DNA from: a virus
Virus record (IMG/VR): IMGVR_UViG_3300012930_000012
Location: 9,468-73,467 of that record
Reading direction: 5' to 3' (one strand)
DNA: 64,000 nucleotides
Shown here: positions 1 through 64,000 of the stretch, one piece after another
Position numbering within the stretch: the stretch's first letter is position 1
How the letters are laid out: every line of letters starts with the position of its first letter
Translations under genes and position numbers: made by a program
The notes under the pieces: model-generated
Databases searched by the model: none
Seen by the model: only the letters and a program-made list of their open reading frames with translations
Told to the model about the DNA's origin: nothing

Positions 1-752
1 CCAATGAGGGTATCGTCGTAGCACCACAAGATGTCATCCTCGTTGATCTCGGCGACATCCTTGGTAACACCGGCCGTGCTCGTCGTGCCCGCCCCCTGGC
101 GCTGGAACTGCACGAGCTGGACCACGTTGTATTCGAACGTGCCCAGCACCCGCTGCGGCCCCAGGATGGTGAACTTGCGCCCGATGCCAAGCTGGTTGGT
201 GCGCGTCTTGATGGCGAGCAACCGGCTGAGCAAGAAGAACGCCATCTCACCGTTGTCGTACGTGACTACGGTGCTATTGCCGTTGGAGTCAGGGGGCAAG
301 TTTATCGACGTTGCCCCGTTGGTGTTGACGATACCCTCGCCGTTCGCCGGGTTCATCCCGTACAGCACGAGATCCCGGAGGAACTGGTAGTGCGCTTGCT
401 GCATGGCGAGGCGCTGTGCCTCCACGATGCTCACGCCCCACCGGCTCATCGCGTTGGTGTCGTGGTGATCGTACTCCGCGCGCACCCGGATGAGGTAGCT
501 GGGTGTGCTGAGCATGGACATGGCGATGCCACAAGAAGGCAGTTCGTTGTAGCTGGACTGTCCAGCCGCAACCTTGGTGCGCACATCCGCACGGCGGATG
601 TAGGCGGCGAGATCATCTTCGCCAAGGCGGACGAGGGGTTCCCCGCCACCCAGCAAGTCGAACGCACCCGAGGCTTGGCTGTAGGGCAGCAAGATCTCGG
701 GCATCATGTATGACGGATGAAGCAGAACAAAGGCGGGCGCGAGATTGCCCAT
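1..752 (-). CDS. Major capsid protein, Bcep781-like (truncated at window edge)
   Basis: Translated by hand (not in ORF track): MGNLAPAFVLLHPSYMMPEILLPYSQASGAFDLL...RVRAEYDHHDT...LYGMNPANGEG. Strong RBS TAAGGAG. Lies after the scaffold and decoration genes. Confidence 0.8.
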   Translation of the reverse strand, partial: MGNLAPAFVLLHPSYMMPEILLPYSQASGAFDLLGGGEPLVRLGEDDLAAYIRRADVRTKVAAGQSSYNELPSCGIAMSMLSTPSYLIRVRAEYDHHDTNAMSRWGVSIVEAQRLAMQQAHYQFLRDLVLYGMNPANGEGIVNTNGATSINLPPDSNGNSTVVTYDNGEMAFFLLSRLLAIKTRTNQLGIGRKFTILGPQRVLGTFEYNVVQLVQFQRQGAGTTSTAGVTKDVAEINEDDILWCYDDTLI

Positions 753-813
753 GGTGTTGTCTCCTTAACTTTAGAGGTCGGGATGCGCCCGGACCTTTTG
801 GGTTGCCGGCGTC

Positions 814-1710
814 CTAGCCGAGTTGAATGAGCGCCGCGGAGCCGGTGCGGTTCCACGTCGCAAAACCCGTCACCGGATCGAAGACGACGGTCATGCTGTT
901 GCCGATGTTGATGTTGAGCACCTTGACGCCCTTCGTTGCCAGATCGGAAGAGGCGCCCGATCCCAGCGTGAGCGACCCGCCGGTAATCGTTGCCGCACCG
1001 AAACCGGAGCCGGCATTGTAGGTCACCGTGGTCCCCGTCGCGGAGAGAGCGGTGAACGTGCCGTTCAAGCTGGCGAACGCGCCCGTGCCCGTAAGGCCGC
1101 TTACGATGATGGCATCGCCCGCGTTGAACGTAACCGGCGCCGACATGGTCAACGTGACCAAGCCCGTGCCGCTCACGTACGTGCCCGAGGAGATGGTAAG
1201 CGTCCCCAGGAACGGGATGAGGCGCTGATTGACGAAGTCCCACGAGAAGCTGCTCGGCAAGTTGATGACCGAACCCTCCTGGCTCACAAGGGCTTGGTCC
1301 ATTGCCACCGCGAGCCTGGCCTGGGAGCCCAGCCGGTAGAAGTTGACCTGGCCACCGGACGCCGCCAACGGCACGGGTGACTGGGGCGTATTGATCATGG
1401 CATGAGCCTGATCGAACACGCTGAAGCCAGTCAAGCCGCCGGCTCCGGCCGTAAGCGTCGTGGCACGGGAGATGTTGCCACCCGTTTCCCCGCCGGCAGG
1501 ACCGCCCGTGACCGGGCTGGTGGTCTCGCTAATACCCACCCCACCCCACATGGGCTTGGTCTCGGCCGCTGCCAGCACACCGCCGGCAAGCCGGTAGCGC
1601 GCGGAAGGATCGTCCATGGCCTGGCCCTGGATGTAGCCACGCGTCTGGACGTTGAAAGACCCCGCCCCATTGGTGGTGAGGAAGGGGTTGATGGTCACAT
1701 TGGCATTCAT
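814..1710 (-). CDS. Head decoration/cement protein with an inserted ~75-aa beta-rich domain
   Basis: Between scaffold and MCP. Motifs MWGGVGISE, GFSVFDQAHAMI, VNFYRLGS, SWDFVNQRL. RBS AAGGAG. Confidence 0.65.
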   Translation of the reverse strand: MNANVTINPFLTTNGAGSFNVQTRGYIQGQAMDDPSARYRLAGGVLAAAETKPMWGGVGISETTSPVTGGPAGGETGGNISRATTLTAGAGGLTGFSVFDQAHAMINTPQSPVPLAASGGQVNFYRLGSQARLAVAMDQALVSQEGSVINLPSSFSWDFVNQRLIPFLGTLTISSGTYVSGTGLVTLTMSAPVTFNAGDAIIVSGLTGTGAFASLNGTFTALSATGTTVTYNAGSGFGAATITGGSLTLGSGASSDLATKGVKVLNINIGNSMTVVFDPVTGFATWNRTGSAALIQLG

Positions 1711-1758
1711 TGGAATGTGTCTCCTTGTTTAGAAGGGTTGTACGACCAGGTGGCGGTG

Positions 1759-3693
1759 CTATGCCGATTGCCTGCCCTTAATGAGGAAGCGAGTCACGCG
1801 TCCACGGGGCGCCCGCTTAAACTGGCGGACGAAGCTGTTGCGGCCATGCGCCGTCGTCATGCGCACGCCCGTCTGGTGGTCCGTGCGCGTGATGTAACGG
1901 ATCTCACCTTCTTTGAGATCGGCCGGCATGGAGGCCGCGGACTGAGCATCGGCATAGATTTGACGCTCGATGGGGCCAAAGGCGGCATCATCCGCAATGG
2001 AAGCGATGTCAACATCCTTCCACGTGGACGAATGCACCTTGAGCTGGGTGGCCAGCCGGCGCCGGTACTGGTTGAGCGACTCCCCATCCTGGGGCCGGGA
2101 GGCTGAATCCCCGAACGCCTGAAAGACGCGGTCGGCGCCGGCCTGGGCCAGGGCCAACGCACGCCGTTCCTCCTCGCTTACCTGGCGGGGGAGGCGGCGC
2201 TTGATTTCGTCGATGTCGGCGCGGGTGACCTGGGAGTCCTTGCGGGCCTTGCGGTCGGCGTACGCCTTTGCTTCCTTCTCGTCGGCGTCCTTGCGGTGCT
2301 TCTTGGCCTTATCGGCGGCAACCTCCTTGGCCTCGCCCTTGGCCATGCGCTCCTTGGCTTCGCTCTCTTCCTCGGCGTCGTGGCGCTTTTTGAAGGTGTC
2401 GTCGTCGTCATCGTCCTTGCGCTCGGAGTACTTGGCCACCGACTCATCGTCGTCCTTCTTGGCCCGGGCGGCGTCATCATCGTCCTTGCGCTTGCGGGCG
2501 TCATCATCGTCCTTGCGCTTCTTGGCGTCGTCATCGCGAGACTTCTTCAGCTCCGCGATTTCCGCGTCCTGCTTGGTCATACGCTCGGCGATTGAATCCA
2601 GACCGGTCAAGAGCTTGTCGAGCTTTTGGCCGGACTCCGCGTCCGCCCGTGCACGGGCATCTTCGGCATCTTTGCGGGCCTTGGCTTCAGCGGCCCTCTT
2701 TTCCTCTTCAGTCATGTCAGTCTGGTCCTTTCCTGAGTTCAAGACCCCTGTGGGCTCGCCGCCTTTATCCCAAACACCGTGCTCGCAGATGGCGAGGTGA
2801 TCCAACAAGCTCGGTTTACCTTCGATGAGCAGCTTTTCACCGCTCTCCAATTCCACTTTAACGTTGACATCGGGGTCGCGGAACACCACGGCCGGCGACG
2901 TGCTCATTTGCCCATCGGTCATCATCTTGATGGCCGCATCATCGTAAATCTTGGCTATGCCCCACACCTCATTAGCCTCGGGCTTCAGGTACGGGAGCAA
3001 GATCATACCCACGATGCGGTCCGCGAACTCATCGCTATCGATGGTGGGCTTTTTTTCCGGGTGCATCATGATGACGGGGAGGCCATTACACCTGGCCAAG
3101 AACTCATCGTTCATGTAGAGCGAGGGATCGCGCCAAACGTACTCTTTCCACTTCGTACGGTAGGCGGCACCCGTGCCGGTGATGCGGAGAGCGAACAGCG
3201 TCACATTTTCGTATCGCTGGGGGCTGGCAAGCCGGCCATCAGCTATGGCACGGGCCACGCCCAGTTCGTCCATGCCAAAGCGGTCCAAAGCCACGGCGCA
3301 CCCAGGATGCAGCGGCTGGGGGGCCTGGTCAGCCGGCGCCCAGGCGTAGCCCACATGCTCGGCGTCCGGCACCGGCACAAACGGCTGGGGCACCTGGACC
3401 ACGAAGGTGGTGTAGTCAACTTCCTCGCCCGCAGCGGGCTCGCCCGGCAATGTCTGAAGGGTGGCACCGCCATAAGGCGCCACCTGGCGGGTCCAGGGGG
3501 TGGGCGTGCCTGGCACCTTGACGCCGGTCTCTTCTTCGGCTTCGCGGATGGCGCACTCGATGATGGTCTCGTCGCCTTCCTGGCGCCCACCCGGGAAGCA
3601 CCAGTAGCCGGGGTAGTCGCTACCCGGCCCGCGCTTTAGGTAGAGCGCCTGGTTCTTGGGGGCGAGGAAGAGTATGCCGGCGGCGCGGATCAT
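1759..3693 (-). CDS. Nudix hydrolase fused to DUF2213 head maturation protease/scaffold
   Basis: Nudix box GGRQEGDETIIECAIREAEEETG; DUF2213-type motifs (RCNGLPVI.MHP, STSPAV, LDHLAICEHGVWDKGG); K/D/R-rich scaffold tail. Start set at the ATG overlapping the upstream stop. Confidence 0.8.
   Translation of the reverse strand: MIRAAGILFLAPKNQALYLKRGPGSDYPGYWCFPGGRQEGDETIIECAIREAEEETGVKVPGTPTPWTRQVAPYGGATLQTLPGEPAAGEEVDYTTFVVQVPQPFVPVPDAEHVGYAWAPADQAPQPLHPGCAVALDRFGMDELGVARAIADGRLASPQRYENVTLFALRITGTGAAYRTKWKEYVWRDPSLYMNDEFLARCNGLPVIMMHPEKKPTIDSDEFADRIVGMILLPYLKPEANEVWGIAKIYDDAAIKMMTDGQMSTSPAVVFRDPDVNVKVELESGEKLLIEGKPSLLDHLAICEHGVWDKGGEPTGVLNSGKDQTDMTEEEKRAAEAKARKDAEDARARADAESGQKLDKLLTGLDSIAERMTKQDAEIAELKKSRDDDAKKRKDDDDARKRKDDDDAARAKKDDDESVAKYSERKDDDDDDTFKKRHDAEEESEAKERMAKGEAKEVAADKAKKHRKDADEKEAKAYADRKARKDSQVTRADIDEIKRRLPRQVSEEERRALALAQAGADRVFQAFGDSASRPQDGESLNQYRRRLATQLKVHSSTWKDVDIASIADDAAFGPIERQIYADAQSAASMPADLKEGEIRYITRTDHQTGVRMTTAHGRNSFVRQFKRAPRGRVTRFLIKGRQSA
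2471..2520. repeat. Coding tandem repeat (23 bp x2, 27-bp period) in the scaffold region
   Basis: GCGTCATCATCGTCCTTGCGCTT at 2471-2493 and 2498-2520, encoding KRKDDDDA units. Confidence 0.8.
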
Positions 3694-4655
3694 TTGCCCC
3701 ACTTGGCTTTGGCTTTGGTGATGGCATCCCGTTCGCTACTTGCACCTTCAACAACCATTTGCTCGTTGTCTGGTTTACGACGCACAGCCCAGCCATTGGC
3801 CACGCGCCAGGCTTCGTACGTGTATTCCCCAGCGTCAATAACATCCGCCCGCATGACCTCCCGGTCCGACGGGCTGTACAAGATGATGTCCGAGCACGAC
3901 TCATCACCCTTGCACGTGTTAAAGAAAGCCTCCGCGCGCTGTCGATTTTCGAATCGGGATACCTTGGCTTTGTTGCCTTCTCGATACTCCACTTCCCATG
4001 TGCCGGAGACAGCATCTGATCGTAAAACCAGCCCGGTTCGAGGGCTAAACAGAGCAATATCCGAGCATGATGGATCACTCTTGCATGAGTTGAAAAAATC
4101 CAACGCGCGCTGCCTATTTTCAAATTGGGCCACCTTGGCACGGTTGTTCTCGCGATACTCAACTTCCCAGTCGCCCTTTGCATCCGCCCGCAAGGCATCC
4201 ATCTTGGCACACGCCTCATCCAAGGCCGGCAAGCCAACGCGCTTGGTTATGCGCCTGTGCTCGGCCTCGGTGATTTCATCCATAATGGCGCACGCATCAT
4301 CAATGGTTAAGTCGTCCTTCATTTGCATGGCCGCGGATTCGGCACGCTCGGCACGAATTTCCTGGACCACGGCCTTGGCCTTTTGACTAGTGGCGTAGTT
4401 GGCCGCGGCAGACTCCCAAAAGTCGGCTGCCTCTTGGAACGCCACGCGCTTGGCCCGGCTCTTGGCGCGGTTGGCCATGCGCTCGCACTCCAGCGCCTTG
4501 TCCCTGGCCTTGGTGGCGTCCGGGGGGAGGTCGGCGTCCACACCGGAGATGGTGCCGGCGTTCTTGGAGGCATAGAACACCTCCTCACCCTTCTCGGCGC
4601 CATATTCCTTTTTCATTGACGCCTTTATTTCTTCACCCTTGGCGGTGAGCGGCAT
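3690..4655 (-). CDS. Multi-module head-associated protein with a 57-aa tandem duplication
   Basis: Likely start MPLTAKGEEIK...VFYASKNAGTISGVD, a motif I recognise from small phage head-cluster proteins. Two WEVEYRE..AKV..FENRQRA repeats at 3834-4175. The ORF-track start at 5057 overlaps other genes. Confidence 0.7.
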   Translation of the reverse strand: MPLTAKGEEIKASMKKEYGAEKGEEVFYASKNAGTISGVDADLPPDATKARDKALECERMANRAKSRAKRVAFQEAADFWESAAANYATSQKAKAVVQEIRAERAESAAMQMKDDLTIDDACAIMDEITEAEHRRITKRVGLPALDEACAKMDALRADAKGDWEVEYRENNRAKVAQFENRQRALDFFNSCKSDPSCSDIALFSPRTGLVLRSDAVSGTWEVEYREGNKAKVSRFENRQRAEAFFNTCKGDESCSDIILYSPSDREVMRADVIDAGEYTYEAWRVANGWAVRRKPDNEQMVVEGASSERDAITKAKAKWGK

Positions 4656-4666
4656 GTTGGCGGCCC

Positions 4667-5008
4667 CTATTGGAGGATGGCTGCGTGGGTAACGACGGCC
4701 GGCGAGCCCGAGGCGTTGGCGATGGTTATCTTGAAATACGTGAACAGCTTGCCATCGTTGATGACCTTGTTGGTCACCGTGTTGGCCGTGATGGTGCCTT
4801 CGTTGGTGTCCTGGACCACAAAGTTGCCGGCGGGGTCGGCGTACTGGATGATGTGCAGCGTCACATTCTGGGTTAATTGAAGCCACACCGAGATGTTGGC
4901 CCCCTGTGACTGAATGATACCGCTGTCGTATGTGGCGCCGTTGGCTATGGACGTCGGGAAGGGCGTTACTGGAGGGACGTTCCGACCGGCGTTTGGGTAG
5001 GGCGTCAT
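4667..5008 (-). CDS. Small beta-rich putative virion protein
   Basis: RBS AAGGAG; Thr/Asn-rich; lies in the head cluster. Confidence 0.55.
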   Translation of the reverse strand: MTPYPNAGRNVPPVTPFPTSIANGATYDSGIIQSQGANISVWLQLTQNVTLHIIQYADPAGNFVVQDTNEGTITANTVTNKVINDGKLFTYFKITIANASGSPAVVTHAAILQ

Positions 5009-5181
5009 GGACGCGGCTCCTTTTGCGGATATTTATCAATTTGGTAGCGCGGCACAAGCTGGCGCTGCTTATCCTTTGGCTTGCCGGCGTTCAGTTCCAC
5101 CTCCAGGTTGCGCAGCAACGGGTAGCTTTGCACCACGTAACCCGCCTTGAGTCCGGCGGTGAACTTCTTAACGTTGCTCAT
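5005..5181 (-). CDS. Hypothetical protein, 58 aa
   Basis: Hand-translated MSNVKKFTAGLK...QKEPRP; ATGA overlaps with both neighbours. Confidence 0.5.
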   Translation of the reverse strand: MSNVKKFTAGLKAGYVVQSYPLLRNLEVELNAGKPKDKQRQLVPRYQIDKYPQKEPRP

Positions 5182-5999
5182 GCCGCCATCTCCCTGCGCG
5201 CATCGGTCAGCACAGCCTCGCCCTTCTTAGTCAACATGGCGCGCGGCATCTTGCCCAGCGCGTAAATGTACACCGCGTAGCACCGGCAATAGGGTTCCTC
5301 AGCCACGGCCGTTATCTGATCGTAATAGCCGTCCGGGCCAGCCTTAACAAAGCCCTTCTGTTGCGCCCAGTTGTCACGAATGAGGTACACCTGGCCATCG
5401 CGTTCCTTGTGATCTTCACGATAGTTGTAGCCGGCCTGGCGCCAGTTGCTCCGCCACATAAGGGCTATGGCCCCGCCATCCACGGCCACAATGTTGTTCA
5501 ACGATGCTGTGAGCTTGTGCCCCTGATCAATGAGCACCCGACGTTCAACAAAGGGCAAGCTCCGTAGCGACTTCTTGATGTCCTTGCGGGCCTTGGCACC
5601 TGATTCACCACTCACCCCGCCTCGGGGGATGCTGGTGCTCCACCCGCTAAAACGCTGGAGCGTCTTGTTGATGGCTTCCTGGCGGTTGAGCTTTATAAGA
5701 TTGGCCGAGGCCAAGATGCGGCGGTCAAGCTCAGCACGGAGCTGATGCCTGACCTTATCAATGGTGTACCGCGCGACATCGGGGTGGTAACGAACGATCT
5801 GACCCTTCTCCACCATGCGCCGGTAAACGGCCGTCATGGCATCACGGAGCATTTGCTCCATGACATGCTCGGGCTTCATTTGAGTCGCCGCGGCATCCCG
5901 TATCTTGCGCTCCCAGGCGGCCACGCGCTCAACGCTGTCGTACCCGTGGGTGGCCAGATCCTCGACCGCCTCGTTTACGATGTCGAAGAAAGTGTCCAT
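5178..5999 (-). CDS. MuF/SPP1 gp7-like head morphogenesis protein
   Basis: IDQGHKL, W.S.W...YREDHKERDG and C-terminal EEPYCRC motifs; downstream of the portal. Confidence 0.7.
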   Translation of the reverse strand: MDTFFDIVNEAVEDLATHGYDSVERVAAWERKIRDAAATQMKPEHVMEQMLRDAMTAVYRRMVEKGQIVRYHPDVARYTIDKVRHQLRAELDRRILASANLIKLNRQEAINKTLQRFSGWSTSIPRGGVSGESGAKARKDIKKSLRSLPFVERRVLIDQGHKLTASLNNIVAVDGGAIALMWRSNWRQAGYNYREDHKERDGQVYLIRDNWAQQKGFVKAGPDGYYDQITAVAEEPYCRCYAVYIYALGKMPRAMLTKKGEAVLTDARREMAA

Positions 6000-6271
6000 C
6001 AGTTGGCCATGCGGTTGATGGGTTTAAAGGCGGCATCGTTGCGCCAGCCCATCAGCACCACACCGCTTTCATGATAGGTGCACCCATCCGTGCACATAAC
6101 GCTGGGGGTGACATTGCCATTCACATCGATGGTATGTTCCTCGAGAGTCCCCCTAACCCCGCAATCGGGGCAGCCCACAACGGCCGTGGTCTTACCTTCC
6201 TTAAAGCGTGGCGCCCACTGGCCCTTGCCAGGCCAACCCCCCACGCACCGGGTGAATTGGTTGCGCATCAT
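5999..6271 (-). CDS. DUF6527-like Zn-binding protein (copy 1)
   Basis: CPDCG...VTPSV.C...C.YH pattern. Confidence 0.5.
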   Translation of the reverse strand: MMRNQFTRCVGGWPGKGQWAPRFKEGKTTAVVGCPDCGVRGTLEEHTIDVNGNVTPSVMCTDGCTYHESGVVLMGWRNDAAFKPINRMAN

Positions 6272-6483
6272 TTCCAGAAGAATTTATCCCGTTCGCCCGT
6301 GCTGTAATGGGGCACCGATGAGTAACTCTCCACCGCACCGGCAACATCGATACAAAGAAGGTTGACCCACGTGTCCGGCGTTTGCTGCCCCACGTGTGTC
6401 ACCAGAGCGTGACGTTCCTTGCCAAAAGAATCCACAAAGATGACCGCATTGCCCAAGATGGGCGGGTGGGGGTTGGATGACAT
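6268..6483 (-). CDS. Small conserved phage protein
   Basis: MSSNPHPPILGNAVIFVD...HALVTHV...VNL...SVPH; coupled to the next gene. Confidence 0.55.
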   Translation of the reverse strand: MSSNPHPPILGNAVIFVDSFGKERHALVTHVGQQTPDTWVNLLCIDVAGAVESYSSVPHYSTGERDKFFWK

Positions 6484-6636
6484 TTGCGTTCTCTCAGAAT
6501 GGTCGTCTTGGACCGTGTACAGGGGGTACGCCCGATAGCATTTCAAGGCGTCGCCGCGGGGGCCGCTCCCGCGGCATGGCGCCGGAACCTACCAGCACGC
6601 CACCCAGGAACGCCAGCGTTATGATGAGATACGCGG

Positions 6637-6849
6637 TCACGGCTTATGCTCCGTGGCAGCAATTTCCTTGGTTGCCGCCAGCATGGAGTCCATGTAGCTC
6701 TCAAAGTTTGCGGATGCGATGAGCTGGGCCTTGGATGCGGCCTCAAAGTCCCTTCGTTCCAGCGCACCCTGAAACTCCATCAAGGCGCCATTCATGTTGC
6801 GCCAGGCTGTGCTCCCTGTGTTCAGGTGCCGTGCGATAACCGCGTTCAT
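6637..6849 (-). CDS. Hypothetical protein, 70 aa
   Basis: ATGA overlap with the portal stop. Confidence 0.5.
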   Translation of the reverse strand: MNAVIARHLNTGSTAWRNMNGALMEFQGALERRDFEAASKAQLIASANFESYMDSMLAATKEIAATEHKP

Positions 6850-8336
6850 GCCACCACCCGGGTTAGGCGCCGCTGGCGCAGCACATCGGCTATGCGCCGC
6901 ACGCCACCACTATCGCCGAAGCTCGTCTTTGGCCGCGGCTCTTCTTGCTCCTCCCCAAACCCGCCCGCGCCGGGCATGATGGGCTCGAAGGTGGCAATGG
7001 CCTCATAATCTAGCTCGAGCGGGTCGCTAAACAGCAATTCAAGCTCGTTGAAGTTGTCGGCCGCCCATTGGATAAGAGTCGCCTTGTTCCCTTGGTCGAG
7101 CTGTGGAATTAGCGCCTCCACCAGCGCCACAATGGCCTCGAGCCGTATTTCATCGACCTTGACCTTTTCGCTCTCGGGCTCGGTCAGCATGTTGGGCCAT
7201 GCCGCCGTGTAGCTGTTCACCCAATCGTAGAAGCACGTGTCGTAGTCGGGTAGGTCCGGGAAGTCGTTCTTGAGTGTTTCATGGAACGCCTTGTTCCAGG
7301 CACGGTGCTGCACGATGGGGGTGAAGAAGTCGTAGCCCGGCTGGAGCCACTCGCGCACGCCATCGATGTAGTTGACGATGATCTTGGCGTCCTCTTTGCC
7401 TTCGCCAAAGCCCTCGGTGAGGGTTTCATTCTCCAACATCACGGCCGGCATGTCCGCGCTCGTGGCAATGTTCTTAAGCACGTTGGTCCGCACCACCTTG
7501 TACGGACCTTCGGCGTTCTGGAAGTTGAGCGACTCGATGTCCTCGCCCGGCCCAACCGAAAGCACGTTGCCTGTGGCGGCGTCCTTGAGCAGCTGGCGCT
7601 TAAGCGCGAACAGCTTGCTCATGAGGTTATCCACGACCGAGCCCGGTTGCTTAATCTTGGCCACCAGCACGCCCAGCTTGACCGTGATAAGATCGTCCGT
7701 GAGCATGGTCTGGAGGAACGTCTTAAGCGGGAACAGCGCCCGCTGGTACACGCTCCGGCCCACAAAGCCAAAGGCGCTGGCGGTATAGGCAATGTAGATG
7801 GGCTCTTCGTTTAGGAGCACGCACGCACGGGAGCGGTGGTAGGACTTACCGCCCACGCTAATGTTGCGCACCTTCATGAAGTCCATGTCGTTGGTGTTCT
7901 GGTTGAGCACCAATGACCCGGCGGTGTTAAGCGGGTCGTACACGTTGAACGAAATGGTCTTATCGGCGAGCTTGCTGTAGTCCACCGGCACCTCAGTCTT
8001 GACCCCATCCACCAACAGCGCCACGGAGGCTATGCCGTAGATGCGGGCCAGCCGGCCCAGGTTGAAGATGTGCTTTTCAGCACCCAGCTTCTTCCACTCG
8101 TCCTTAAAGGCCCGCACCACACGGTCCCCCGGGCTGTTGGGCACGCTAATGATACGCCCCTGGCTCTGGGCTTTCTTAACTGGGCTCTCGGCCATCTTGG
8201 CCCCCAGTGGGTGGTAAAGGTAGATGAGCTTGCACAGCTGATAACTGGGGTCGCTACCGGCTTCAATATCGTCCGCGCCAAGGATGGCCTGCAGTTGCGT
8301 GCCGACCGTGGAGCCGTTGATGGTAATTTGAGCCAA
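6846..8336 (-). CDS. Portal protein (DUF1073-like)
   Basis: About 495 aa directly after TerL. Motifs PSYQLCKLIYLYHPLG, HRSR, GFVGRSVYQR, IATSADMP. TTG start after GGAGG. Confidence 0.8.
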   Translation of the reverse strand: MAQITINGSTVGTQLQAILGADDIEAGSDPSYQLCKLIYLYHPLGAKMAESPVKKAQSQGRIISVPNSPGDRVVRAFKDEWKKLGAEKHIFNLGRLARIYGIASVALLVDGVKTEVPVDYSKLADKTISFNVYDPLNTAGSLVLNQNTNDMDFMKVRNISVGGKSYHRSRACVLLNEEPIYIAYTASAFGFVGRSVYQRALFPLKTFLQTMLTDDLITVKLGVLVAKIKQPGSVVDNLMSKLFALKRQLLKDAATGNVLSVGPGEDIESLNFQNAEGPYKVVRTNVLKNIATSADMPAVMLENETLTEGFGEGKEDAKIIVNYIDGVREWLQPGYDFFTPIVQHRAWNKAFHETLKNDFPDLPDYDTCFYDWVNSYTAAWPNMLTEPESEKVKVDEIRLEAIVALVEALIPQLDQGNKATLIQWAADNFNELELLFSDPLELDYEAIATFEPIMPGAGGFGEEQEEPRPKTSFGDSGGVRRIADVLRQRRLTRVVA

Positions 8337-8337
8337 G

Positions 8338-9714
8338 CTACACGCCCTCCGAGTCACCCAATGCTATGGCAATGCCGTAGCAATAACAGTCCAGCAAGTC
8401 ATCCGCGCGCCGGGCCGCGTCCTTATCACCCAACCTAAAGCCCGTGACCTGGGCAATCAAGTGATTGCGCGTGGCGCCCTTGTAGGTTGAGACCTTGTCA
8501 TAGGCTTGCCGGGTTAGGCCCACCTCACCGCGGTAATGGGCACCAGAGGCGTTGAGCCCCCGCTCATCCTTGCCCATGGCGGTGAGCTTTGAGTCTATGG
8601 CTTGCGCCGGCCAGCCCTTGTTGTAAGCCTGTTGAATGAGCACCGAGCCGCTGGATTTGTCTTCAATGAACGCACCCAGGCTCCCCATGCGCGCCCGGTA
8701 TTGCCTGGCAAATCCCTCAAGGTTCTGAAATACCGTAGGGAGCCAAAGCTCGAGCGAAGCGCCCTCAAGCTGGAACAGCTCGTAGTCCAGTATGTGCAAC
8801 TTACGAGCTGATTGCTTGTTGTAGCCAAAGTAGATGCAGCCCGTGCCATCATTTTCAGTCTTGGCCTTAACGGCCGTGTCAATGATGGCAAACACACTGT
8901 CAATGGGTAAAGGCGGCACACAAGGCTGGCCATTGTCCAACAACTTGGGCAAGTCAAAGAACGCCACCCCGGTCCAGTCCACGAACTCAGCCAGGTACTC
9001 CTGGCGGTAGACCAATGGATGATTGTCGGCCTTAAGCTGATCAAACACCGCGATCCGGCGCAATGCGTATGTTATATCATCCTCGCCCGGCAACCTGGCC
9101 GGGATGTAAGGATTGTTCATCGTGGGGGCGTGAAATTCTTTAAACCCAAGCTCCGGCTGATTGCAGATCTTCCAGAAGAAATTTTCCGGGTCCACACCCT
9201 TGGGGTTGCTGGGCACCAGCGCCTCGCCCCCATAATCCAGCAACGTGGGGAGTATGCTCTGCTCCCAGATGTTAATCATGTTGGGCTTGGTGAACGCCCC
9301 TTCATCAATGACCACCAGGTGGTACTTGCGCGAACGGCCCGCGCGCTCGTTGTCCAGCGTCCAGAAGTCCATGCGCCCACCCGTGGTGGTGCGTATAAGC
9401 CCCTCAATCTTGGATGAGGTCTTCTTAACCGGGTCCAAGATGTCAACGATGTCGTTGTACGCTTCGCTGGATATCTTGTAGTCAGGCGCAAACCAGCCAA
9501 CGCTCTTGGCCTTGATAATGGCGTCGCACGAAATAACCTTGGCCAAGTCCGTCTTGCCCCAGCGCCGGCCACACCGGATAGCCTTAAAGCGCCCAGGCAT
9601 TTCGTAGGCCCGCACCTGGTCCGGATGCAGCACAGGCATCTTGACAACAATTTCGTCATCGGTGCCCGGTATTGAAGCCTCACCCACGTCCAGCTCGAGG
9701 AAATCCTCATCCAT
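8338..9714 (-). CDS. terL: Terminase large subunit
   Basis: Walker A RCGRRWGKT, Walker B VVIDE, YRQEYLAEF, nuclease acidic motifs IIDTA/IEDKSSG/DDLLD. Confidence 0.92.
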   Translation of the reverse strand: MDEDFLELDVGEASIPGTDDEIVVKMPVLHPDQVRAYEMPGRFKAIRCGRRWGKTDLAKVISCDAIIKAKSVGWFAPDYKISSEAYNDIVDILDPVKKTSSKIEGLIRTTTGGRMDFWTLDNERAGRSRKYHLVVIDEGAFTKPNMINIWEQSILPTLLDYGGEALVPSNPKGVDPENFFWKICNQPELGFKEFHAPTMNNPYIPARLPGEDDITYALRRIAVFDQLKADNHPLVYRQEYLAEFVDWTGVAFFDLPKLLDNGQPCVPPLPIDSVFAIIDTAVKAKTENDGTGCIYFGYNKQSARKLHILDYELFQLEGASLELWLPTVFQNLEGFARQYRARMGSLGAFIEDKSSGSVLIQQAYNKGWPAQAIDSKLTAMGKDERGLNASGAHYRGEVGLTRQAYDKVSTYKGATRNHLIAQVTGFRLGDKDAARRADDLLDCYCYGIAIALGDSEGV

Positions 9715-10165
9715 CTGTGGTGGCCGGTGGGGCAGGGGGTGGGTCGGGTGCCGGCAACGGCTTGGGTGGTAGCCCGCCTATGATGCGGATGCGGCGCTGA
9801 ACGTCTTTTTCCACTGTGATGGCCGCCAGCTTGGGGTGGATGTATGGGGCGGCGTCGGTGGCACACTTTTCACTCATGTCGCGTGCGCGAAGGAAATGCC
9901 CAAGCATCTCGCGTATTCGTTGTAAACCATCAACGTCTAATAGCTGGGCGCCACCGCCGGCTAGACTTCGTTCGTAGTCTGTGACAAACTCATTAAGGCG
10001 CGTACCCAGCCGCACGGCTTCTTGATGCCAGAAGAGCATGTTCTCGTACATGACCTGGAGCGGCGTTAGCCCTTGCTCCTGGTAACGTCTAACTTCTTCA
10101 ATTCTGGCCAGGGTCCGCTTGTTGAGCTGGCCCTTTTTGCGTCCGGCTCCTTCTGGCCGGGGCAC
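9707..10165 (-). CDS. Terminase small subunit
   Basis: GAGRKKGQLNKRT, TPLQVM and AAPYIHPKL motifs; directly upstream of TerL. Confidence 0.75.
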   Translation of the reverse strand: MPRPEGAGRKKGQLNKRTLARIEEVRRYQEQGLTPLQVMYENMLFWHQEAVRLGTRLNEFVTDYERSLAGGGAQLLDVDGLQRIREMLGHFLRARDMSEKCATDAAPYIHPKLAAITVEKDVQRRIRIIGGLPPKPLPAPDPPPAPPATTDG

Positions 10166-10169
10166 CGGA

Positions 10170-10766
10170 TTAACCTTCCCTTATTCTTTTGGAGTGCATT
10201 GCTGGCCCTGGCGTGGCTACCGCACGGCGGCCCTCGCGGAGCACCTCACCGGCAACTTCAACGCAATCTCTTGGAAGCCGGGTCCTACGCTGAGCGCCGG
10301 CAAACCAAAGAAGAACGTCGATACGCGCGCCACGGTCCGCTTCTGCTATCGCATTCCGGTCGCGGTAGGGGCCAAGTAAGACCCGGAGCAAGGTGCCCGG
10401 TTCGATGTACTTTGGCCGACTTGCGGTAAGGGTGACCACCCCGCCGTGCTCCGCCAGGCGCGCGAACAGCGCGTCCATCTCGATTAGCGGCACGGGCGTA
10501 GGGAGGTCCCTCTCTGTCTGATAACCCAACAATCCCCTGATTCCGTAGGTGTAGCAAACCTGCTTCCAGGGATCGGTCTGGGGGTCGAACTGCACAAACA
10601 CGTAGCCGGTGAACAACGGGCGCACCACCTCCACAAGGAGGCCGTCGGCACGCCGTACTTCCATACGGGCCAGGGGGAGCGATGTTGTCCAGCTTTTTGA
10701 TAGCTCGCGGGCCGCGCGCTGTTCTTGTGAGTGATGCGCCGTTGCGACGTACCAGTTGCAAGTCAC
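10170..10766 (-). CDS. nusG: NusG/RfaH-family transcription antiterminator
   Basis: NGN domain (WYVA...EQRA...PLFTGYVFV...GIRGLLG) and KOW-like G.LLRVLLGPY. GTG start after GAGAGGGG. First gene of the late arm. Confidence 0.85.
   Translation of the reverse strand: MTCNWYVATAHHSQEQRAARELSKSWTTSLPLARMEVRRADGLLVEVVRPLFTGYVFVQFDPQTDPWKQVCYTYGIRGLLGYQTERDLPTPVPLIEMDALFARLAEHGGVVTLTASRPKYIEPGTLLRVLLGPYRDRNAIAEADRGARIDVLLWFAGAQRRTRLPRDCVEVAGEVLREGRRAVATPGPAMHSKRIREG
10216..10223 (-). promoter_or_regulatory. ops-like element GCGGTAGC upstream of terS
   Basis: Matches the core of the RfaH ops site. Only 8 bp, so support is positional only. Confidence 0.3.
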
Positions 10767-10900
10767 GAGCCCCTCTCTCGAATAAGCCTGGCTGCCTAGA
10801 GCTTGCCGGCGCTGGTGTAAAGGCCCCAGCCGCGGCCGGCGGCATGGAAATGGCGGCCCCTCTCGGCTGGCCCTCCGCCACCCCACTCCTTTAGAACAGC

Positions 10901-11249
10901 TATTGGCTTTATTACCTATATTGTGTTGGGGGAGAAATTCGTGTTTTTATTTTTAATTTTTCGCAAAATTATTGGCAACTGCAGCTACATCCTTGAATAT
11001 ACATAACAAAATACAAAAGTTCGAGCTAATAAGAGAAAATAATCATATAGCTGTGCTAATTTTCTCCTACCTATTCCACAGAAATAAAAACGTACAAGGG
11101 TGGACGGACGATTAACTTCACGTAATCTACACAAGGTATAGGGGGTACATCTTAATGTACACTGCTATCCGCCCCGCGACCTTCAAAACACGGTTTTAAA
11201 ATAATTTTTGGAATTTCGTCCCCAACGCAATATAGGCAATAAGCCAATA
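10901..11249. repeat. ~40-bp imperfect inverted repeat flanking an AT-rich core (candidate origin / divergent control region)
   Basis: 10901-10940 TATTGGCTTTATTACCTATATTGTGTTGGGGGAGAAATTC vs reverse complement of 11211-11249 TATTGGCTTATTGCCTATATTGCGTTGGGGACGAAATTC. Confidence 0.8.
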
Positions 11250-11382
11250 CCCTCCCGGTCACCGCCGGCACCCACCACATTTACCCCCTGTCTCTCCCAC
11301 CAAGCCGCTTGCGCCCACCCCGGGTGCCGTGCAAGCCTGTCCGTGTTGGGTCGCACCCCAGCAGTAGAGCTAAGAGAACCCA

Positions 11383-12996
11383 ATGCAACCATCGGACTAC
11401 CTGCCCAAACGGAATCCGCGCGCCAAGCAACTCGAGGCCTTTACCAAGTCCGCGGAGGTGGTGAACTACGCACTGTTGATGGAACAACGCACGGGCAAGA
11501 CCAAGGTCATCCTTGATACGGTCGCCTACCAATACGAGCGCAACCTTGCCAACAGCCAGGAGGGCATCACTGCTCTCCTGGTCGTTGCCAACCCCGGCCG
11601 CGTGCACCGCAACTGGGTGGTCAAGGAAATACCCCAGGACTTACCCGACCGCATCCCGCGCATGTGCTTGGTGTGGGACGCCGGCCGCATAGCCTATGAC
11701 AAAAAGAAACGCCGGTTCGTGGGGCCACTAGCCACAGAGCTTGAAGCTTTGCTTCAATTCCGTGGCTTGGCTGTGCTGGCTGTAAACGGCGGCGCTGTAA
11801 TAACGGAATCATTCCGCCGCTACGCGCTCAAGTTCTTGCTGGCACGTAAGCGGGTACTTGCCGCGGCGGATGAGTTCACCCTTTTGCTTAAAACACCCAA
11901 CGCCAAGACCACCAAGGTGCTCTGGCATATGGGCGAGCACAAGGCTGTGGTAATGAGGAGAATACTCGATGGAACCCCCGTTGGAAACGGGGGTCCCCTC
12001 GACCTTTACGGACCCTTCCGCTTTCTTGACTGGCGTATCTTAGGGCACCAAACCAATGCCAGTTACAAGGCCCACTTCGCCAAGTGGGAAACAGCGGTGG
12101 TGCACCGCGCCGGCAAAGAAGAAACTTATCCGGCTCTCATGAGAGAGCCGGACGGCACGCCCATGTACCAAAACCTGGATGACCTAGCCACCCGCATGGC
12201 GCCGGTATCGTTTAGGGTCCTTCGTTCAGAATGCTGGGACGCGCCGGCTAAGGTGTACCAGGTGTACCCATTCCAGCTATCGCCAGAGCAACGCAAAGTT
12301 TACGATAGCCTCCGCGACGAATACGAAGCCGAGCTTCATGATGGTTACCATGCCTCGGCCACCCATGCGTTGACACGCATGATGCGCTTGCAACAGGTGG
12401 CAAGTAATTACTGGCCGCCGGAAAAGATTGGCTTAGTCCACGTGGCTTGCAAAGGAGAGGGATGTCTTGAATGCGATGACTTAGGTGTCATCCCATCCAA
12501 GACGCCCCTCCGCCGCATCGATCCCAAACGCAATCCCCGCGTGGATGCAGCGCGAGAGATTTTCGCGCTGAATCCTGGGCCTGGTATTGTGTGGTGCCGC
12601 TTCCACGAGGATGTGGACAATGTGCTCCAACTGGCCAGTCAAATGGATCGCCTGGCCTACAGGTATGATGGACGATCCACGGACCAGGAAAAGGATCTAG
12701 CTGAGGACTCCTTTCAGACAACGGTCGCCGGCTTGCTGGTGGGTAATCCGGCATCCGGCGGTCGCGGCCTACGCCTCGATAACGCCGGCTGGATATTAAA
12801 CTACTCAAATCAGTTCAGTTTGCTCACCCGCCTACAGGGCGAGGACCGCGCGGAAGCCGAGGGCAAGCTCGCCGGCACCGGCATAATTGACTTGGTAGCC
12901 GAGGACACTGTCGACGAAACCATCGTTGATTCTTTGCGTGCCAACAAAAGCATCGCCGACTTCGTCTTGCGGGAACGGGGCGGCAAATGGTTGTGA
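11383..12996 (+). CDS. SNF2-family helicase
   Basis: MEQRTGKT, ADE, ILDGTP..DLYGPF.FLD, RLQQV, GGRGLRL, RLQGEDRA; Cys-rich insertion CKGEGCLEC. Confidence 0.88.
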   Translation: MQPSDYLPKRNPRAKQLEAFTKSAEVVNYALLMEQRTGKTKVILDTVAYQYERNLANSQEGITALLVVANPGRVHRNWVVKEIPQDLPDRIPRMCLVWDAGRIAYDKKKRRFVGPLATELEALLQFRGLAVLAVNGGAVITESFRRYALKFLLARKRVLAAADEFTLLLKTPNAKTTKVLWHMGEHKAVVMRRILDGTPVGNGGPLDLYGPFRFLDWRILGHQTNASYKAHFAKWETAVVHRAGKEETYPALMREPDGTPMYQNLDDLATRMAPVSFRVLRSECWDAPAKVYQVYPFQLSPEQRKVYDSLRDEYEAELHDGYHASATHALTRMMRLQQVASNYWPPEKIGLVHVACKGEGCLECDDLGVIPSKTPLRRIDPKRNPRVDAAREIFALNPGPGIVWCRFHEDVDNVLQLASQMDRLAYRYDGRSTDQEKDLAEDSFQTTVAGLLVGNPASGGRGLRLDNAGWILNYSNQFSLLTRLQGEDRAEAEGKLAGTGIIDLVAEDTVDETIVDSLRANKSIADFVLRERGGKWL

Positions 12997-13112
12997 CCGC
13001 GGCCAGGCGGGGGTACGCCCCCGGGCATCGATCCGAAGAGCCGGTGGTTAATGAGCCGGCCTTTGAAACCTTTCGGGGAGCCTGGGTGACACGGCCCCCG
13101 CTTGCGGGGCGT
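12992..13112 (+). ncRNA. Candidate structured RNA (multi-branch, three stable tetraloops)
   Basis: CCAGGC/GCCTGG closing helix; GGGGG-TACG-CCCCC; GCCGG/CCGGC; CCT-TTCG-GGG; CCCCG-CTTG-CGGGG; fills an intergenic gap. Confidence 0.55.
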
Positions 13113-13120
13113 GAGCGGCT

Positions 13121-13336
13121 ATGAACTGGGCGCCCATCTATTGCTTGCTGTGCCGCAAGGAAATAACATCCCTTAATCCAGGGCTTGTGCTGGCAGGAAA
13201 CTTTTTTCATTCATCGTGCATCCCTGAACCCAAGTTCACCGTGGATGACGTCGACCTAATGGCTGACACCCGGGCACGCCCCGCTATGAGCGACATCGAG
13301 TGGCGTCGTATGTACCTAAATGAGTATAAACCATGA
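13121..13336 (+). CDS. Hypothetical protein (CxxC...HxxC)
   Basis: Coupled ORF in a small-gene run. Confidence 0.45.
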   Translation: MNWAPIYCLLCRKEITSLNPGLVLAGNFFHSSCIPEPKFTVDDVDLMADTRARPAMSDIEWRRMYLNEYKP

Positions 13337-13536
13337 AAGACACTGAGATTCGCGTCTTTGATGGTGGCACGCCCGTGTGCACGTGCACCGTATCTGAACT
13401 CCCTTCACCATTGCTTTTGCGCATCCTGGGCAACTTGAAGGGGATACGGGTGCTGAGCGGAGACGGCACATTGGAGGAAGGGCTCGAGCGCCTTCGCATT
13501 GAAGTTGTGGCCCGGCAACTGGAGGGGCGGCTATGA
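13333..13536 (+). CDS. Hypothetical protein
   Basis: ATGA overlaps on both sides. Confidence 0.5.
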   Translation: MKDTEIRVFDGGTPVCTCTVSELPSPLLLRILGNLKGIRVLSGDGTLEEGLERLRIEVVARQLEGRL

Positions 13537-13724
13537 TAGAGATAATCATTATCAGCGACCCCGGGATCGTGGCCGGCGACTACATAACCGTGGGCAACAC
13601 ACACCTCCGCGTTATATCGCGGGACGGCTGCGCCCTTCGTGTGGAGCGCACGTGGCGCTGCGTATGGTTTGATTTTTGCGCACGGGTGCTTGACGCCTGG
13701 TCGCGCATTGGAGGCTTACTTTGA
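13533..13724 (+). CDS. Hypothetical protein
   Basis: RBS GGAGG; overlapping start/stop. Confidence 0.5.
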   Translation: MIEIIIISDPGIVAGDYITVGNTHLRVISRDGCALRVERTWRCVWFDFCARVLDAWSRIGGLL

Positions 13725-14107
13725 GCAACATGCCCCGCGTGTTTGTAGTCAACGAGCCACTAAAACTCGATGAAGCCACCGGAAACTGGGTTCGCTATCT
13801 AAACCTCCGTCGTGCCACGGATCACGGCGAACTAGTCTATTTGCTGCCCGGCGGCCCGCTGGCCGACGACCCCCGTCCCTCCATTGCGGCGCTCACCGCC
13901 GGCTTAGCCGACTTCACATCAGAGGATTTCTTGCTGCTGGTGGGTGACCCCCGTGCCATAGCCTGGGCCGCAGCCATTGCGGCTGACCGCACGGGCGGCC
14001 CGTTGCGCTTGCTCCAGTGGAAGCGCGAGCAAAAACGCTACGACCCGGTGGTTGTTGACGTATTCCCTGAATCCTACGAGGCCCTAGCCCCGGTGGAGGA
14101 TGTATGA
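13721..14107 (+). CDS. Conserved phage hypothetical protein
   Basis: RVFVVNEP...GELVYLLP...DFLLLVGDP...LLQW.R..KRY; RBS GGAGG. Confidence 0.65.
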   Translation: MSNMPRVFVVNEPLKLDEATGNWVRYLNLRRATDHGELVYLLPGGPLADDPRPSIAALTAGLADFTSEDFLLLVGDPRAIAWAAAIAADRTGGPLRLLQWKREQKRYDPVVVDVFPESYEALAPVEDV

Positions 14108-14439
14108 AGAAACTAATGCCCATACTAGAACGCAGCGCGATAGTGGCCTATGTACCGTGGTCTCTGTTCGCACCTAATGACGAAGTATGGGCACAGCAAA
14201 ATCACCAACAATCCCTTGCCCGACTCCGGGAACGAAGTGGCTTAGGGATTTGTGAACTTGTTGCCATTCTGGATGGACGCCCTTGGCGCCACATGCCCTT
14301 ATCAGACGTGGACCAGGGGGAGTTCGCCACCAGGCCCCATCGGGATCACGCTTGCCAGGCGTGTGGCTTTGTCTGGCGCCCTGCGCTGGTGAATACGGTG
14401 GGTGTGCAGTTTTTGCCTGGTTACAAGGACGCGCCCTGA
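14104..14439 (+). CDS. Hypothetical protein, apparently two fused small modules
   Basis: VPW...NHQQSLARLRERSGL...E followed by PHRDHACQACGFVWRPA. Confidence 0.55.
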   Translation: MKKLMPILERSAIVAYVPWSLFAPNDEVWAQQNHQQSLARLRERSGLGICELVAILDGRPWRHMPLSDVDQGEFATRPHRDHACQACGFVWRPALVNTVGVQFLPGYKDAP

Positions 14440-14780
14440 TGCCACTCACATTTGACCGCAGCATAGATGATTTGCGTGACTACATCCGTAGCATGCCAAA
14501 GCCAACGGATGATATGGTGCGCATTGGCGAGGCCGCCTTGGATGACTACTACGCCGGCACCAAGGATGCACCCATCGAAGGTTCCTTTGTGCACGTATAC
14601 CAGGCCATGGCGGCCTTGGCGCCTAACCGCGAGGAGGATGCGCACAACGTGGCATTGGCCGCGGCTTTGTTACGCTCCAAGGACTATGAAGTAATGGCCA
14701 AGCGATTAGATGTTGTGGCGGAGCGTTTGTGGCCAAAGCTGTTGGAAGATCTAGCCCAATCGCAGAGAGAAAACCAATGA
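14439..14780 (+). CDS. Hypothetical protein
   Basis: TGATG coupling; start MPLTFDRS. Confidence 0.5.
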   Translation: MPLTFDRSIDDLRDYIRSMPKPTDDMVRIGEAALDDYYAGTKDAPIEGSFVHVYQAMAALAPNREEDAHNVALAAALLRSKDYEVMAKRLDVVAERLWPKLLEDLAQSQRENQ

Positions 14781-14986
14781 CCTCTGATTGGCAACCAGCG
14801 GCGACCGCACCCGTGGGCGTTTGGTTGCGGACCAAACGCGAAGGCGAAGACGGGGAAAATGTAAGCGCTCGAGCGCCCAGCCAACCCGGAGAAAATGACG
14901 CCGTAGAATGGATTGAACGAGACGGCGGACACACAACCATAACGCATTCTACGTTTCTGCCGCCAACCCATTGGAGGTATCTGTGA
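14777..14986 (+). CDS. DUF551-like small protein
   Basis: WQP..TAP...PTHW pattern. Confidence 0.55.
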   Translation: MTSDWQPAATAPVGVWLRTKREGEDGENVSARAPSQPGENDAVEWIERDGGHTTITHSTFLPPTHWRYL

Positions 14987-15351
14987 CCCCCGACCAGCGC
15001 CGCCAGTTTGCAGCCAATGCCAGCACGGGTGCTGACCTATCCCCCGGTGACCCGGTGGACGCCGCGGCGTTGGACCACATCTTCTTACTTGAGCGTGCCC
15101 GGGACACGTTGTTTGACGCTATTGTTCACGGTGACGCGGAGCATAAAGCATGGCTTAAGACCGCTATTGATGCACATTTCGCCGGTGAGCCTGTGCCCCC
15201 GGTGGCTGGTGCCGGCAACAAAGAAGCACGTATAGCCACGCTTGAAGACGCCTTGCGCCGTGTACGGGTGGAGGCGGAGCGGTCCAGCCGGCAATTCGTG
15301 TGCATGAGCGAGACGCTGATTAAGAAGATTATTAAGGAGGTGCTGCCATGA
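14983..15351 (+). CDS. Hypothetical protein
   Basis: GTG after GGAGG; LFDAIVHGDAEHKAWLK motif. Confidence 0.5.
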   Translation: MTPDQRRQFAANASTGADLSPGDPVDAAALDHIFLLERARDTLFDAIVHGDAEHKAWLKTAIDAHFAGEPVPPVAGAGNKEARIATLEDALRRVRVEAERSSRQFVCMSETLIKKIIKEVLP

Positions 15352-15533
15352 GCCTTGCCACGCTTGAAAATGCAATCGTCGAGGAAGCCTCCAGCATTAA
15401 AAAGCGTAAGCTCAAGAAGAAAGACCTCATGGAATGGTCAACAACACCTATTGAAGCAAAACCAGGAGAATTCCTTGTGCGTTGCCCTAAGATTGGCGCG
15501 TACGCCGCCTTTAAGGAGACTATGAAGAAGTAA
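15348..15533 (+). CDS. Hypothetical basic protein
   Basis: RBS AAGGAGG; ATGA overlap. Confidence 0.5.
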   Translation: MSLATLENAIVEEASSIKKRKLKKKDLMEWSTTPIEAKPGEFLVRCPKIGAYAAFKETMKK

Positions 15534-15553
15534 CCCAGAGCCAGGAGAGCCAC

Positions 15554-16192
15554 ATGAACAAGTTACGCAACGCCCAGCACGAAGATGAAATGCTTATGCC
15601 CGACCCGGAGGTGGAAGCCGCCCCGGTGCCCGATGCCGCGGACCTAAAGCAAGTGGCTGATGTGGCCAAACGCTACGTCGAGCTTGAAACGGACATTGCC
15701 ACGCTGGAGGAACAGCTTGCCGCAAAGAAGGCCGCGCTAAAGGCAGTTCGAGAAGCCGAACTGCCTTTAGCGATGACTACCGTGGGGTTGGAATCCTTTC
15801 AGCTGGTGGGTGGGGGCAAAATAGAGCTTAAGAAGCTTACGGCCGCCAGCATTACCGACGCCAATAAGGACGCCGCCCACAAGGCGCTTGAAAAAGCCGG
15901 CTACGGCTCCATCATCAAGCACGAGATCAAAATACTATTCGGCCGCGGTGAGGAAGCCTGGGCCGCCAAGTTCTTGCGTGACATGGCCCAGCGTAAAAAG
16001 CCGATACCATTCACCCGCAAGGACTTCGTCGAGTACCAGACGCTGCAAAAGCAAGCGCGTGAGATGGTGGAGCAAGCTCGCGCCCAAGGGCTCGAGCCGT
16101 CGGAAGCCATCCCCAATGACCTCCACCGTTTGCTGGGTATTTACGAGATGCGCTACGCCGACTTAAAGCTCCCCAAGGAGCAAAAGCCATGA
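15554..16192 (+). CDS. Conserved coiled-coil replication-module protein
   Basis: ELPLAM...SF.L.GG.KI...G.GSIIK; preceded by the AGAGCCAGGAGAGCCAC motif. Confidence 0.7.
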   Translation: MNKLRNAQHEDEMLMPDPEVEAAPVPDAADLKQVADVAKRYVELETDIATLEEQLAAKKAALKAVREAELPLAMTTVGLESFQLVGGGKIELKKLTAASITDANKDAAHKALEKAGYGSIIKHEIKILFGRGEEAWAAKFLRDMAQRKKPIPFTRKDFVEYQTLQKQAREMVEQARAQGLEPSEAIPNDLHRLLGIYEMRYADLKLPKEQKP

Positions 16193-16482
16193 AGACGGAA
16201 GTGTGCGACCACGATTGCTTTGCTGAGGCGGCCACAGAATCACAGGCCATGCCAGGCCGGGTGGGCTGGTTCATCTACGTGGCCAACGATGACGACTCTC
16301 ACACCCATTTCCGCGGCAACACGGCGTTCGCCGGCAGGGCGCTGGCGGAGCTAGCCCAGAAGGTTATTGCCGGGCACGAGAACACCGGCTGTGTGCAATG
16401 TGACACCACGGCCTTGGCTCTTGCGAATGCTTTGAAGGTTTACCAGGCCACCATGGCATACGCCCGGGGACCAAAATGCTAA
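16189..16482 (+). CDS. Hypothetical protein
   Basis: RBS AAGGAG; coupled to neighbours. Confidence 0.5.
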   Translation: MKTEVCDHDCFAEAATESQAMPGRVGWFIYVANDDDSHTHFRGNTAFAGRALAELAQKVIAGHENTGCVQCDTTALALANALKVYQATMAYARGPKC

Positions 16483-17366
16483 CCCCCTTGGGCGCCCTTG
16501 TGCATTGGGTGAGAGAACGCGAATTGATTCGCGTTCAGAAAGACCGCGGTGAACCTTTCCCGTGGACCGACGATAAGATCCTTCGCACCTATCGCTTTTG
16601 CAACGTGCGCCGCGAGGATGACCGGGTCACCGTATGGATCGCGAAGAACATTCGCGAGCCATACGCGGACCACCATCACCTCTGGTTCATGCTGTGCACG
16701 GCCAGAATGATAAACTGGCCGCACACGTTGGGCCTCCTTATAGGAGACCCAACACGCCCCCCAGAAGAGCGCATCTACCCCAACGCCTGGCCGGACTCAG
16801 CGTCCTTCTCACCCTCCGCCATGGCCGATGGGCTCGAGGACGTAGCGTCCATGGGCAAGGCGTTCACGGGCGCCTACATCATCCCATCGCCCGGCAAGGG
16901 GGAAAAGAAGCCACGCTGGATGGCCCAATGGGTGCTGGGTAACCTGTGGAAGGCCCGCGCCAGGTTTGAAACCCACTTTTCCCGCAATCCGTCGCTGCGG
17001 AGCACGCACAACCTTTTGACGACATTTGATTGCTGGGGCAACTTCTTAGCCTACCAGGCCATCATCGACATGCGCCACACGAGCTTGCTCTCAGAGGTCC
17101 CTGATCGGAACACCTGGTGCGCGGCCGGGCCAGGGACGATAAGAGGTCTGAATCGCCTTGCGGGCAGACCTCTTATCGCCCCCCTGACCCAGGAGCGAGC
17201 GCTCCTTGAAATTCAGTCACTCCAGCCCGTGGTGTGTCGGGAAACTGGCATGGACTTTGAACTGTACGAAATAACCGGCATCCTCTGTGAGACCGACAAA
17301 TACCTCCGGGTAATGAACGGTGAGGGGGAGCCGCGGGCACGCTACGTGCCGGGGAGGGGGGCGTGA
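16476..17366 (+). CDS. aGPT-Pplase1 / 5-hmdU DNA kinase helical-domain family (base hypermodification)
   Basis: PWTDDKILRTYRFCNVRREDDRVT, FTGAY, FLAYQAIID, GPGTIRGL, LCETDKY.R match the family pattern as I recall it. Confidence 0.8.
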   Translation: MLTPLGALVHWVRERELIRVQKDRGEPFPWTDDKILRTYRFCNVRREDDRVTVWIAKNIREPYADHHHLWFMLCTARMINWPHTLGLLIGDPTRPPEERIYPNAWPDSASFSPSAMADGLEDVASMGKAFTGAYIIPSPGKGEKKPRWMAQWVLGNLWKARARFETHFSRNPSLRSTHNLLTTFDCWGNFLAYQAIIDMRHTSLLSEVPDRNTWCAAGPGTIRGLNRLAGRPLIAPLTQERALLEIQSLQPVVCRETGMDFELYEITGILCETDKYLRVMNGEGEPRARYVPGRGA

Positions 17367-17716
17367 CCGAATTCCTTCAGATGAGCGATGTGCCCGGTGT
17401 CAAAGGCGGGAGAATTAAGGGTGCTTGGGCCGTCTCCGTGACGGATTGCATGAATAAACTAAGGCGATACCGTTGCGTCACGAGCGCGGGGACAAATGGT
17501 GCCATAAACGTGTGGAGAGCTGATGGAGGAAAATATCGCTGTACATTCTGCGTCTACCGTGTGGCCAGAAGTGAGCCCATTTACCGCACCAAAAAAGAAG
17601 TGAAAGCGTGGCTAAAAATTTGGTTCCCTAGACAATACAGAACCTCGCCTGGGGGCACCGGGCACGCCGTTCGCCGGCAGCGGCTACAAACCGCCGGCAA
17701 TAGGAGAAGACCATGA
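17363..17716 (+). CDS. Hypothetical basic protein
   Basis: Coupled ORF with lower GC than its flanks. Confidence 0.45.
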   Translation: MTEFLQMSDVPGVKGGRIKGAWAVSVTDCMNKLRRYRCVTSAGTNGAINVWRADGGKYRCTFCVYRVARSEPIYRTKKEVKAWLKIWFPRQYRTSPGGTGHAVRRQRLQTAGNRRRP

Positions 17717-18564
17717 CTGAAGAAGTGAAGAGTGGGCAAGAAAATCCGTTACCTCCTACCCCGCAAGCGGGCCAGGAGGTAACCGTTTACGACCCTGGCA
17801 GCGATGCCGGGGCGGGCATGGAAAATGTCACCCGTGATGAATACGCCATACCATTCATCCGCATCCTTGACGCCAAGAGCCCACAAGTATCCCCGCCGGC
17901 AGCCGGTGGCATACCGGGCGCCAAGCCGGGGTCCATTTTTAACGTCTCGACCAACGAGGTCTACGACGGGGATAAGGGTGTAGAATTTATCCCCGTGCAC
18001 CGCGACCACCACTTCGTGGAATGGATTCCAAAGAAGGAGGACGGCTCCGGTGGCGGCTTTGTCGGCATCCGGGCGGTGGACGATCCTTTGGTCACGGAGC
18101 TGCGGGCCAAGCACGGCCAGTTCGGTAAGCTCCCCACGAGCGACGGCCACGAGCTGGCGGAAACCTATTACCTGTACGGCTTGCTGGTGGTGGAGGGCAT
18201 GGCCACCCCGGTGCTCATTGGTTTTTCCAGCACGCAGATAAAAAAGTACCGCAACTTCATCACCCGGGTCATGGGCATCACGTACCAGGGGGAGAAGACG
18301 GCCGCCAATCCCAACGGGATCATACGACCTCCTATGTGGGCGCACCGCTGGCGCTTTCAAACGGTCTTCGAGAAGAAGGGAACGTTTTCCTGGTACGGCT
18401 GGCGCATTGGCTTGGTGGAGGACCCACCGCTCAAAAGCCGGCTTAAAACCACGGACCCGTTCTACATCCAGGGTCGGGAACTTTACAACACCATCAAAGA
18501 AGGGCGCGTCGTGGTGAAACACGACACCGAAAAGCAGCCCGTGGACGAAGAAATACCGTTCTAA
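17713..18564 (+). CDS. ssDNA-binding/annealing protein
   Basis: GAGMENV...IPFIRIL..SPQV, FSSTQIKK, WYGW; acidic C-terminal tip DEEIPF. Confidence 0.7.
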   Translation: MTEEVKSGQENPLPPTPQAGQEVTVYDPGSDAGAGMENVTRDEYAIPFIRILDAKSPQVSPPAAGGIPGAKPGSIFNVSTNEVYDGDKGVEFIPVHRDHHFVEWIPKKEDGSGGGFVGIRAVDDPLVTELRAKHGQFGKLPTSDGHELAETYYLYGLLVVEGMATPVLIGFSSTQIKKYRNFITRVMGITYQGEKTAANPNGIIRPPMWAHRWRFQTVFEKKGTFSWYGWRIGLVEDPPLKSRLKTTDPFYIQGRELYNTIKEGRVVVKHDTEKQPVDEEIPF

Positions 18565-18581
18565 GGACGTAACGTAAGGTT

Positions 18582-18613
18582 GGCGGCGCCGCTCCGCAAA
18601 GGGCGGCGTTGCC
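18582..18613 (+). promoter_or_regulatory. 13-bp GC-rich hairpin between the ssb-like gene and the primase
   Basis: GGCGGCGCCGCTC-CGCAAA-GGGCGGCGTTGCC; no U tract. Confidence 0.55.
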
Positions 18614-18626
18614 GCCTGGGGGTTAC

Positions 18627-20156
18627 ATGTCACTTGCCGGTGATTTCAAACGCCTGTTCGATGGGCTAGACCGCTCTTACGGCCGCTATGTCGTGCCGAC
18701 CGGCGCGCGTCCAAACGATAAGGGCAAGCTCCACGACCCATCCTGGGCACGCACCGTGCACGGGGAGGTAACGCTTGAGCTTTGGGAACAGCACCTTGAA
18801 GGACGCTTTGGGCTAGGGATCGTTCCCATTAGGGACGATGCCACGTGTGTCTTTGGCGCCATAGACGTTGACATCTATCCGTTGGATCTTATAGACCTTG
18901 TAGCCTACGTTAAAAAGATGGAACTCCCCTTGGTGGTGTGCCGCACCAAATCTGGCGGCGCCCACCTGTACTTGTTTCTCACAGCCCCCGCCTCGGCGGA
19001 GCTTGTGAGAAGCAAGCTAATGGAATGGGCCGTGGTGCTGGGCTACCCCGGCGTTGAAGTATTCCCCAAGCAAACCAGGCTAGCCTCCGAAAAAGATGAT
19101 GGTTCCTGGATCAATGCACCCTACAACGGTGGCAAACGATCAACCAGGTACGCGCTTAAACCCGACGGTGCCGCCATGTCGTCGGAGGAGTTTGTCATCG
19201 CTGCGCAACGCTCAGCCATAACCCCGCAAAAACTGGCCGACTTTGAAATCCCCGCCGATGAAACCTCCGGCGACCTATTCTTAGGCGGCCCCCCTTGCCT
19301 CCAGACGCTATCCCGTAAGGGGTTTGGAGATTGGCAGAACAATGGGCTGTTCAACGTGGCGGTCTACCTCCGTAAGCGATGGGGCGACGGTTGGGAGGAC
19401 AGGCTCGACGCTTACAATCATAAGTACATGAACCCGCCGGTCTCCTCGAAAGATTTAGCCAACATCATCAAGTCGGTTAAGAAAAAAGCGTACTCGTATA
19501 TGTGCAAGCAAGAGCCCATCTGCGGCGTGTGCAACCGCCAGGTTTGCCTCACTCGGGACTTTGGTGTGGGCGGCCTTGGCGACGACCCCGGCGCCGTGCT
19601 GGGGGAGCTGTTGAAGCTCGAGACCGACCCGCCCACCTATATTTGGGACGTGGATGCGGCCCGTATTGAACTTACAGTCGATGACCTCATGGACCAGCGG
19701 CGCTTCCACAAGCTGGTGGTACAGCGCCTTAACAAGTGGCCCAACATGGTCAAGCCATCTGTGTGGCAAACCATCGTCCGGGATCGGCTGGCCCGGGTTG
19801 AGGTGGTTGAAGTGCCCGAAGACGCCACGCGAGAGGGTCAGTTCTGGGTGCACGTGCAACGGTTTTGCACCTCCAAGGTTCGCGGCCGGAGCATGGATGA
19901 GCTATTGCTGGGAAAGCCTTTCACCGAGGATGGCCGCACCTACTTTTGCTCGACCGACCTCATCCAGTATTTGAACCAGCACCGTTTTAACGGAGTCACC
20001 GATAAGGAGGTTTACAAGTGGATGCGTAAACGCGGGGTGACGCACCACTCAGGCAACCTCAAGGGCAAGTTCGTCAACTACTGGAGCTTGCCGGCATTTC
20101 CAGAGCAAACCGTGGACCACGATGTACCGCACGCGGCCCCGGTGGAGCGTATGTAA
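18627..20156 (+). CDS. AEP-superfamily primase (TOTE-like primase domain plus PriCT-like region)
   Basis: HLEG..GLG, FGAIDVD (DxD), RTKSGGAHLYLF, EVFPKQ, GPPCL, Cys cluster C..EPI...CN...C. Confidence 0.8.
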   Translation: MSLAGDFKRLFDGLDRSYGRYVVPTGARPNDKGKLHDPSWARTVHGEVTLELWEQHLEGRFGLGIVPIRDDATCVFGAIDVDIYPLDLIDLVAYVKKMELPLVVCRTKSGGAHLYLFLTAPASAELVRSKLMEWAVVLGYPGVEVFPKQTRLASEKDDGSWINAPYNGGKRSTRYALKPDGAAMSSEEFVIAAQRSAITPQKLADFEIPADETSGDLFLGGPPCLQTLSRKGFGDWQNNGLFNVAVYLRKRWGDGWEDRLDAYNHKYMNPPVSSKDLANIIKSVKKKAYSYMCKQEPICGVCNRQVCLTRDFGVGGLGDDPGAVLGELLKLETDPPTYIWDVDAARIELTVDDLMDQRRFHKLVVQRLNKWPNMVKPSVWQTIVRDRLARVEVVEVPEDATREGQFWVHVQRFCTSKVRGRSMDELLLGKPFTEDGRTYFCSTDLIQYLNQHRFNGVTDKEVYKWMRKRGVTHHSGNLKGKFVNYWSLPAFPEQTVDHDVPHAAPVERM

Positions 20157-21298
20157 TGGACCTCAAACCCCTAAGCCCAGTAACCATTGACCGCGAGCGA
20201 ACAAAGCTGGGCAAACGCGGTGAGCTACGCTGGCTGCACGTAAGACAGCTGGTCGTGGACCCTCGATACCAGCGGGCGGTTGGCCTTAAAGGCACAGACA
20301 ATATCAAAAAGATCGCGAAGGAATTCTCCTGGAGCTTCTTTTCCCCGGTCATCGTCTCCCCACGAAAGAGCGGCCAATACGCAATAATAGACGGGCAACA
20401 CCGCGCCACGGCGGCCGTATCGCGTGGGGATATCGAGGAAATCCCGTGCCTGGTGCTGGCGGCAACACCAGAGGAAGAGGCAATGGCCTTCGCCAAGATC
20501 AACGGTACCGTAACAAAAGTCTCGCCGCTGGCCATCTTCCGCGCCGAGTTTATGGCGGCCAAGCCAGACGTGATGCGCCTAACCGAAATTGTCTTCCGCG
20601 CCGATGTTGTAATCTTGGGCTATCCCAAAACCAAAGACAAGATGCTGGTCGGGGAAACCATGTCTGTTGTGTCAATTAAAGATTGCCTACGCAAGTTTGG
20701 GGAAAAGGTTTTGGTGGCGGCCTTGCGGACCATTACCAAAACGGGGAATGGGAACCCTGGAATGCTAAAGGAAGAGGTTATATCCGGCACGTGCGACATA
20801 TTGTCCAATCACCCCCATTGGTGGGTAGATGAACCAAAGCTCTTAGCAACCGTGAATGCGGTTGGCATAGTGGAACTCCACAGGCGAGCATCCATAGCCA
20901 AAGGTGCCGCCGGAAAAGGCAGCTATCGCGAGCACTACGCCTCCGCGTTTCTATCAGCCGTAGCACCGGCCTTTAAACCCACCCAGGTAGCCGTGGGTGT
21001 CCATGCCCCCCTGGCTTCGCTACCTACACTACAAAAACCTGTCAACCACGATCGTGCTCTCATTGAGGCGGCCTTGGCCGCCGGCAAGGTACGACGGTTT
21101 GACACCTCAGATTCCAGTGAGTTTTGGGTGCTAGCGGAATACATGCTCCATCGCACTGGTAAGGAATACAAACTTCTTAAGCGCAAGCCATCGCTGGATG
21201 GCCGAATCCTTGATTGGGACAAGTTCTATGAACTTGTAAACCGCGAACGTGTCAAGGAAAAGAAACCGCCTATAACCCCCAAGCAAGGAGCAAAATGA
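20156..21298 (+). CDS. ParB/Srx-like N-terminal domain protein (DUF6551-like)
   Basis: LVVDPRYQR, IIDGQHRATAA, EEAMAFAKIN. Confidence 0.75.
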   Translation: MDLKPLSPVTIDRERTKLGKRGELRWLHVRQLVVDPRYQRAVGLKGTDNIKKIAKEFSWSFFSPVIVSPRKSGQYAIIDGQHRATAAVSRGDIEEIPCLVLAATPEEEAMAFAKINGTVTKVSPLAIFRAEFMAAKPDVMRLTEIVFRADVVILGYPKTKDKMLVGETMSVVSIKDCLRKFGEKVLVAALRTITKTGNGNPGMLKEEVISGTCDILSNHPHWWVDEPKLLATVNAVGIVELHRRASIAKGAAGKGSYREHYASAFLSAVAPAFKPTQVAVGVHAPLASLPTLQKPVNHDRALIEAALAAGKVRRFDTSDSSEFWVLAEYMLHRTGKEYKLLKRKPSLDGRILDWDKFYELVNRERVKEKKPPITPKQGAK

Positions 21299-21439
21299 TG
21301 GACGAGGATGAGCGCTACAGACGCACTCGGGAGCGGCTAGGCATAGGCAACTTGCCCCCTGACCAAAGAATGAAAGAACGCAATTCAACAAACCAGGCGG
21401 CCAACCCAACCAAGGGCAGCAACCAAAGGAGCATTCACA

Positions 21440-23182
21440 ATGGGACCCCAGACCAAAGCAGCTGACGACCTCCACGCCATGAAGTACCGTAGCCGGAACG
21501 AGGATTTCCGCGAGGCCATGAATCGGGTGGCTTTTGGCCTCAAGGATTCTGACGCCCACTACCACGAGTTCCGCGAGATATTATTGGAGCAACGCTTCCT
21601 TCCCGGGGGGCGGGTCCAGGGGGCGGTGGGGGCGACTAGGCACACCACGGCATTCAACTGTTATGTCTCCGGTACCATCGTGGATTCTTTTACTGATGGG
21701 CCTGGTAGCATTATGGCCCGGGCGCACGAGGCCGCGGCCACCATGCGGATGGGGGGTGGTATTGGCTATGACTTTTCCACATTACGCCCGCGCGGTGCAT
21801 TGGTGCGCCGGCTCCAAAGTTCCTCGAGCGGCCCCATCAACTTCATGCGCATCTTCAATGAAATTTGCTTGTGCACGGCATCCAGCGGCCACCGTCGTGG
21901 TGCCCAAATGGGTGTCATGCGGGTGGATCATCCCGACATAGAGGAGTTCATCCTCGCCAAGCAAAACGCGGACAAGCTCACGGGCTTCAACGTGTCCGTG
22001 GCGGTCACCGATGAGTTCATGGAAGCGGCGCTGGCCGGCAAGGACTTTGATTTGAAGTTCAATGGCGAAGTGCACCGCACGGTGCAAGCGGATTACCTCT
22101 GGGAGCGCATCATGCGGTCCACGTGGGACTTTGCCGAGCCTGGCGTGCTTTTTATCGACCGGGTGAATTCCATGAATAACCTCTACTACGGCGAGGTTAT
22201 CGCGGCCACTAACCCGTGTGGGGAGCAGCCCTTGCCGCCGTTTGGGGCGTGCTTGTTGGGATCGTTCAACCTGGTCAAGTACCTCAATAAAAGCGCGTCC
22301 GTTGTGCGCACCGACCAGGGTAAGGCTGTTGGTGTTGACATATTGGGCTATAGCTTTGACTGGGACCAGTTCCACCACGATATCCCTATCGTGGTGAGGG
22401 CAATGGATAACGTAACCGATAGGACACGCTACCCATTAGCGGAGCAGCGTGCGGAGGCTGTGTCAAAGCGGCGCATGGGCTTGGGTGTAACTGGCCTTGC
22501 CAACGCGGCGGAGGCCCTGGGGCACCCTTATGGAAGCCCTGCGTTCCGTGGCTTTGAGGAAGATGTTTTGGGTCACTTGCTGCGTTTGGCCTATATCGCA
22601 TCCACGGATCTAGCCAAGGAAAAGGGTCCTTTCCCACTATTCGATGCGGAGCGCTTCCTCGCCGGCAAATTTGCGCAAACGCTGGATTCAGTGGTCAAGC
22701 AAGCCATACACGACAAGGGACTCCGCAACAGCCATTTGACAAGTATCGCGCCAACCGGGACCATCTCGATGTGCGCGGACAATGTGTCCTCGAGCATTGA
22801 GCCGGTGTTCGCCTACCAGACCCAGCGGCCGGTGAACACCCCGGACGGCCAGCAAGTCATGACCATCGATGACTATGGTGCCAGTATTCTTAGCGTCAAG
22901 GGCCGGTTAGCCGCGGAGGTGACGGCGGCCGAGCATGTGGCGGTGCTTACCACGGCCCAGAAGTATGTTGACTCAGCGGTGAGCAAGACGGTCAACATGG
23001 ATGGGCGCACCATGCCCTGGGCGGAGTTCAAGGATCTGTACAAGCGGGCATGGGAGGGTGGCGCCAAGGGCTGCACCACATTCAACGTGGCTGGTTTGCG
23101 CGGTGCCTTGCTCTCCGATGCAACCGAGGGCACGGCGGCGTGCGCCATTGACGGGGAAACCGGGCGGAGGGAGTGTGCATGA
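21440..23182 (+). CDS. nrdJ: Class II (adenosylcobalamin-dependent) ribonucleotide reductase
   Basis: FLPGGR, NCYV, RRGAQMG, TNPCGEQPL, IAPTGTIS, SKTVN, C-terminal C...GRREC; no small-subunit gene nearby. Confidence 0.9.
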   Translation: MGPQTKAADDLHAMKYRSRNEDFREAMNRVAFGLKDSDAHYHEFREILLEQRFLPGGRVQGAVGATRHTTAFNCYVSGTIVDSFTDGPGSIMARAHEAAATMRMGGGIGYDFSTLRPRGALVRRLQSSSSGPINFMRIFNEICLCTASSGHRRGAQMGVMRVDHPDIEEFILAKQNADKLTGFNVSVAVTDEFMEAALAGKDFDLKFNGEVHRTVQADYLWERIMRSTWDFAEPGVLFIDRVNSMNNLYYGEVIAATNPCGEQPLPPFGACLLGSFNLVKYLNKSASVVRTDQGKAVGVDILGYSFDWDQFHHDIPIVVRAMDNVTDRTRYPLAEQRAEAVSKRRMGLGVTGLANAAEALGHPYGSPAFRGFEEDVLGHLLRLAYIASTDLAKEKGPFPLFDAERFLAGKFAQTLDSVVKQAIHDKGLRNSHLTSIAPTGTISMCADNVSSSIEPVFAYQTQRPVNTPDGQQVMTIDDYGASILSVKGRLAAEVTAAEHVAVLTTAQKYVDSAVSKTVNMDGRTMPWAEFKDLYKRAWEGGAKGCTTFNVAGLRGALLSDATEGTAACAIDGETGRRECA

Positions 23183-23694
23183 GTACGCACGCGCTAAAGC
23201 CAAGCATAGCCGTGAAGCCGGTTTGTGTCTTTCAGGACTGGCTGTTCGCTCTTACAATGCAGCAACAGTCTGTTTTGGTATTGGCGTGTCGTGGGCCTGA
23301 TGGGGTGGCTAAGTTTCATCCGGTCAAGCCAATCGTAGCACGTTACCGCGCAACCGTACTCAAAGCTGCTTATCTTGGCCGGGCGATGCGTGTGGACGAA
23401 GGTGATGACACTACCTTCATGACACTGATAGATTTTAGCAATGATGAGCACTGGATAGCCATGTGCCAAAGCTTCTTTGACAATGTCGATGAGGCACCCC
23501 ACCACTACTACATGCACTTGTTACACGGGGCTCAGATAATTGGTTACAAGCACCCTATGGAAACGTTCCGCCATCGTTGGGGTGAATTTTATGCAAGGTG
23601 CTGCCGCGACCTTCACCTGTACCCAGAAAGTGAAGAACAAATGGATAAACGACTGGGAGACTGGAATCGTAAACACTGGGATGTACTCAAATGA
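23179..23694 (+). CDS. Conserved His-rich phage protein of unknown function
   Basis: QDW...MQQQSVL.LACRGPDG, PHHYYMHLLH, IIGYKHP. Confidence 0.65.
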   Translation: MSTHALKPSIAVKPVCVFQDWLFALTMQQQSVLVLACRGPDGVAKFHPVKPIVARYRATVLKAAYLGRAMRVDEGDDTTFMTLIDFSNDEHWIAMCQSFFDNVDEAPHHYYMHLLHGAQIIGYKHPMETFRHRWGEFYARCCRDLHLYPESEEQMDKRLGDWNRKHWDVLK

Positions 23695-23888
23695 CATTTT
23701 TGACGGTTTACTTGCTGATTGGAACCCTACTGGGTTTTATGGTCTTGTCAGAACGCGAACACAGAGTCTGGCAGCAGTGGCTCCTCTACCCGGTGCTTTT
23801 CGCTCTCCTAGGCGGCTTTTTTCTCTTGTTCCGCATAATGGCAAACAACGCCCGGGACATAGCCGAAGACCTGGATGCGAAAGAATGA
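23691..23888 (+). CDS. Small membrane protein (2 TM)
   Basis: Two hydrophobic stretches; ATGA overlaps. Confidence 0.5.
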   Translation: MTFLTVYLLIGTLLGFMVLSEREHRVWQQWLLYPVLFALLGGFFLLFRIMANNARDIAEDLDAKE

Positions 23889-24058
23889 CACCGGGCCAAC
23901 ACGCTGACCGCGCTTTAACCTTGGTCAACCAGGCCAGTGGGTCGTTGGGTTATATGGTCATCAAGCGCAAGCTCCAGCGGTGGCGGCTGGCTGAGGTGGT
24001 GCGCAAGCTAGAAAGCGCCTTGGCTGACCTAAAACGTGCCACGGGGGAGGATTTGTGA
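23885..24058 (+). CDS. Hypothetical protein
   Basis: ATGA-coupled start MTPGQH. Confidence 0.45.
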   Translation: MTPGQHADRALTLVNQASGSLGYMVIKRKLQRWRLAEVVRKLESALADLKRATGEDL

Positions 24059-25509
24059 AACGCACACTCGTCCTCGGTGGCCCTGGCGCCGGCAAGACCC
24101 GCCGGCTCCTGGGTGTCATGGAGGAGGCACTCGACCAGGGAATCCCACCCGGTCGAGTAGCATTTGTGTCATTCACCAAGGCGGCTGTCAATGAAGCCCG
24201 CACCCGCGCGTGCGAACGCTTTGGGCTCCAACCACGAGACCTACCCTATTTCCGCACCTTGCACAGCCTGGCCTTCCGCGAGCTTGGCCTTCAACGCCAT
24301 GACATCGTCGGTGAGGAGCACCTGGCCGAGCTTGCTCTCACCACGGGCGAGCTGTTCACCGGAGACGCCACCACGGAAGGCCCAGCCGCCGGCCGCAACG
24401 CCGACCCGTTGCTAACGCTAGACCATTACGCCCGCACCACCATGACAAGCCTTCGCGACGCATGGCAAGACCACGGCGGAGAGGTTGAATGGTTCCGGCT
24501 TAAGCGGTTTAGCGATGCTTACCACGACTACAAACGCGAACGCGAAATAATGGACTTCACAGACTTACTCATCGCCTACGTGGATTCCGCCTTGCCACCC
24601 GTTGGCGTGGATGTGGCCGTGGTTGATGAAGTCCAGGACCTAACGCTGCGCCAGCACGCCGTGGTGGATAAAGCCTTTGCCAATGCAAAGGCTTTGTGGT
24701 GGGCCGGCGACGATGATCAAAGCATCCACCGCTGGGCCGGCGCCGCCGAGGACCGCCTCTACGCGCTGGAATGCGACCGCGAAGTCCTCCCCCTGTCCCA
24801 CCGCTTGCCGAGCGAAATTTTTAATCTCTCTCAGCAAGTCGTTCGCCGCATTGGCCGGCGCTTTGCAAAAGACCAGGGGGCGGTGCGTACGGGTGGCCGG
24901 GTGGAGTGGGTTTCCGGTGCCGATGAGGTGGATCTTTCTTCTGGTACATGGTTGTTGCTCGCGAGGACTCGCGCTCAGCTGGACCATCACGTGCAGCTGG
25001 CCCGGGAGCAAGGCGTGGTCTACCGGCTCAAGGGGGAAACAAGCGTCAAGGCGGAGCACGTGCGGGCCATACTGGCGTACGAGAATCTGCGTGCCGGGAG
25101 GCGTGTGGATGGCCTAATGGTGGCGGATGCGCTCCGGGCCGCCGGGGTGCGCAAGAATATCGATGAGGGTTCCTCCTATACCGCGGATGAACTTGGTTTT
25201 GATACGAAACCCATCTGGCATGATGCGCTGGTGCGCATACCGCTCGAGGATCGTGAATACTACCTGACGTGCCTCCGACGAGGGGAAAAGCTCACCGAGC
25301 CGCCCCGGGTGCGGGTTGAAACCATCCATGGCGCCAAAGGGCTTGAATCTGAGAGCACGCTGCTTATCACAGACATGACCTACCGTACTCACAGGGGCTA
25401 CGAATTAGACCCTGATTCTGAGATGAGGGTTCTTTATGTTGGGCTAACCCGGGCATCCGATAACCTGGTGCTGGTGGCGCCCCAAACGGCGTACGGATAT
25501 TCTTTTTGA
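24055..25509 (+). CDS. UvrD/Rep-family SF1 helicase (replication module)
   Basis: GGPGAGKT, SFTKAA, TLHSLA, VDEVQD, GDDDQSI, TIHGAKGLE, YVGLTRA. Confidence 0.88.
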   Translation: MKRTLVLGGPGAGKTRRLLGVMEEALDQGIPPGRVAFVSFTKAAVNEARTRACERFGLQPRDLPYFRTLHSLAFRELGLQRHDIVGEEHLAELALTTGELFTGDATTEGPAAGRNADPLLTLDHYARTTMTSLRDAWQDHGGEVEWFRLKRFSDAYHDYKREREIMDFTDLLIAYVDSALPPVGVDVAVVDEVQDLTLRQHAVVDKAFANAKALWWAGDDDQSIHRWAGAAEDRLYALECDREVLPLSHRLPSEIFNLSQQVVRRIGRRFAKDQGAVRTGGRVEWVSGADEVDLSSGTWLLLARTRAQLDHHVQLAREQGVVYRLKGETSVKAEHVRAILAYENLRAGRRVDGLMVADALRAAGVRKNIDEGSSYTADELGFDTKPIWHDALVRIPLEDREYYLTCLRRGEKLTEPPRVRVETIHGAKGLESESTLLITDMTYRTHRGYELDPDSEMRVLYVGLTRASDNLVLVAPQTAYGYSF

Positions 25510-25516
25510 GAGGGGG

Positions 25517-25545
25517 TTTACTTTTGCCTAAACGTTCTTTATGGG
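25517..25545 (+). promoter_or_regulatory. Sigma70-like promoter (TTTACT-17-TATGGG)
   Basis: Shares GnnTTTACTyTTGC with 38321 and 40044; intergenic. Confidence 0.5.
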
Positions 25546-25569
25546 TGGCGACAGAGCAAGGAGAACCAC

Positions 25570-25755
25570 ATGCAAACCTTCGAAGTTGATCGTGAGATCT
25601 TCCATCAGATGATGAGGCAGTTGGCCGGCGGAACCTTTCGCGGTGAGCCCATGAGTGCTAACGCCATAAACGAGATGCACCTTGTGGCGGAAAAGCTGGC
25701 GCACGCCACGGCCATCAAGCAAAACGGCGCGACCGTGGAAGTGGTTGTGCCGTGA
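25570..25755 (+). CDS. Hypothetical protein
   Basis: Preceded by the AGAGCAAGGAGAACCAC motif. Confidence 0.6.
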   Translation: MQTFEVDREIFHQMMRQLAGGTFRGEPMSANAINEMHLVAEKLAHATAIKQNGATVEVVVP

Positions 25756-25988
25756 CCGTTTCCAAGGAGCTGGCCGCACACGAGGCTTGGGTGCGCGACA
25801 ATGCCGCCTACTACTCGGCGGTTATCTTCCGCGGCCGGGGACAATTCTACCGCAAGGAGGCCCCCACGCTGGAGGGTATCCGTGCGCTGGCACGCGAGAT
25901 GCTTGTGGAGGTGGGCGGCTTGCGCCCGGCCGGCATCTACGCGGTGCGGGACGCCTACGAGGTTCATGTGGAGAACGTGATACCATGA
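25752..25988 (+). CDS. Hypothetical protein
   Basis: GTGA/ATGA coupling. Confidence 0.55.
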   Translation: MTVSKELAAHEAWVRDNAAYYSAVIFRGRGQFYRKEAPTLEGIRALAREMLVEVGGLRPAGIYAVRDAYEVHVENVIP

Positions 25989-26620
25989 GCGTGTACCTCA
26001 TTACCTACCGTAACTACTTGGAGCGTGTGCGGGTGTACCGCTATGAGACGATACAGGATGCGGATCGGGCGCTGGCGCTGCCGGACGCCGACCAGGCGGT
26101 AAGCGGCTTTGTTGCCTCCGTGCCGCACAACAGTGTGAATACGAGCACCACGCTCCTCCAGGATTTGCTTGACCAGTGGCGCAAGCCAGATGAACCTGAA
26201 CATGATCTTGGAACCCACGGCAAGGTGAAGCAACGCTTCTTTACCGTGCTTGAATCAACTTACGGCCACATTCCTCTGAGTGTGGCACCAGCCTTGCCGG
26301 CACCTGGCGCACCGGCCGCTGAAACCAACCCCGCGCCAACAATGGAGACTGCAATGGCAAAGAAGGCAAAAAAGACACCGAAGGCGAAAAAGGAAGCCAA
26401 CGGCCCAAAGGCGCCCCGCGCATTGAAGCAGGGCATGGTGTTCGCGCTCAAGGGCTTCGTGCTCAAGAACCCGGGCATCACGGACGAAGACTTGATGGCG
26501 AAGCTCAAGGGCGACGGCTTCAAGCCGGCCGAATCCTCGGTGGCCACGTTCCGCCAGGACTTTGTGCACTCCCTGAGGTTTCTCAACCTCCAGGGCTACA
26601 AGGTGCCGGAACCCGGCTAA
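25985..26620 (+). CDS. Putative DNA-binding protein with Lys-rich linker and C-terminal helical domain
   Basis: MAKKAKKTPKAKKE linker; internal in-frame ATG at 26354 with its own GGAG. Confidence 0.6.
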   Translation: MSVYLITYRNYLERVRVYRYETIQDADRALALPDADQAVSGFVASVPHNSVNTSTTLLQDLLDQWRKPDEPEHDLGTHGKVKQRFFTVLESTYGHIPLSVAPALPAPGAPAAETNPAPTMETAMAKKAKKTPKAKKEANGPKAPRALKQGMVFALKGFVLKNPGITDEDLMAKLKGDGFKPAESSVATFRQDFVHSLRFLNLQGYKVPEPG

Positions 26621-27396
26621 TGTTGGACATACACACCTTCGCGTACTTGGATTCACCTACGCCGGTTCAGGTGCGCGAAGGTGTGTTCCTAAAGCGGGAC
26701 GATTTATTTCTCGCAGCTGGAGCACCGGGTGGCAAGGCCAGGACTTGCTGGCACCTGTCACAAGGCGCAAAGGGCCTTGTGACAGCGTCCAGCCGGGCAT
26801 CGCCACAAATGAACATTGTGGCCCGCATTGCCGCCCACCTGGGCATCCCAGCCAGGCTCCATTGCCCCCAGGGTGCTTTCACACCGGAGATGAACGAGGC
26901 CCGCTCCTTTGGAGCGGTCATCGTTCAGCATCGCGCCGGCTACAACTCGGTCATAAAGGCCCGCGCCAAGGCCGACGCTTTGACACTTGGTTGGACCCAC
27001 ATACCGTTTGGGATGGAATGCCAGGAGGCCGTGAAGCAAACGGCCACACAAGTGGCACATCTTCCGGCGGAAATACGCCGCGTGGTCATGGCCGTTGGTA
27101 GCGGCATGTCGCTGGCCGGCGTGCTCAATGGGCTCACCCAGCACCGGCTAAACATCCCCATCCTAGGTGTCGTGGTGGGCGCCGACCCCACGGCCAGGCT
27201 CACCCAGTACGCCCCACTATTCTGGCGCACTGTGGTGGAATTGGTGCAGCCCGGCATCGATTATCACAAACCCGCACCATTGACGGACATCGGAGATGTC
27301 CATCTTGACCCCATCTACGAGGCCAAGTGTTTGCCATATCTTAAAGAGGATGACCTCTTTTGGCTGGTGGGCATACGGGCGAGTGCCATGCAATGA
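26620..27396 (+). CDS. PLP-dependent enzyme (fold type II, ACC deaminase/cysteine synthase-like)
   Basis: LKRDDL...GGKAR (Schiff-base Lys), SPQ, VGSGMSLAG phosphate loop, LDPIYEAK. Confidence 0.85.
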   Translation: MLDIHTFAYLDSPTPVQVREGVFLKRDDLFLAAGAPGGKARTCWHLSQGAKGLVTASSRASPQMNIVARIAAHLGIPARLHCPQGAFTPEMNEARSFGAVIVQHRAGYNSVIKARAKADALTLGWTHIPFGMECQEAVKQTATQVAHLPAEIRRVVMAVGSGMSLAGVLNGLTQHRLNIPILGVVVGADPTARLTQYAPLFWRTVVELVQPGIDYHKPAPLTDIGDVHLDPIYEAKCLPYLKEDDLFWLVGIRASAMQ

Positions 27397-28166
27397 CTGA
27401 CGACCTCCTCTTTAGCAAGAAGAGTCAAAACCGCCTCAACGAAATCATGAGCGGAACGGAGGATGGTGGATTTTCAACCGGCACCTCGATCTTCGACCCC
27501 GTGCTGTGTGAACTGGTGTACCGTTGGTTCTGCCCAGGGGGGGGACAGATCATTGATCCCTTTGCCGGCGGGTCCGTGCGCGGCATCGTGGCCGCCAAGT
27601 TAGGCTATGCCTACACAGGTATTGACTTATCTAGCAGACAGCTGGAAGCAAACCGCATCCAGGCCGCCACCATTTGCAAGGATGGGCCAACGCCAACCTG
27701 GGTGGACGGCAACAGCCTGGAAATTGAAGCCTTACTGGAAGACGTGCGTGCGGACCTTGTATTTTCCTGCCCACCATACGCTGATTTAGAAATTTATTCG
27801 GATGACGAGCGGGACCTCTCAACCATGCCGTATGAAGAATTCCGTTCGGTGTACACAGAAATCATCGCCGCGTGCGTGCGGATGCTTAAACCCAACCGCT
27901 TCGCCTGTTTCGTGGTGGGGGACATCCGCGATAAAGACGGCTTTTACCGCGGGTTCCCATGGCATACGGTCCAAGCGTTCCAAGATGCAGGTGCCCGGCT
28001 GTACAACGAGGCCATCCTTGTTACGGCCGTGGGGAGCTTGCCGGTGCGCATCACCCGGCAATTTTCAGGCGGGCGCAAGCTAGGCAAGACGCATCAGAAC
28101 TTATTTGTCTTTTGCAAGGGAGATCCCATGTTAGCGGCGAGGGCGTGCGGAGCCAAAGATGACTAG
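27393..28166 (+). CDS. SAM-dependent amino-DNA methyltransferase catalytic body (N-terminal module absent)
   Basis: TSIFDPVLCE, motif I DPFAGGSVRG, motif IV SCPPY, RKLGKTHQN; ATGA-coupled to the PLP enzyme. Confidence 0.88.
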   Translation: MTDDLLFSKKSQNRLNEIMSGTEDGGFSTGTSIFDPVLCELVYRWFCPGGGQIIDPFAGGSVRGIVAAKLGYAYTGIDLSSRQLEANRIQAATICKDGPTPTWVDGNSLEIEALLEDVRADLVFSCPPYADLEIYSDDERDLSTMPYEEFRSVYTEIIAACVRMLKPNRFACFVVGDIRDKDGFYRGFPWHTVQAFQDAGARLYNEAILVTAVGSLPVRITRQFSGGRKLGKTHQNLFVFCKGDPMLAARACGAKDD

Positions 28167-28404
28167 TCTACCCATTGACTATCGACGCCGGCCCTGGAAG
28201 GCCAAGTACATAGACACCGAGTGTCTAGCAACAAATCGCTGGTGCATCTTGGGAGAATATCAAGATGGCACTGTTAGCATCACAGACGGAACAGACGATA
28301 TAATGGAACACGTGCCAAAAGACGTGGCTCAAAACATCGTTGATGCCCGTAACACCTTTGTTGACACCCTCATGAAGCACATTGGCTATGCACGAAACGA
28401 TTAA
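28159..28404 (+). CDS. Hypothetical protein, 81 aa
   Basis: RBS GGAG; overlaps both neighbours. Confidence 0.55.
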   Translation: MTSLPIDYRRRPWKAKYIDTECLATNRWCILGEYQDGTVSITDGTDDIMEHVPKDVAQNIVDARNTFVDTLMKHIGYARND

Positions 28405-29344
28405 CTTCCTAAAACGCGCACTATCCCGCGCCCCTAATGCCGGCATGTTCGGCTGCTACCACGTGAGCGAAGGCTACATGTTCGCCCAGAACGAAAGCCT
28501 CCAGGCCGTGGTCCCGCTTGAATCATCCGATAGCTTTTCCGTGCCCGGCGAGGAGCTTGAAGCCATGCTGGCGCGGATGCACAGCGACCCACACGTGGAA
28601 ATAGGCGACGGCGAGCTACGCATCAAGAGCGGTAGGCTCCGCGGCAACATCCCGTGCGTGCCCGGCACCCCACCCAGCATATTCACCCGCGACGTCGACT
28701 GGCTCCCCCTGCCCGACGCCCTGGTGCCGGCGTTGCAAAAGGCCACCCAGTTCCTCGTGGGCACCAGCCTCATCGGGTGGACAGGGGGCGTGCGGCTCAT
28801 GGACGGGCGATTGACGACCGTCAATAATCTGTGCGGCATTGACTTGGCGGTGCCGGGTTGGCAATCCACGCCATCAATTCTCACAAAGGATGGGGCGGAG
28901 TTTTTGATGGCAGATCCGCCGTGCGATTACGCGGCCAAGGCTGGGGCTTTGTTGTTCCGCTGGCCCGATGACCGCTCGGTCCAGTGCCAGCTTATTGACC
29001 AGGTGATGCCTGAGCTGGTGGACGACATCTTTGCCAAGGCTGGCCAGGATGCGCCCGTGGAAATAACCGCCGAGTGGCGCGATGCCTTCGCGGATGCCGC
29101 AGCCATATCAGATGAGACGGTCGAGCTACATGCGGGTCATCTCAAGGTGGGTAAAGGCTCATCCAAGGTCACCCTAGAGGTTTCCACGGCTGTGCCGGCG
29201 GACCACGTGTCGTACTGGAACACCAAGGTGCTGGCTCCGATGGTAGCGGTGGCCACCCATTGGAATCCGCTGGCGCACCCCAAGCCGGCGCTGTTCCGTG
29301 GACCGGGGCTGTACGGCGTTGTGATGGGAGTGATGCGGCGATGA
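28388..29344 (+). CDS. Sliding-clamp (DNA Pol III beta)-like protein
   Basis: About 318 aa with a beta-clamp-like pattern (AQNE.L...F.VPG..L..., L.IKSGRLR, PALF.G...GVVMG); coupled to the polymerase. Confidence 0.6.
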   Translation: MHETINFLKRALSRAPNAGMFGCYHVSEGYMFAQNESLQAVVPLESSDSFSVPGEELEAMLARMHSDPHVEIGDGELRIKSGRLRGNIPCVPGTPPSIFTRDVDWLPLPDALVPALQKATQFLVGTSLIGWTGGVRLMDGRLTTVNNLCGIDLAVPGWQSTPSILTKDGAEFLMADPPCDYAAKAGALLFRWPDDRSVQCQLIDQVMPELVDDIFAKAGQDAPVEITAEWRDAFADAAAISDETVELHAGHLKVGKGSSKVTLEVSTAVPADHVSYWNTKVLAPMVAVATHWNPLAHPKPALFRGPGLYGVVMGVMRR

Positions 29345-31764
29345 GTGACAAGAAAGAAACCCCATCGCTCGCGGGTGGGCTAACGTTTGGGATGACCAGC
29401 GGCCCATACGATGGCCGCGAGGAGCGTCGTAAGAATAAGGCAAAGGTCGATAGTGCGTTGTACGGGGACGGGCTATTGGGGGATTCGCTTGCGCCCAAAC
29501 GTAGCGGCGAGCTGGCCAACAAGTTCATGATACCGCCGTTCACCGTGTTCAACGCGCGTGAGGGTTGGTGGCAGGATCGCAAGGCAGCCTGGCTGGCGCT
29601 GGGCATCCAGAGCGAGCTAGGGCGCGGTGGGGATGAAATTGCCGTGGCGGATGCCGCGGCGCTGGACAGCGCCCGCGCTCGAAGCAAGGCCAGTAGCCAG
29701 GCGGTAGTCGGCGGCCGTGGTACGGCCATGTCAAACGCTCTGGCACCCCGAAAACGCAACACCATCCATCGCGCAGACCCCAGCATAACCGTGGTGCATA
29801 ACCCACCCCCATTGATGGAGCGGGCGGCACCGTGGGTGGCCCCGTCAGAACTCCCATCACTTCGCGGCGTGAAACGATTATGCGCCGATGTTGAGACCAG
29901 GGATGAGCAACTGCTTGAAATAGGCCCCGGTTTCCACAGGGGGACCTCCTACATCGTGGGGCTCGGCATAGGCACCAACGATGGTCGGCGTTTCTACTTC
30001 CCCACCAGACACGAGGGTGGCGGTAACTTAGATGAGGGCGTGGTCCAAAAATGGGCGCGCGAGGAGCTAAACGCTTATGATGGCGAGCTGGTTGGCGCCC
30101 ATAACATCTACGATCTCGAGGCGCTAGGCACCTGGGGGGTCACGTTTCCTAACGTTAAGGTCCACCACGATATCCAGGTATGTGAACCCTTGCTGGATGA
30201 GTGGCGCAACTCGTACACACTGGAAGCCATCGCCCAGGACTACCTTGGCGAGGGCAAAGTGGAGGGTACGCTCCGGGAAGCCGCGGCGTTGCACGGCGCC
30301 ACCACCAATTCTCAAATCAAAAAGATCTTATGGAAATTGCCGGCCGGGTACGTGGGAGCTTACGCGGAGGGGGATGTCGATCTCCCTCTGCGCATTCTCC
30401 CGCTCCAGCTAAAGCGCCTCACGGAAGAAAACCTCGATGAAGTTTACACCGTGGAGCGCAAGCTCATCCCCATCTTGCTCGCCATGCGCCAGCGCGGGAT
30501 ACCCGTCAACACCGACCAGGCGGAGTACGTGCGGGAACAGCTCACTTTCACCCGCGATGCGGCGCTTAAGCGGGTACGGGATATCGCTGGCCCACAGGCG
30601 GAGCTTATGGCCCCGGAGAGCTTTGCCCAGGCGTTTGTGGACCGCGGGCTGACACCACCTCTAACACCTAGTTCGGGCAAGCCACGGAGCGGCGGAGGTT
30701 TTAACCCAGACAAGTTTTCCATCACCAAGGACTGGCTCAAGGCGCACCAGAACGACGAGCTGGCCGCAGCGCTGTTAGAGGGCCGCGGGGTAGAGCACAT
30801 CATCAACACCTACATCAACGGCCATATCCTAACGCACTCGGTCAACGGCCGGGTGCATTGTGAATTTAACCAGTTAAAATCAGAGGATGAAAAGGGAACC
30901 ATAGCCCGTTTCTCATCCTCCAACCCCAACATGCAAAATTTACCTATGCGGGAGGAAGAGCTGGCCGCCATGATCCGCGGCATGTTCCGCCCCGAGGATG
31001 GTGAGACCTGGGTGCGGCACGACCTCTCCCAAATTGAATATCGGCTACTGGCTCACTTTGCCGTTGGGCCGGGGTCTGAGGAGTGCCGGCGCCAGTACCG
31101 CGAGGACCCCAAGACCGACTACCACAAGCTGGTGGCCACCTGGCTTGGGATTGATCCCGGCGACAAGCACCGCCGAGTCCAGGTTAAAGGCATCAACTTC
31201 GCCAAGGGCTATGGTGCTGGGGCACGCAAGCTGGCCTACCTCATCGGTTGTTCGTTATCGGAGGCCGAGGAGTTCGTTGCCCTTTACGAACAAAAGTTAC
31301 CGTTCGCCAAGAGCACCTACGATGCCGCCATGCGATGGGCGGAAAAGCAAGGATACGTGACGACGATCCTTGGCCGCCGGCAGCGCTTCCTCCTTTGGGA
31401 ACCCTTTGACAACTACCAGCGCGAGAATCCTCCGTTACGGCACGAAGCCGCGCTTAAGGAGTACGGCCAGCGCATCAAACGCTTCAAGAGTTACGCCGCG
31501 CTCAACCGCAAGCTTCAAGGGTCCGGCGCCGACGTCATCAAGAAAGGCATGGTGGATGCTTACGAGGCCGGCACGTTTGCCGTACTCGGCGCCCCCCTGG
31601 TCACGGTGCACGACGAGCTAGGATGGTCGGTACCGAACACGCCTCAAGGTACTGAGGCGTGTTCAGTAGCCCATCGTTGCCTGGAAAAGGCAGTGACGCT
31701 CAAGGTGCCGGTGTACGTGGATGAAGGACGTGGCAAGGATTGGGGGGAGGCCAGCGCGGGATGA
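29341..31764 (+). CDS. polA: Family A DNA polymerase with 3'-5' exonuclease and an N-terminal methyltransferase-derived module
   Basis: Exonuclease DVET/YD/YAEGD; RFSSSNPNMQN; motif A DLSQIEYR; motif B RVQVKGINFAKGYG; motif C VHDEL; ~160-aa N-terminal extension. Confidence 0.92.
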   Translation: MSDKKETPSLAGGLTFGMTSGPYDGREERRKNKAKVDSALYGDGLLGDSLAPKRSGELANKFMIPPFTVFNAREGWWQDRKAAWLALGIQSELGRGGDEIAVADAAALDSARARSKASSQAVVGGRGTAMSNALAPRKRNTIHRADPSITVVHNPPPLMERAAPWVAPSELPSLRGVKRLCADVETRDEQLLEIGPGFHRGTSYIVGLGIGTNDGRRFYFPTRHEGGGNLDEGVVQKWAREELNAYDGELVGAHNIYDLEALGTWGVTFPNVKVHHDIQVCEPLLDEWRNSYTLEAIAQDYLGEGKVEGTLREAAALHGATTNSQIKKILWKLPAGYVGAYAEGDVDLPLRILPLQLKRLTEENLDEVYTVERKLIPILLAMRQRGIPVNTDQAEYVREQLTFTRDAALKRVRDIAGPQAELMAPESFAQAFVDRGLTPPLTPSSGKPRSGGGFNPDKFSITKDWLKAHQNDELAAALLEGRGVEHIINTYINGHILTHSVNGRVHCEFNQLKSEDEKGTIARFSSSNPNMQNLPMREEELAAMIRGMFRPEDGETWVRHDLSQIEYRLLAHFAVGPGSEECRRQYREDPKTDYHKLVATWLGIDPGDKHRRVQVKGINFAKGYGAGARKLAYLIGCSLSEAEEFVALYEQKLPFAKSTYDAAMRWAEKQGYVTTILGRRQRFLLWEPFDNYQRENPPLRHEAALKEYGQRIKRFKSYAALNRKLQGSGADVIKKGMVDAYEAGTFAVLGAPLVTVHDELGWSVPNTPQGTEACSVAHRCLEKAVTLKVPVYVDEGRGKDWGEASAG

Positions 31765-32234
31765 TACTCTCACTTCAAACCATCAGGGATGCGGGCATCA
31801 TATCGCCATGGTGTGAACGCAGCGAGTTCAAAGGCCGCCATGGGGTGCTCACCTACGGGGCCTCCAGCGCCGGGTACGACATCCGCGCTGAGTTTGATTC
31901 AAAGGAGCGCCTTGCGTTCGTGGAGCTGCGCCCAGGGGGGTTCAGGCTGGCGTCCACGGTGGAGCGTTTTACCATGCCGACCGACGTGGTGGGCATTGTC
32001 CATGATAAAAGCTCGTGGGCTCGCCGCGGCCTGTGCGTGCAGAACACGGTCATAGAACCCGGGTGGTGCGGATACCTCACTCTGGAACTAACCAACCATG
32101 GGGTTGGTTGGTTGCATCTAGAGCGCGGGGTACCGCTGGCTCAAGTGGTGTTCCACCGGCTGGATAAGCCATCGGAACGGCCCTACACCGGCAAGTACCA
32201 GGACCAGGCCCGTGGGCCGCAGGAGGCAAAGTGA
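31761..32234 (+). CDS. dcd: dCTP deaminase / trimeric dUTPase family
   Basis: SAGYDIR, HDKSSWARRG, NTVIEPGWCGYLTLE, Y.GKYQDQ. Confidence 0.85.
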   Translation: MILSLQTIRDAGIISPWCERSEFKGRHGVLTYGASSAGYDIRAEFDSKERLAFVELRPGGFRLASTVERFTMPTDVVGIVHDKSSWARRGLCVQNTVIEPGWCGYLTLELTNHGVGWLHLERGVPLAQVVFHRLDKPSERPYTGKYQDQARGPQEAK

Positions 32235-32425
32235 ACTGGGAACGGGTCACAAAGGACAATCCTCCGGACAATAGGTTGGTATTGGCCAGCGATGGCGTGG
32301 GCCGGTGGTTAGATACACGATCCTCGTGGTGTCGCTCGTTGGTTTGCTACTTAGGTGGGCAGCGTCGAGTAGCAACTCATTTCATCCTACTAACCAATGA
32401 CATGCCGCCCAAGGAGAGACCGTGA
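32231..32425 (+). CDS. DUF551-like small protein
   Basis: MNW.RV....P...VL...ATH pattern. Confidence 0.5.
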   Translation: MNWERVTKDNPPDNRLVLASDGVGRWLDTRSSWCRSLVCYLGGQRRVATHFILLTNDMPPKERP

Positions 32426-32865
32426 ACCTCAAGGATAAGGTGTTTGCCGCGCTCGAGAATGCCCTGGCCAACGGCTACAACATGCGCGCGGACCCTGTTG
32501 ACTCAGTGTGCGTGGACCTGTGCACCTACGACGCCGATCTCGAGGATTACGATCCCGGGGAGTTGCGGGTGCACGTAACAGAATGGCAAATGGAGAAAAA
32601 ACACATGCAGACCTTAGATTTAACAACACCAGACACCGATGGGTATATCCCCGACCTGAGGCTCTTTGGGTCCAAGTGGCGGCACGCCGGGAACGGGCTC
32701 ACGTACGAGATCACGGGGTTCGTGTTCTTCGGCGATGAGGACCGTTGGGCGGTTATACATCGACGTGATGGCGCCCCGGTCATGTTTTCGCGGACCGTCC
32801 GTAACTTCTTTGGGCAACGCGGCAATGAGCCACGGTACACCGTTGTGAATAAGGTGCCGCGATGA
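32422..32865 (+). CDS. Hypothetical protein with a DUF1653-like C-terminal part
   Basis: WRH.G.G..Y.I...V...R....F.R....F. Confidence 0.55.
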   Translation: MNLKDKVFAALENALANGYNMRADPVDSVCVDLCTYDADLEDYDPGELRVHVTEWQMEKKHMQTLDLTTPDTDGYIPDLRLFGSKWRHAGNGLTYEITGFVFFGDEDRWAVIHRRDGAPVMFSRTVRNFFGQRGNEPRYTVVNKVPR

Positions 32866-33797
32866 TAGCCGCTCAGGTCGTTTGCGACAGCATTAGCGTG
32901 CAGGAACATCGCCCGCTGACGTTCAAACTGCGATACCCGAAGTTCATCCATGGCGAGTTCATGACCCACCGCCTCATCAGCCGCAACGCGAGTTCGTCCC
33001 GTGCGATCCCGACGAGCAAGCTCATCGAGGAGGTGCGGTCGGACGCGCTCCGGGCCGGGCCGGTGTTCTGGGGCGCAAACCAGAAGGGAATGCAAGCAGT
33101 AGAAGAACTAAGCGATGACCATTACCAAGGCACTCGTTTATCCCCCCGAATGCTAGCGCAAAATTATTGGAAGGATGCCGCACTCGAAGCGATGCGGATC
33201 GCTGAAGTTATGGTTGAGATTGGCGTTCACAAGCAGATCGTCAACCGCCTTCTCGAGCCGTTCTCCCACATTAACGTGGTGGCCACCGCCACCGAGTGGG
33301 ACAACTTCTTCGGCCTCCGCCTGCACCGCGACGCCCAGCCCGAGATGCGGGCGCTGGCCGTGGCCATGTGGGAGGCGCGCAAGGCGAGCACGCCCCGTCT
33401 GCTGAGGCCCGGCGAGTGGCACCTGCCGTTCGTCGACGGAGACGATGGGAAGGGCCATCCGATAACGTGGGACGAGAAGCTGGACGACATACAAGTCGCT
33501 ATAAAAGTCTCCGTCGCCCGCTGCGCAAGAGTTTCTTACGAGAGCTTCGAGACCGGCAAGCGGTCCACCGTCGAGGAGGACCTGCGGCTGTATGATCGGC
33601 TCCTGGGCGCGCAGCCGCTCCACGCGAGCCCGGCTGAGCACCAGGCGACGCCGGACATCCAAGAATGGGTAACGGCTAATGAATTAGGACCGCAATGGCT
33701 TCATCTTGGAGAGCACGGTAATCTCGTCGGCTGGCGTCAGTACCGTAAGATGCTGCCGAACGAGGCCGTCGCGCCGCTGCCGGAGGGTTATTCGTGA
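32862..33797 (+). CDS. thyX: Flavin-dependent thymidylate synthase (phage type)
   Basis: EFMTHRLISRNASSSRAIP, HKQIVNRLLEPF, NFFGLR, ARCARVSY, HASPAEH. Confidence 0.85.
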   Translation: MIAAQVVCDSISVQEHRPLTFKLRYPKFIHGEFMTHRLISRNASSSRAIPTSKLIEEVRSDALRAGPVFWGANQKGMQAVEELSDDHYQGTRLSPRMLAQNYWKDAALEAMRIAEVMVEIGVHKQIVNRLLEPFSHINVVATATEWDNFFGLRLHRDAQPEMRALAVAMWEARKASTPRLLRPGEWHLPFVDGDDGKGHPITWDEKLDDIQVAIKVSVARCARVSYESFETGKRSTVEEDLRLYDRLLGAQPLHASPAEHQATPDIQEWVTANELGPQWLHLGEHGNLVGWRQYRKMLPNEAVAPLPEGYS

Positions 33798-34276
33798 ACT
33801 CGCGTACCATCTACGTCGATCTTGACGGTACGCTGGCGGATTTTGATCGCCACTATCTATCCACCATAGGAGGGTTGTTGCCGCCCAAGTGGCGCCACCC
33901 CGACAACGCCCAAGATGTCGATTGGGAACGAATTGACGCCATCAACTTTTACGCCACCATGCCGCCCATGGATGACCACCGCTTGCTTTGGGACTACATA
34001 ACGCCGCACGGCCCGATCATTCTCACCGGGTGCCCCAAGATTGGCCGGGAGGGTGCCGAGCGTAATAAGCGGGAATGGGTAGCCCGGCACCTGGGGCCAA
34101 CGGTGCCGGTCATAACCTGCTTTTCAAGAGAGAAGGCACGCTACGCCAGCCCCGGCGCCATCCTTATTGACGATTGGGAGAAGTACAAGCACCTCTGGCT
34201 GGCTGCCGGCGGCGTGTGGGTGACCCACACCAGCGCCACGGCGACCATTGCATTGCTGAGGAGTCATGGAATTTAG
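33794..34276 (+). CDS. HAD-family 5'(3')-deoxyribonucleotidase
   Basis: IYVDLDGTLADF, ILTG, K..W, ILIDD. Confidence 0.8.
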   Translation: MNSRTIYVDLDGTLADFDRHYLSTIGGLLPPKWRHPDNAQDVDWERIDAINFYATMPPMDDHRLLWDYITPHGPIILTGCPKIGREGAERNKREWVARHLGPTVPVITCFSREKARYASPGAILIDDWEKYKHLWLAAGGVWVTHTSATATIALLRSHGI

Positions 34277-34292
34277 AGCAAGGAGAACCACA

Positions 34293-34967
34293 ATGTACGA
34301 CCCTGTGAAGGCCCGTGCCAACCTAGCCACCCACCAGCTTGTTAAAACCGGCGACCCTGACGCCATGGGCGCCATAGTAGACCGGAACGGCGAGGTCGTC
34401 CTCGGCTATTGCCGGCGGTGCCACGGCGGCGAAGCTGAGCTTGAAGATCAAAGCTGCCTAGAGCGTCTTGTTGCGATGTCGATTGCACACGAAAAAGCAA
34501 TGACATCAATTCAGCGGGCGGTGTCCCATGCCCAGGCCCGACGCTCGTGGGTCATTGGGGAGATGATGCTGACTTACCTAGACCTCCGTCGCGAGGATGC
34601 ATTGGCCCGCTATAATGAGATGCTGCCAGAGGGCGCCTTGCTGGCGGAGTTTGAGAGCCGCAACTCGGCCGAGCACGTGGCGGCCGACGGCACCGTGCGC
34701 AAAAGCCACTACGGCCCCGGGCGCCAGCCCTGGGATGATATTATGGCCGCCGGCTGGGGCGCACCGTTCGCGGCATCCTGTGTGCTCCGCTATCTCCGCC
34801 GTGATAAGGAACCCGAGCACAGCATCAAGAGCGCCCGCTGGTACTACACCAGGCTGAACGAGATGGTTGCCGCCAGCCGCCGTGTGCCCATGAGCTGGGA
34901 GGGCGAGGTACTAGCCAAGCTGAACCATCTTTTGAGCGATGAGGAGAAGGCGAGGTTGGTGCCATGA
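34293..34967 (+). CDS. Multi-module protein with a C-terminal DUF3310 (T7 gp1.7-like) domain
   Basis: SHYG...QPWD.I...F....VLRYL.R......SIKSARWY; start follows the AGAGCAAGGAGAACCAC motif. Confidence 0.6.
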   Translation: MYDPVKARANLATHQLVKTGDPDAMGAIVDRNGEVVLGYCRRCHGGEAELEDQSCLERLVAMSIAHEKAMTSIQRAVSHAQARRSWVIGEMMLTYLDLRREDALARYNEMLPEGALLAEFESRNSAEHVAADGTVRKSHYGPGRQPWDDIMAAGWGAPFAASCVLRYLRRDKEPEHSIKSARWYYTRLNEMVAASRRVPMSWEGEVLAKLNHLLSDEEKARLVP

Positions 34968-35188
34968 AACGTTTCATCGTAATGCGTACGGCCAAGAACG
35001 ACACCTACGAGCACGTGGTGGGGCATGTGGCGGAAGGGCACAATTCCCACGCCCAAGCGGAAGTGGTTGCCGCAACCATGGCACGCCGTTTCCCCGCCTC
35101 CACGTTTGTTGTCTTTGAGCGCATCGTATCACGCTCCATGGTGCTTGAGGAACGCTCGACCGTTGACAAGCCGCGGGTGGGGTCGTGA
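34964..35188 (+). CDS. Hypothetical protein
   Basis: ATGA coupling. Confidence 0.5.
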   Translation: MKRFIVMRTAKNDTYEHVVGHVAEGHNSHAQAEVVAATMARRFPASTFVVFERIVSRSMVLEERSTVDKPRVGS

Positions 35189-35342
35189 CCATCCGTTGGA
35201 AAACCGGCAAGAAGCCCACAGAGAAAGAGGTGCGCCAAGTCATATTTAACTCCGTGCACCATTTTAATTTAAATCGTCCAGATGTGGAAGCCATTGCCGA
35301 AGCTATAGTCAAATTCTATGAAGATCGTGTGGAGGGAAAAAG

Positions 35343-35987
35343 ATGATTTTGTTTTTGGATACAGAGACATCTGGCTTGGTTCAAGACAGCCTACCCCACG
35401 ACCACCCCTCCCAGCCACACCTGGTACAGCTTGGCTGCGTGCTTGCCGACGATGACGGTTGTACACGTGCAACCGTCGACATGATCGTAAAACCCGAAGG
35501 ATATCAGATACCAAAAACAGCTTCGGATGTGCACGGCATCACAACGGAAACCGCACTCCGCTGCGGACTCCCCCTGGTCTTGGTCGTGGGCGTCTTTGTC
35601 AACCTCCGTGCTAAGGCGGACATTATTGTGGCCCACAACCTCCCGTTCGATGAGCGTGTCATGGCCACCGCCATTCACCGAACGGGCAGGAAAGTTTCCC
35701 TGCCCGTTCCTGTACAACGATTCTGCACCATGGAGATGGCGGAACCCATTTTAAAGATACCTGCGACCCCACGCATGGTGGCCGCCGGCAGAGCAAACCA
35801 GTTTAAGAAGCCCAACCTCAAGGAGTGCTACAAGTTCTTCTTTGATGAGGAGCTTGCAGGCGCCCACAACGCCATCATCGATGCCGGCGCCTGTGCCAAG
35901 GTGTACTTTCAAATGAAGCGCACCGGGGCACGGTCGGAAAAGAAGACCTGGTTCCAGCGGTTTGTTGACTACTACCAGTGGAGCTGA
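35343..35987 (+). CDS. DEDDh 3'-5' exonuclease (DnaQ-like)
   Basis: LFLDTETSG, VHGIT, VAHNLPFD, AHNAIIDA. Confidence 0.88.
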   Translation: MILFLDTETSGLVQDSLPHDHPSQPHLVQLGCVLADDDGCTRATVDMIVKPEGYQIPKTASDVHGITTETALRCGLPLVLVVGVFVNLRAKADIIVAHNLPFDERVMATAIHRTGRKVSLPVPVQRFCTMEMAEPILKIPATPRMVAAGRANQFKKPNLKECYKFFFDEELAGAHNAIIDAGACAKVYFQMKRTGARSEKKTWFQRFVDYYQWS

Positions 35988-36283
35988 TGATGGGGTCCGT
36001 ATTGTGGGACAAGGTTGTGACAGCACGGACGTGGCACCATTGCGACCAATGCCAAAGGCGCATCACCAGGGGGGAACGGTATCGGCGGCAGGTGCACACG
36101 TTTGATGGTTTTCAGGTCTACCGTGCCCACGAGGACTGTGATCAGGCGGCTTCGGAACTGCACGCCAACGGCAATCTCATGAGCGATGAATATGTCACCC
36201 TTAGCGAAGACGCTGATCGTCCCGCGGATGAACAATGGATACGAGAAAAATATCCGGCCGTGGCTAAGAGGCTGTGGGCATAA
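35987..36283 (+). CDS. Zn-finger-like phage protein
   Basis: AR..H.CDQC...I..GERY...H.DC. Confidence 0.6.
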   Translation: MMGSVLWDKVVTARTWHHCDQCQRRITRGERYRRQVHTFDGFQVYRAHEDCDQAASELHANGNLMSDEYVTLSEDADRPADEQWIREKYPAVAKRLWA

Positions 36284-36651
36284 TGCCGCTCGAGCGTCGC
36301 AAATTCATCACCCGGGATATGCTCCGCGCCGAGCCTAACGTGCTCTTCGTGTTCGGCGACAATCTCGCGCGTTGGGGACGCGGTGGCCAGGCCGCGGAAA
36401 TGAGGGGCGAGCCCAACGCGGTTGGCCTACCTACCAAGCGGTCTCCACACCTGTATCTCACAGATACAGATCTGCGTGAAGTTATGCTAGACTCACTCGC
36501 CGAGCGGGATCGGCTCATCCAACATATCTGTGACGGCGGCACGGTAGTGTGGCCAGCCGATGGCATTGGTACCGGGTTGGCTCGGTTGTGCGAGTGTGCG
36601 CCGGCCATCGCGGACTTTTATAATAGGCTTCTTATGGCGCTGGAGGTTTGA
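36283..36651 (+). CDS. Conserved phage protein, possibly macro-domain-like
   Basis: LFVFGDNL...GRGGQA..MR.EPNAVGLPTK...GIGTGLA. Confidence 0.6.
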   Translation: MPLERRKFITRDMLRAEPNVLFVFGDNLARWGRGGQAAEMRGEPNAVGLPTKRSPHLYLTDTDLREVMLDSLAERDRLIQHICDGGTVVWPADGIGTGLARLCECAPAIADFYNRLLMALEV

Positions 36652-37067
36652 TGAAACTCAAGGATTTTTTACTCCTCAAAAAATTGATGCAACTCACCAC
36701 CAGCGAAAGCGATGCCGAGGCATTACAAGCTCTCCGCCGAGCCAATGCTATTCTTTCACAGAATAGCGTTGGCTGGGAGCGCGTGTTTGACCGCCTGGTA
36801 ACCGTGGTGGCCGATGTGGAGCCGGCGCCGGTCGACGATCTATCTACGGAGGCGGAGCGCCGGGCGGAGAACTCCGAGATACTTGCGGCGTTCGAAATTG
36901 TGGAGGCCACCAACCCCAAGGGGGACTTCGGCGATTTCATCCAAAGTCTGCGCGAACAATGGGATGCTAAAAAGTCATTGTCGCCCAAGCAACGGGACGC
37001 GTTGCGCAAGGCCGCGCAACGAGTCAACGAAGACCGCGACAATTTCAGAGGTGGGAGATTTCGATGA
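36648..37067 (+). CDS. Hypothetical protein with a DUF2786-like N-terminus
   Basis: KKLMQLTTSESDAEALQA; C-terminal LSPKQ..L. Confidence 0.6.
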   Translation: MMKLKDFLLLKKLMQLTTSESDAEALQALRRANAILSQNSVGWERVFDRLVTVVADVEPAPVDDLSTEAERRAENSEILAAFEIVEATNPKGDFGDFIQSLREQWDAKKSLSPKQRDALRKAAQRVNEDRDNFRGGRFR

Positions 37068-37264
37068 GAATAAAAACGGACAACAGGCTTGGCCGAGGAT
37101 CAGTCATGGGCTTCCGTGATGGGGCTGTGGTTTGGTACGGACCAATAGAAAAATACCCGCCCAACCGCGCCTTGGATGAGGTTGCCTTAAACAGCGCCGA
37201 CGTGGAAAGCTTCCGCCGGCAACTAAACGAAGATCCGCGCAGTAAGGGACTGCTAAGCCCATGA
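37064..37264 (+). CDS. Hypothetical protein
   Basis: ATGA coupling. Confidence 0.45.
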   Translation: MRIKTDNRLGRGSVMGFRDGAVVWYGPIEKYPPNRALDEVALNSADVESFRRQLNEDPRSKGLLSP

Positions 37265-37509
37265 GGCCCGCACTGGAGGCCGCCATCGAGCGCAACATTG
37301 CCGCGGGCGTGCTGGGGCCGGAGCTTGATGTTGCGCTCGCGGTATTGGATGAAATGGACGGCGACTCTGACTTTGAATCTCCGGATGATGAGCCCGATGA
37401 TCTCGAGGACGGCTGTCCGGACAACATTCCGCTCCTTTGCGTGTGCACGTGCGGGCACCGTCACAGCCTCGGCACCTGGCCAGATATTGAGAGGATCGAT
37501 GTGGCATGA
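37261..37509 (+). CDS. Hypothetical acidic protein
   Basis: ATGA coupling. Confidence 0.45.
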   Translation: MRPALEAAIERNIAAGVLGPELDVALAVLDEMDGDSDFESPDDEPDDLEDGCPDNIPLLCVCTCGHRHSLGTWPDIERIDVA

Positions 37510-37946
37510 GCGAACCCTCTCTCTGGCAACGCACCCGTGACAATCTTAAACCCTTTGGCAGACTGGTGCGGGTGGAAAATCCCATCGACCCCGGCACGCC
37601 GGATGTGTGCTACTGCCTGCGCCGTCTACCCACCATGCCCAAAGGTGCCACCGGCTGGATAGAACTGAAGCACGTGCACAAGTGGCCCGTGCGCTCCGCC
37701 ACGGCCCTTGTCATCAACGAACTCACACGCGAGCAAGTCGATTGGCACACATTCTGGGCACTCGCGGGGGGCACCAGTTGGTGCCTTCTGCAAGTGGATA
37801 GAACCATCTTGCTCCTGGACCACCATGCCATCGCCCAGGTGTTCGCCCGGGCACACACGCGAACCAGCCTATCCGCGTCCGCTGCCGTCGTCAGCGAAAA
37901 CGTATTCCCCACCGCGGAGCTTGTAAAATGCCTGACAAGGACTTAA
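37506..37946 (+). CDS. VRR-NUC / PD-(D/E)xK nuclease (Holliday-junction resolvase-like)
   Basis: RVEN...GTPDV...WIELK...EQV.W. Confidence 0.8.
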   Translation: MSEPSLWQRTRDNLKPFGRLVRVENPIDPGTPDVCYCLRRLPTMPKGATGWIELKHVHKWPVRSATALVINELTREQVDWHTFWALAGGTSWCLLQVDRTILLLDHHAIAQVFARAHTRTSLSASAAVVSENVFPTAELVKCLTRT

Positions 37947-38296
37947 CCCACCGCACCCCCGCCGAGGAGCTGTGGCTCAACCGTATGCGGGCGGGGTTGT
38001 CCCAGACCGCCTACGCGGCCCGGCTAGGTGTGTCACGCAACACCCTAGCCAATGCCGAGCGAAACGGCCCCAGCAACCGCCTGCGCGCGGCTGCCGCCCG
38101 GAAAACCACCGCGACTACCCCCCTGCTCCTTGCCCTGGCCCGGCGCCGGCATGGGCTTTCGCTCCGGGCCACCGCCGTGCTGGTGGGGACGAGCCACACC
38201 ACCTTGCTCGACTGGGAGGTTAGGGGGGCGGTGACTCTGGTATCTTGGTGGGAGCGGAGGGGGTGGCATTTTGGGGCGCAGCGCGCGCTAAAATAG
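37928..38296 (+). CDS. Tandem XRE-type HTH protein
   Basis: R.RAGLSQ..YAARLGVSRNTLANAE and RRRHGLSLRATA.LVG.SHTTL.DWE. Confidence 0.75.
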   Translation: MPDKDLTHRTPAEELWLNRMRAGLSQTAYAARLGVSRNTLANAERNGPSNRLRAAAARKTTATTPLLLALARRRHGLSLRATAVLVGTSHTTLLDWEVRGAVTLVSWWERRGWHFGAQRALK

Positions 38297-38308
38297 TTGA
38301 ACTATTTT
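38290..38308. promoter_or_regulatory. Perfect AT-rich palindrome (operator-like)
   Basis: AAAATAGTT-G-AACTATTTT, 12 bp upstream of a -35 box. Confidence 0.5.
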
Positions 38309-38320
38309 TGTTCGAGGGGC

Positions 38321-38349
38321 TTTACTCTTGCACAAGCACCTTCTAAAGT
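38321..38349 (+). promoter_or_regulatory. Sigma70-like early promoter (TTTACT-17-TAAAGT)
   Basis: Near-consensus boxes, 17-bp spacer, intergenic. Confidence 0.65.
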
Positions 38350-38356
38350 GATCTTT

Positions 38357-38446
38357 GGGAGGTTACCCAATACCAGCGGCTCCAGCTAAGTGCCAGCTCC
38401 TCGAGAGCGACCAGGGTAGAGCGCCAGCGAAAGAAGGTAACCTCTC
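38357..38446 (+). ncRNA. Candidate structured leader/small RNA with five CCAG repeats
   Basis: 11-bp closing stem GGGAGGTTACC/GGTAACCTCTC starting at the predicted TSS; CCAG at 38373, 38382, 38393, 38411, 38424. Confidence 0.5.
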
Positions 38447-38465
38447 GTAGAACCAGGAGAACCAA

Positions 38466-38564
38466 ATGAGCTACAAAGCAACAATCGAGGCACCATCGCG
38501 CACCACCCGCCGGGACAACCGCCACGGCGTAGGCGGCCGAGTTCCCGGGAATGTATTGACATGA
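38466..38564 (+). CDS. 32-aa leader/mini protein
   Basis: MSYKATIEAPSRTTRRDNRHGVGGRVPGNVLT; strong RBS motif; ATGA-coupled to the next gene. Confidence 0.45.
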   Translation: MSYKATIEAPSRTTRRDNRHGVGGRVPGNVLT

Positions 38565-39019
38565 CCAGACTCCGCCCCCTGCCCATCGGCAACTTCTACT
38601 GCGGCCCATCGGCCGTGGCCACCGTGACCGGCGAACACCCCAAGGGCCGCGTGCGCGCGCTCATCAACGAGCGCCGCGGCCGGCCCGCGAACCAGGGGGT
38701 GTGCAACTCAAGCTCCCGGGATTTGCAGTTCGCTTTGCGCTACCTGGGCTACTACACCGACTGGTACAGCCAGGGTGACATCGAGCGCATGTACGGGGTA
38801 CAGCGCCCAACGCTGCGCGCGTGGGCGGACGACCAGGATGGGGACGATGATTGCCTTTTCCTGGTGAACGTCACTGGCCATTGGGTGGCGTACGACGCCA
38901 AGACGAAGGAGGCTTGCGACAATCACTCGCGAATAGCCAGACCTATTGGGCTATTCCCTGGCAACCGCAAGCTGGTCAAGGGTTACATCAAAATCTTCGG
39001 ACAAATAAAGGGAGCCTAA
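38561..39019 (+). CDS. Papain-fold (C39-like) cysteine peptidase-like early protein
   Basis: YCGPSAVA ... LVNVTGHWVAYD ... CDN. Confidence 0.55.
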   Translation: MTRLRPLPIGNFYCGPSAVATVTGEHPKGRVRALINERRGRPANQGVCNSSSRDLQFALRYLGYYTDWYSQGDIERMYGVQRPTLRAWADDQDGDDDCLFLVNVTGHWVAYDAKTKEACDNHSRIARPIGLFPGNRKLVKGYIKIFGQIKGA

Positions 39020-39020
39020 G

Positions 39021-39386
39021 ATGCAACTGGGACGAGAGACGGCCAATGTCATGAGCCACATCATGACTGAATCAAAACAGCCGGAGCCCAAGGTGGGCGA
39101 TGGCGCCACCGTGTGTTGGTACACGGACCGTAGCCCGGGTACTATCATCGAGGTGGGCACGAAGCAACGCCGCCCCATGGTGGTGGTGCAGGAGGATCAC
39201 GCCACCCGCACCGACAGCAATGGGGTAAGCGATTCCCAGGACTACGCCTACGCGCCCAACACCGCCGGCCGCAAATGGACTTTCACTTTGCGCAAGGACG
39301 GCCGCTGGCGGGAGCTGGGGCGTAGCGCCTCATCGCTGGGCCTGGCTATTGGCTTCAGGCGCAAGTACCACGACTTTTCATTCTAA
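39021..39386 (+). CDS. Conserved phage early protein
   Basis: PKVGDGAT..WYTDR.P.TI...FTLRKDGRW...G.RRKYHDFSF. Confidence 0.65.
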   Translation: MQLGRETANVMSHIMTESKQPEPKVGDGATVCWYTDRSPGTIIEVGTKQRRPMVVVQEDHATRTDSNGVSDSQDYAYAPNTAGRKWTFTLRKDGRWRELGRSASSLGLAIGFRRKYHDFSF

Positions 39387-39401
39387 GGAGGCGACAATGG
39401 C

Positions 39402-39755
39402 TTGATGGACACCTACCAAGGCTACCGAAAAGGAAACGGTGGGATTGGCACATGCGTGGTGACGGTAGGCCCGCTTAACGGCAAGCGGCGCCGCCTACCG
39501 CTCCACACGAAGATATTCAACCACAGCCCCACGGGGTTCGAATGGGGCTACGGCGGGAGCGGCCCCGCCCAGCTTGCCTTGGCCATCTTGGCCGATGCCA
39601 CCGGGGACGAGGAATTAGCCGCACGGCACCACCAGCAATACAAGTGGGATGTCATCTCGCGGCTTGATACCGCCAAGCCATGGACCATTGCCAAGGAGGA
39701 TGTGTTAGCCGCGGTGGAGCGATACAAGGTTGCAGTGGCCAGCGGAGAAGGCTGA
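39402..39755 (+). CDS. DUF6166-like protein
   Basis: NHSPTGFEWGYGGSGPAQLALAILAD. Confidence 0.75.
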   Translation: MMDTYQGYRKGNGGIGTCVVTVGPLNGKRRRLPLHTKIFNHSPTGFEWGYGGSGPAQLALAILADATGDEELAARHHQQYKWDVISRLDTAKPWTIAKEDVLAAVERYKVAVASGEG

Positions 39756-39766
39756 CCGCAGCTGGG

Positions 39767-39805
39767 AGGGCACTGGGGACCAGCGTATCGCCGGCCCAGT
39801 GCCCT
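39767..39805. other. 11-bp intergenic hairpin
   Basis: AGGGCACTGGG / CCCAGTGCCCT; no U tract. Confidence 0.55.
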
Positions 39806-39833
39806 AACAGGTACGATTAGGAGTGTGTAGGCC

Positions 39834-40031
39834 ATGAAGAAGGTCGGTTTAGTGCTAGATTCTGTTGCCGAGGCGGTTGCCCTGGCTGGCACCGAGGGAG
39901 TTTCCGGAGGAACGCTTTATGCCATCCTCATGGGGTATGGCTGTTCCTACAATATGTTTGAAGCTTTGATGGACACCCTTGTTCGCGAAGGCAAAGTCAA
40001 GAAACGAGGGCAAAGTTATTTTACAGAATAA
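39834..40031 (+). CDS. Small winged-helix-like protein
   Basis: GVSGGTLYAILM...F..LMD.LV.EGKV.K. Confidence 0.55.
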   Translation: MKKVGLVLDSVAEAVALAGTEGVSGGTLYAILMGYGCSYNMFEALMDTLVREGKVKKRGQSYFTE

Positions 40032-40043
40032 TGAACTCAGGAG

Positions 40044-40071
40044 TTTACTTTTGCCCAAATAGGTTTACCGT
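40044..40071 (+). promoter_or_regulatory. Sigma70-like promoter (TTTACT-16-TACCGT)
   Basis: Third copy of the TTTACTyTTGC motif; intergenic. Confidence 0.5.
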
Positions 40072-40131
40072 GCGTGCGTTCCGGCGGTGATGCGACACGG
40101 CGCCTCGGAACATAGAGCCAGGAGAGATAAA

Positions 40132-40371
40132 ATGCTAAGAGCCATTGAATACACAGACACCACCAGCAAGGAACCAGCAGCCAAGGAAATTTTCTCCTGG
40201 CTCCAGACCCAGGTGGACTACCTAGGCGGGCGCATACTGGAACCCTCGCCGGCGAAGCCCGGCTGGAGGGTGCAGGTTATCTTCCAGGATTGCGGACACG
40301 ATCTTCCGCTCCCGGATGGCTGCCGCCGCGTATTTTGCCCCAGCTCCTTCCTCCACACGTTGGGGGTGTGA
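40132..40371 (+). CDS. Hypothetical protein
   Basis: Start follows AGAGCCAGGAGAGATAAA. Confidence 0.55.
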   Translation: MLRAIEYTDTTSKEPAAKEIFSWLQTQVDYLGGRILEPSPAKPGWRVQVIFQDCGHDLPLPDGCRRVFCPSSFLHTLGV

Positions 40372-40372
40372 C

Positions 40373-41953
40373 ATGAGCAAAACCTTCACCCCCTCCGCGT
40401 ACCAACAAGCCATCTTCGACTGGGTTGCAGATGGAACCGGCTCGGCCATCGTTAAGGCGGTGGCAGGTAGTGGAAAGACAACCACCGTGAAACGATGTTT
40501 GCCTTTCATCCCCGAGCACAAGAGCGTGCAATTGCTCGCCTTCAACAACTCGGCCGCCAAGAGCCTCAAGGAGGCCATCGCGATGCTCGTTCAAGAGAGC
40601 CGCGATGGACGCCAGTACAAGGGCGTGCGGGCCAACACCTTCCACTCACTCGGCTACGGCGCCATCCTAAAGCGCCTGGCATTGAAGCCCGAGCAGATTA
40701 CCACCACCGACAAAAAGATACGCAACGTGGCCAAGAGCCTGTTGGGCGATCTGGAATACGATGTTTACGCCGATTTCTGCGTGCACCTGGTTGGCTTAGC
40801 CAAGGGCGCCGGCATTGGCCCCCTGACTCCTGACGTGGCCGATGCCTGGTACACGCTTATTTCCCACCACGACCTTTACCTGGATGATGTGGAAGCCACC
40901 GAAGAACGTGCCATTGTTATAGCGCGGGATCTTCTTCGCGAGAGCAACAGGCTGGCCGAAATACGACCCGGCTCCGCACCCATCATCGACTACGATGACA
41001 TGCTTTATTTGCCTCTCCTTTGGAGATGCAAATTGTGGCAAAACGATTGGGTTTTTGTTGATGAAGCCCAGGATACAAGCCCCGCGCGCCGTGCGCTAGC
41101 CAAACTTGCACTGCGGCCAGGGGGCCGGCTGGTGGCGGTAGGTGACGACCGACAAGCCATCTATGGCTTCACCGGCGCCTCGGCTGATGCGATGGACCTC
41201 ATCCGCGAGGAGTTTCGTTGCGTGGAACTTCCCCTCACCGTTAGCTACAGGTGCCCCAAGGCGGTTGCCGTTAAGGTGCGTGACTTAGTGCCGTACTTTG
41301 AGGTGCCGGAGTCCGCCATTGAAGGCGAAGTGAAATCGTGCACGCTGGCTGATGCCATGACGGTGCTGGGGCCTCAGGACGCCATCTTATGCCGGCAGAC
41401 CGCCCCGCTGGTGGAGCTGTGCTTCAATCTCATTGGACGCGGCAAGCCCTGCGCGGTGCTGGGCAAGGATATCGCCACGGGGTTAGTTAGCCTCATCAAT
41501 CGCCAAAAGGCTAAGGGCCTGGATGCGCTCATCGCGAAGCTGGAAGACTACAGAGACCGCGAAGTGGCCAAGCACATGGCCAAGGGCGAGGAAGGCAAGG
41601 CGGAAGCCGTATCGGATCGTGTTGCTTGCATCTTGACCATCGCATCGCACCTCAACGAGCGGGAGCGCACGGTGCCGGCGCTGGTGCGCAAGATTGAGGA
41701 CATGTTTACCGAAGGCAACGACGTGCTCTCGCTGGCCACCATCCACAAGGTTAAGGGCCGCGAGTACCGCCGGGTTGCCATCTTGATGCCCGAGTTAATG
41801 CCATCCAAGTGGGCACGCCAGGAGCACCAGTACCAGCAAGAACTGAACCTTCAATATGTGGGCTGGACGCGGGCCATGGAAACGCTCATGGAACTCACCA
41901 CCAACACATTGCCGGAGCCGCGCAAGGTGGCCCCGGCGGAGGTGGTGGCATGA
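40373..41953 (+). CDS. Second UvrD-family SF1 helicase (early region)
   Basis: AVAGSGKT, LAFN, TFHSLG, VDEAQD, GDDRQAIYGF, SYRCP, TIHKVKGRE, YVGWTRA. Confidence 0.9.
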   Translation: MSKTFTPSAYQQAIFDWVADGTGSAIVKAVAGSGKTTTVKRCLPFIPEHKSVQLLAFNNSAAKSLKEAIAMLVQESRDGRQYKGVRANTFHSLGYGAILKRLALKPEQITTTDKKIRNVAKSLLGDLEYDVYADFCVHLVGLAKGAGIGPLTPDVADAWYTLISHHDLYLDDVEATEERAIVIARDLLRESNRLAEIRPGSAPIIDYDDMLYLPLLWRCKLWQNDWVFVDEAQDTSPARRALAKLALRPGGRLVAVGDDRQAIYGFTGASADAMDLIREEFRCVELPLTVSYRCPKAVAVKVRDLVPYFEVPESAIEGEVKSCTLADAMTVLGPQDAILCRQTAPLVELCFNLIGRGKPCAVLGKDIATGLVSLINRQKAKGLDALIAKLEDYRDREVAKHMAKGEEGKAEAVSDRVACILTIASHLNERERTVPALVRKIEDMFTEGNDVLSLATIHKVKGREYRRVAILMPELMPSKWARQEHQYQQELNLQYVGWTRAMETLMELTTNTLPEPRKVAPAEVVA

Positions 41954-42144
41954 GGACCTTCCACACACCTGAGCACGTGCGGGTGCTCAATGAATCAGTG
42001 GCCGCTCACCTAGACCCGCACACGGCCGTGGCCGCCTGGTTCAACGACGTGTCCTACGATGCTGTGACGCGCGAGCAACGCATCCAGGCCAAGAACGCAA
42101 ACTACATCTACCTGTATTCAAACTCTAGCAAGCTGGGGGCATAA
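41950..42144 (+). CDS. 64-aa protein resembling the PolA fingers/O-helix segment
   Basis: DPHTAVAAWFNDVSYDAVTREQRIQAKNANYIYLY; ATGA-coupled; RBS GGAGGTGG. Confidence 0.6.
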   Translation: MRTFHTPEHVRVLNESVAAHLDPHTAVAAWFNDVSYDAVTREQRIQAKNANYIYLYSNSSKLGA

Positions 42145-43056
42145 ATGCCGCACATGACCTATAAGACCAAACGCTTCTCGCCGGAGAGTGAGAGCATCAT
42201 CGACAAGGCCGAGGAGATTTGTACCGAGTACATGGGCCAAGGCTACACGTTGACCTTGCGCCAGCTCTACTACCAGTTCGTGGCCCGGGGCTTGCTGGCC
42301 AACAACGACAAGAACTACGACAGGCTTGGGTCCATCATAAACGATGCCCGGCTAGCCGGCCGCATTGACTGGGCTGCTATTGAGGACCGCACGCGCCACC
42401 TCCGTAAGCTGGCATCGTGGGACTCGCCCAAGGACATTCTGGAAGCCAGCGCCGCCCAGTTCCGCTACGACCGCTGGGGCAGCCAGCCTACGCGCGTAGA
42501 GGTGTGGATTGAAAAAGACGCCTTGATTGGCGTTATTGAGCCCACGTGCAACGAGTGGCGGGTACCCTACTTCGCTTGTCGCGGCTACTCCAGCCAATCA
42601 GAGCAGTGGCGTGCCGGCCGGCGCTTCCTGGGACACCGAGAGAACGGCCAGCACGTGCTGGTGCTCCACTTGGGCGATCATGACCCCAGCGGCATCGACA
42701 TGACCCGCGACAACGACGAGCGCCTAGCCATGTTCGCCGGCACCGAGGACGGCGAGGACCTGGACCTCGAGTATGACCTGACCATTAAGCGCATCGCGCT
42801 CAACATGAACCAGGTGCGCCAGTACAACCCACCACCCAACCCCGCCAAGCTCTCGGACTCCCGGGCCGCGGATTACATCAAGCGATTCGGGAACGAAAGT
42901 TGGGAGTTAGATGCACTGGACCCCAAGGTTATCGCCGCCATGCTTCGCCGGGAATTTGAGGCTGTGCTGGATGACGACGCCTGGGCTGAGGCCATCGCAA
43001 AGGAGAAGACAGCCCGCACCCGCATCGCCGAGATGGCCAAGAAGTGGAAGGATTGA
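42145..43056 (+). CDS. Topo VI-A/Spo11/JetD-like wHTH-TOPRIM protein
   Basis: TLRQLYYQ, EVWIEKDAL, RGYSS, LGDHDPSG, WELDAL. Confidence 0.8.
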   Translation: MPHMTYKTKRFSPESESIIDKAEEICTEYMGQGYTLTLRQLYYQFVARGLLANNDKNYDRLGSIINDARLAGRIDWAAIEDRTRHLRKLASWDSPKDILEASAAQFRYDRWGSQPTRVEVWIEKDALIGVIEPTCNEWRVPYFACRGYSSQSEQWRAGRRFLGHRENGQHVLVLHLGDHDPSGIDMTRDNDERLAMFAGTEDGEDLDLEYDLTIKRIALNMNQVRQYNPPPNPAKLSDSRAADYIKRFGNESWELDALDPKVIAAMLRREFEAVLDDDAWAEAIAKEKTARTRIAEMAKKWKD

Positions 43057-43060
43057 GGCC

Positions 43061-43303
43061 GTGACTACGATCCAGCTCCACCGCATCAACGCCACCACCT
43101 ACACGGTTGTGAACACCCCGCTCATCATACGCCGGGTGGACCCGCAATTTAGCGGCCAGCCAGCCGCCACCTGGGACCTTGCCAGCACCAGCGGAGCAAT
43201 GATTGAATCAGAGCTAGCCACACTGGCCCAAGCCAGATACCAGGCCGGCAAGTTTATCACGGAAACTCTCCAAGCTGAAATCAACGCATGGGATCAAGCA
43301 TGA
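43061..43303 (+). CDS. Hypothetical protein
   Basis: GTG after GAGG; ATGA-coupled to the next gene. Confidence 0.45.
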   Translation: MTTIQLHRINATTYTVVNTPLIIRRVDPQFSGQPAATWDLASTSGAMIESELATLAQARYQAGKFITETLQAEINAWDQA

Positions 43304-44205
43304 CCCTCATGCTCCCCCACCTCATTGACGATCTTGAAGGCCGGGTCAAGCATTCAACTTTAATCAAGATACCTGGCAGCGAGCACAGCGTGGATAACTT
43401 CCTCGTGCTCGTCAAACAAGCCGAAAAGTTCTCCTTTGGCGAGATACCACTCGAGCGTAACCCAAACCCCAAGGAAGCCATCGCCGGCATACCCGTGTGG
43501 ATGCAGCCAGAGATCACAGAGGTAGAACAAGAAGCCTGGGATCTGGGATTAATTCCATTACCGGCGCCCATTTGCTGGTACGAATACATCCTCGGCGGGG
43601 AACCCAGCGGCTGCCTGGTTATCGGCACCGGAGGAGAAATCCGTGTGCAGCGAGTGGATTACAACGCCAAGCAGCGCAAAGGGGTTTTTAGCGGCGTGTT
43701 CGTGGAAAAGGAATCCCCCGGACAATACATCGCCCACGGCCCAAAACCGGCCACGGATTTCATCCGCAACTTACACAAAGCCGGCAAACGAGTGATGAAC
43801 TTATCAGCCGATCATTACCTGGTCACCTACTTGACTCTTATGCTATCATCCCTCACCACCGACATCCATGTGGTGCCCGCACCACATCGCTTAAACAAGT
43901 CTCGCATGAAAGCCGGCAACGCCCCCCTGCCTCCGCACCGGGTGGTGACCATCGTGCCGGACCGCTACGTGGACCGGGGGCCAAGCCAGGGGGGCACGCA
44001 CCGTAGCCCGCGGCTGCACTGGCGGCGCTCCCACAAGCGGCACCACGAACACCGCACACCCTCCGCGGTTTACTCCCCACACGAGGTTCACAAAGGGCTA
44101 ACGGGGTGGTGGATCACGCTCATCGCCCGCCAGCTTGTGGGGAAGAAGGAAGCGGGTGAGGTTAGCCACGAATACTTCGTTCGCGATAAGGAGACGATGT
44201 CATGA
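43300..44205 (+). CDS. Conserved phage protein with a C-terminal SPRxHxRRxH motif
   Basis: LPAPICWYEY...LNKSR.K.G..PL...SPRLHWRRSH.R. Confidence 0.65.
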   Translation: MTLMLPHLIDDLEGRVKHSTLIKIPGSEHSVDNFLVLVKQAEKFSFGEIPLERNPNPKEAIAGIPVWMQPEITEVEQEAWDLGLIPLPAPICWYEYILGGEPSGCLVIGTGGEIRVQRVDYNAKQRKGVFSGVFVEKESPGQYIAHGPKPATDFIRNLHKAGKRVMNLSADHYLVTYLTLMLSSLTTDIHVVPAPHRLNKSRMKAGNAPLPPHRVVTIVPDRYVDRGPSQGGTHRSPRLHWRRSHKRHHEHRTPSAVYSPHEVHKGLTGWWITLIARQLVGKKEAGEVSHEYFVRDKETMS

Positions 44206-44451
44206 AGGAACTTATCTCACACACGGCCATGAAGCCCGGCGTGCCCATCTTGCTGGTAGCTCGTTTGAGTACCATCCAGTGCATGGTGCTCCAGTTGGGT
44301 AGGATGGATCGCCGATTCGAGGGTATCATCAAGGTGGCAAGTGTGTCTGGCTAAATGATGGCCGGCGCGTGGAGTTTGAAACCACCGGGGATGGTGGTTT
44401 TATCGGAACGCTCTCGAAAGAACCGGACCCGCTGTACCCGGGGAGGGAGAC

Positions 44452-44775
44452 ATGAGCCTGGACAACCACCTCAAGAAGGTTACAGCCACCCACTGGGTGA
44501 CCAAAGACGGACGGCGACTGACACCCGCCCAGATGGGCACAAACCACCTCCGCAACACGGTGAATTTGCTCAAGCGTTGGGGTTGGCACGAGAAGCTGCG
44601 GCGAGAACTTCAGCTGTGCATGGTCAATCCAAACACCACCGGGGACGGGGCGTTTGATGCGGTGATGAGCGAAATGTACGCGCTCGAGCGCCAGACGGTG
44701 GACGACTTCCTGTGCTGGGTGGTACCCACCTACCGGGCACTGGTTACTGAACTGAGGTTGAGGGCTTATGGATGA
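44452..44775 (+). CDS. Conserved phage hypothetical protein
   Basis: W.TKDGR....QM.TNHLRNT..LL. Confidence 0.6.
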   Translation: MSLDNHLKKVTATHWVTKDGRRLTPAQMGTNHLRNTVNLLKRWGWHEKLRRELQLCMVNPNTTGDGAFDAVMSEMYALERQTVDDFLCWVVPTYRALVTELRLRAYG

Positions 44776-44954
44776 GCAACGGCCATAATGCGCAAGCGCG
44801 TAAGGGTCTAGAGACCGAGAAGGTCAACCGCCGGCACATGCACGCCCGACGCAAGAACAAGAAGGATTCCTGGGAGGCCAAGCACCGCGGAAGCAAAAGA
44901 CAGTACGCCCGCGAATACCATGAAATGGAGGAAGACGATGCCCGCGATGACTAG
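44772..44954 (+). CDS. Small basic protein
   Basis: ATGA coupling. Confidence 0.4.
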   Translation: MSNGHNAQARKGLETEKVNRRHMHARRKNKKDSWEAKHRGSKRQYAREYHEMEEDDARDD

Positions 44955-45233
44955 GTTTTTAGGGTTGGTGGTTTTGGGGCTGGTATGGGCTGTGGCGCTC
45001 ATGCTCGTTTATGTAGCGTGAGCGCGCACGTGCCGGCGCCCTGGCGCCCTACCATGTGGGACCGTGCTCTAGCATGGGCGGCCGTAACCGCCATTGGCCT
45101 GGCCGTTACAGGCTGGTGGGTGTGGATGGCCTGGACCCTGGACGGGCTGCTATGTGCAAACTGATTAACGGAGCCTTGTGCCTCGTGGGCGCGCTCGTGT
45201 GGCTCTGGGTGTGGGTTGTTTACTTCCAGGACT

Positions 45234-45259
45234 AAAAAAAAAGGCCCCAACCGGGGCCT
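45234..45259 (-). terminator. Intrinsic terminator for the late (minus-strand) transcript
   Basis: AGGCCCC-GGTT-GGGGCCT hairpin followed by a long T run on the minus strand. Confidence 0.75.
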
Positions 45260-45272
45260 AGGAGGCATTTAA

Positions 45273-45602
45273 ATGAGATGGAAATGGCTGGAACGGTTAG
45301 CCGAGCGTTGGCTCAATCACGAGCGAAGCTTCGTTGGGGTTGCCTTTGGCACGCTTGACACCAAGGGTGATTTCGTCATCATGGCTGAGCACGATGTTCA
45401 GGTTGTCGTGTTCAACGGCGTGGTTTTTAACGCGAAGTACGAAATCTTCACAGCCACACGGGTTTTTTTGGTCACCCACTTCGCCTGGAGAACAGCCGAG
45501 GGGACTTTGGCGGTGCGTCCTGCGGATGAACGGGTGCAGATGGTTGCCAACGACAGCATCGGTCTAAGACGGGAGAAATTCAAGCTGGCCTTAAAGGATT
45601 AG
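45273..45602 (+). CDS. Hypothetical beta-rich protein, last plus-strand gene
   Basis: RBS AGGAGG; stop overlaps the convergent late gene. Confidence 0.55.
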   Translation: MRWKWLERLAERWLNHERSFVGVAFGTLDTKGDFVIMAEHDVQVVVFNGVVFNAKYEIFTATRVFLVTHFAWRTAEGTLAVRPADERVQMVANDSIGLRREKFKLALKD

Positions 45603-45919
45603 CAGGCCGGATTATCCACCTTGAATAAGAACGGGGTCGAGATAAGCTTCACGCTCGGACCGGATTCGTAAGTCAAGAAGACCTCCCAGTCGCCGGCCTG
45701 GTCAATATCGCCGGCGACAAACGTGTACTGGACGTATTGATTAGCCAAGAACGTTCCCAGCGACGTCGGCACGGTGGTGGCTCCAAGAGACACGGCCGGG
45801 TTTGTCTTGATTAGGAAACTTTCATCGGGCTTCGTAAATGTCAACGTTAGCGCCGTCCATGCGCTCATGTCGTAGTTGGCATCAAACCTAAACAACACGC
45901 CGTACTCGCCAATCTTCAT
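45599..45919 (-). CDS. BppU-N/Ig-like virion protein
   Basis: D.S....L.FTKPD...V.Y.F..GDIDQAGDW....F.V. Confidence 0.6.
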   Translation of the reverse strand: MKIGEYGVLFRFDANYDMSAWTALTLTFTKPDESFLIKTNPAVSLGATTVPTSLGTFLANQYVQYTFVAGDIDQAGDWEVFLTYESGPSVKLISTPFLFKVDNPAC

Positions 45920-47082
45920 GGGAATCTTCCCCTCGCATTGAAAGTGATGGGAGGCACTGGCGGGCCGACTCGTGTGCGTAAAGAAGCCACAGCACGGGCC
46001 AGCGCAAAGAGGCTTACGCCCACGAACCGGGATGCCATCCCTACCACGCCCGCCGCTGCTGTAATATTCTTACCAACTTGACTCAGTCTGCTGGCCATGG
46101 GCGCGCTCTCCGCCTGAAGTGATTTGCCAACAGAGGTGATATCCAAGGTTGCCGCCGGGGCGGTCTGCGCTGAGGCGCCCACCGGTCGTCCCTGTGTTAA
46201 GGTGGCCAGAACCGAACCCAACGCCGGCAGCGCAACGGCGACCTGTTTCCCCAGAGAACCGATCGTGCTCCCCACCACCGTAATCACCTTACCCACCACG
46301 TTTCCTAGCTGAGCCATCGATACCGCTGACGCGCCCCTGAGCAAGCCCGACAGCCGCGAAACCGTCGCAACCGGCGTGGTGGTAGCGGCTAAGGGGACAG
46401 TGGCTCCCTTAGCCGCTGTAGCCGCTGGCGCCGTCGCAACGGCCAGGGGGGCGGTAGTCTGGCGGGCGGCTTGGGCTGTGGGGGCGGTTTGCGCCTGGAC
46501 AGGAACGGAGGTGGCCCTGGTTGTGGAAGCCACCTGGGTGGCTAAGGCTAAAAGCGCCTTGGCAACTGACTCCAAGGCGGTGGCCGTCGTGGTGGCTAAG
46601 GCTAGCGCGACTTTGTTGTTGGCTCGAAAAAGCGTTGCCGAGGGATTCGTGGACGCCGCTGCCGGCTTGCCGGTTTGCCGAACGTCCGTGGCCACGGGTG
46701 CCGTGCTCGCGGCAAGCGGCTTGCCGGTTTGATTTGTGCGGGTGGCTGATGGTGACGTGCTTGCCTGGAATAATTTGGACAGAGATCGTACAAGGGAAGC
46801 AAGCGGTGAAGTTGACGCTTGTAGAGATTTTGCGGTCAGATTATCCAGTGAAGCGGTGGGCGAACTTGAGGCATTAACTGGCTTGGAGGTGGCATTATCT
46901 AACGAAGCACTAGGGGAACTTGAGGCGCTGAGCGGCTTTGTAGTGGCATTGGCCAATGAAGCGCCTGGCGAACTGGTTGCCTGAAGGGAGCTTGTGTTTG
47001 AGTTCGGCGTCGCCTGGGGCCGGAGCCGCACGTCCGGCGGGCTCGCCTCCCCCGCATAGAGCTTCTGGATGTCAAAAGTCAT
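45916..47082 (-). CDS. Ala/Thr/Ser-rich fibre-shaft protein with 18-aa repeats
   Basis: NATTKPLSASSSPSASLD / NATSKPVNASSSPTASLD / NLTAKSLQASTSPLASLV ... at least 11 units. Confidence 0.7.
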   Translation of the reverse strand: MTFDIQKLYAGEASPPDVRLRPQATPNSNTSSLQATSSPGASLANATTKPLSASSSPSASLDNATSKPVNASSSPTASLDNLTAKSLQASTSPLASLVRSLSKLFQASTSPSATRTNQTGKPLAASTAPVATDVRQTGKPAAASTNPSATLFRANNKVALALATTTATALESVAKALLALATQVASTTRATSVPVQAQTAPTAQAARQTTAPLAVATAPAATAAKGATVPLAATTTPVATVSRLSGLLRGASAVSMAQLGNVVGKVITVVGSTIGSLGKQVAVALPALGSVLATLTQGRPVGASAQTAPAATLDITSVGKSLQAESAPMASRLSQVGKNITAAAGVVGMASRFVGVSLFALARAVASLRTRVGPPVPPITFNARGRFP

Positions 47083-47378
47083 GACGCCGTGAGGGTGTTG
47101 GTGGATGTGCCGAAGATGTCGGGGGCGCCGGTTAAGTAATCCACGGTGAAGAAAGTCAAGCTGCGATCCCCAGCAATCTCTACCGCATACAAGCCATTTG
47201 CATCGGATATGGCTCTTCCCCGCCACGCCTTTGATACCGTTTCGAACACATCCACCGTGCAAAAGCCCAAGGCGGCGCCGTTAAGGTCCCTGGTTACCCC
47301 AGATACGGTATAGCGGGACGTTTGCTCCGGGGAAACGAAGAACCTTCCGGCGTTGCTGATCCCAATTGCTCCCGGCAT
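47079..47378 (-). CDS. Small prealbumin/carboxypeptidase-regulatory-like virion protein
   Basis: VSGVTRD.NGAALG.CTV..F......SDANG.Y. Confidence 0.6.
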   Translation of the reverse strand: MPGAIGISNAGRFFVSPEQTSRYTVSGVTRDLNGAALGFCTVDVFETVSKAWRGRAISDANGLYAVEIAGDRSLTFFTVDYLTGAPDIFGTSTNTLTAS

Positions 47379-48070
47379 CAGTTTAGCGACTGAATAGCCG
47401 CGAACTGCGTCGTGATGGATCCCGCGGTCGTGCCCCAAATGATTGACACACCGATGCCCGTAGCAATGCCTACATCGACTGTAGCGACCGACGTACCACC
47501 CATCGTGAGAACAAACGGCGCGGACCCGGTTGTAAGCAAGCCCTGAGTCTTGAATTCGCCCCAACCGATAAAGGTCGAGTTCGCACCGGCCGTTGCCGAG
47601 ACAGCGCGACAGAGGACATAAAGATCAAGAAGCCATGGACGGTTGGTTGTGGCGCCGGGCGAGAAGAGCGCACCGGAGGCGCCAAGTGACGAGCTAGTGA
47701 CGAGAAGACCCACACGTGGCGTGAGGGTTATAGAGCCAGTGGAGGCCGGCAATGTGATGATGCCACCCGCCGTTATTTTGTAGACCTTCCCCGGTTGGGC
47801 ATCATTGGCGTTGATTGGTGTGTTAATGGCAACGGGCCAGAGGAGAGCTTCTGTCGTCACCGTCGAGTAGGTAAGCAAATCAGCCAAAATTGGCGGCTGG
47901 ATTAAGTCCATGAAATTTTGCCGGGACATCATAGCCCAGGCGGAATCCGGCACTATCGACCGAATGATAGCCGGAGACTTGGGAACGAACGGAGCCCGCA
48001 AACGGACGGCGCTTACATCGATCTTTTTGATCCGATCATGGTCAGCTGGTTTGAGTATCATGGCAATCAC
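47378..48070 (-). CDS. Virion structural protein (paralogue of 50043-50702)
   Basis: IN AN...GK.Y.IT..G pattern; C-terminal QSLN. Confidence 0.65.
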   Translation of the reverse strand: MIAMILKPADHDRIKKIDVSAVRLRAPFVPKSPAIIRSIVPDSAWAMMSRQNFMDLIQPPILADLLTYSTVTTEALLWPVAINTPINANDAQPGKVYKITAGGIITLPASTGSITLTPRVGLLVTSSSLGASGALFSPGATTNRPWLLDLYVLCRAVSATAGANSTFIGWGEFKTQGLLTTGSAPFVLTMGGTSVATVDVGIATGIGVSIIWGTTAGSITTQFAAIQSLN

Positions 48071-48522
48071 CCTGGGACAAACTTAAGACCGAACGTGAAG
48101 GCAATGCTGTCGGCGGACACCACGTTGACTGCGGAAAATACCGAGCGGATGAGCATATTGCCCGCCGATACCGCATCAAAGAGCCCAGCCTCAGTAATAG
48201 CGAGGGTAGAGCCCGCCGTTACCGTGCCAGCCACCTGGTAGTTATCATTGGTGTTGGTCACGGTCGTGCGCGATTCGGTGCCCACAGTGCGCCCACCGGC
48301 CGTGGTGGGAGCACTCTCTGTTTGAAGCGCCGTATCGGTGACCGCCGCGGCGTTGGTGCCGATGCCCCAGCCAATATTCTTGGGTGCCGTACCGGCTTGG
48401 ATGATGCGGTTGGTCACAATGGCTGCGCCCGCGTTGGTAAACACGGTCGCCAATAAGATGATGCCGCCGGCAATGGCGCCGCGCAGCGCCCCTTTAAGGG
48501 AACCCAATGCTCTGGTGTTCAA
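48067..48522 (-). CDS. Fibre anchor-like structural protein
   Basis: TNAG...IGWG.G....DTAL..E...ITEAGLFDA...GNML.R..F..VN....DSI.FT. Confidence 0.65.
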   Translation of the reverse strand: MNTRALGSLKGALRGAIAGGIILLATVFTNAGAAIVTNRIIQAGTAPKNIGWGIGTNAAAVTDTALQTESAPTTAGGRTVGTESRTTVTNTNDNYQVAGTVTAGSTLAITEAGLFDAVSAGNMLIRSVFSAVNVVSADSIAFTFGLKFVPG

Positions 48523-48771
48523 TTAAGCCTCCTTGGTCCAACTGTGGACGACGACCGAGTCTATCGCAAAGACTTCGGCGATGCGCTTGCGATCCTCGGC
48601 TGTCGGAGTTAATTCGCGCAGCGTAATGGTGTGGGTGTCCCGCGGATCGACGGGCACAAGTTCAATAATGGAGCACGGCATGTCTCCCTCGATGTCGTGT
48701 CCCTCCGGCGTCTTGGCCGGCACCTTAACGGTGGTGTCGTGCCGGCTGTGCACTGTGTACTTCTTTCCCAT
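48523..48771 (-). CDS. Hypothetical protein
   Basis: RBS AAAGGAG; start MGKKYTV. Confidence 0.55.
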   Translation of the reverse strand: MGKKYTVHSRHDTTVKVPAKTPEGHDIEGDMPCSIIELVPVDPRDTHTITLRELTPTAEDRKRIAEVFAIDSVVVHSWTKEA

Positions 48772-48776
48772 GGGTA

Positions 48777-49043
48777 TCATCTCCTTTCGATGAATTTGGC
48801 CAGATCCTTGAGTCTTGCAGCAAACCAAAACAAGAGCCGAGCTAACGGCGGCACCTCCGCCGTAACCTCAGCTTTGACCAACTGATGGTCCGTCAAGTTG
48901 GGCGCCCCCTGTCCGCACGCCGGGCACGCTGCCAGCGCCCGAGGATTGGCGGCGCCGCACGCCGGGCACGCCGGGATACGGACCAAACCCAGCTGAGCCT
49001 CGAACCGAACCTCCCGCTCACCTTTCTTGTTGGTTACGGTCAT
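48777..49043 (-). CDS. Zn-ribbon protein
   Basis: CPACG..N......CPACG. Confidence 0.55.
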   Translation of the reverse strand: MTVTNKKGEREVRFEAQLGLVRIPACPACGAANPRALAACPACGQGAPNLTDHQLVKAEVTAEVPPLARLLFWFAARLKDLAKFIERR

Positions 49044-50032
49044 GAAAGAACACCTTCCGCGTCTTGCTCGTTTCTAATAAGTCCACGTGCCGCCAATTGG
49101 GGAGATATTACACCGGCACCGAAGAACAGGGGGGAGGTCGTGGCTGCCCCAGAATCCTTGGGGGATAGTGCTTCGTTTATGAATGCCGCCATGACGGCGC
49201 GGGCGCTAAACACATCGAGGGGTTCCAGCGTTTCCGCTACGTCAGCCTGAAAGAAGAACCCGGCCGTTTGCGCATCTTCTAATGATAGGGTCTCCTGTAC
49301 AAAGGAAACCATGTGCTGGTTTGCCGACACCTCATCAAGAGGGTTAACGACTTCTTCGATGAAAGAGGCAAAAGTTTGGCTAGTTGAGAATGCATCGGTC
49401 GGCGTCACGTTTTCTTGTATGGAAGCGCTCGCCCTTAATGCGGCGGAGAACGTAGCAACAGGCGTTAAGGTTTCTTGAATGGAGGCGCTTGTCAGTAACG
49501 CGGCTGAAACTGTGTCAGCAAGCGTTAGGGTTTCTTGGATGGACGCTATATAGGTGGCGCTGTACTGACTTAATTTCCGACGTTGTAACGGATACGGGCG
49601 GCCGGCGTAGTTGTGTAGAATGTAGTCTTGCCGGGCAAAAGCGACGAGCCGGTCCTTGCCCTTGCCTGGTGGCGGTCCTTTAGGTGGCTTGGGTGGCGGC
49701 TTGTGCGGTGGGGGAATAAAAGGCGGTGGTAGAGGCCCTTCCGATGTTGGCGATGCGCGGAATCTGTGTGGACGTGGAGAAAATCCGTATGGTCCAAAAC
49801 CATCGTCTTTCTGATAGAATCCAATGGGTGACCGGGCAGCGGCAATCCACGCTTCCACCGCAACCCTGGTGATGTTAACAGTTGTTGCTGGTGCATCAAC
49901 GGTAACCCAGGCTTCCACGGCCAGGCGAGTGACCCGCGCGAAGTTGCCGGCAGGGCCGGTTTGTATAGTCTCCTGCGGGCGAAATCTCCAAGGTGGAACG
50001 CCGAGGAAGCTGGGAGGTCCGATACTGGCCAT
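49040..50032 (-). CDS. Fibre-shaft protein with Pro-rich linker and seven 20-aa repeats
   Basis: YIASIQETLTLADTVSAALL / TSASIQETLTPVATFSAALR / ASASIQENVTPTDAFSTSQT ... Confidence 0.7.
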   Translation of the reverse strand: MASIGPPSFLGVPPWRFRPQETIQTGPAGNFARVTRLAVEAWVTVDAPATTVNITRVAVEAWIAAARSPIGFYQKDDGFGPYGFSPRPHRFRASPTSEGPLPPPFIPPPHKPPPKPPKGPPPGKGKDRLVAFARQDYILHNYAGRPYPLQRRKLSQYSATYIASIQETLTLADTVSAALLTSASIQETLTPVATFSAALRASASIQENVTPTDAFSTSQTFASFIEEVVNPLDEVSANQHMVSFVQETLSLEDAQTAGFFFQADVAETLEPLDVFSARAVMAAFINEALSPKDSGAATTSPLFFGAGVISPQLAARGLIRNEQDAEGVLS

Positions 50033-50042
50033 TCATTCACGA

Positions 50043-50702
50043 TCAGTTCAAGCTCTCATACGTAGCTTGCTGAATTTGAATGTTCGTTGGGTTGGTGTTA
50101 ACGGAGAATTGCGCCGTCACGGAAAGCGCCGTCGCCGACACGAGATCCAATGTGCCAACCGCGGCCTGGCCCGAGGCAGGGATCAGGTCAACGCGTCCGG
50201 TAACCGAGGCCGATAAACCAAGGCAACACCACCCTGAAACAATAAGCGTGCCGGGGTTTCCCTTCGTCCGGCAAGTAAGCCTAAGCTGTATAATGACTTG
50301 AGCATTCGTCTGTGCTACAATGTTCAAAGCAATGGCCGCGCTGGCAACCAAGAGCGTGCCGGCGACGCCACCCCAGCGACAACGGAACGTGAGCGTGCCG
50401 GGGGTTGTTACCACGTTGCTCATCTTGCCGATGAGGGTGATCTGAATCGTTCTTCCCTCAACCAAGTAGTTTGCCGGCACGGTGAAATCGGGAACAAGAA
50501 CCGTCTCGGCCGTACTGTTGCTTATTTGCGTTGCATCAGTAACCGAGGCGGAGAGGGTTTCCTCCCAGGAATTCGTGGACATTCTGGCATACTGGGATGG
50601 ACTAACCTTTGATATGATCGCCCGCAAAGGAACGTAGCGTGGAAGCTCGACCTTTGATATGATTATAGAGGGGGCTACACCGGACATGAGTTGATGCTTC
50701 AT
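50043..50702 (-). CDS. Virion structural protein (paralogue of 47378-48070)
   Basis: VPAN....G..I.IT..G...TPGTLTFR..WGG..GT; C-terminal ESLN. Confidence 0.65.
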   Translation of the reverse strand: MKHQLMSGVAPSIIISKVELPRYVPLRAIISKVSPSQYARMSTNSWEETLSASVTDATQISNSTAETVLVPDFTVPANYLVEGRTIQITLIGKMSNVVTTPGTLTFRCRWGGVAGTLLVASAAIALNIVAQTNAQVIIQLRLTCRTKGNPGTLIVSGWCCLGLSASVTGRVDLIPASGQAAVGTLDLVSATALSVTAQFSVNTNPTNIQIQQATYESLN

Positions 50703-50715
50703 TTTGATTTTCCTC

Positions 50716-52239
50716 TTACGATGAAACCTTTGGCCCTATTTGAAGAGCATTGACGGCGGCCGGTAACCACGCCAAGCCGGTGGCGGGATCAGTGCTCTTG
50801 AATGAATTGAACTGCGAGAACGAGGTGGTCAGCGCGTACTCGGTGCTGTCAAAAGCAACACCCCCAGAGCTGGCCGTGATCTTAAAGCCCCTTGCGGTAG
50901 CTTGAGACTTCTGCACCAGTGCCCGCAAGTTAACGCCTACCACACTTGCCGGCGTGTACCAGAGCCCAAAGATATTATAGAGGTCCGAGTGGCCAACAAC
51001 ATTGTCTTGGAGGTAGGTGGTGAGCGTATCTTGAAATTCGTCACTCACGCAACCAGCATTGTTCGCGGTTAGCGTGACTGATATTGTAGGCGATTGGGCT
51101 GCCGGCGCCGCCACGTTGAGCCCGGTCAAGGAGTTGGGGAAGCCAGACACGTAGCTCCCCGTATAAACGAACTCGGTTCCACCGCTGGTCGAGCTTACCG
51201 TACAGTTGGTGTCTGTTAGAATGGCGAAGAAGTATGAATAACCCTTCATCATCCCAACTGGGTTGGCGAACGTTGCCGTATTGGCCCCAGTGGCCGGGTT
51301 GACAATTTCATTTGAGACCGCGATCAGCGTCCCCGGCTGGTTGTCCGGCACACCCCCCTGAACATTACCATCCGCCAGGTAAAGGGCTATCTTGGCCTTC
51401 CCCGTGAACCCCGCATTCATAGCAAAGGTGCAGGAGGAAAACACACCCCCCTGGGTCACGGAAAATCTAGTGGTCGTCCACAGCTGATTGGCCACAATGG
51501 CCCGGGTTGAGTTTGAGGTCGATATGCCAGCAACCAAGCTGCCTGTACTTACCCGGGCAAAGGCCGTAGAGATATCCAAAGTCGGCGGGAGCTGAACAGC
51601 TCTAACATCCCCAATCCAATCATTGGGCGTGTCGCTAACGTTGCCGTTATAAAAGAGAAGATCATCGAACCTGGTGAACGATCCCGACTCCTTGCGCAAG
51701 CAGACGGCGTTCGCGTAGTTGTTGGCTGTACCGCCGCGGGTGTTGACGCCCGTGACGACGTACGTGTCCGACGTGGCCCCGTCCTTTCTGATGTGGACCT
51801 CGCCGGCCGTGTTGTGAATGATCGCCTTGATCTGAAACTGGTGCCAATCGTTGGCCACCGGGAGCGCGCCCAGGAAGGTGGCCAGCACGGCCCCGCCCAC
51901 GGCCCCGGAGTAAACGACGATCGAACCGTTGCCCTGGAACGCCACCGTGCACTGAGCCGTACCGCCGTCCCTGAAGGCAACCGCTATCATGGCCACCGCG
52001 GCTGTGTTCACGGTCGCAACCGCGATGCTGGCGAACCATGTGGCTTCGTTCGTGCTCCCGGTCTTGGTAAAACAATCTCCGGCAAACCCGGAGTTGTTTA
52101 TGAGGATGCACTGACCCGTTCCAAAGCGGGTGAACGTGGCATCGATGTTGGCCCCAACACCCGAGGTCTCCCAAAAATTGGCCCCGCCATCCGTGACGGC
52201 AGCGTACCAATCAAAGCCATCGCCGATGAAATACGTCAT
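50716..52239 (-). CDS. Lectin/beta-sandwich receptor-binding-like virion protein
   Basis: FIGDGFD.Y start; WH..QIK...H..AG; DDL.F; C-terminal DPATG.AW..AAVNALQIG. Confidence 0.65.
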   Translation of the reverse strand: MTYFIGDGFDWYAAVTDGGANFWETSGVGANIDATFTRFGTGQCILINNSGFAGDCFTKTGSTNEATWFASIAVATVNTAAVAMIAVAFRDGGTAQCTVAFQGNGSIVVYSGAVGGAVLATFLGALPVANDWHQFQIKAIIHNTAGEVHIRKDGATSDTYVVTGVNTRGGTANNYANAVCLRKESGSFTRFDDLLFYNGNVSDTPNDWIGDVRAVQLPPTLDISTAFARVSTGSLVAGISTSNSTRAIVANQLWTTTRFSVTQGGVFSSCTFAMNAGFTGKAKIALYLADGNVQGGVPDNQPGTLIAVSNEIVNPATGANTATFANPVGMMKGYSYFFAILTDTNCTVSSTSGGTEFVYTGSYVSGFPNSLTGLNVAAPAAQSPTISVTLTANNAGCVSDEFQDTLTTYLQDNVVGHSDLYNIFGLWYTPASVVGVNLRALVQKSQATARGFKITASSGGVAFDSTEYALTTSFSQFNSFKSTDPATGLAWLPAAVNALQIGPKVSS

Positions 52240-52737
52240 TTACCCACGCTCTACGTAATCCAGCCCACCGGAAAGATGCACTGTGCCAGACGGAGCGTTT
52301 AACAGCTCAAACACGACCGCCTGCTGCAATGTGTTGTTGCACGGTATGGGTATTGGCTCTTGCCCCTCCGAGGCGGAGTCGAACCCGGTGTTGACGTAGC
52401 AGCTCTGCTCATCCAAAGTTACCGCGGTGCCGTTCGTCCCGGACTTGGATGTATCGTTCGTGTGCGCCGTACATTTGGCGGCCGAGTCCCCGGGATCCAG
52501 GGGGGTGGGCGTTGGGGTTGCGCCGCCGGACCCTGGCGTGACCGTTGCCGGCAAGAAGCGCAGCCGGAGCGCCATCATCTGGGGCGACGGAACTGCTACA
52601 TCCGTGGCGCACACCCAATAGCGCACGATGTCGATGGCTTTGAAGTTGGCCACGCTTGTGGGAAGCAATAGCGTGACGAGATCCTGGGGTTGCCCGGCGA
52701 GTACTTGTTCAAATGGGATTCGATAGAGTCTGGGCAT
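52240..52737 (-). CDS. Virion structural protein
   Basis: In the late arm; TP.PLDPGD.AA motif. Confidence 0.6.
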   Translation of the reverse strand: MPRLYRIPFEQVLAGQPQDLVTLLLPTSVANFKAIDIVRYWVCATDVAVPSPQMMALRLRFLPATVTPGSGGATPTPTPLDPGDSAAKCTAHTNDTSKSGTNGTAVTLDEQSCYVNTGFDSASEGQEPIPIPCNNTLQQAVVFELLNAPSGTVHLSGGLDYVERG

Positions 52738-52738
52738 A

Positions 52739-53572
52739 TCACATACTCAACTGCCAAGAGACATTAAGCTGGTCGCCCCCAAACACAGCACGGTCTCCTG
52801 TAAGAAATAGCCCGGCGGAAAAAAGTATGCCGGTGGTGCTGTCGATGGTACTGACGGCACCCGCACCGAATACCAAGAAGGCACCCTTAACCGTGCCGGT
52901 GCCGGTGAATGTGAAGTTTACGGCCACGGAGGTGGCCTTAACCCCGCCGGCCGCGGCGGAGAAGGCAACTGTTCCTCTGGGGGCGGTGTATGTTGGCGGG
53001 TTGGCAAGTCCGGCTTCCAGCCAGCCACCGTGCGCGGTCATAGTGTCGCTGAGCTTGATACCGTAGGTGACGTTGCCGCCCGTAATGGTGCTGGCGCCGA
53101 GGCCAATCGTGCCGGTGAAATTGAGCGTCGTGCCCGTCGTGCCGGCGGTGGCCACCCAGGTACCGTTGAGGCCGGCGAAGCCCCCCGTGCCGGTAAGAGT
53201 GTTGAGCGTAAACGAATCGCCGACGGCCAGGTTGTGGTTGCCGGCGGTGGTGATGTTGACGGCGCCCGTGCCGTTGTTGTAGGTGCCGCTCGTAATCGTC
53301 GTGATAGTGGGGCTGTACCCGGTTAAGGCTATGAGCCCCATGAAGGGTCCGGTCACGCTGTAGGCGGAGCCGGATAATGATTGATCCTCCATCGCGTTCT
53401 TGCCAACGGTGACGACGAGATTTGGAAATTCCTCTCGCCACACAACTTTGCCTTCACGCACAAGCTCGGCTGTGAACACGCCACAGGGTTTCAGCTTTTC
53501 AGCAACGCCACAAACTCCGACGAGCGCCGCATCCACGCTGTCATCTGCATTAAGTGTCTCGCCCATGTTCAC
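52739..53572 (-). CDS. Fibre anchor-like protein with an inserted beta-domain
   Basis: W.E.FPNLVVTVGKN...GW.E....Y...R...GTVKGAFL...G.LFSAG.F; GTG start after AAGGAG. Confidence 0.65.
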   Translation of the reverse strand: MNMGETLNADDSVDAALVGVCGVAEKLKPCGVFTAELVREGKVVWREEFPNLVVTVGKNAMEDQSLSGSAYSVTGPFMGLIALTGYSPTITTITSGTYNNGTGAVNITTAGNHNLAVGDSFTLNTLTGTGGFAGLNGTWVATAGTTGTTLNFTGTIGLGASTITGGNVTYGIKLSDTMTAHGGWLEAGLANPPTYTAPRGTVAFSAAAGGVKATSVAVNFTFTGTGTVKGAFLVFGAGAVSTIDSTTGILFSAGLFLTGDRAVFGGDQLNVSWQLSM

Positions 53573-53645
53573 TGTCGTAGTCTCCTTTTGGAGGTATGCG
53601 CCCGGCAATGCGCCGGGCGCAGCATCTCATAAAAGTCGGTACTTT

Positions 53646-54080
53646 TTAAGCGTTGGGAGTGAACGCGATATCGCCGCTGGCCGCCTCGGCCGGGACGACC
53701 GTGATGGTGCCCGTGCTCACGATGGTGTCCACGCCTGGCGTAGGATCGCCCTCGGCCGTGACGGTAACGACAACATCCCCCAGGGCGCCGGCCGCATCCG
53801 TGGGCACAAAGTTGGCCGAAAGGCCATCGGGTGCAACGGTCATATCGAGAACCCCGTCGGTACCCATTGCCCACGTTGGCACGCCAACGATGGCAGCCGG
53901 ATTGCCTTTCTTATCCTTGTACGACGCCGACGCGGAAACGCCATTCGAGTCTGATTTGATCGTAATCTGCGACATGTCTTCTCCTAACGGCGCAAGAAAG
54001 AGTTGACCGGACACGGCTCTGTGGCGCTTGCGCTTTCGCCCTTCACCCCGGCATGTAAAGATATTGAAGACAAGTTTCAT
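53646..54080 (-). CDS. Ig-like small protein with two possible starts (54080 and 53975)
   Basis: D..GNPA...G.PTW...V.VTA..D...G; both ATGs have an SD sequence. Confidence 0.6.
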   Translation of the reverse strand: MKLVFNIFTCRGEGRKRKRHRAVSGQLFLAPLGEDMSQITIKSDSNGVSASASYKDKKGNPAAIVGVPTWAMGTDGVLDMTVAPDGLSANFVPTDAAGALGDVVVTVTAEGDPTPGVDTIVSTGTITVVPAEAASGDIAFTPNA

Positions 54081-54133
54081 CTTTATGACTCCCTTTTCTT
54101 TGAGTCACGGCAACACGGCGCTAAGAAAATAGG

Positions 54134-54358
54134 CTAGTAGATGCGAGCAGCGCCCACCTGGCCAAACGGTATGAGCGGCACGCTACCGAGAAGGATGCCG
54201 ATGCAAAACACACCGGCCGCCACCGTCAAGATGAGCCACACCAACCACATGAACGGCGCGACGATTGCTACCTTTGATTCAATTACGCCAGCCATCCAGT
54301 AAATGACACCGAATACTAGACCATAGATGAACAGAGTCCAAATAAGGGCGAGCCACAT
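54134..54358 (-). CDS. Small membrane protein (2 TM), lysis cluster
   Basis: Two long hydrophobic helices. Confidence 0.6.
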   Translation of the reverse strand: MWLALIWTLFIYGLVFGVIYWMAGVIESKVAIVAPFMWLVWLILTVAAGVFCIGILLGSVPLIPFGQVGAARIY

Positions 54359-54364
54359 GGTTGT

Positions 54365-54643
54365 TCACTCCGGTGTGTTAGGGTCAAAGCGCAACCCGGT
54401 GGCGGCCAGCTGAGATTGACACGCCCCAAGTTGATTGGTCAACTCTTTGAGCGACACTTGGCTGCTGGTGTATCCAGTCCACCTGGCGGCCTCCTGGAGC
54501 CCCGGGATCTTCTCGGTGTGATAGTACCTGGCGGATACTATCCAACCAAAAAAGAACGAGGAGATGATCCAGACGCCCACGTCGTACTTGCGCCTGTGCA
54601 TAGTGACATCGGATTCTGCGAGCCTGTTGATTTGCATTTTCAA
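54365..54643 (-). CDS. Single-TM protein, i-spanin-like
   Basis: N-terminal TM followed by a helical segment with Cys; follows the holin candidate. Confidence 0.45.
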   Translation of the reverse strand: MKMQINRLAESDVTMHRRKYDVGVWIISSFFFGWIVSARYYHTEKIPGLQEAARWTGYTSSQVSLKELTNQLGACQSQLAATGLRFDPNTPE

Positions 54644-55065
54644 GGTCCTCCGGACTTACGGTTGACGATGTCCCTTGCCAGCCCTATGGCGTAATTGACA
54701 CCATCGCGGCCCATGTAGCCTGCACCCATGATGACCGGGGCGGCACCCCAATCCGGTACGAAACCCACGGCCCGCACCCCAAATAACGCCAAACCCCCCA
54801 CGAGGGGCGCACCAAAGGCCGCGTAGGCCAAAGAAACCAGGTCCAGGCCCGGTAAGTTGCCCGCTGCCACCCCAACCCCCCTGGCCGCGTCACGCGCTGC
54901 CTTGGCATCCAAGGCAGCCCGCCCCAGAGCCCCTATCATGGCGAAAAACGTGGCCCACCCAAAATCCCCGAGGGGGAAATCCAGGGGGCCGCCTAAGCCG
55001 CCGGCAGCAAGGGCGCTTCCCACGGCGGCCAGGATTAAGCCCCCGGCACTGGCTTCAGTCGCCAT
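54640..55065 (-). CDS. Holin-like membrane protein
   Basis: 3-4 Gly/Ala-rich TM segments and a basic C-terminus; downstream of the endolysin. Confidence 0.55.
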   Translation of the reverse strand: MATEASAGGLILAAVGSALAAGGLGGPLDFPLGDFGWATFFAMIGALGRAALDAKAARDAARGVGVAAGNLPGLDLVSLAYAAFGAPLVGGLALFGVRAVGFVPDWGAAPVIMGAGYMGRDGVNYAIGLARDIVNRKSGGP

Positions 55066-55195
55066 GTTAGAAGATCCAATCCATGCGGCGTACGGCACCC
55101 CATAACTCGCGGAGCGGTACGCCGTTTTGTAGATAGCAAATGGGGAACACGCTTGCGGCACCAAGCAAAAAAGCGACTGTAAGTTGGAGCATCAA

Positions 55196-55489
55196 TTATT
55201 CCGCCAGCTTGGCGGCGATGTCCGCTTTGAGCTTCTGGTAGCTGGCTTCGTAGTTGTCGCTGAACTGCTGGAGCTGGGCCGGCGTGGGTTCGGCGCCGCT
55301 TTTTATTTGATTGACCAACGCCACGGCCGTTGGCTCCGCGTTGATAAGGCCGTGGATGATCTTCTCACCAATCACCAAGGCCGGTGCCACCTCCGGCGCC
55401 ACAACGCCCACAGCGACGTTGGCGAAGGGTTCCAGGGCGGACACGATTTCGGCGACTTTCTGAGTGATCTTGTTCCAATCCAAGCTCAT
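55196..55489 (-). CDS. Amphipathic hypothetical protein, lysis cluster
   Basis: RBS AGGAG. Confidence 0.6.
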   Translation of the reverse strand: MSLDWNKITQKVAEIVSALEPFANVAVGVVAPEVAPALVIGEKIIHGLINAEPTAVALVNQIKSGAEPTPAQLQQFSDNYEASYQKLKADIAAKLAE

Positions 55490-55518
55490 AGGTTTCTCCT
55501 GTTGGGTAACGGGGTGAC

Positions 55519-55896
55519 TTAGCTCGTCGCCACGCCCTTGGTGGCGGCGTAGGCTCTAAAGGCAGCCAACGCCTCATTGATGGCGGCGAACGTCAAACTC
55601 TGCCCGGCGGCATTAGCCGCCTGGAGATCGGTCAGCGCCTTGTGAACACCTTCATTGAGCTGCTGGAGCTGGGTCAACGTGGCTTTGTCGGGGTTGCCCA
55701 CCTGTACGTACAGGTCAACGGCATCGGTGGCAAGCTTCGCCGCAGCGAGCGCGGCCGCAAGCGTGCCCACCTGTTTTGGCGATGCGACCGAGAACGATTG
55801 GCCAATGTTGCCGCCAAGTTGCGCTAAGGTTGTGCAGCCGCCGGTCGCGATAGCAAGGCTAAGGCATCCGGTAAGAAAGAGATGACGCATTCGCAT
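55519..55896 (-). CDS. Lipoprotein, spanin-like
   Basis: Signal peptide MRMRHLFLTGCLSLAIATGG-C with a lipobox-like Cys; RBS AAGGAG. Confidence 0.6.
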   Translation of the reverse strand: MRMRHLFLTGCLSLAIATGGCTTLAQLGGNIGQSFSVASPKQVGTLAAALAAAKLATDAVDLYVQVGNPDKATLTQLQQLNEGVHKALTDLQAANAAGQSLTFAAINEALAAFRAYAATKGVATS

Positions 55897-55915
55897 GGGA
55901 TTAGTCTCCTTTGGG

Positions 55916-56266
55916 TTAGTTGGTCCAATGATCTGGCGCGGGTGGGAGATCGACGGTCTGCCCGGCGAGAGCGTGGCGTGAGTCGCCACAGAATTCTATC
56001 TTGCCGGCTTTTATGAAATAATGGCAATCGGTGACCTCCGTAGCACCCTCGGCCGGTTGCCCATTTTCGTTGTACTTTGAATAGCGGAAGATTCGGATGG
56101 ATGGGCCAAACGTGGGGCTCTCCATGCTACCATCAAAAGACCATTTCGCCCCGTTGTCCGCACGTGGCTTTTCCACGTTGATTGCATGAGCACCTTTACA
56201 GCCCGGACACCAGTGCATCCAGCCAACGGGGCCATCCTTGTCAACGTAGCGCACCAGCTTAGGCAT
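55916..56266 (-). CDS. DUF6527-family protein (copy 2)
   Basis: HWCPGC...H.I...WSFDG...PTF.PSI...CHYFI..GKI.FC.DS.H.LAGQTV.LP. Confidence 0.75.
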   Translation of the reverse strand: MPKLVRYVDKDGPVGWMHWCPGCKGAHAINVEKPRADNGAKWSFDGSMESPTFGPSIRIFRYSKYNENGQPAEGATEVTDCHYFIKAGKIEFCGDSRHALAGQTVDLPPAPDHWTN

Positions 56267-56780
56267 GTTCAAGGATGCCCACGTGATACACCGAATCGCC
56301 GGCAAACTTGGAAAGAGCCTGACGCCTGGTACCCGGTCCCACACCAAAATGGCACCACCGGCCGTACTCGAAGATAACCTGATCAAACTCCAAATGAGTG
56401 GTGGTCGCGACACGCCGGCAAACATCGATAGGAGTGCCGAACCGAGGGGCGGTAAAATCCGCGGCCAGGCCCAGGGGGTGCGCTTTGCCGGCCAGGTACA
56501 GCGCCCAGGAAGTGTCATCGACGGGCAAGCTCCGGTTGGCGCACCAGTGCGCAAAGTCAGCCTTCGTTAGGATTCGCTCGAGTGCCGGGCAACGATAGCC
56601 GCTCGACACCAGGATGGGCACGCTCCCCAGTAACGCCCGCACCACCTCAAGGGAGCTTGCCAGCTTGTGCAAGTTATTCAGAATCTCTTCCGGTGGGTCA
56701 AATTGTTCGGCTATGCCGGCGCGGGCCGCGTCCTGGGAAACGGTCAGTTCCTCGAGAGTGAAATTGGTGGTTAGGTTCAT
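56259..56780 (-). CDS. Endolysin, peptidase M15A family
   Basis: LT.NFTLEEL..S, VSSGYRCPAL, H..GLAADF, FDQVI.E...W.H. Confidence 0.85.
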   Translation of the reverse strand: MNLTTNFTLEELTVSQDAARAGIAEQFDPPEEILNNLHKLASSLEVVRALLGSVPILVSSGYRCPALERILTKADFAHWCANRSLPVDDTSWALYLAGKAHPLGLAADFTAPRFGTPIDVCRRVATTTHLEFDQVIFEYGRWCHFGVGPGTRRQALSKFAGDSVYHVGILEHA

Positions 56781-57823
56781 CTGTTGTCTGTCCAGCCATA
56801 CACAAACATGGCATTATCCGCGCCGTTGGATGCCCAGTAAATGTTCGCGCTCTCGATCATGAATGTCGCAAACTCCGTCTGCTGCCCGGCCGCGTTGGGA
56901 TTGTTGATAGTGACCGGCGGCGTGTTCGTCAGACTTCCAAAGCCACCGTAGGTATTGTTCGGCGCAGCAATGGTCTCGTGGTTGTTGTCGAACGTCATTC
57001 CGTAGAACGTGATCTCCGACGCGGTCGGCGGCACGAAGTTGGCCACAGGGATAGCAACCCAGGTGGGGACCGTGACGCTGCCCTTGACGCCGCTGTCCAT
57101 GATCGGCAGCGCCGGGGACGTGTACCGGGCCTTGTCGTTGTACTGGAGCGTCTTGAAGAAGATGGATCCACCGGTCGTGCGCACCCATCCCATCCTGGCC
57201 TTGAACGTGTAGGTGGCCGGCATAGTCGGGTTTGTGCCGCTGAGGGAGTACAGACCGGCCACCGTCGTGCCGTTGTAGATGAGCCAGACGGCGTACCAGG
57301 TGGAGGCCGCGACCGCGCCCGTGTCGATACCGTTGGCGCCGGATACCGTGATGTCCGGCGATACGCTGACGGTGACGGCCTTGAACGTGTTGCCGCCCGG
57401 GGCCTCCAGGATGGCCTCATCGGCGGTGACGTCGAACACGGTGTTCGGGCTACCTCCAGAGTTCTTGATCTTGAGGTTCTTGACCGCCCCCTGGACGCCG
57501 GGCGCCTGGATGGTTGCAGACTGAAGGAACGCCGCTTGCGTGCCGGCCGTACAAAGCATCACTATCGTATCGCCCGAGTTCCAGGCGACAGCCGTGGTCC
57601 CCTCCTGACCGCGCACGATGGTCATAACGTCTCCGGATCGGGCGGTGACGTGAATGATCTCATTGATCAGCGTCGTCAGGTTGACGAGCGTGGCCACAAA
57701 TAGGTCGCCGCCACCAGGATTAGGAAACTTGGCGCCGGCACCGGACACCACGGTGAGTGACGTAGCCCCGCTGGAGATACCGCCCGCGAGCGTTGTCCTG
57801 GCATTATTGGCGAACAGAAGCAT
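56777..57823 (-). CDS. Tail fibre protein
   Basis: N-terminal FANNA.TTLA...EI..VTARSGD..TIVRGQEGT; C-terminal GANG.DTG.....TWY.VW. Confidence 0.75.
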   Translation of the reverse strand: MLLFANNARTTLAGGISSGATSLTVVSGAGAKFPNPGGGDLFVATLVNLTTLINEIIHVTARSGDVMTIVRGQEGTTAVAWNSGDTIVMLCTAGTQAAFLQSATIQAPGVQGAVKNLKIKNSGGSPNTVFDVTADEAILEAPGGNTFKAVTVSVSPDITVSGANGIDTGAVAASTWYAVWLIYNGTTVAGLYSLSGTNPTMPATYTFKARMGWVRTTGGSIFFKTLQYNDKARYTSPALPIMDSGVKGSVTVPTWVAIPVANFVPPTASEITFYGMTFDNNHETIAAPNNTYGGFGSLTNTPPVTINNPNAAGQQTEFATFMIESANIYWASNGADNAMFVYGWTDNR

Positions 57824-57841
57824 GGGACAGAGCCTCCCGGC

Positions 57842-59347
57842 CTAGATGATGTTAACCTTGTAGGTAAACTGGAACGGAAGCTCCAGGAAACCCGACTCAA
57901 CGGCAGACTTAAGAAGTGATTCGTTAGGGAGCGGAGGGAGTGCAATGACTGATGAAGTTATGCCATTGTACTCGGGTAGCTCGTTGTACCCAAACGTGTT
58001 GTATAGGGCGCCGCTTACAAAACTGCTGAGCGTATTGATTAGGTTTATGTTGACCTGGTTGCCCGGGCCAAAGGTCACACTTACTTGATAAGTCTGGTCA
58101 ACGTTAAAATCGATGCCGTCCGTACCCAGCAAGAAGCGCATGATACGTCGCTTAAGCCAACGGATGTCAAAGACCTTACAGTCGCCCTTGTAGAAGTGCC
58201 ACGTAATGATTCGCCTGAAAATATCATCGGTGATGATGAAATCGGCGGCATGGGTCCCAAGCATCAGCTCATTATAAGCCAACGTGTTGTAGTCCCACGT
58301 GTTGTATGGCCCGATAAGGGATGACGCGGCAGAGGGCAACGATGGGCGTGTTAGGCCGTAGAGCCCGGCGGCCACCCAGTCCAACAGATCCCCCGACACA
58401 GGATCGTGGGTGTAGATGGGAAGATTGAGGGTATTAAACCAATCAAGAAAGGCTTGCCCATAGGTGTTGTACGCCTTGACAAACGCTTGGAGATCATCAT
58501 CGTCGTTGTACTCCTGGTACAGATACGACGGAATGATTTTTTCAACAAAGCACGGCCCTAATCCAGTCGAAGATGATGGAGAAGGTGGTGCTGGTCCAGG
58601 TATGCTGGCAGTTAAGCTGTGCGCCATACCCTGCGCGCTAACGCCCACAAGATTAACGTTAATAGGGCCAGACGTCACAGGGGGTTCGCTGGCGCACGTT
58701 GTAATCGTGCCACTATTTGTATTGAGTGTGAAGTCAGCTCCGTAATTGTCGTGCCCTGCCGTAGCTTGATCTATTCCTGGCAGATACATAATGAGATGGC
58801 TCACCAATGTGCCACCAGCGATGTCTGGCGGGAGCACACCGGAATTTAATTCATCAATGTTAGCCTGGACTAGTGCAATATCCCAAAGCGCCATATAGCC
58901 ATAGCAACCACTATATGGATGAAAATAAGCCCCTGTAGTAGAGGTTGGGCGAGTGCCGATGAGTGTAATGTTGAGATTAAATGGATTTGCATTATTGGTA
59001 TCTGTCGCACCAGCCACAGCATTGAGATATGCAATAGCACTCGTCGATGAGGCTGTAACAATGGCCCCAGTATTCCAAGTACTGCCTGTGTACGTTCCCC
59101 CTGCTAGTACGCTAGTAGTAGGATCACTGCGGTCGAAACGTAACTCACCACTACTGGTGATCTCCATAGTATAAAAGTGAAAACCGCCAAAACCAGGCGG
59201 TAGATTACCAATTTCAAATAACGCGCCATTATGCACGTTGTCGGGATGAAACCACGTAAACACGGTGAACGGAGCACCCGTTCGTATAGGTGGAGCCCTA
59301 CTTAAAAAGGTGTTGTTATTAAAGCCCTGATGTATTTCAACAGACAT
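57842..59347 (-). CDS. Baseplate wedge (gpI-like) protein with an N-terminal LamG/ConA-like domain
   Basis: C-terminal IIPSYLYQEY.DDDDLQAFV.AYN...LLDWVA.GLYG...WHFYKGD; low-GC lectin-like N-terminus and Pro/Ser linker. Confidence 0.7.
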   Translation of the reverse strand: MSVEIHQGFNNNTFLSRAPPIRTGAPFTVFTWFHPDNVHNGALFEIGNLPPGFGGFHFYTMEITSSGELRFDRSDPTTSVLAGGTYTGSTWNTGAIVTASSTSAIAYLNAVAGATDTNNANPFNLNITLIGTRPTSTTGAYFHPYSGCYGYMALWDIALVQANIDELNSGVLPPDIAGGTLVSHLIMYLPGIDQATAGHDNYGADFTLNTNSGTITTCASEPPVTSGPINVNLVGVSAQGMAHSLTASIPGPAPPSPSSSTGLGPCFVEKIIPSYLYQEYNDDDDLQAFVKAYNTYGQAFLDWFNTLNLPIYTHDPVSGDLLDWVAAGLYGLTRPSLPSAASSLIGPYNTWDYNTLAYNELMLGTHAADFIITDDIFRRIITWHFYKGDCKVFDIRWLKRRIMRFLLGTDGIDFNVDQTYQVSVTFGPGNQVNINLINTLSSFVSGALYNTFGYNELPEYNGITSSVIALPPLPNESLLKSAVESGFLELPFQFTYKVNII

Positions 59348-59814
59348 TAGATAAGACTCAATAACGCCGTGGCTGGCGCGTTAACGGGCAAAATGAGTGT
59401 GAGTGTAGAACCTATAACGGATTGCACACTTCCAAAATTGCCAATGTACACCACGCGGCCGGTCTTGCTGTTGTTGTAAATAATGCAACCCAAGGTGTTG
59501 GCGGTAAGGCTTGTCCACTGAGGATTGACTGACCATTGCCAGTACGCAATGTTTGTGATGTTGTCCGTGATAGGGGTTATGTTCTGCGCCGCTGTGAACG
59601 CAAAGCCACCCGTTGTGTAGCCGCTGCCATTGGGCAACTCATCGCTAGCTGCCACAAGTTGCGAATAGTTGAATGTGTCATTGTCGTACGTGCCGGCGGG
59701 CGCGGCTATGCCCAACGCCACCTTAAACTGGTCCCCTCCAAGGGAGAAGTCCTGGATGGCCTGGGGTAGCTCGCCCTTAAGGCTGTTGGGAAATGCCGTC
59801 GTAAAACCGCCCAT
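59347..59814 (-). CDS. Virion structural protein (fibre-associated)
   Basis: S.K.EL.....DF...D.FKVAL...E...G.GYT.GG...W...T....GCIIYN. Confidence 0.65.
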   Translation of the reverse strand: MGGFTTAFPNSLKGELPQAIQDFSLGGDQFKVALGIAAPAGTYDNDTFNYSQLVAASDELPNGSGYTTGGFAFTAAQNITPITDNITNIAYWQWSVNPQWTSLTANTLGCIIYNNSKTGRVVYIGNFGSVQSVIGSTLTLILPVNAPATALLSLI

Positions 59815-60200
59815 TATAAGACCTTCGCCAGCGCGTCACGGGCGCTTGTTAGGTTCCTGTTGATTAGCCCCGCAAGAGCTACCTTGATATCTGGGTGTGC
59901 AAAGTTAAGCGCCCAGCGCGTGCGCTCCGTGATGATCGCTATCCTGCTCAACGCGCGCTCGGTACGCTCGGCAAGTTCCAAGTCCGTCGACACCCCTTGC
60001 AAGCCGGCAAACTCATGATACAAAGTATCGTGGATGCGTCCGCGCAGCACCAATATCTGACCGCGGGCTTCAAGGTCCGCCCCAGGCCCAGGCTCAAGAA
60101 TAAGGTCTGTCGTCGCCGCGGCCCATTGCCCGGGCGCAAAGCCAATAAGGGTGGTGAGCTTGCCTGGCCGGCCAGCGCTCTTGACCGAGTTGATGCTCAT
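59814..60200 (-). CDS. Hypothetical protein
   Basis: ATGA-coupled to baseplate J. Confidence 0.55.
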   Translation of the reverse strand: MSINSVKSAGRPGKLTTLIGFAPGQWAAATTDLILEPGPGADLEARGQILVLRGRIHDTLYHEFAGLQGVSTDLELAERTERALSRIAIITERTRWALNFAHPDIKVALAGLINRNLTSARDALAKVL

Positions 60201-61627
60201 CCTTGTTGCACCAGGATGAGCGTGTCATCAGTCAGAAAATAAGAGTTAGGATCCCCGGGGATAATGCCCGTGCCCGCGGGTGGCGTTTGCACAATCCCGT
60301 CCACCGATACAGAAAATACAAGGCGCGTCAGCAAATGGGGTGGCAACAGATCCGCCACGGCATCCTGGAACACGCACGTCATCTCGAACTCATTGATGGG
60401 CGTGCCCACCGCTATTGAGTTTATGTAATCAACCAGCGCCGGGGTTGCCAGAGCCGATATGGCGACCGGGTTGATAAAATTGGTTGCCGTCGTGTTCCAC
60501 GTAGCCGTGATGGAAACCGTCTGGGCAGGGGGGTTGACGAACGGCACGGTGTACGTATCCGGGTAGTCGATGAGTGACACGGATAGGTTGGATGCCGGCG
60601 CTGGCGATAGCGTGCCCCCGCTAACGTAGGCGGGGAACCCCGTTGTGTCGACGCCGATGCTGAAGTGCGTGTCATCGATAACCGTTATTACGTATGTGCC
60701 GTCATAATTGGATGGCGTGACGCCGGCGATGGTTACAGACTCACCATTCGTATAGAGCGTTGTCACGCTTGTGGTGACCACGCCCGGGTTGGTCTGTGTG
60801 ATGTCGGTGACACCAGCGGTGGCGCCAACCAACGTGGATATGTCGAACAGCGCCGTGTAGATGGCGTAGGCTATTTGGTACGGGTCACCACCACCGCAAA
60901 GTACCACCCACCCAGGGTTGGTCCCCGTTTGCTGGCGCACGCTGATGAGACGTTCTTGCACCCCAGGCACCTCGGACAACAAGGTTTTGAGGAAACGGGC
61001 CATACCCTGGGAGGAAGCAAGCCCAGCCTCCAGCACGCGCGAGCGATAGCTTGATATGCTTTCCGCCGTAGCCAGGCCAGGCGTGCCGGGCTCCGGGTTG
61101 TTGACGGTGAGGTCCGTGATCGTGGATGGCACGGATGTAACGATCTGGTTCACGGTATTGGCCGGCACCGCCCACGTGCCCGAAAGCGTGGCAAGGCAGA
61201 ACAAGGGCAGCGACGTGCCGCCCAGCCCTATGACACCGCCATCCTGGACCGTGTACTGGTGCGAACCATCTGATACGGTGAAACCCTTGGCCAGCACAAA
61301 GCCTATGGCCGACGTGGAGAACACAACGAAGACACTCGTGGCGGTCGTGCCCCCCTGGGCCACCCCGTAAATAAGCCCAAGCTGGTTCAAGAGGCATCGA
61401 TTGGCCGTACGCGGATTGAGCGAATTGATAAGCTCGACCCGCATCTGATCCATCTGAATTAAAGCCGCCACATCGGTGGAGCTGATGTCCTCGATGAGCG
61501 AGCCAGGCAAGTTTGCCGTGTACCCAGGATTAGTCAACGCCACTGTGGCGATGAGATTATCGTGGATGTCCGCCGGGGGTATCGGCTGGAGCCCTGCCTT
61601 GGTGACTACTGTTGGGATGTCAACCAT
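60197..61627 (-). CDS. Baseplate J-like protein with an inserted FCCH-like domain
   Basis: PGYTANLPGSLIEDISSTD, ES..SYR.RV, VPGVQ.RL, GGGDPY.IA. Confidence 0.85.
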   Translation of the reverse strand: MVDIPTVVTKAGLQPIPPADIHDNLIATVALTNPGYTANLPGSLIEDISSTDVAALIQMDQMRVELINSLNPRTANRCLLNQLGLIYGVAQGGTTATSVFVVFSTSAIGFVLAKGFTVSDGSHQYTVQDGGVIGLGGTSLPLFCLATLSGTWAVPANTVNQIVTSVPSTITDLTVNNPEPGTPGLATAESISSYRSRVLEAGLASSQGMARFLKTLLSEVPGVQERLISVRQQTGTNPGWVVLCGGGDPYQIAYAIYTALFDISTLVGATAGVTDITQTNPGVVTTSVTTLYTNGESVTIAGVTPSNYDGTYVITVIDDTHFSIGVDTTGFPAYVSGGTLSPAPASNLSVSLIDYPDTYTVPFVNPPAQTVSITATWNTTATNFINPVAISALATPALVDYINSIAVGTPINEFEMTCVFQDAVADLLPPHLLTRLVFSVSVDGIVQTPPAGTGIIPGDPNSYFLTDDTLILVQQG

Positions 61628-62003
61628 TGAAACCCGGTGGCCTCTGCGAGAGTTCTTTGATGGGAACGGTGACGTTGATGGCGACGCCCTGGTTGGTTAC
61701 GATGGCCACCTTGTAGGTTGGGTTCACAACGTGTGTCACCTTGGTGATGATAAGGCTTGCAAAGTACGAAGCGAACTGTCTCTGCGTGCGCGACACGTAA
61801 AAGTCCGGCCATATCTGTTGCATGATAGATGGCTTGGCGGGGATGCCATATTGTGCATAGAATGGGGACTCCCCAAGGTTAAGCAGCAAGCACTGGATGA
61901 GCGTTACAACAAACACCATGTCGTTCGAGCCATCGGCCGCCGTATCGATCTCTTGCCACTTTTTGTTGTCGTTGGGGTCAACATAGCGCGCATACGTTCT
62001 CAT
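61620..62003 (-). CDS. Baseplate W/gp25-like protein
   Basis: MRTY.R...TLIQ.L.LNLGESPFYA.YGIPA. Confidence 0.7.
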   Translation of the reverse strand: MRTYARYVDPNDNKKWQEIDTAADGSNDMVFVVTLIQCLLLNLGESPFYAQYGIPAKPSIMQQIWPDFYVSRTQRQFASYFASLIITKVTHVVNPTYKVAIVTNQGVAINVTVPIKELSQRPPGFNG

Positions 62004-62590
62004 GGTATAACGCCCCCGCTCGTCCCACCGCCAGTCTGGACTCCACCGTGCTTGTGCAATAAGTAATCAAACCCGTTGATCTTGAGGACACCCGTGATTT
62101 GCACCTCCGATGCGGTGACCTCGACCTTGGCCATACCGCTCTTGCTTCTCAAGATAGCGCCATTGGGACCGTAGAGGATGATCTTATTTTCATCCTCTGG
62201 CGCGTCCCAGTTGGCGTTGGCAATTGGCATGAACACCAAGGCGCCCAGGTTGGCCGGCATTGTCAGGTCCGCAAGTCCTGCACCCAGGCCCGTTATGCCG
62301 CCAAGGCGCGCATCAAAAGGAATCACGACCCCGGTGTCCCCAGGCTGTGTGGGGTAGCGTATCCACTCCGGCCCAAACATGGGCACGGTCACCTGGGGCA
62401 GCGTGAAAGGAACCTTGGTGGGAGACAGCTCAAACTTAACAGTCACTATGGACGTGAGTTCGCTGCTCAAGACTTCCACTACGGAGCACGGAAGGCCCTT
62501 ACCGAGCAACTGTATGGCTTCCCGAACCTTGCGCTCCGCGAAGATATTGAGCGAGCGCTGGAGGGGAGTTTTTTGTGCGTTGCTGGCCAT
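62000..62590 (-). CDS. Baseplate spike (gpV/gp45-like)
   Basis: LPCSVV.V, RYP.QPGD.G; C-terminal HKHGGVQTGGG metal-binding tip. Confidence 0.85.
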   Translation of the reverse strand: MASNAQKTPLQRSLNIFAERKVREAIQLLGKGLPCSVVEVLSSELTSIVTVKFELSPTKVPFTLPQVTVPMFGPEWIRYPTQPGDTGVVIPFDARLGGITGLGAGLADLTMPANLGALVFMPIANANWDAPEDENKIILYGPNGAILRSKSGMAKVEVTASEVQITGVLKINGFDYLLHKHGGVQTGGGTSGGVIP

Positions 62591-63546
62591 TATTGTACCG
62601 GGTACGCATCCACCACGGTCACCCAGGCCTCGGCCGTGGGCTGGCGGAAGTGGCCCACGTGCCGTATTTGGCTTATGCGCAAAGTCCCTTTGAACACGGA
62701 TAAATCTCTTAACTGGCTCAAGGATTGCGGTGTGGTTATTGGGAGCACACCCTTCTCCGGCAACCGCAAATAGTCGAGCGTGAAAAGGTCCCCGCGCATG
62801 ACGAGCTTAATGTTGATGAACGGCGCGTCTATCCAGGTGGGTTGCCCCACCATGTCTTCGAAGTTAATTTGCTTTGGGTTGGATGCCGGCGTGGACCCAT
62901 CCCGCACGACGATGGTGCTCTGCTTGATAACAATATCAACGCCCGCGTACGTGCCCCCCAGGATATTCTGACTTTCCTGCTTGATGTACTGGGCTAGCTC
63001 GACGAGCGTCGAGTAGTAGCCCTTCTGGTCCTCAGCGAGCTTGAGATCATCGCTGATATCGATATCTAGCTTCAAGCTGGGGAACGCCGTGGAGAGCGTG
63101 GTCTTTATGGCGCTCGCCAGGTCCGTATTTTTCTTCCAATCCAGCACCAGGTTAGCCGGCTTAAGAACGCTCCCCGTGTTCTGGGCTATGAAAAGATCCA
63201 GCGTCATCTCGTTGCCGACCCAGTTGCCAATCGCCTGTTGGATGAAGCCTTGCACGATGAGGCCGGCGTAATTGGCGTTGATGTTGGCGAGCGGCAAGCC
63301 GCGCTGCATACCAGCATAGACCTGGATCTGCTTGTTCTTAAGATCATTCGATTGGCTAACCTGTTGGAGCGGTATGCCCCAGATGCGAACAAATGCAATG
63401 CCCATGGGCGAGGCAAACGTTACCACCGGCACGTCAAGTTCAATGTCCAAGGCGCCAGCCATAGTCTGACCGTTGACGAAACTGGTGTACTTTTGAAACT
63501 CCTGGCCCGTGTCCGGGTCCGTAATGATGATTGAATAATATCTCAC
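62590..63546 (-). CDS. Baseplate hub protein
   Basis: MRYY.I.I...VRIWGI...YAGM..GLPL...D.VGQPTW...RHVG.FRQP; upstream of the spike. Confidence 0.75.
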   Translation of the reverse strand: MRYYSIIITDPDTGQEFQKYTSFVNGQTMAGALDIELDVPVVTFASPMGIAFVRIWGIPLQQVSQSNDLKNKQIQVYAGMQRGLPLANINANYAGLIVQGFIQQAIGNWVGNEMTLDLFIAQNTGSVLKPANLVLDWKKNTDLASAIKTTLSTAFPSLKLDIDISDDLKLAEDQKGYYSTLVELAQYIKQESQNILGGTYAGVDIVIKQSTIVVRDGSTPASNPKQINFEDMVGQPTWIDAPFINIKLVMRGDLFTLDYLRLPEKGVLPITTPQSLSQLRDLSVFKGTLRISQIRHVGHFRQPTAEAWVTVVDAYPVQ

Positions 63547-64000
63547 GGTGTCACCTCGAACGTTGCGTTGGAGGCGCGAAACACGAGTCGCGACGTGGTA
63601 AAGTACCCGGCCACCAAGTCAATGATATAGTCGCTTATGCCAAACTCCACGGCAGGGCCGGGGTCCGAAGCCAGGGGGTACTGGAAGGAGAAGCGTCCGG
63701 TAACCAACGCCTTCACGGACCCGTTATACCCGTCCGGCGCGTTGCCGGATATGAGGAGGTTGATGGTTTTGCCCACCACGTATTCATGGGGTAGCACGGT
63801 GGTGGCGGAAACGAAGCCGTGCTTCCACACGAGGCTTTGTAGCTGGTTGGCATCCCTGGACCCTATGAGGGGCAACGTTAGGATTCGCGTTCCATCAAGG
63901 GCGAACAGCGAGAAATAGTACCGCTGCCCAGACAAGTTCCACGGCGTGGACGCGCTATACAAATCGCCATCGAGCTTGGGCTGGAACTGGAACACCGACG
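63543..64000 (-). CDS. Baseplate-associated protein (start probably beyond the window)
   Basis: FQP.LDG..Y....WN..GQRYY...LVAGYF.TS.LVFR....FEV, with a beta-domain insertion. Confidence 0.65.
   Translation of the reverse strand, partial: SVFQFQPKLDGDLYSASTPWNLSGQRYYFSLFALDGTRILTLPLIGSRDANQLQSLVWKHGFVSATTVLPHEYVVGKTINLLISGNAPDGYNGSVKALVTGRFSFQYPLASDPGPAVEFGISDYIIDLVAGYFTTSRLVFRASNATFEVTP

Follow-up and report, generated by a model that had tools for sequence, protein, structure and literature searches.

Thymidine hypermodification in phages M6, PaMx11 and ViI is encoded by gene clusters that include a hydroxymethylase, a 5-hmdU kinase and an amino-acid:DNA transferase (Lee et al. 2018, 2021). 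According to the available part of Lee et al. 2021 (PMC8989533), the kinase activity resides in the P-loop protein M6 gp54, the kinase domain of SP10 is active by itself, and the Na-GlyT product is formed in vitro even when M6 gp55 is left out; the same text describes ThyX chemistry as going via an exocyclic methylene. The phage studied here resembles these clusters in having a member of aGPT-Pplase clade 1 (Pplase1) and a fold-type-II PLP enzyme in its replication arm, and the original prediction was that positions 16476..34967 hold a base-hypermodification toolkit that lacks its usual entry enzyme. However, the hydroxymethylase, the kinase and the transferase are all three missing from the genome, and its PLP enzyme belongs to another PALP lineage, the PLP enzymes of Pam3 and PAE1 giving no tblastn match at the 26620 gene.

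The absence of a ThyA-fold enzyme, a TET/JBP enzyme and a clade-2 transferase had been noted for the window (the whole 64,000-nucleotide stretch that was analysed). Our searches extended this absence to the whole 73,467-bp record of this 73.5-kb phage (CheckV 100%), in which no P-loop 5-hmdU kinase was found either. The full-genome HMM search proposed earlier gave no match in the record to the ThyA-fold profile PF00303, the positive control for which matched in 10 of 14 genomes. The TET/JBP profile PF12851 had no match in the record even at E<=10, its control being weak (3 of 14 matched, none above the cut-off), and many phage dioxygenases are missed by this profile according to the available part of a recent report (PNAS 2026, PMC13229309). 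When the enzymes of Pam3, PAE1 and RHph_TM26 were used as tblastn queries against the whole record (E<=1e-3), no P-loop kinase, clade-2 transferase, ThyA-like synthase, radical-SAM or PLP-enzyme match was obtained. The missing enzymes do not lie outside the window, since the remaining 9.4 kb of the record carries tail genes.

The span probably holds three independent things rather than a single pathway deprived of its first enzyme, and the thymine-hypermodification reading is likely to be better replaced by a dTMP supply, a stray Pplase1 and a pair formed by a PLP enzyme and a DNA MTase. A single toolkit was contradicted by three observations: the Pplase1 clade of the window was not observed alongside kit genes, the closest relative (G001; 74,667 bp, with terminal repeats) is devoid of Pplase1, and Pplase1 and the PLP enzyme did not co-occur at the loci compared. 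The genes that had been named were all found except DUF3310, the 16476 gene only as a helical, non-kinase paralogue.

Judged from sequence, the PLP enzyme forms a real and widespread module with the permuted N6/N4 MTase. All genes described here are on the + strand. The coupled run opens with a 211-aa protein containing a Lys-rich linker (25985..26620; no Pfam or PHROG match), of which a longer ORF starting at 25682 is probably an over-extended version, and its stop overlaps the start of the PLP gene as TAATG. The PLP gene (26620..27396) encodes a short enzyme (258 aa) of the ACC-deaminase/D-cysteine-desulfhydrase kind (PALP 50.4 bits, cut-off 35), and the MTase gene (27393..28166), the ATG of which overlaps the PLP stop as ATGA, encodes a circularly permuted N6/N4-type DNA MTase (N6_N4_Mtase 39.3 bits, cut-off 26.7), so that the predicted translational coupling of the two genes was borne out. 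In the MTase, motif I (DPFAGGS) precedes motif IV (S-C-P-P-Y), and the N-terminal PPF segment typical of the family is absent. Motif IV of the family is usually [ST]CPPY, its Cys being near-universal; because this is CPPY rather than D/N/S-PPY, amino-methylation itself is an assumption.

The PLP enzyme has at least 671 relatives, and alignment of 27 sequences showed invariance of K39 in GGKARTC, of the VGSGMSLAG loop and of DPIYEAK. With a fused relative as the Foldseek query, the top matches were D-cysteine desulfhydrase 4d8t and the ACC deaminase homologue 1j0a. The best folds (4d8t, 1j0a and 1tzk; E 1e-12 to 2e-9) share with this enzyme the Schiff-base Lys in GGK and the DPxYE(A/G)K motif, both of which we take to correspond to residues of ACC deaminase, but the PLP enzyme is about 250 aa long instead of about 330, is only 18-22% identical to them and comes either as an insert in a DNA MTase or coupled to one.

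We then compared 80 IMG/VR loci carrying the PLP gene. An MTase was present at 72 of them; the PLP domain was located inside the MTase at 49/80, between the motif I half and the motif IV half, the PLP gene was separate and nearby at 17/80, and no MTase was present in the locus at 8/80. The PPF segment was found at 65 of the 80 loci, and at 62 of these 65 it immediately precedes the MTase. None of the 80 had a Pplase1, a P-loop kinase, a Pplase2 or a ThyA-like synthase, and we found no publication describing the PLP–MTase pair.

In the present phage, the 'FMIPPFTVFNAREGWWQDRKAAWLALGIQSELGRG' (PPF) segment, which other family members carry at the start of the MTase itself, is located on the N-terminus of PolA. 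The MTase gene is followed by a sliding-clamp-like processivity factor (28382..29344; phrog_947, 1.9e-21), whose stop overlaps the PolA start as ATGA, by the PolA N-terminal extension bearing the 'FMIPPFTVFNAREGWWQDRKAAWLALGIQSELGRG' segment (29341..29860; phrog_15396, 3.4e-14), and by the exonuclease and polymerase domains of this family A DNA polymerase (29861..31764; PF00476 184.8 bits; phrog_17). A search with the PPF region returned 13 matches annotated PolA among the top 21, and one protein (P0138) is a natural fusion of PPF, PLP and PolA, its PLP domain sharing 57% identity with that of the window. A complex model of the MTase with the PolA N-terminus scored 0.83 (runs of 0.84, 0.83 and 0.82) while the best control scored 0.00, the runs sharing at least 36% of contacts with a partner pLDDT of at least 50; the mark was reached by 116/157 solved complexes and by 2/215 mismatched pairs, but this is a split-gene case built on our own alignments, in which a pass may merely reflect the likeness of split-gene halves. 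The linkage at 72/80 loci, the insertions, the PPF-PLP-PolA fusion and the complex model agreed with the prediction that the PLP enzyme, the MTase and PolA-N are a linked set, and the model suggests that the phage DNA polymerase serves the pair as a docking site.

The pair would consist of a small PLP enzyme resembling ACC deaminase and D-cysteine desulfhydrase and of a SAM-dependent amino-MTase from the permuted N6/N4 family. Most relatives carry a ParB domain, the PPF segment, the MTase N-half, the PLP domain and the MTase C-half, in this order, on a single polypeptide. The present phage and G001 have separate genes instead, and their replicative PolA bears the PPF segment at its N-terminus. 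Because of the gene linkage, the domain fusions, the conserved catalytic motifs and the model in favor of docking, we propose that the MTase, with its PLP partner, may dock on the polymerase via the PPF segment and modify DNA during synthesis. The data would fit equally well with plain methylation next to an unrelated side activity of the PLP enzyme. The earlier suggestion of a non-methyl group that the SAM enzyme would transfer and the PLP enzyme would trim is one candidate chemistry.

It is unlikely, if still worth weighing, that the pair adds a non-methyl, amino-acid-derived group to DNA, for example an aminocarboxypropyl (acp) group from SAM through the MTase or an aminoacrylate-derived group through the PLP enzyme. 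The insertion of the PLP domain in the MTase at 49/80 loci with an invariant catalytic Lys, its position between the half with motif I and the half with motif IV, and the unusual, near-universal Cys of the latter motif are consistent with such a transfer, and TYW2 is an example of a class I MTase fold that transfers acp. However, PLP-less members with an identical CPPY motif (such as Enterococcus phiFL3A gp36 and Listeria B054 gp77) are annotated as plain adenine MTases, which makes this Cys uninformative on the role of the PLP enzyme, and to our knowledge the ACC-deaminase/D-cysteine-desulfhydrase family is known for eliminations and not for additions to bases. The fused-protein model had a pTM of 0.46, at which the mutual facing of the PLP and SAM sites is not readable. 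A metabolic or anti-defence role of the PLP enzyme, such as the destruction of SAM- or cysteine-derived small molecules next to an MTase that simply methylates, is quite doubtful: the best structural matches (D-cysteine desulfhydrase, ACC deaminase and threonine deaminase) do act on small molecules and the PLP gene lies apart from the MTase, or without one, at 17 and 8 of the 80 loci, but a free metabolic enzyme is hard to square with insertion in the MTase and fusion to PolA.

The ParB-like gene predicted at 20156 was recovered as a ParB-CTPase-fold protein of the DUF6551 type (20156..21298; DUF6551 51 bits, cut-off 26.8; phrog_1033), ParB_N and GmrSD_N scoring under their cut-offs. The stop of the primase gene and the start of this gene overlap as TAATG. 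The ParB-like gene is missing from the primase-RNR interval of G001, and a homologue was found near only 2 of 27 orphan Pplase1 loci.

The gene at 16476 (16476..17366; 296 aa) had been described as being of the aGPT-Pplase1/5-hmdU-kinase type. The Pplase1 assignment stood: residues 8-282 match PF18723 (HMUDK_hel) with 147.6 bits (cut-off 25; 6.3e-43), the protein is a 40-47% identical paralogue of Pam3_50, PAE1_49 and TM26_007 that retains the invariant residues of the family, and its AF2 model (pLDDT 93.9) is all-helical, with the PaMx11 gp46 clade-2 transferase as best structural neighbor (VIA Z 10.9). The kinase part did not, the helical domain extending throughout and a Walker A motif being absent. 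The 212-aa neighbor was rejected as a kinase candidate as well: it is a non-P-loop, Pam3 gp33-like DUF7307 protein (15554..16192; PF23984 79.8 bits) whose translation has no Walker A, while the RHph_TM26 and Pam3 kinases have GTNGSGKT. The Pplase1 insertion is bordered by this gene on the left and by a Pam3 gp34-like gene (17713..18564; PF23977 165.5 bits) on the right. A Cys-rich 97-aa ORF (16189..16482), which overlaps the Pplase1 start, had no Pfam or PHROG match and no homologue among 80 Pplase1 loci. In G001, which retains the PLP enzyme, MTase, PPF-bearing PolA, clamp, Dcd, ThyX, RNR and UvrD at 45-74% identity, only 1.5 kb separates the gp33-like from the gp34-like gene, and this interval contains no Pplase1.

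The tblastn survey showed that 27 of the 80 Pplase1 loci had no kit gene within 10 kb, a kit-less label that refers to flanking sequence no longer than 10 kb, the presence of a more distant kit being excluded only for the present genome and G001; none of the 80 had a PLP gene of the window type. In a tree of 81 rows, which took in 77/80 loci, the window fell in a 27-row clade (SH-aLRT 95) made up of 20 kit-less loci, 6 loci with short flanks and the window itself. All 54 of the 54 kit-linked rows were located across the tree from this clade, and none of 500 label shuffles was as clustered. This Pplase1 is probably a paralogue of the amino-acid:DNA transferases with a helix-hairpin-helix, glycosylase-like character, and its separate clade probably travels as optional cargo in many unrelated phages, unaccompanied by a kinase, a transferase or a hydroxymethylase. 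Because the conserved family residues, including two cysteines, are intact, we infer from the sequence that it may still bind or act on DNA pyrimidines, but its substrate in the present phage cannot be 5-phosphomethyl-dU.

A relic of an M6/Pam3-type thymine hypermodifier, in which the hydroxymethylase, kinase and transferase were lost and Pplase1 was left over, is very unlikely. The replication module does have Pam3 gp32/33/34-like families in common with Pam3, the class II RNR is 65% identical to that of Pam3, a Pam3_41-like gene is present and Pplase1 is 40% identical to Pam3 gp50; as the gp32/33/34-like genes, the RNR and the Pam3_41-like gene are common to Pam3/M6-like phages, an old kit-bearing ancestry is possible. 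The Pplase1 gene, however, is undamaged and keeps the invariant residues, clusters with kit-less genes of unrelated phages away from Pam3 and M6, and is an insertion between the gp33-like and gp34-like genes that the closest relative does not have; this pattern looks more like acquired cargo than like a leftover.

The third component is an ordinary dTMP supply, and its three enzymes were found as predicted. A dCTP deaminase of the DCD/dUTPase fold (31740..32234; PF22769 72.9 bits; phrog_1663, 3.5e-49), also present in G001, would feed a ThyX-type thymidylate synthase (32862..33797; Thy1 57.8 bits; phrog_85, 5e-87) with the motif THRLISRNASSSR, alongside an NT5C/HAD-type 5'-3' deoxyribonucleotidase (33794..34276; phrog_2643, 7.3e-27; Pfam NT5C 19.8 bits, under the cut-off of 24.8). 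The DUF3310 assignment was lost: a genome-wide search at E<=1 gave no match to PF11753, and the 233-aa ORF at 34266..34967 has no Pfam or PHROG match. A ThyX variant yielding hm-dUMP was not supported, as relatives of this ThyX occur in 1036 phage records, N4-like phages included (best 52% identity), and the genome has no kinase or transferase that would use 5-hmdU. A single new pathway, in which ThyX or another enzyme gives an activated C5 group that Pplase1 substitutes and the PLP enzyme and MTase tailor, is extremely improbable, for although all the genes are in one early co-directional arm and the exocyclic methylene described in the available text of Lee et al. 2021 would suit it, Pplase1 and the PLP-MTase pair co-occurred at 0 of the 160 loci examined, G001 has ThyX, PLP enzyme and MTase without Pplase1, the ThyX clade is frequent in phages without a Pplase gene, and the kinase is absent.

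Compared with known systems, Pplase1 shares the full-length PF18723 match, the 40-47% identity, the invariant residues and the all-helical fold with M6 gp55, ViI gp160 and Pam3 gp50, but it belongs to the kit-less clade and has no adjoining P-loop kinase, clade-2 transferase or ThyA-like hydroxymethylase. The MTase is 52% identical to Enterococcus phiFL3A gp36 and Listeria B054 gp77 (PF02195 + PF01555), with a similar PPF segment, DPFAGGS and [ST]CPPY, but here it has no ParB domain, its PPF segment has been transferred to PolA, and its translation is coupled to that of a PLP enzyme. ParB-fused N6/N4 MTases are phage-enriched in a ParB-CTPase survey, in the available text of which PLP is mentioned 0 times (PMC12704722). 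This PLP family also occurs with this MTase in Pseudanabaena phage Pam4 gp70, a single chain of ParB, PPF, MTase-N, PLP and MTase-C, and in Mycobacterium phage Vincenzo gp1-gp2, where a ParB-MTase precedes a 'carboxylate deaminase' encoded on its own; both are annotated by domain name only, without a functional study that we could find in the literature, and both are devoid of the polymerase fusion. The PolA–uracil-DNA glycosylase fusion of the SP-15/YerA41 type, as described in the available part of its report (PMC13697223), likewise places a DNA-base-directed activity on a family A polymerase at the fork, but the appendage here is not a UDG and would, from the model, be an MTase docking segment of about 60 residues, to which P0138 adds a PLP domain.

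The IMG/VR record, 73,467 bp long and without end repeats, was rated 100% complete by CheckV, and the 9.4 kb beyond the window encode a tail sheath, a tape-measure-like protein and other structural proteins. The span studied here is the early arm, in which all genes are co-directional on the + strand; megablast of window 16000-36000 against the phage collection gave no match. The Pfam and PHROG gene map placed on this strand a Pam3 gp32-like gene at 13721, a DUF7307 gene resembling Pam3 gp33 (212 aa) at 15554, a 97-aa ORF at 16189, the PF18723 gene encoding Pplase1, an aGPT-Pplase, at 16476-17366, a 117-aa ORF at 17363 and a Pam3 gp34-like gene at 17713. They are followed by genes for an AEP primase (18609), a DUF6551 ParB-like protein (20156), a class II RNR (21440), a UvrD helicase (24055), a 211-aa protein that has a Lys-rich linker and matches no family (25985-26620), the PLP enzyme (26620), the MTase (27393), a sliding clamp (28382), PolA (29341-31764), Dcd (31740), ThyX (32862), an NT5C-type nucleotidase (33794), a 233-aa ORF of unassigned family (34266) and an exonuclease (35343).

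Direct reading of the sequence showed start-stop overlaps of the form TAATG at 26618-26622 and 20154-20158, and of the form ATGA at 27393-27396 and 29341-29344. The gene of the 211-aa protein probably starts at ATG 25985 and not at 25682; the initial 101 codons of ORF 25682-26620 (+) are rich in Arg and Gly and appear to be out of frame. By its match to DUF6551 above the cut-off (51 bits versus 26.8), the 20156 product is a predicted ParB-CTPase fold of the DUF6551 type, while ParB_N reached 18.1 bits, under its own cut-off; PMC12704722 describes phage DUF6551 fusions that bind CTP or ATP. Further along the + strand, a second UvrD-type helicase (40316-41953) and a homologue of Pam3 gp41 ('DNA topoisomerase', phrog_6247; 54% identity; 42145-43056) are both common to the Pam3/M6-like replication module. 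On the - strand, a 647-aa protein encoded among the head and packaging genes (1759-3702) combines a NUDIX domain at its N-terminus (66 bits) with a large phrog_6216 body, and a NusG-like phage protein (PF02357, 47 bits; 10170-10886) adjoins the terminase genes. Tail-region proteins at 56777-57823 (-) and 60197-61627 (-) weakly matched an Mtd second domain at 21 bits and a ubiquitin-E1 FCCH domain at 27 bits, both scores lying under the cut-off, and GC content is 0.51 at 58001-60000 versus about 0.58 elsewhere.

The original prediction had read the early arm as a thymidine-hypermodification toolkit without its entry enzyme and transferase, and these absences proved true of the whole genome. No ThyA fold (PF00303) was found genome-wide, in a search whose control was positive in 10 of 14 genomes, and tblastn gave no genome match to the ThyA-like synthases of Pam3, PAE1 and RHph_TM26, three reference phages that carry the modification kit (a P-loop 5-hmdU kinase, a clade-2 transferase and a ThyA-like dUMP hydroxymethylase). 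The search for TET/JBP enzymes (PF12851) found none in the genome at E ≤ 10, with a weak control and at a sensitivity that a very divergent dioxygenase could escape. The clade-2 transferases Pam3_47, PAE1_43 and TM26_004 had no genome match below E 0.6, Pfam found no clade-2 amino-acid:DNA transferase among the 93 ORFs scanned, the three reference P-loop kinases had no genome match below E 0.1, and the genome holds no homologue of the radical-SAM and PLP enzymes of these phages.

The gene observations behind that reading mostly stood, with two exceptions. DUF3310 had been claimed, and PF11753 has no match in the genome at E ≤ 1. The 16476 gene had been called 5-hmdU-kinase-type, a label that misleads because PF18723 is a helical domain only. 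The kinases of RHph_TM26 and Pam3 show the Walker A motif GTNGSGKT, which both the 296-aa Pplase1 and the 212-aa protein upstream of it lack; the M6 kinase is the P-loop protein gp54, and the SP10 kinase domain is active alone (Lee et al. 2021, PMC8989533). The 212-aa DUF7307 protein was considered as a hidden P-loop kinase, since the ORF sizes here are close to those of a 202/97/334-aa run in RHph_TM26, and it was ruled out for want of a Walker A motif and of any similarity. In the same study, Na-GlyT was still formed in M6 reactions lacking gp55, and the Pplase clades are attributed there to Iyer et al. 2013.

Pplase1 matched PF18723 with 147.6 bits (cut-off 25), residues 8-282 covering profile positions 7-277 of 281, and this full-length match identifies it at the level of the profile as an aGPT-Pplase of clade 1. 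It matched 162 cultured phage records, every one at less than 60% identity. Its AF2 model was confident (pLDDT 93.9), and the top structural neighbour was the clade-2 transferase PaMx11 gp46 (8z2n_B; Z 10.9, rmsd 4.0, 218 residues), tied with Qng1 (7uk3; Z 10.4, rmsd 5.1, 220 aligned) and the archaeal Ogg MjOgg (3knt_A; Z 10.1, rmsd 4.1, 188 aligned), at a level (Z below about 13) that for helical proteins may reflect merely a common helix arrangement. The helix-hairpin-helix, glycosylase-like fold of the clade-2 transferases is thus a candidate for this protein. Foldseek with the model gave nothing at E ≤ 0.001, and the Pplase1 profile found no PDB sequence at E ≤ 1. The family-invariant residues are retained, C42 and C271 among them; from its position, C271 may be the counterpart of Cys247, the catalytic cysteine of PaMx11 gp46 (PMC11472151).

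In Pam3, RHph_TM26 and the M6 relative PAE1, the Pplase1 homologue lies directly 3' of the P-loop kinase and 5' of the ThyA-like synthase, while in the window's genome we found no linkage of Pplase1 to a P-loop kinase, a clade-2 transferase or a dUMP hydroxymethylase. A search with the single protein found no relatives, and a four-sequence alignment was therefore used, which gave 269 IMG/VR relatives. The best 80 of these 269 loci split cleanly when searched by tblastn with the reference kit proteins: 27 had no kit gene within 10 kb and a Pplase1 48-56% identical to that of the window, and 53 had kit genes and a Pplase1 mostly 36-47% identical to it. In a maximum-likelihood tree of 81 rows, which included 77 of the 80 loci (three were omitted for a match shorter than 230 residues or containing a stop), the window fell into a 27-row clade (SH-aLRT 95) with 20 kit-less and six short-flank loci, and all 54 kit-linked rows lay across one branch from it; none of 500 label shuffles was equally clustered. 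Only five alignment columns distinguish the kit-less from the kit-linked clade.

The neighbours of the kit-less Pplase1 genes were variable (early regions containing integrases, primases, SNF2 helicases and terminases), with no family in more than six of the 27 loci clustered. DUF6551 ParB was ruled out as a companion of these orphan genes, being present at only 2 of 27 loci, and DNA MTases of five families, near 8 of the 22 loci scanned, were judged too loose an association for a system. One kit-less locus (L008) carries at 6901-8588 a diversity-generating retroelement (bAvd and reverse transcriptase) just 5' of DUF5131 and Pplase1. The closest relative genome (G001; 74,667 bp, with terminal repeats) lacks Pplase1 altogether, and 1.5 kb separates its gp33-like gene from its gp34-like gene. 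We conclude that Pplase1 comes from a kit-independent clade and is carried as optional cargo, and that it is not the remnant of a broken pathway. A lone PF18723 match should not be taken to indicate thymine hypermodification, an entire clade existing without the kit. The idea of a single toolkit fails on the kit-less clade, on the missing Pplase1 of the relative and on the separateness of the PLP-MTase pair: the apparent toolkit is a chance juxtaposition of three modules.

A ThyX variant yielding hm-dUMP had been offered as another source of the modified base. The window ThyX scored 57.8 bits against PF02511 (cut-off 24.8), in a match limited to profile positions 52-190 of 191. The canonical ThyX signature is RHRxxS...S.R; that of the window protein is THRLISRNASSSR, in which the first Arg is substituted. 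Phmmer found no counterpart among PDB sequences, and relatives occur in 1036 phage records, the best (50-52% identity) in N4-like Achromobacter and Erwinia phages. By sequence the protein appears to belong to a divergent ThyX clade, and nothing among these relatives links that clade to 5-hmdU. The relative genome also carries the Dcd, ThyX and nucleotidase genes.

Our main finding concerns the PLP enzyme and the MTase, a pair joined by gene linkage and domain fusion and predicted by modelling to be wired to PolA. The PLP protein retains Lys K39 in GGKARTC, the glycine loop VGSGMSLAG and DPIYEAK, and K39 and G160-S161 were invariant across 27 aligned sequences; it thus appears from its motifs to have the Schiff-base lysine and the phosphate-binding glycine loop of the ACC deaminase/D-cysteine desulfhydrase subfamily. 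It has 258 aa versus the roughly 330 aa of the two-domain subfamily, and its PALP match spans residues 45-195. Its relatives are about 250 aa long, and many carry JGI names of the ACC deaminase/D-cysteine desulfhydrase-like kind. When Foldseek was run with the AF2 model of a fused relative 702 aa long (pLDDT 76.1, pTM 0.46), and not with the window protein, the top matches were the D-cysteine desulfhydrase 4d8t (E 1.2e-12), 1j0a (an ACC deaminase homologue) and 1tzk (ACC deaminase).

The window MTase matched PF01555 with 39.3-39.5 bits (cut-off 26.7) and has motif I as DPFAGGS, and the profile of its family finds in the PDB TTHA0409, CcrM, N4-cytosine MTases and M.PvuII. Its motifs run in the permuted order I then IV, and motif IV reads S-C-P-P-Y, whereas beta-class N6/N4 amino-MTases have (D/N/S)PP(Y/F) and the order IV to I; the window enzyme keeps neither, and would nevertheless work like an amino-MTase fold. 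Across the family, motif IV was SCPPY in 44 members, TCPPY in 14, GCPPY in three, and ACPPY and TSPPY in two each. The Cys was ruled out as a PLP-linked feature and is a family trait, because the PLP-less members phiFL3A gp36 and B054 gp77 have the identical residue.

A survey of PLP genes gave 122 IMG/VR stretches, of which 115 were confirmed. Among the best 80 of these 115, the MTase family was present at 72 loci and absent from eight. At 49 loci the PLP domain is inserted between the motif I half and the motif IV half of the MTase, as in Pam4 gp70, and at 17 a contiguous MTase has a separate PLP gene nearby. No other neighbour recurred at more than 11 of the 80 loci, the commonest being terminase (11 loci); a 2OG oxygenase is absent from the recurring neighbours and from the window. 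The linkage and the fusions show that the two enzymes belong together. At L169 (Microcystis phage Mae-JY30; 2139-4457) there is a three-way split into a ParB protein, a CPPY MTase and a protein of 236 aa that keeps a DPHYDAK-like remnant but has no PLP lysine motif and may be a degenerate PLP domain. With at least 671 PLP proteins and the 115 confirmed stretches, phage DNA MTases with a built-in PLP enzyme form a large group that is apparently undescribed; a full-text literature search for the combination returned nothing relevant, PMC11780129 naming ACC deaminase in its reference list only.

The link to the polymerase lies in a conserved segment, 'RF.vPPFsVLdaR.G.WQ.RK.aW..LGi.SE.GR' (the PPF segment), which was present at 65 of the best 80 PLP loci and directly 5' of the MTase at 62 of these 65. 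It forms the N-terminus of minimal ParB-less MTases of 327-369 aa, and in Mae-JY30 it sits on the separate ParB protein adjoining the MTase. In the window and in its closest relative, the MTase ORF lacks the segment and PolA has it at its N-terminus. With PolA residues 40-130 as the query, 146 proteins were retrieved at E ≤ 1e-5; the best 21 of them were 651-1168 aa long, 13 annotated as PF00476 and the remainder being ParB-MTase or PLP-containing forms. In one of these (P0138, 1049 aa), a single chain combines the PPF segment, a PLP domain with 57% identity to the window PLP enzyme, and a family A PolA; another (P0141), a PPF-bearing PolA of 1168 aa, has an intein-splicing domain recorded (PF14890). 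Contigs of equal size (74,858; 33,712; 72,429) in both match sets suggest that the PLP enzyme and the PPF-bearing PolA co-occur.

We modelled the window MTase with a 100-residue piece of the PolA N-terminus, using our own alignments. The complex scored 0.83 (runs 0.84, 0.83 and 0.82) versus 0.00 for the best control, a mark attained by 116 of 157 solved complexes and, among mismatched pairs, by 2 of 215; because of those alignments, these counts hold only roughly here. Contact agreement was at least 36% and partner pLDDT at least 50 in the runs. The modelled interface would involve, on the segment side, the invariant F17, PPF, W32, R35/K36 and W39 (numbering of the modelled piece) and, on the MTase side, residues 32-45, 59-69, 80-94 and 205-213, beside motif I. 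The model supports binding of the MTase to the PolA N-terminus, as a split-gene case.

It is a rather doubtful but possible extension that the PLP enzyme, the CPPY MTase-fold enzyme and the PolA segment make up one replisome-tethered machine that would add a non-methyl, amino-acid-derived adduct to nascent DNA. If so, this would be a new, 5-hmdU-independent route to hypermodification, whose users would include hundreds of uncultured phages as well as cultured ones, Pam4 and mycobacteriophage Vincenzo among them. If the PLP domain joins the chemistry, a novel type of base modification in DNA would result, for which cultured carriers exist for testing; and if the wiring of PolA through a transplanted docking segment, seen in one phage lineage, is real, it would be a compact case of replication-coupled modification.

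Among known systems, ParB-N6/N4 MTase fusions are reported as phage-enriched in PMC12704722, in a text that makes no mention of PLP. Thymine dioxygenases that depend on ParB are described in PMC13229309, whereas no dioxygenase was found in this phage. The nearest precedent for a polymerase as platform is the fusion of PolA to UDG in T-modified phages, described in PMC13697223.

Follow-up and report, generated by a model that had tools for sequence, protein, structure and literature searches.

Why does the DNA polymerase of a phage begin with what looks like a piece of a DNA methyltransferase? This question is raised by the window, a stretch of 64,000 nucleotides of a metagenome-derived virus record (genome 73.5 kb), and our answer is that the enzyme that marks the DNA probably travels with the machinery that copies it, the polymerase bearing the modification enzyme by means of a small N-terminal module. 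The genes and segments concerned are as follows.

26620..27396, plus strand: PLP-dependent enzyme of PALP fold, 258 aa (PF00291, E 2.6e-13)
27393..28166, plus strand: methyltransferase-type catalytic body without N-module, 257 aa (PF01555, E 7.7e-10)
28159..28404, plus strand: 81-aa ORF that overlaps the genes on both sides (ORF list; zero Pfam matches)
28382..29344, plus strand: sliding-clamp-like polymerase processivity factor, 320 aa (phrog_947)
29341..31764, plus strand: family A DNA polymerase (PolA) with N-terminal extension, 807 aa (PF00476, phrog_17)
29356..29427, plus strand: pre-module motif (SL.GGLTF....PY type), PolA residues 6-29, kept in several PolA fusions
29458..29628, plus strand: methyltransferase N-module, PolA residues 40-96, core PPFTVFNAREGWWQDRKAAWLALGIQSELGRG (conservation, genome profile search)
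29629..29832, plus strand: variable linker, PolA residues 97-164, 68 residues (mean pairwise identity 0.24, pLDDT <50)
29833..31764, plus strand: 3'-5' exonuclease and polymerase domains, PolA residues 165-807 (Pfam, phrog_17, AF2)

The frame of the polymerase gene is uninterrupted from 29260 to 31764, and in the ORF list the start codon of PolA (ATG, 29341) overlaps with the stop codon of the upstream gene (29344). PF00476 (DNA_pol_A) matches residues 401-803 alone (E 2.8e-54), phrog_17 spans residues 175-803, and the best NCBIfam model, DpoZ, reaches 264.8 bits against a cut-off of 500. With an exonuclease domain ahead of PF00476, the protein has the layout of a family A polymerase with 3'-5' exonuclease; the nearest PolA of a cultured phage is at most 39.7% identical. 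No Pfam match was found in its first ~165 residues. The first-pass annotation had counted about 160 non-polymerase residues running without a stop into the exonuclease domain, and we obtained 164 residues in one ORF; the motif it had quoted corresponds to PolA residues 55-96 (29503-29628), and all the features it listed are present where it had placed them. The AF2 model of PolA is confident over residues 165-807 and mostly below pLDDT 50 over residues 1-158, and in this model, made of PolA without a partner, the N-terminal region has no confident fold.

The closest known systems are the phage ParB-N6/N4 methyltransferase fusions (PF02195 plus PF01555; phrog_498, phrog_12517, phrog_15396), such as the 812-aa protein of Erythrobacter phage ZS04 and gp70 of Pseudanabaena phage Pam4, which have the same module and body as the window. 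The body matches phrog_498 (E 2e-73) and aligns with phrog_12517, a profile of 316 positions, from 75 to 313 (E 7.8e-97); as the earlier view had it, the methyltransferase at 27393 is without the N-terminal segment. The PolA N-terminus covers positions 21-68 of phrog_12517 (E 1e-3) and positions 147-233 of 258 in phrog_15396 (E 3.1e-14), and the segment ahead of the body in the ZS04 methyltransferase shares 80.5% identity with PolA residues 56-96. The homology of both pieces to phage ParB-methyltransferases holds far past chance level, and the anticipated pattern, in which module and body represent non-overlapping parts of the same full-length methyltransferases, was found with phrog_12517, with ZS04 and in the alignment. 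Aligned with the single-chain relatives, the break falls directly after the GRG of the module: PolA reads on as ...ELGRGGDE, and the body start MTDDLLFSKK aligns with the ..LL-GFS.. linker of the relatives.

Profile searches of the whole genome returned a single copy of the module, on PolA (E 2e-41), and a single copy of the body (E 2.9e-120). This sole module lies about 1.3 kb downstream of the body stop codon, on PolA, neither in cis nor in the adjacent upstream ORF. The gene between the two halves is indeed clamp-like, as first annotated, with a match to phrog_947 ('DNA polymerase processivity factor') over residues 2-318 (E 1.9e-21), and a homologue sits at the equivalent position in loci L005 (49% identity), L166/L167 (39%) and L173 (36%). 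No Pfam match to a ParB domain was found on PolA or on the body; the only PF02195 match in the genome is a weak one in a DUF6551 protein at 20156-21298 (20 bits, below the 26.3-bit cut-off). The window thus differs from the ParB-methyltransferase fusions in having the ParB domain on neither polypeptide, the module on a polymerase and the order of module and body reversed.

The body contains motif X (TSIFDPVLCE) and motif I (DPFAGGS, within DPFAGGSVRG) as one block, followed by a motif IV of the x-PPY type (SCPPY), in one Rossmann-type domain, as in the phage ParB-methyltransferase family. Among 64 relatives, F34, D35, P36, P56-G59 and P127-Y129 are invariant, and the Cys of the CPPY is at least 90% conserved. 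The beta-class PF01555 enzymes run in the order IV-VIII, TRD, X-I-III and have D/N/S-PPY, whereas the body has CPPY and is permuted against PDB 2zie (query 106-192 corresponds to 2zie 27-117, and query 34-85 to 2zie 220-271). Judged by this alignment, the body is a circular permutation of the beta-class N6/N4 methyltransferases with the motif CPPY.

Is a divided enzyme itself exceptional? A separate upstream ORF holds the module in 44 of 78 IMG/VR loci, more often than the body's own ORF does, and a module encoded separately usually forms the end of a ParB-like protein. In a second sample of 80 IMG/VR loci picked by the body alone (body-first loci), 73 had at least 700 nt upstream, and the module was found in 70 of these, 28 times in the same ORF and 42 times in a different ORF that lies 95-1882 nt ahead of the body match. 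It was not seen in the other 3 of the 73, where it may be off the contig, since separations reach 1882 nt elsewhere. The first-pass annotation had stated that the module motif normally precedes TSIFDPVLCE in one polypeptide; the order stands, but not the single polypeptide, a separate ORF being commoner. Module and body are near-obligate partners, and splitting is, across these loci, ordinary in the family; what is unusual is the carrier, a DNA polymerase.

The gene ahead of the body raises the related question of what is transferred. The stop of the PLP-enzyme gene and the start of the body overlap in ATGA (27393-27396), and the ORFs from this gene through the dCTP-deaminase-like gene after PolA all run the same way, each overlapping the next. 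The PLP enzyme scores far under all NCBIfam cut-offs, and among phages its best relative, at 43% identity, is the PALP domain found within the Pam4 ParB-methyltransferase. The PLP partner is common to the window and to ZS04/Pam4, where it is inserted in the body and not encoded by a separate gene as in the window. A PLP-enzyme match (tblastn E<=1e-3) was present in 31 of the 80 body-first loci. A PLP enzyme often accompanies the body or is inserted in it, so that methyl is a putative identity of the transferred group.

The polymerase fusion recurs. The best 24 of 120 listed matches to PolA residues 1-175 were DNA polymerases throughout, 17 with PF00476 (the window's own protein included) and 7 belonging to phrog_1252 (family B-like). 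A profile built from seven module-bearing phrog_1252 polymerases, five of which are among the 7 best-ranked, matches solved family B polymerases (1s5j, E 1.5e-9; Pol alpha; Pol II). In the family-B phage loci L166 and L167 the same cassette is found, with PALP, body (68% identity), clamp (39%) and module-PolB, and residues 4-98 of their polymerases are 66-67% identical to those of the window. Furthermore, one ORF of L009 (1086 aa) and the protein P0193 (1334 aa) consist of module, body and PolA, and P0124 of module, PALP and PolA. The metagenomic origin of the record, for which a search found no informative reads, could suggest that the fusion is an artefact: the contig may be misassembled or carry a frameshift error, or a rearranged gene may be decaying. 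Misassembly is very unlikely because the fusion recurs: the survey of related phages proposed at first reading brought out another 16 metagenomic PolA proteins with it, and loci L005 and L173 share it; it is also present in the 7 PolB-like proteins and in L166-L168, from several sources, and the module is more conserved than the rest of the protein, so that an artefact of any kind is hardly credible. Among the 17 PolA fusions, mean pairwise identity is 0.76 in the module (core 0.84; 25 invariant columns), 0.56 in the exonuclease domain, 0.52 in the polymerase domain and 0.24 in the linker, which is 65-206 aa long and 52-70% A/P/G/S/T/K/Q. By these values no other part of the module-bearing PolAs is as well conserved as the module, on which selection acts.

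Does the module on the polymerase go together with the body? All five module-polymerase loci with upstream flank (window, L005, L166, L167, L173) have a module-less body upstream. We also collected 44 module-less loci of polymerase relatives, one of them a duplicate; with flanks up to 10 kb, a body or PALP match was found in 0 of 15 related to PolA, 0 of 25 related to PolB and 0 of 4 further loci. The module was not found in the genomes of L085 (PolA 54% identity, 100% complete) and L086 (95% complete), and the body profile has no match in L086 and no more than a marginal one in L085 (E 2.9e-4). In a quick tree, module-bearing PolAs surround these two module-less ones; the module on PolA would thus be easily lost, which counts against our reading. 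The presence or absence of the module on the polymerase and that of the body nearby thus appear to track each other. A different view is that the polymerase uses the module for its own work, perhaps as a small DNA- or clamp-binding element, shared with methyltransferases only because both handle DNA, with no binding of the body. The module does exist in many other contexts, including free-standing proteins of 70-150 aa, the pre-module motif goes along with the clamp-polymerase cassette, and the AF2 model of PolA is uninformative on any partner; but the 70 of 73 body-first loci, the 5 of 5 flanked polymerase loci and the 0 of 44 module-less loci within the available flanks all speak against this view, as do the null scores of the controls in the predicted interface described below, and we consider it quite improbable.

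The pairing of module and body proposed in the first-pass annotation was recovered by multimer prediction, which placed the module on the body with a score of 0.82 (runs 0.82, 0.80, 0.85), the best of 3 controls scoring 0.00. Of 80 solved complexes, 58 attain the score mark of this method, as do 2 of 110 mismatched pairs; the runs share at least 65% of contacts, with partner pLDDT at least 62. In the predicted complex, which locates the module but does not bear on whether the body is active without it, a short strand of the module (PolA T68-F70) pairs with a body strand at about residues 205-212, and a helix at about W76-L87 lies against the cofactor side, where the motif X helix and the motif I loop are. 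The prediction supports docking of the module onto the body, although it used unpaired alignments made for this analysis and partners that are halves of a family also existing as single chains, so that the high score may stem from resemblance to the single-chain form and not from true binding of both proteins. Together with the fusion, it suggests an association between the polymerase and the body. In principle, a contact on the cofactor side (motif X, motif I) might block the site just as it might complete it, and the polymerase-borne module might then regulate and not deliver, keeping the body inactive or titrated until replication begins. However, single-chain relatives hold the module as a permanent and nearly invariant part, as expected of a constitutive element and not of an inhibitor, and we judge such regulation very improbable.

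Comparative evidence strongly supports a putative tethering of the enzyme to the polymerase, as suggested in the first-pass annotation, and we propose the following mechanism. The first ~100 residues of PolA would serve as the docking subunit, separable from the rest, of a DNA-modification enzyme with two or perhaps three parts, whose catalytic body, a circularly permuted N6/N4-methyltransferase-type Rossmann domain, would be supplied by the gene two ORFs upstream of PolA. The module would be suspended on the 68-residue flexible linker ahead of the exonuclease domain, and therefore one body, probably together with the PLP enzyme, would ride on each polymerase. The body would depend on the module and bind it in the cell, and phage DNA would receive its mark at the place and time of copying. 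Because other phages put the same module on a ParB-like DNA-loading protein, the module can be regarded as a plug whose carrier would set where on the DNA the enzyme works.

The module might also complete the enzyme while its placement on the polymerase merely secures co-expression or stoichiometry, the complex working away from the fork, for example post-replicatively as other phage hypermodification enzymes do. Consistent with this, a ParB-like protein and not a polymerase bears the module in most relatives, and known thymidine hypermodification is post-replicative (PMC8989533). In L036 a related PolA (39% identity) is without the module, which is on a separate small ORF next to PALP and body, and thus the system can exist without polymerase attachment. 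The end-to-end overlap of the genes in one direction is also a point for it. However, a random carrier would be unlikely to be a polymerase, of two families, in all of the best 24 of 120 listed matches, the whole-enzyme-PolA and module-PALP-PolA fusions would not be expected, and ParB, the other common carrier, likewise tracks DNA. We consider this explanation unlikely. Returning to delivery by the polymerase, we speculate on a stronger form, which is doubtful at present: body, PLP enzyme and polymerase-borne module would be an obligate holoenzyme, complete only on the replicative polymerase and marking nascent DNA with a group larger than methyl, and the design would have been kept through an exchange of family A for family B behind the same N-terminal plug. 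Such a holoenzyme could, for example, transfer an amino-acid-type group from SAM that is afterwards trimmed by the PLP enzyme. If true, this would be a 'modify as you copy' design retained by phages.

Tying a methyltransferase to the replication machinery has a parallel in eukaryotic DNMT1, which comes to forks via PCNA, binding the clamp by a short motif; the proteins are unrelated, and, unlike the module arrangement of the window, DNMT1 has no structural piece in common with a polymerase. M.AquI, also unrelated, is likewise a methyltransferase put together from two polypeptides. We found no description in print of a polymerase fusion of this kind.

Researchers have reported that ParB-methyltransferase fusions are enriched in phages (PMC12704722). 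For the plasmid single-strand-specific methyltransferases M.EcoGIX and M.BceJIII, a complex with host PolI was proposed, and engineered MTase-PolI fusions retained both activities (Fomenkov et al. 2020, PMC7736820). As we propose for the window, this links the function of a DNA methyltransferase to that of a family A polymerase; but there the proposed complex with the host enzyme is non-covalent and the fusions are man-made, whereas here the fusion to the phage's own polymerase is natural, of an enzyme piece in the window and of the whole enzyme in L009 and P0193. In 72,556 plasmid records, tblastn gave no match to the module. ParB-dependent phage thymine dioxygenases also require a separately encoded DNA-associated partner (PNAS 2026, PMC13229309), but they are Fe/2OG dioxygenases partnered by ParB, with no known shared module and no polymerase. 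Phage PLP enzymes working on DNA-borne groups are exemplified by M6 gp52 and ViI gp226, described in PMC8989533 as PLP-dependent decarboxylases of amino-acid:nucleobase conjugates, with ViI gp226 modelled by the authors on the PLP template pdb 1j0a, called tryptophan synthase beta; the PLP enzyme of the window matched 8 phage records (tblastn E<=1e-3), and neither ViI nor M6 is among the record names.

Two short motifs flank the module in its various carriers. The second motif (APGGS..P... type), which lies downstream of the module in many other carriers, is absent from the window's PolA, a point against our reading. A regex scan of the collected loci and the window found the pre-module motif in 5 distinct ORFs, four polymerase fusions and the L036 body ORF, and looser forms of it are present in the linker of some single-chain enzymes.

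PolA, the family A DNA polymerase of the window (807 aa), is encoded in a run of six ORFs at 26620-32234, which are read in one direction and overlap end to end:

26620-27396, PLP-dependent enzyme of the PALP fold (PF00291, E 2.6e-13)
27393-28166, methyltransferase-type protein of 257 aa, here called the body (PF01555, E 7.7e-10)
28159-28404, ORF of 81 aa
28382-29344, clamp-like processivity factor (phrog_947, E 1.9e-21)
29341-31764, PolA (PF00476 at residues 401-803, E 2.8e-54)
31740-32234, dCTP-deaminase-like gene

The first-pass annotation had claimed that PolA begins with a piece of a methyltransferase whose catalytic remainder is the body. We found that 164 non-polymerase residues stand ahead of the exonuclease domain with no stop in the ORF, and the motif quoted in that annotation was located at PolA residues 55-96 (29503-29628). 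As had been predicted, the two pieces match non-overlapping parts of one PHROGs profile, phrog_12517 (316 positions), the body at positions 75-313 (E 7.8e-97) and the PolA N-terminus at positions 21-68 (E 1e-3); the latter also matches phrog_15396, annotated as 'ParB-like partition nuclease', over its final third (positions 147-233 of 258, E 3.1e-14). When the N-terminal 180 residues were searched by tblastn, 12 of 50,697 phage records were matched, with no polymerase among the listed features beneath these matches, and the best two (80.5% identity over residues 56-96) fell in methyltransferase genes of two Erythrobacter phages. An alignment with 26 single-chain relatives places the split point directly after the GRG of the conserved module (PolA residues 40-96), and the opening residues of the body (..DDLLFSKK..) fall on the linker of these relatives. 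One profile for each part found exactly one module copy and one body copy in the genome, and the observation of a split module and body is confirmed.

The split is thus real in this genome, but being split is not special, as the module is encoded separately in most of the loci sampled. Searched with the N-terminal 180 residues, the full library yielded 2004 cluster representatives with the module at E<=1e-3 and 678 at E<=1e-10. The module may begin a large protein, make up a protein of 70-150 aa by itself, end a protein of 200-290 aa, or occupy the middle of a ParB-methyltransferase of 450-600 aa. In an IMG/VR sample gathered by the module, 34 of the 78 loci with both parts have them in one ORF (cis) and 44 in different ORFs (trans); in 43 of these 44 the ORF with the module precedes the body, the exception being L005, a comparison locus with the module on PolA. 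A second IMG/VR sample of 80 loci, picked by body-specific patterns, held 28 cis and 42 trans loci, 7 with less than 700 nt upstream, and 3 without a module match despite 785-963 nt upstream. The module is therefore present in 70 of 73 informative loci, which indicates that the body almost never occurs without it. The counts of both samples include near-identical loci (e.g., L041/L042, L065/L066, L027/L028, and L071/L072), and L005 and L183, like L101 and L170, were taken as the same contigs from two collections. The 812-aa protein of Erythrobacter phage ZS04 runs in the order ParB, module, motif X/I, inserted PLP-enzyme domain, and motif IV onward; Pam4 gp70 (829 aa) has the same module and a split body with the PLP domain inserted, and Microcystis phage Mae-JY30 encodes a ParB-like protein with the module at its end, a methyltransferase-type protein, and a PLP enzyme in separate ORFs.

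We also considered a recombination scar via microhomology at the split points (27361-27384 versus 29590-29616), and this candidate was rejected. The similarity is the best local alignment, with a score of 22 that was reached by 5 of 300 shuffles, and is codon-aligned, pairing the end of the PLP-enzyme gene (..FWLVGIRAS) with the module (..WLALGIQSE). The PLP-enzyme side is the C-terminal strand of that protein, and a similar ..LFWN(L/V).. ending occurs in ZS04, L009, and L036. Chance, together with conservation of this C-terminal strand, probably accounts for the similarity.

Polymerases are recurrent carriers of the module. PolA residues 1-175 gave 265 matches among proteins of 443-1413 aa, and ranks 1-24 of the 120 matches listed were all DNA polymerases: 17, the protein of the window included, carry PF00476, and the other 7 have no Pfam match but match phrog_1252 'DNA polymerase' (E down to 9e-167). 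A profile built from seven phrog_1252 proteins with the module (five belong to those 7) matched solved family B polymerases (1s5j at E 1.5e-9, 5mdn, Pol alpha, and E. coli Pol II), indicating that the module is fused to two unrelated polymerase families. The cluster itself also recurs: L005 has the layout of the window (PALP, body, clamp, module-PolA), L173 has body, clamp, and module-PolA, and L166 and L167 have PALP, a body with 68% identity to that of the window, a clamp with 39%, and module-PolB. Residues 4-98 of the window's PolA are 66-67% identical to L166 and L167, and beyond this stretch the polymerase families differ. This pattern suggests a single cassette that kept its N-terminal plug when the catalytic polymerase part was swapped. 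In other proteins the parts are joined, as module-PALP-PolA in P0124 (1049 aa) and as module-body-PolA in P0193 (1334 aa) and in the 1086-aa ORF of L009, which has a PLP-enzyme gene directly upstream. Module-bearing polymerases also include P0126, P0130, and P0136. An intein-type insertion (PF14890) follows a conserved ...IAR(F/L) motif in two module-bearing PolAs, P0005 and P0009; the module-less PolA of L086 is interrupted too (1222 aa, three separated matches).

A further short, conserved motif, SL.GGLT[FWY] ... PY, lies before the module at 29356-29427 (PolA residues 6-29) and also in L005, L166, and L173. It opens the body ORF in L036, whose PolA is without the module, and a regex scan of the loci gathered by then plus the window found it in 5 distinct ORFs; looser forms occur in the module-body linker of some single-chain enzymes (e.g., L008, L041, and L045). 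This motif may bind another part of the replisome, such as the clamp.

The presence of the body follows that of the module on the polymerase. Upstream flank is available for five module-polymerase loci (the window, L005, L166, L167, and L173), and in each of them a module-less body lies 1.2-2.6 kb upstream of the polymerase's module; four of the five have a PLP-enzyme match, the exception being L173. Among module-less polymerase relatives, flanks of up to 10 kb held no body, PLP-enzyme, or module match in any of 15 PolA and 25 PolB loci, nor in 4 further PolB loci (one a duplicate of an earlier locus). Genome-wide, the phages of L085 (PolA 54% identical, 100% complete) and L086 (95% complete) have no module; the body profile has no match in L086 and a marginal one in L085 (E 2.9e-4). 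L036 is an intermediate: its PolA (39% identical) lacks the module, which ends a separate ORF beside a 384-aa ORF, PLP enzyme, body, and clamp. A quick PolA tree with SH-aLRT support places L085 and L086 among the PolAs with a module and gives L009 and L006 very long branches. We draw no order of events from this tree; it suggests only that polymerases readily gain or lose the module. In another module-less relative, which is family B-like (L101:8528-11872), the stop-to-stop frame has about 1114 codons, with about 490 before the polymerase match.

The module is the most conserved part of the fusion proteins. Among 17 PolA fusions, 45-64% identical to the PolA of the window, the mean pairwise identity is 0.76 in the module (40-96), 0.84 in its core (62-96), 0.56 in the exonuclease domain, 0.52 in the polymerase domain, and 0.24 in the linker, whose length ranges between 65 and 206 residues; in the module, 25 columns are invariant. 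In the AlphaFold2 model of whole PolA made with the alignment of these fusions (mean pLDDT 78.1), residues 165-807 are confident. Most of residues 1-158 score under 50, the helix at 76-86 being the exception, so the model shows no confident independent fold for the N-terminal region. The multimer check proposed in the first-pass annotation was run with the body (alignment of 64 rows) and PolA residues 36-100 (69 rows), and the module was placed on the body with scores of 0.82, 0.80, and 0.85, compared with 0.00 for the best of 3 controls; this mark is attained by 58 of 80 solved complexes and by 2 of 110 mismatched pairs. The runs share at least 65% of contacts with a partner pLDDT of at least 62, and the confident contacts join F62, P66-R73, W77, R80, K81, W84, L85, and L87-L93 of the module to residues 31-45 (motif X), 59-69 (motif I), 80-94, 205-212, and 237 of the body. 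The prediction supports binding of the module to the body; since single-chain members of the family occur too, the result may reflect likeness to them.

Most likely, the modification enzyme is completed or docked by a plug that the polymerase holds on a flexible leash. In this arrangement the body would travel with the polymerase, probably accompanied by the PLP enzyme, and act on phage DNA during copying, and in other phages a ParB-like protein would be the carrier. All computational tests that were feasible support the earlier interpretation, in which the polymerase-borne module could complement the body in trans and tether it to the replisome. The closest precedents are the proposed M.EcoGIX/M.BceJIII-PolI complex and engineered MTase-PolI fusions (PMC7736820). 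The module had no tblastn match in 72,556 plasmid records, so no link to the M.EcoGIX-type plasmid enzymes could be made. ParB-dependent thymine dioxygenases of phages show that phage DNA-modifying enzymes can require a separate DNA-associated partner (PMC13229309), and ParB-N6/N4 methyltransferase fusions are phage-enriched (PMC12704722). The available portions of these three papers do not mention the module or a polymerase fusion, and a literature search of titles and abstract starts found no methyltransferase piece on a phage DNA polymerase; the supplementary tables of PMC12704722 and PMC13229309 might include such cases. The feature is a variation on known kinds, namely split or ParB-borne phage methyltransferases and polymerase-associated methyltransferases. 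If our reading is true, this would be, as far as our searches go, the first natural phage case of DNA modification hard-wired to the replicative polymerase, wired by split-domain complementation rather than by a simple binding motif. It would explain the marking of all, and only, the phage's own new DNA, would provide a very large uncharacterised family with a testable rule, in which the module serves as plug and ParB or a polymerase as vehicle, and would offer a compact natural tether to bring enzymes to a polymerase.

Relative to beta-class enzymes the body is circularly permuted: its residues 106-192 correspond to 27-117 of 2zie and its residues 34-85 to 220-271. Its motif IV is CPPY, in which the Cys is conserved at 90% or more among 64 relatives. 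A Foldseek search of the PDB with the model of a single-chain relative (mean pLDDT 76.9, module strand and helix at about 69-85) found only generic class I methyltransferases, with 2as0, 5e71, 2cww, and 3tma at the top (204-229 aligned columns of 309), and the sequence search of the PDB with the N-terminal 180 residues gave no matches at E<=10. The PLP enzyme scores far under every NCBIfam cut-off; among phage proteins its best relative is the inserted domain of the Pam4 enzyme (43% identity). A close relationship to gp52 of M6 and gp226 of ViI, the characterised decarboxylases, was rejected: the 8 phage records matched by tblastn (E<=1e-3) include none named M6 or ViI. In relatives the PLP enzyme is fused to or inserted in the body, or stands between module and PolA, and PLP-enzyme matches occur in 31 of the 80 body-first loci. 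The core family may simply methylate, and the PLP enzyme may extend the chemistry in a subset. The system has further accessory enzymes: P0067 (1059 aa) combines PALP, ParB, and methyltransferase with PF05118, an Asp/Asn hydroxylase-type domain, and in L036 the 384-aa ORF (L036:304-1458), which has no Pfam match, separates the module ORF from the PLP enzyme.

The window covers bases 9468-73467 of a virus record of 73,467 bp with a CheckV completeness of 100%. The closest cultured phage polymerases reach at most 39.7% identity to PolA, and in a megablast search with 27361-31764 none of 50,697 phage records was matched. One read run (X1), with 6% of sampled words, yielded three small pieces, among them a 151-nt contig identical to 29534-29684, too little to bear on assembly or expression; no RNA run was among the matches listed. 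The top NCBIfam model of PolA is DpoZ, the aminoadenine-incorporating polymerase, and a Z-genome reading was rejected because the score (264.8 bits) is under the cut-off of 500 and the genome has no PF00709 (PurZ-type) match. Nearby genes include an AEP-type primase, ribonucleotide reductase, and the following, which together with the dCTP-deaminase-like gene (31740-32234) make up a gene set of the thymidine-hypermodification type:

16476-17366, 5-hmdU DNA kinase domain (PF18723, E 6.3e-43)
17713-18564, Pam3 gp34-like protein
20156-21298, DUF6551/ParB-like protein
32862-33797, ThyX-like enzyme

Judged by its gene content, this neighbourhood points to a thymidine-hypermodifying phage, and since such a gene set is present, the phage may carry two separate DNA-modification systems.
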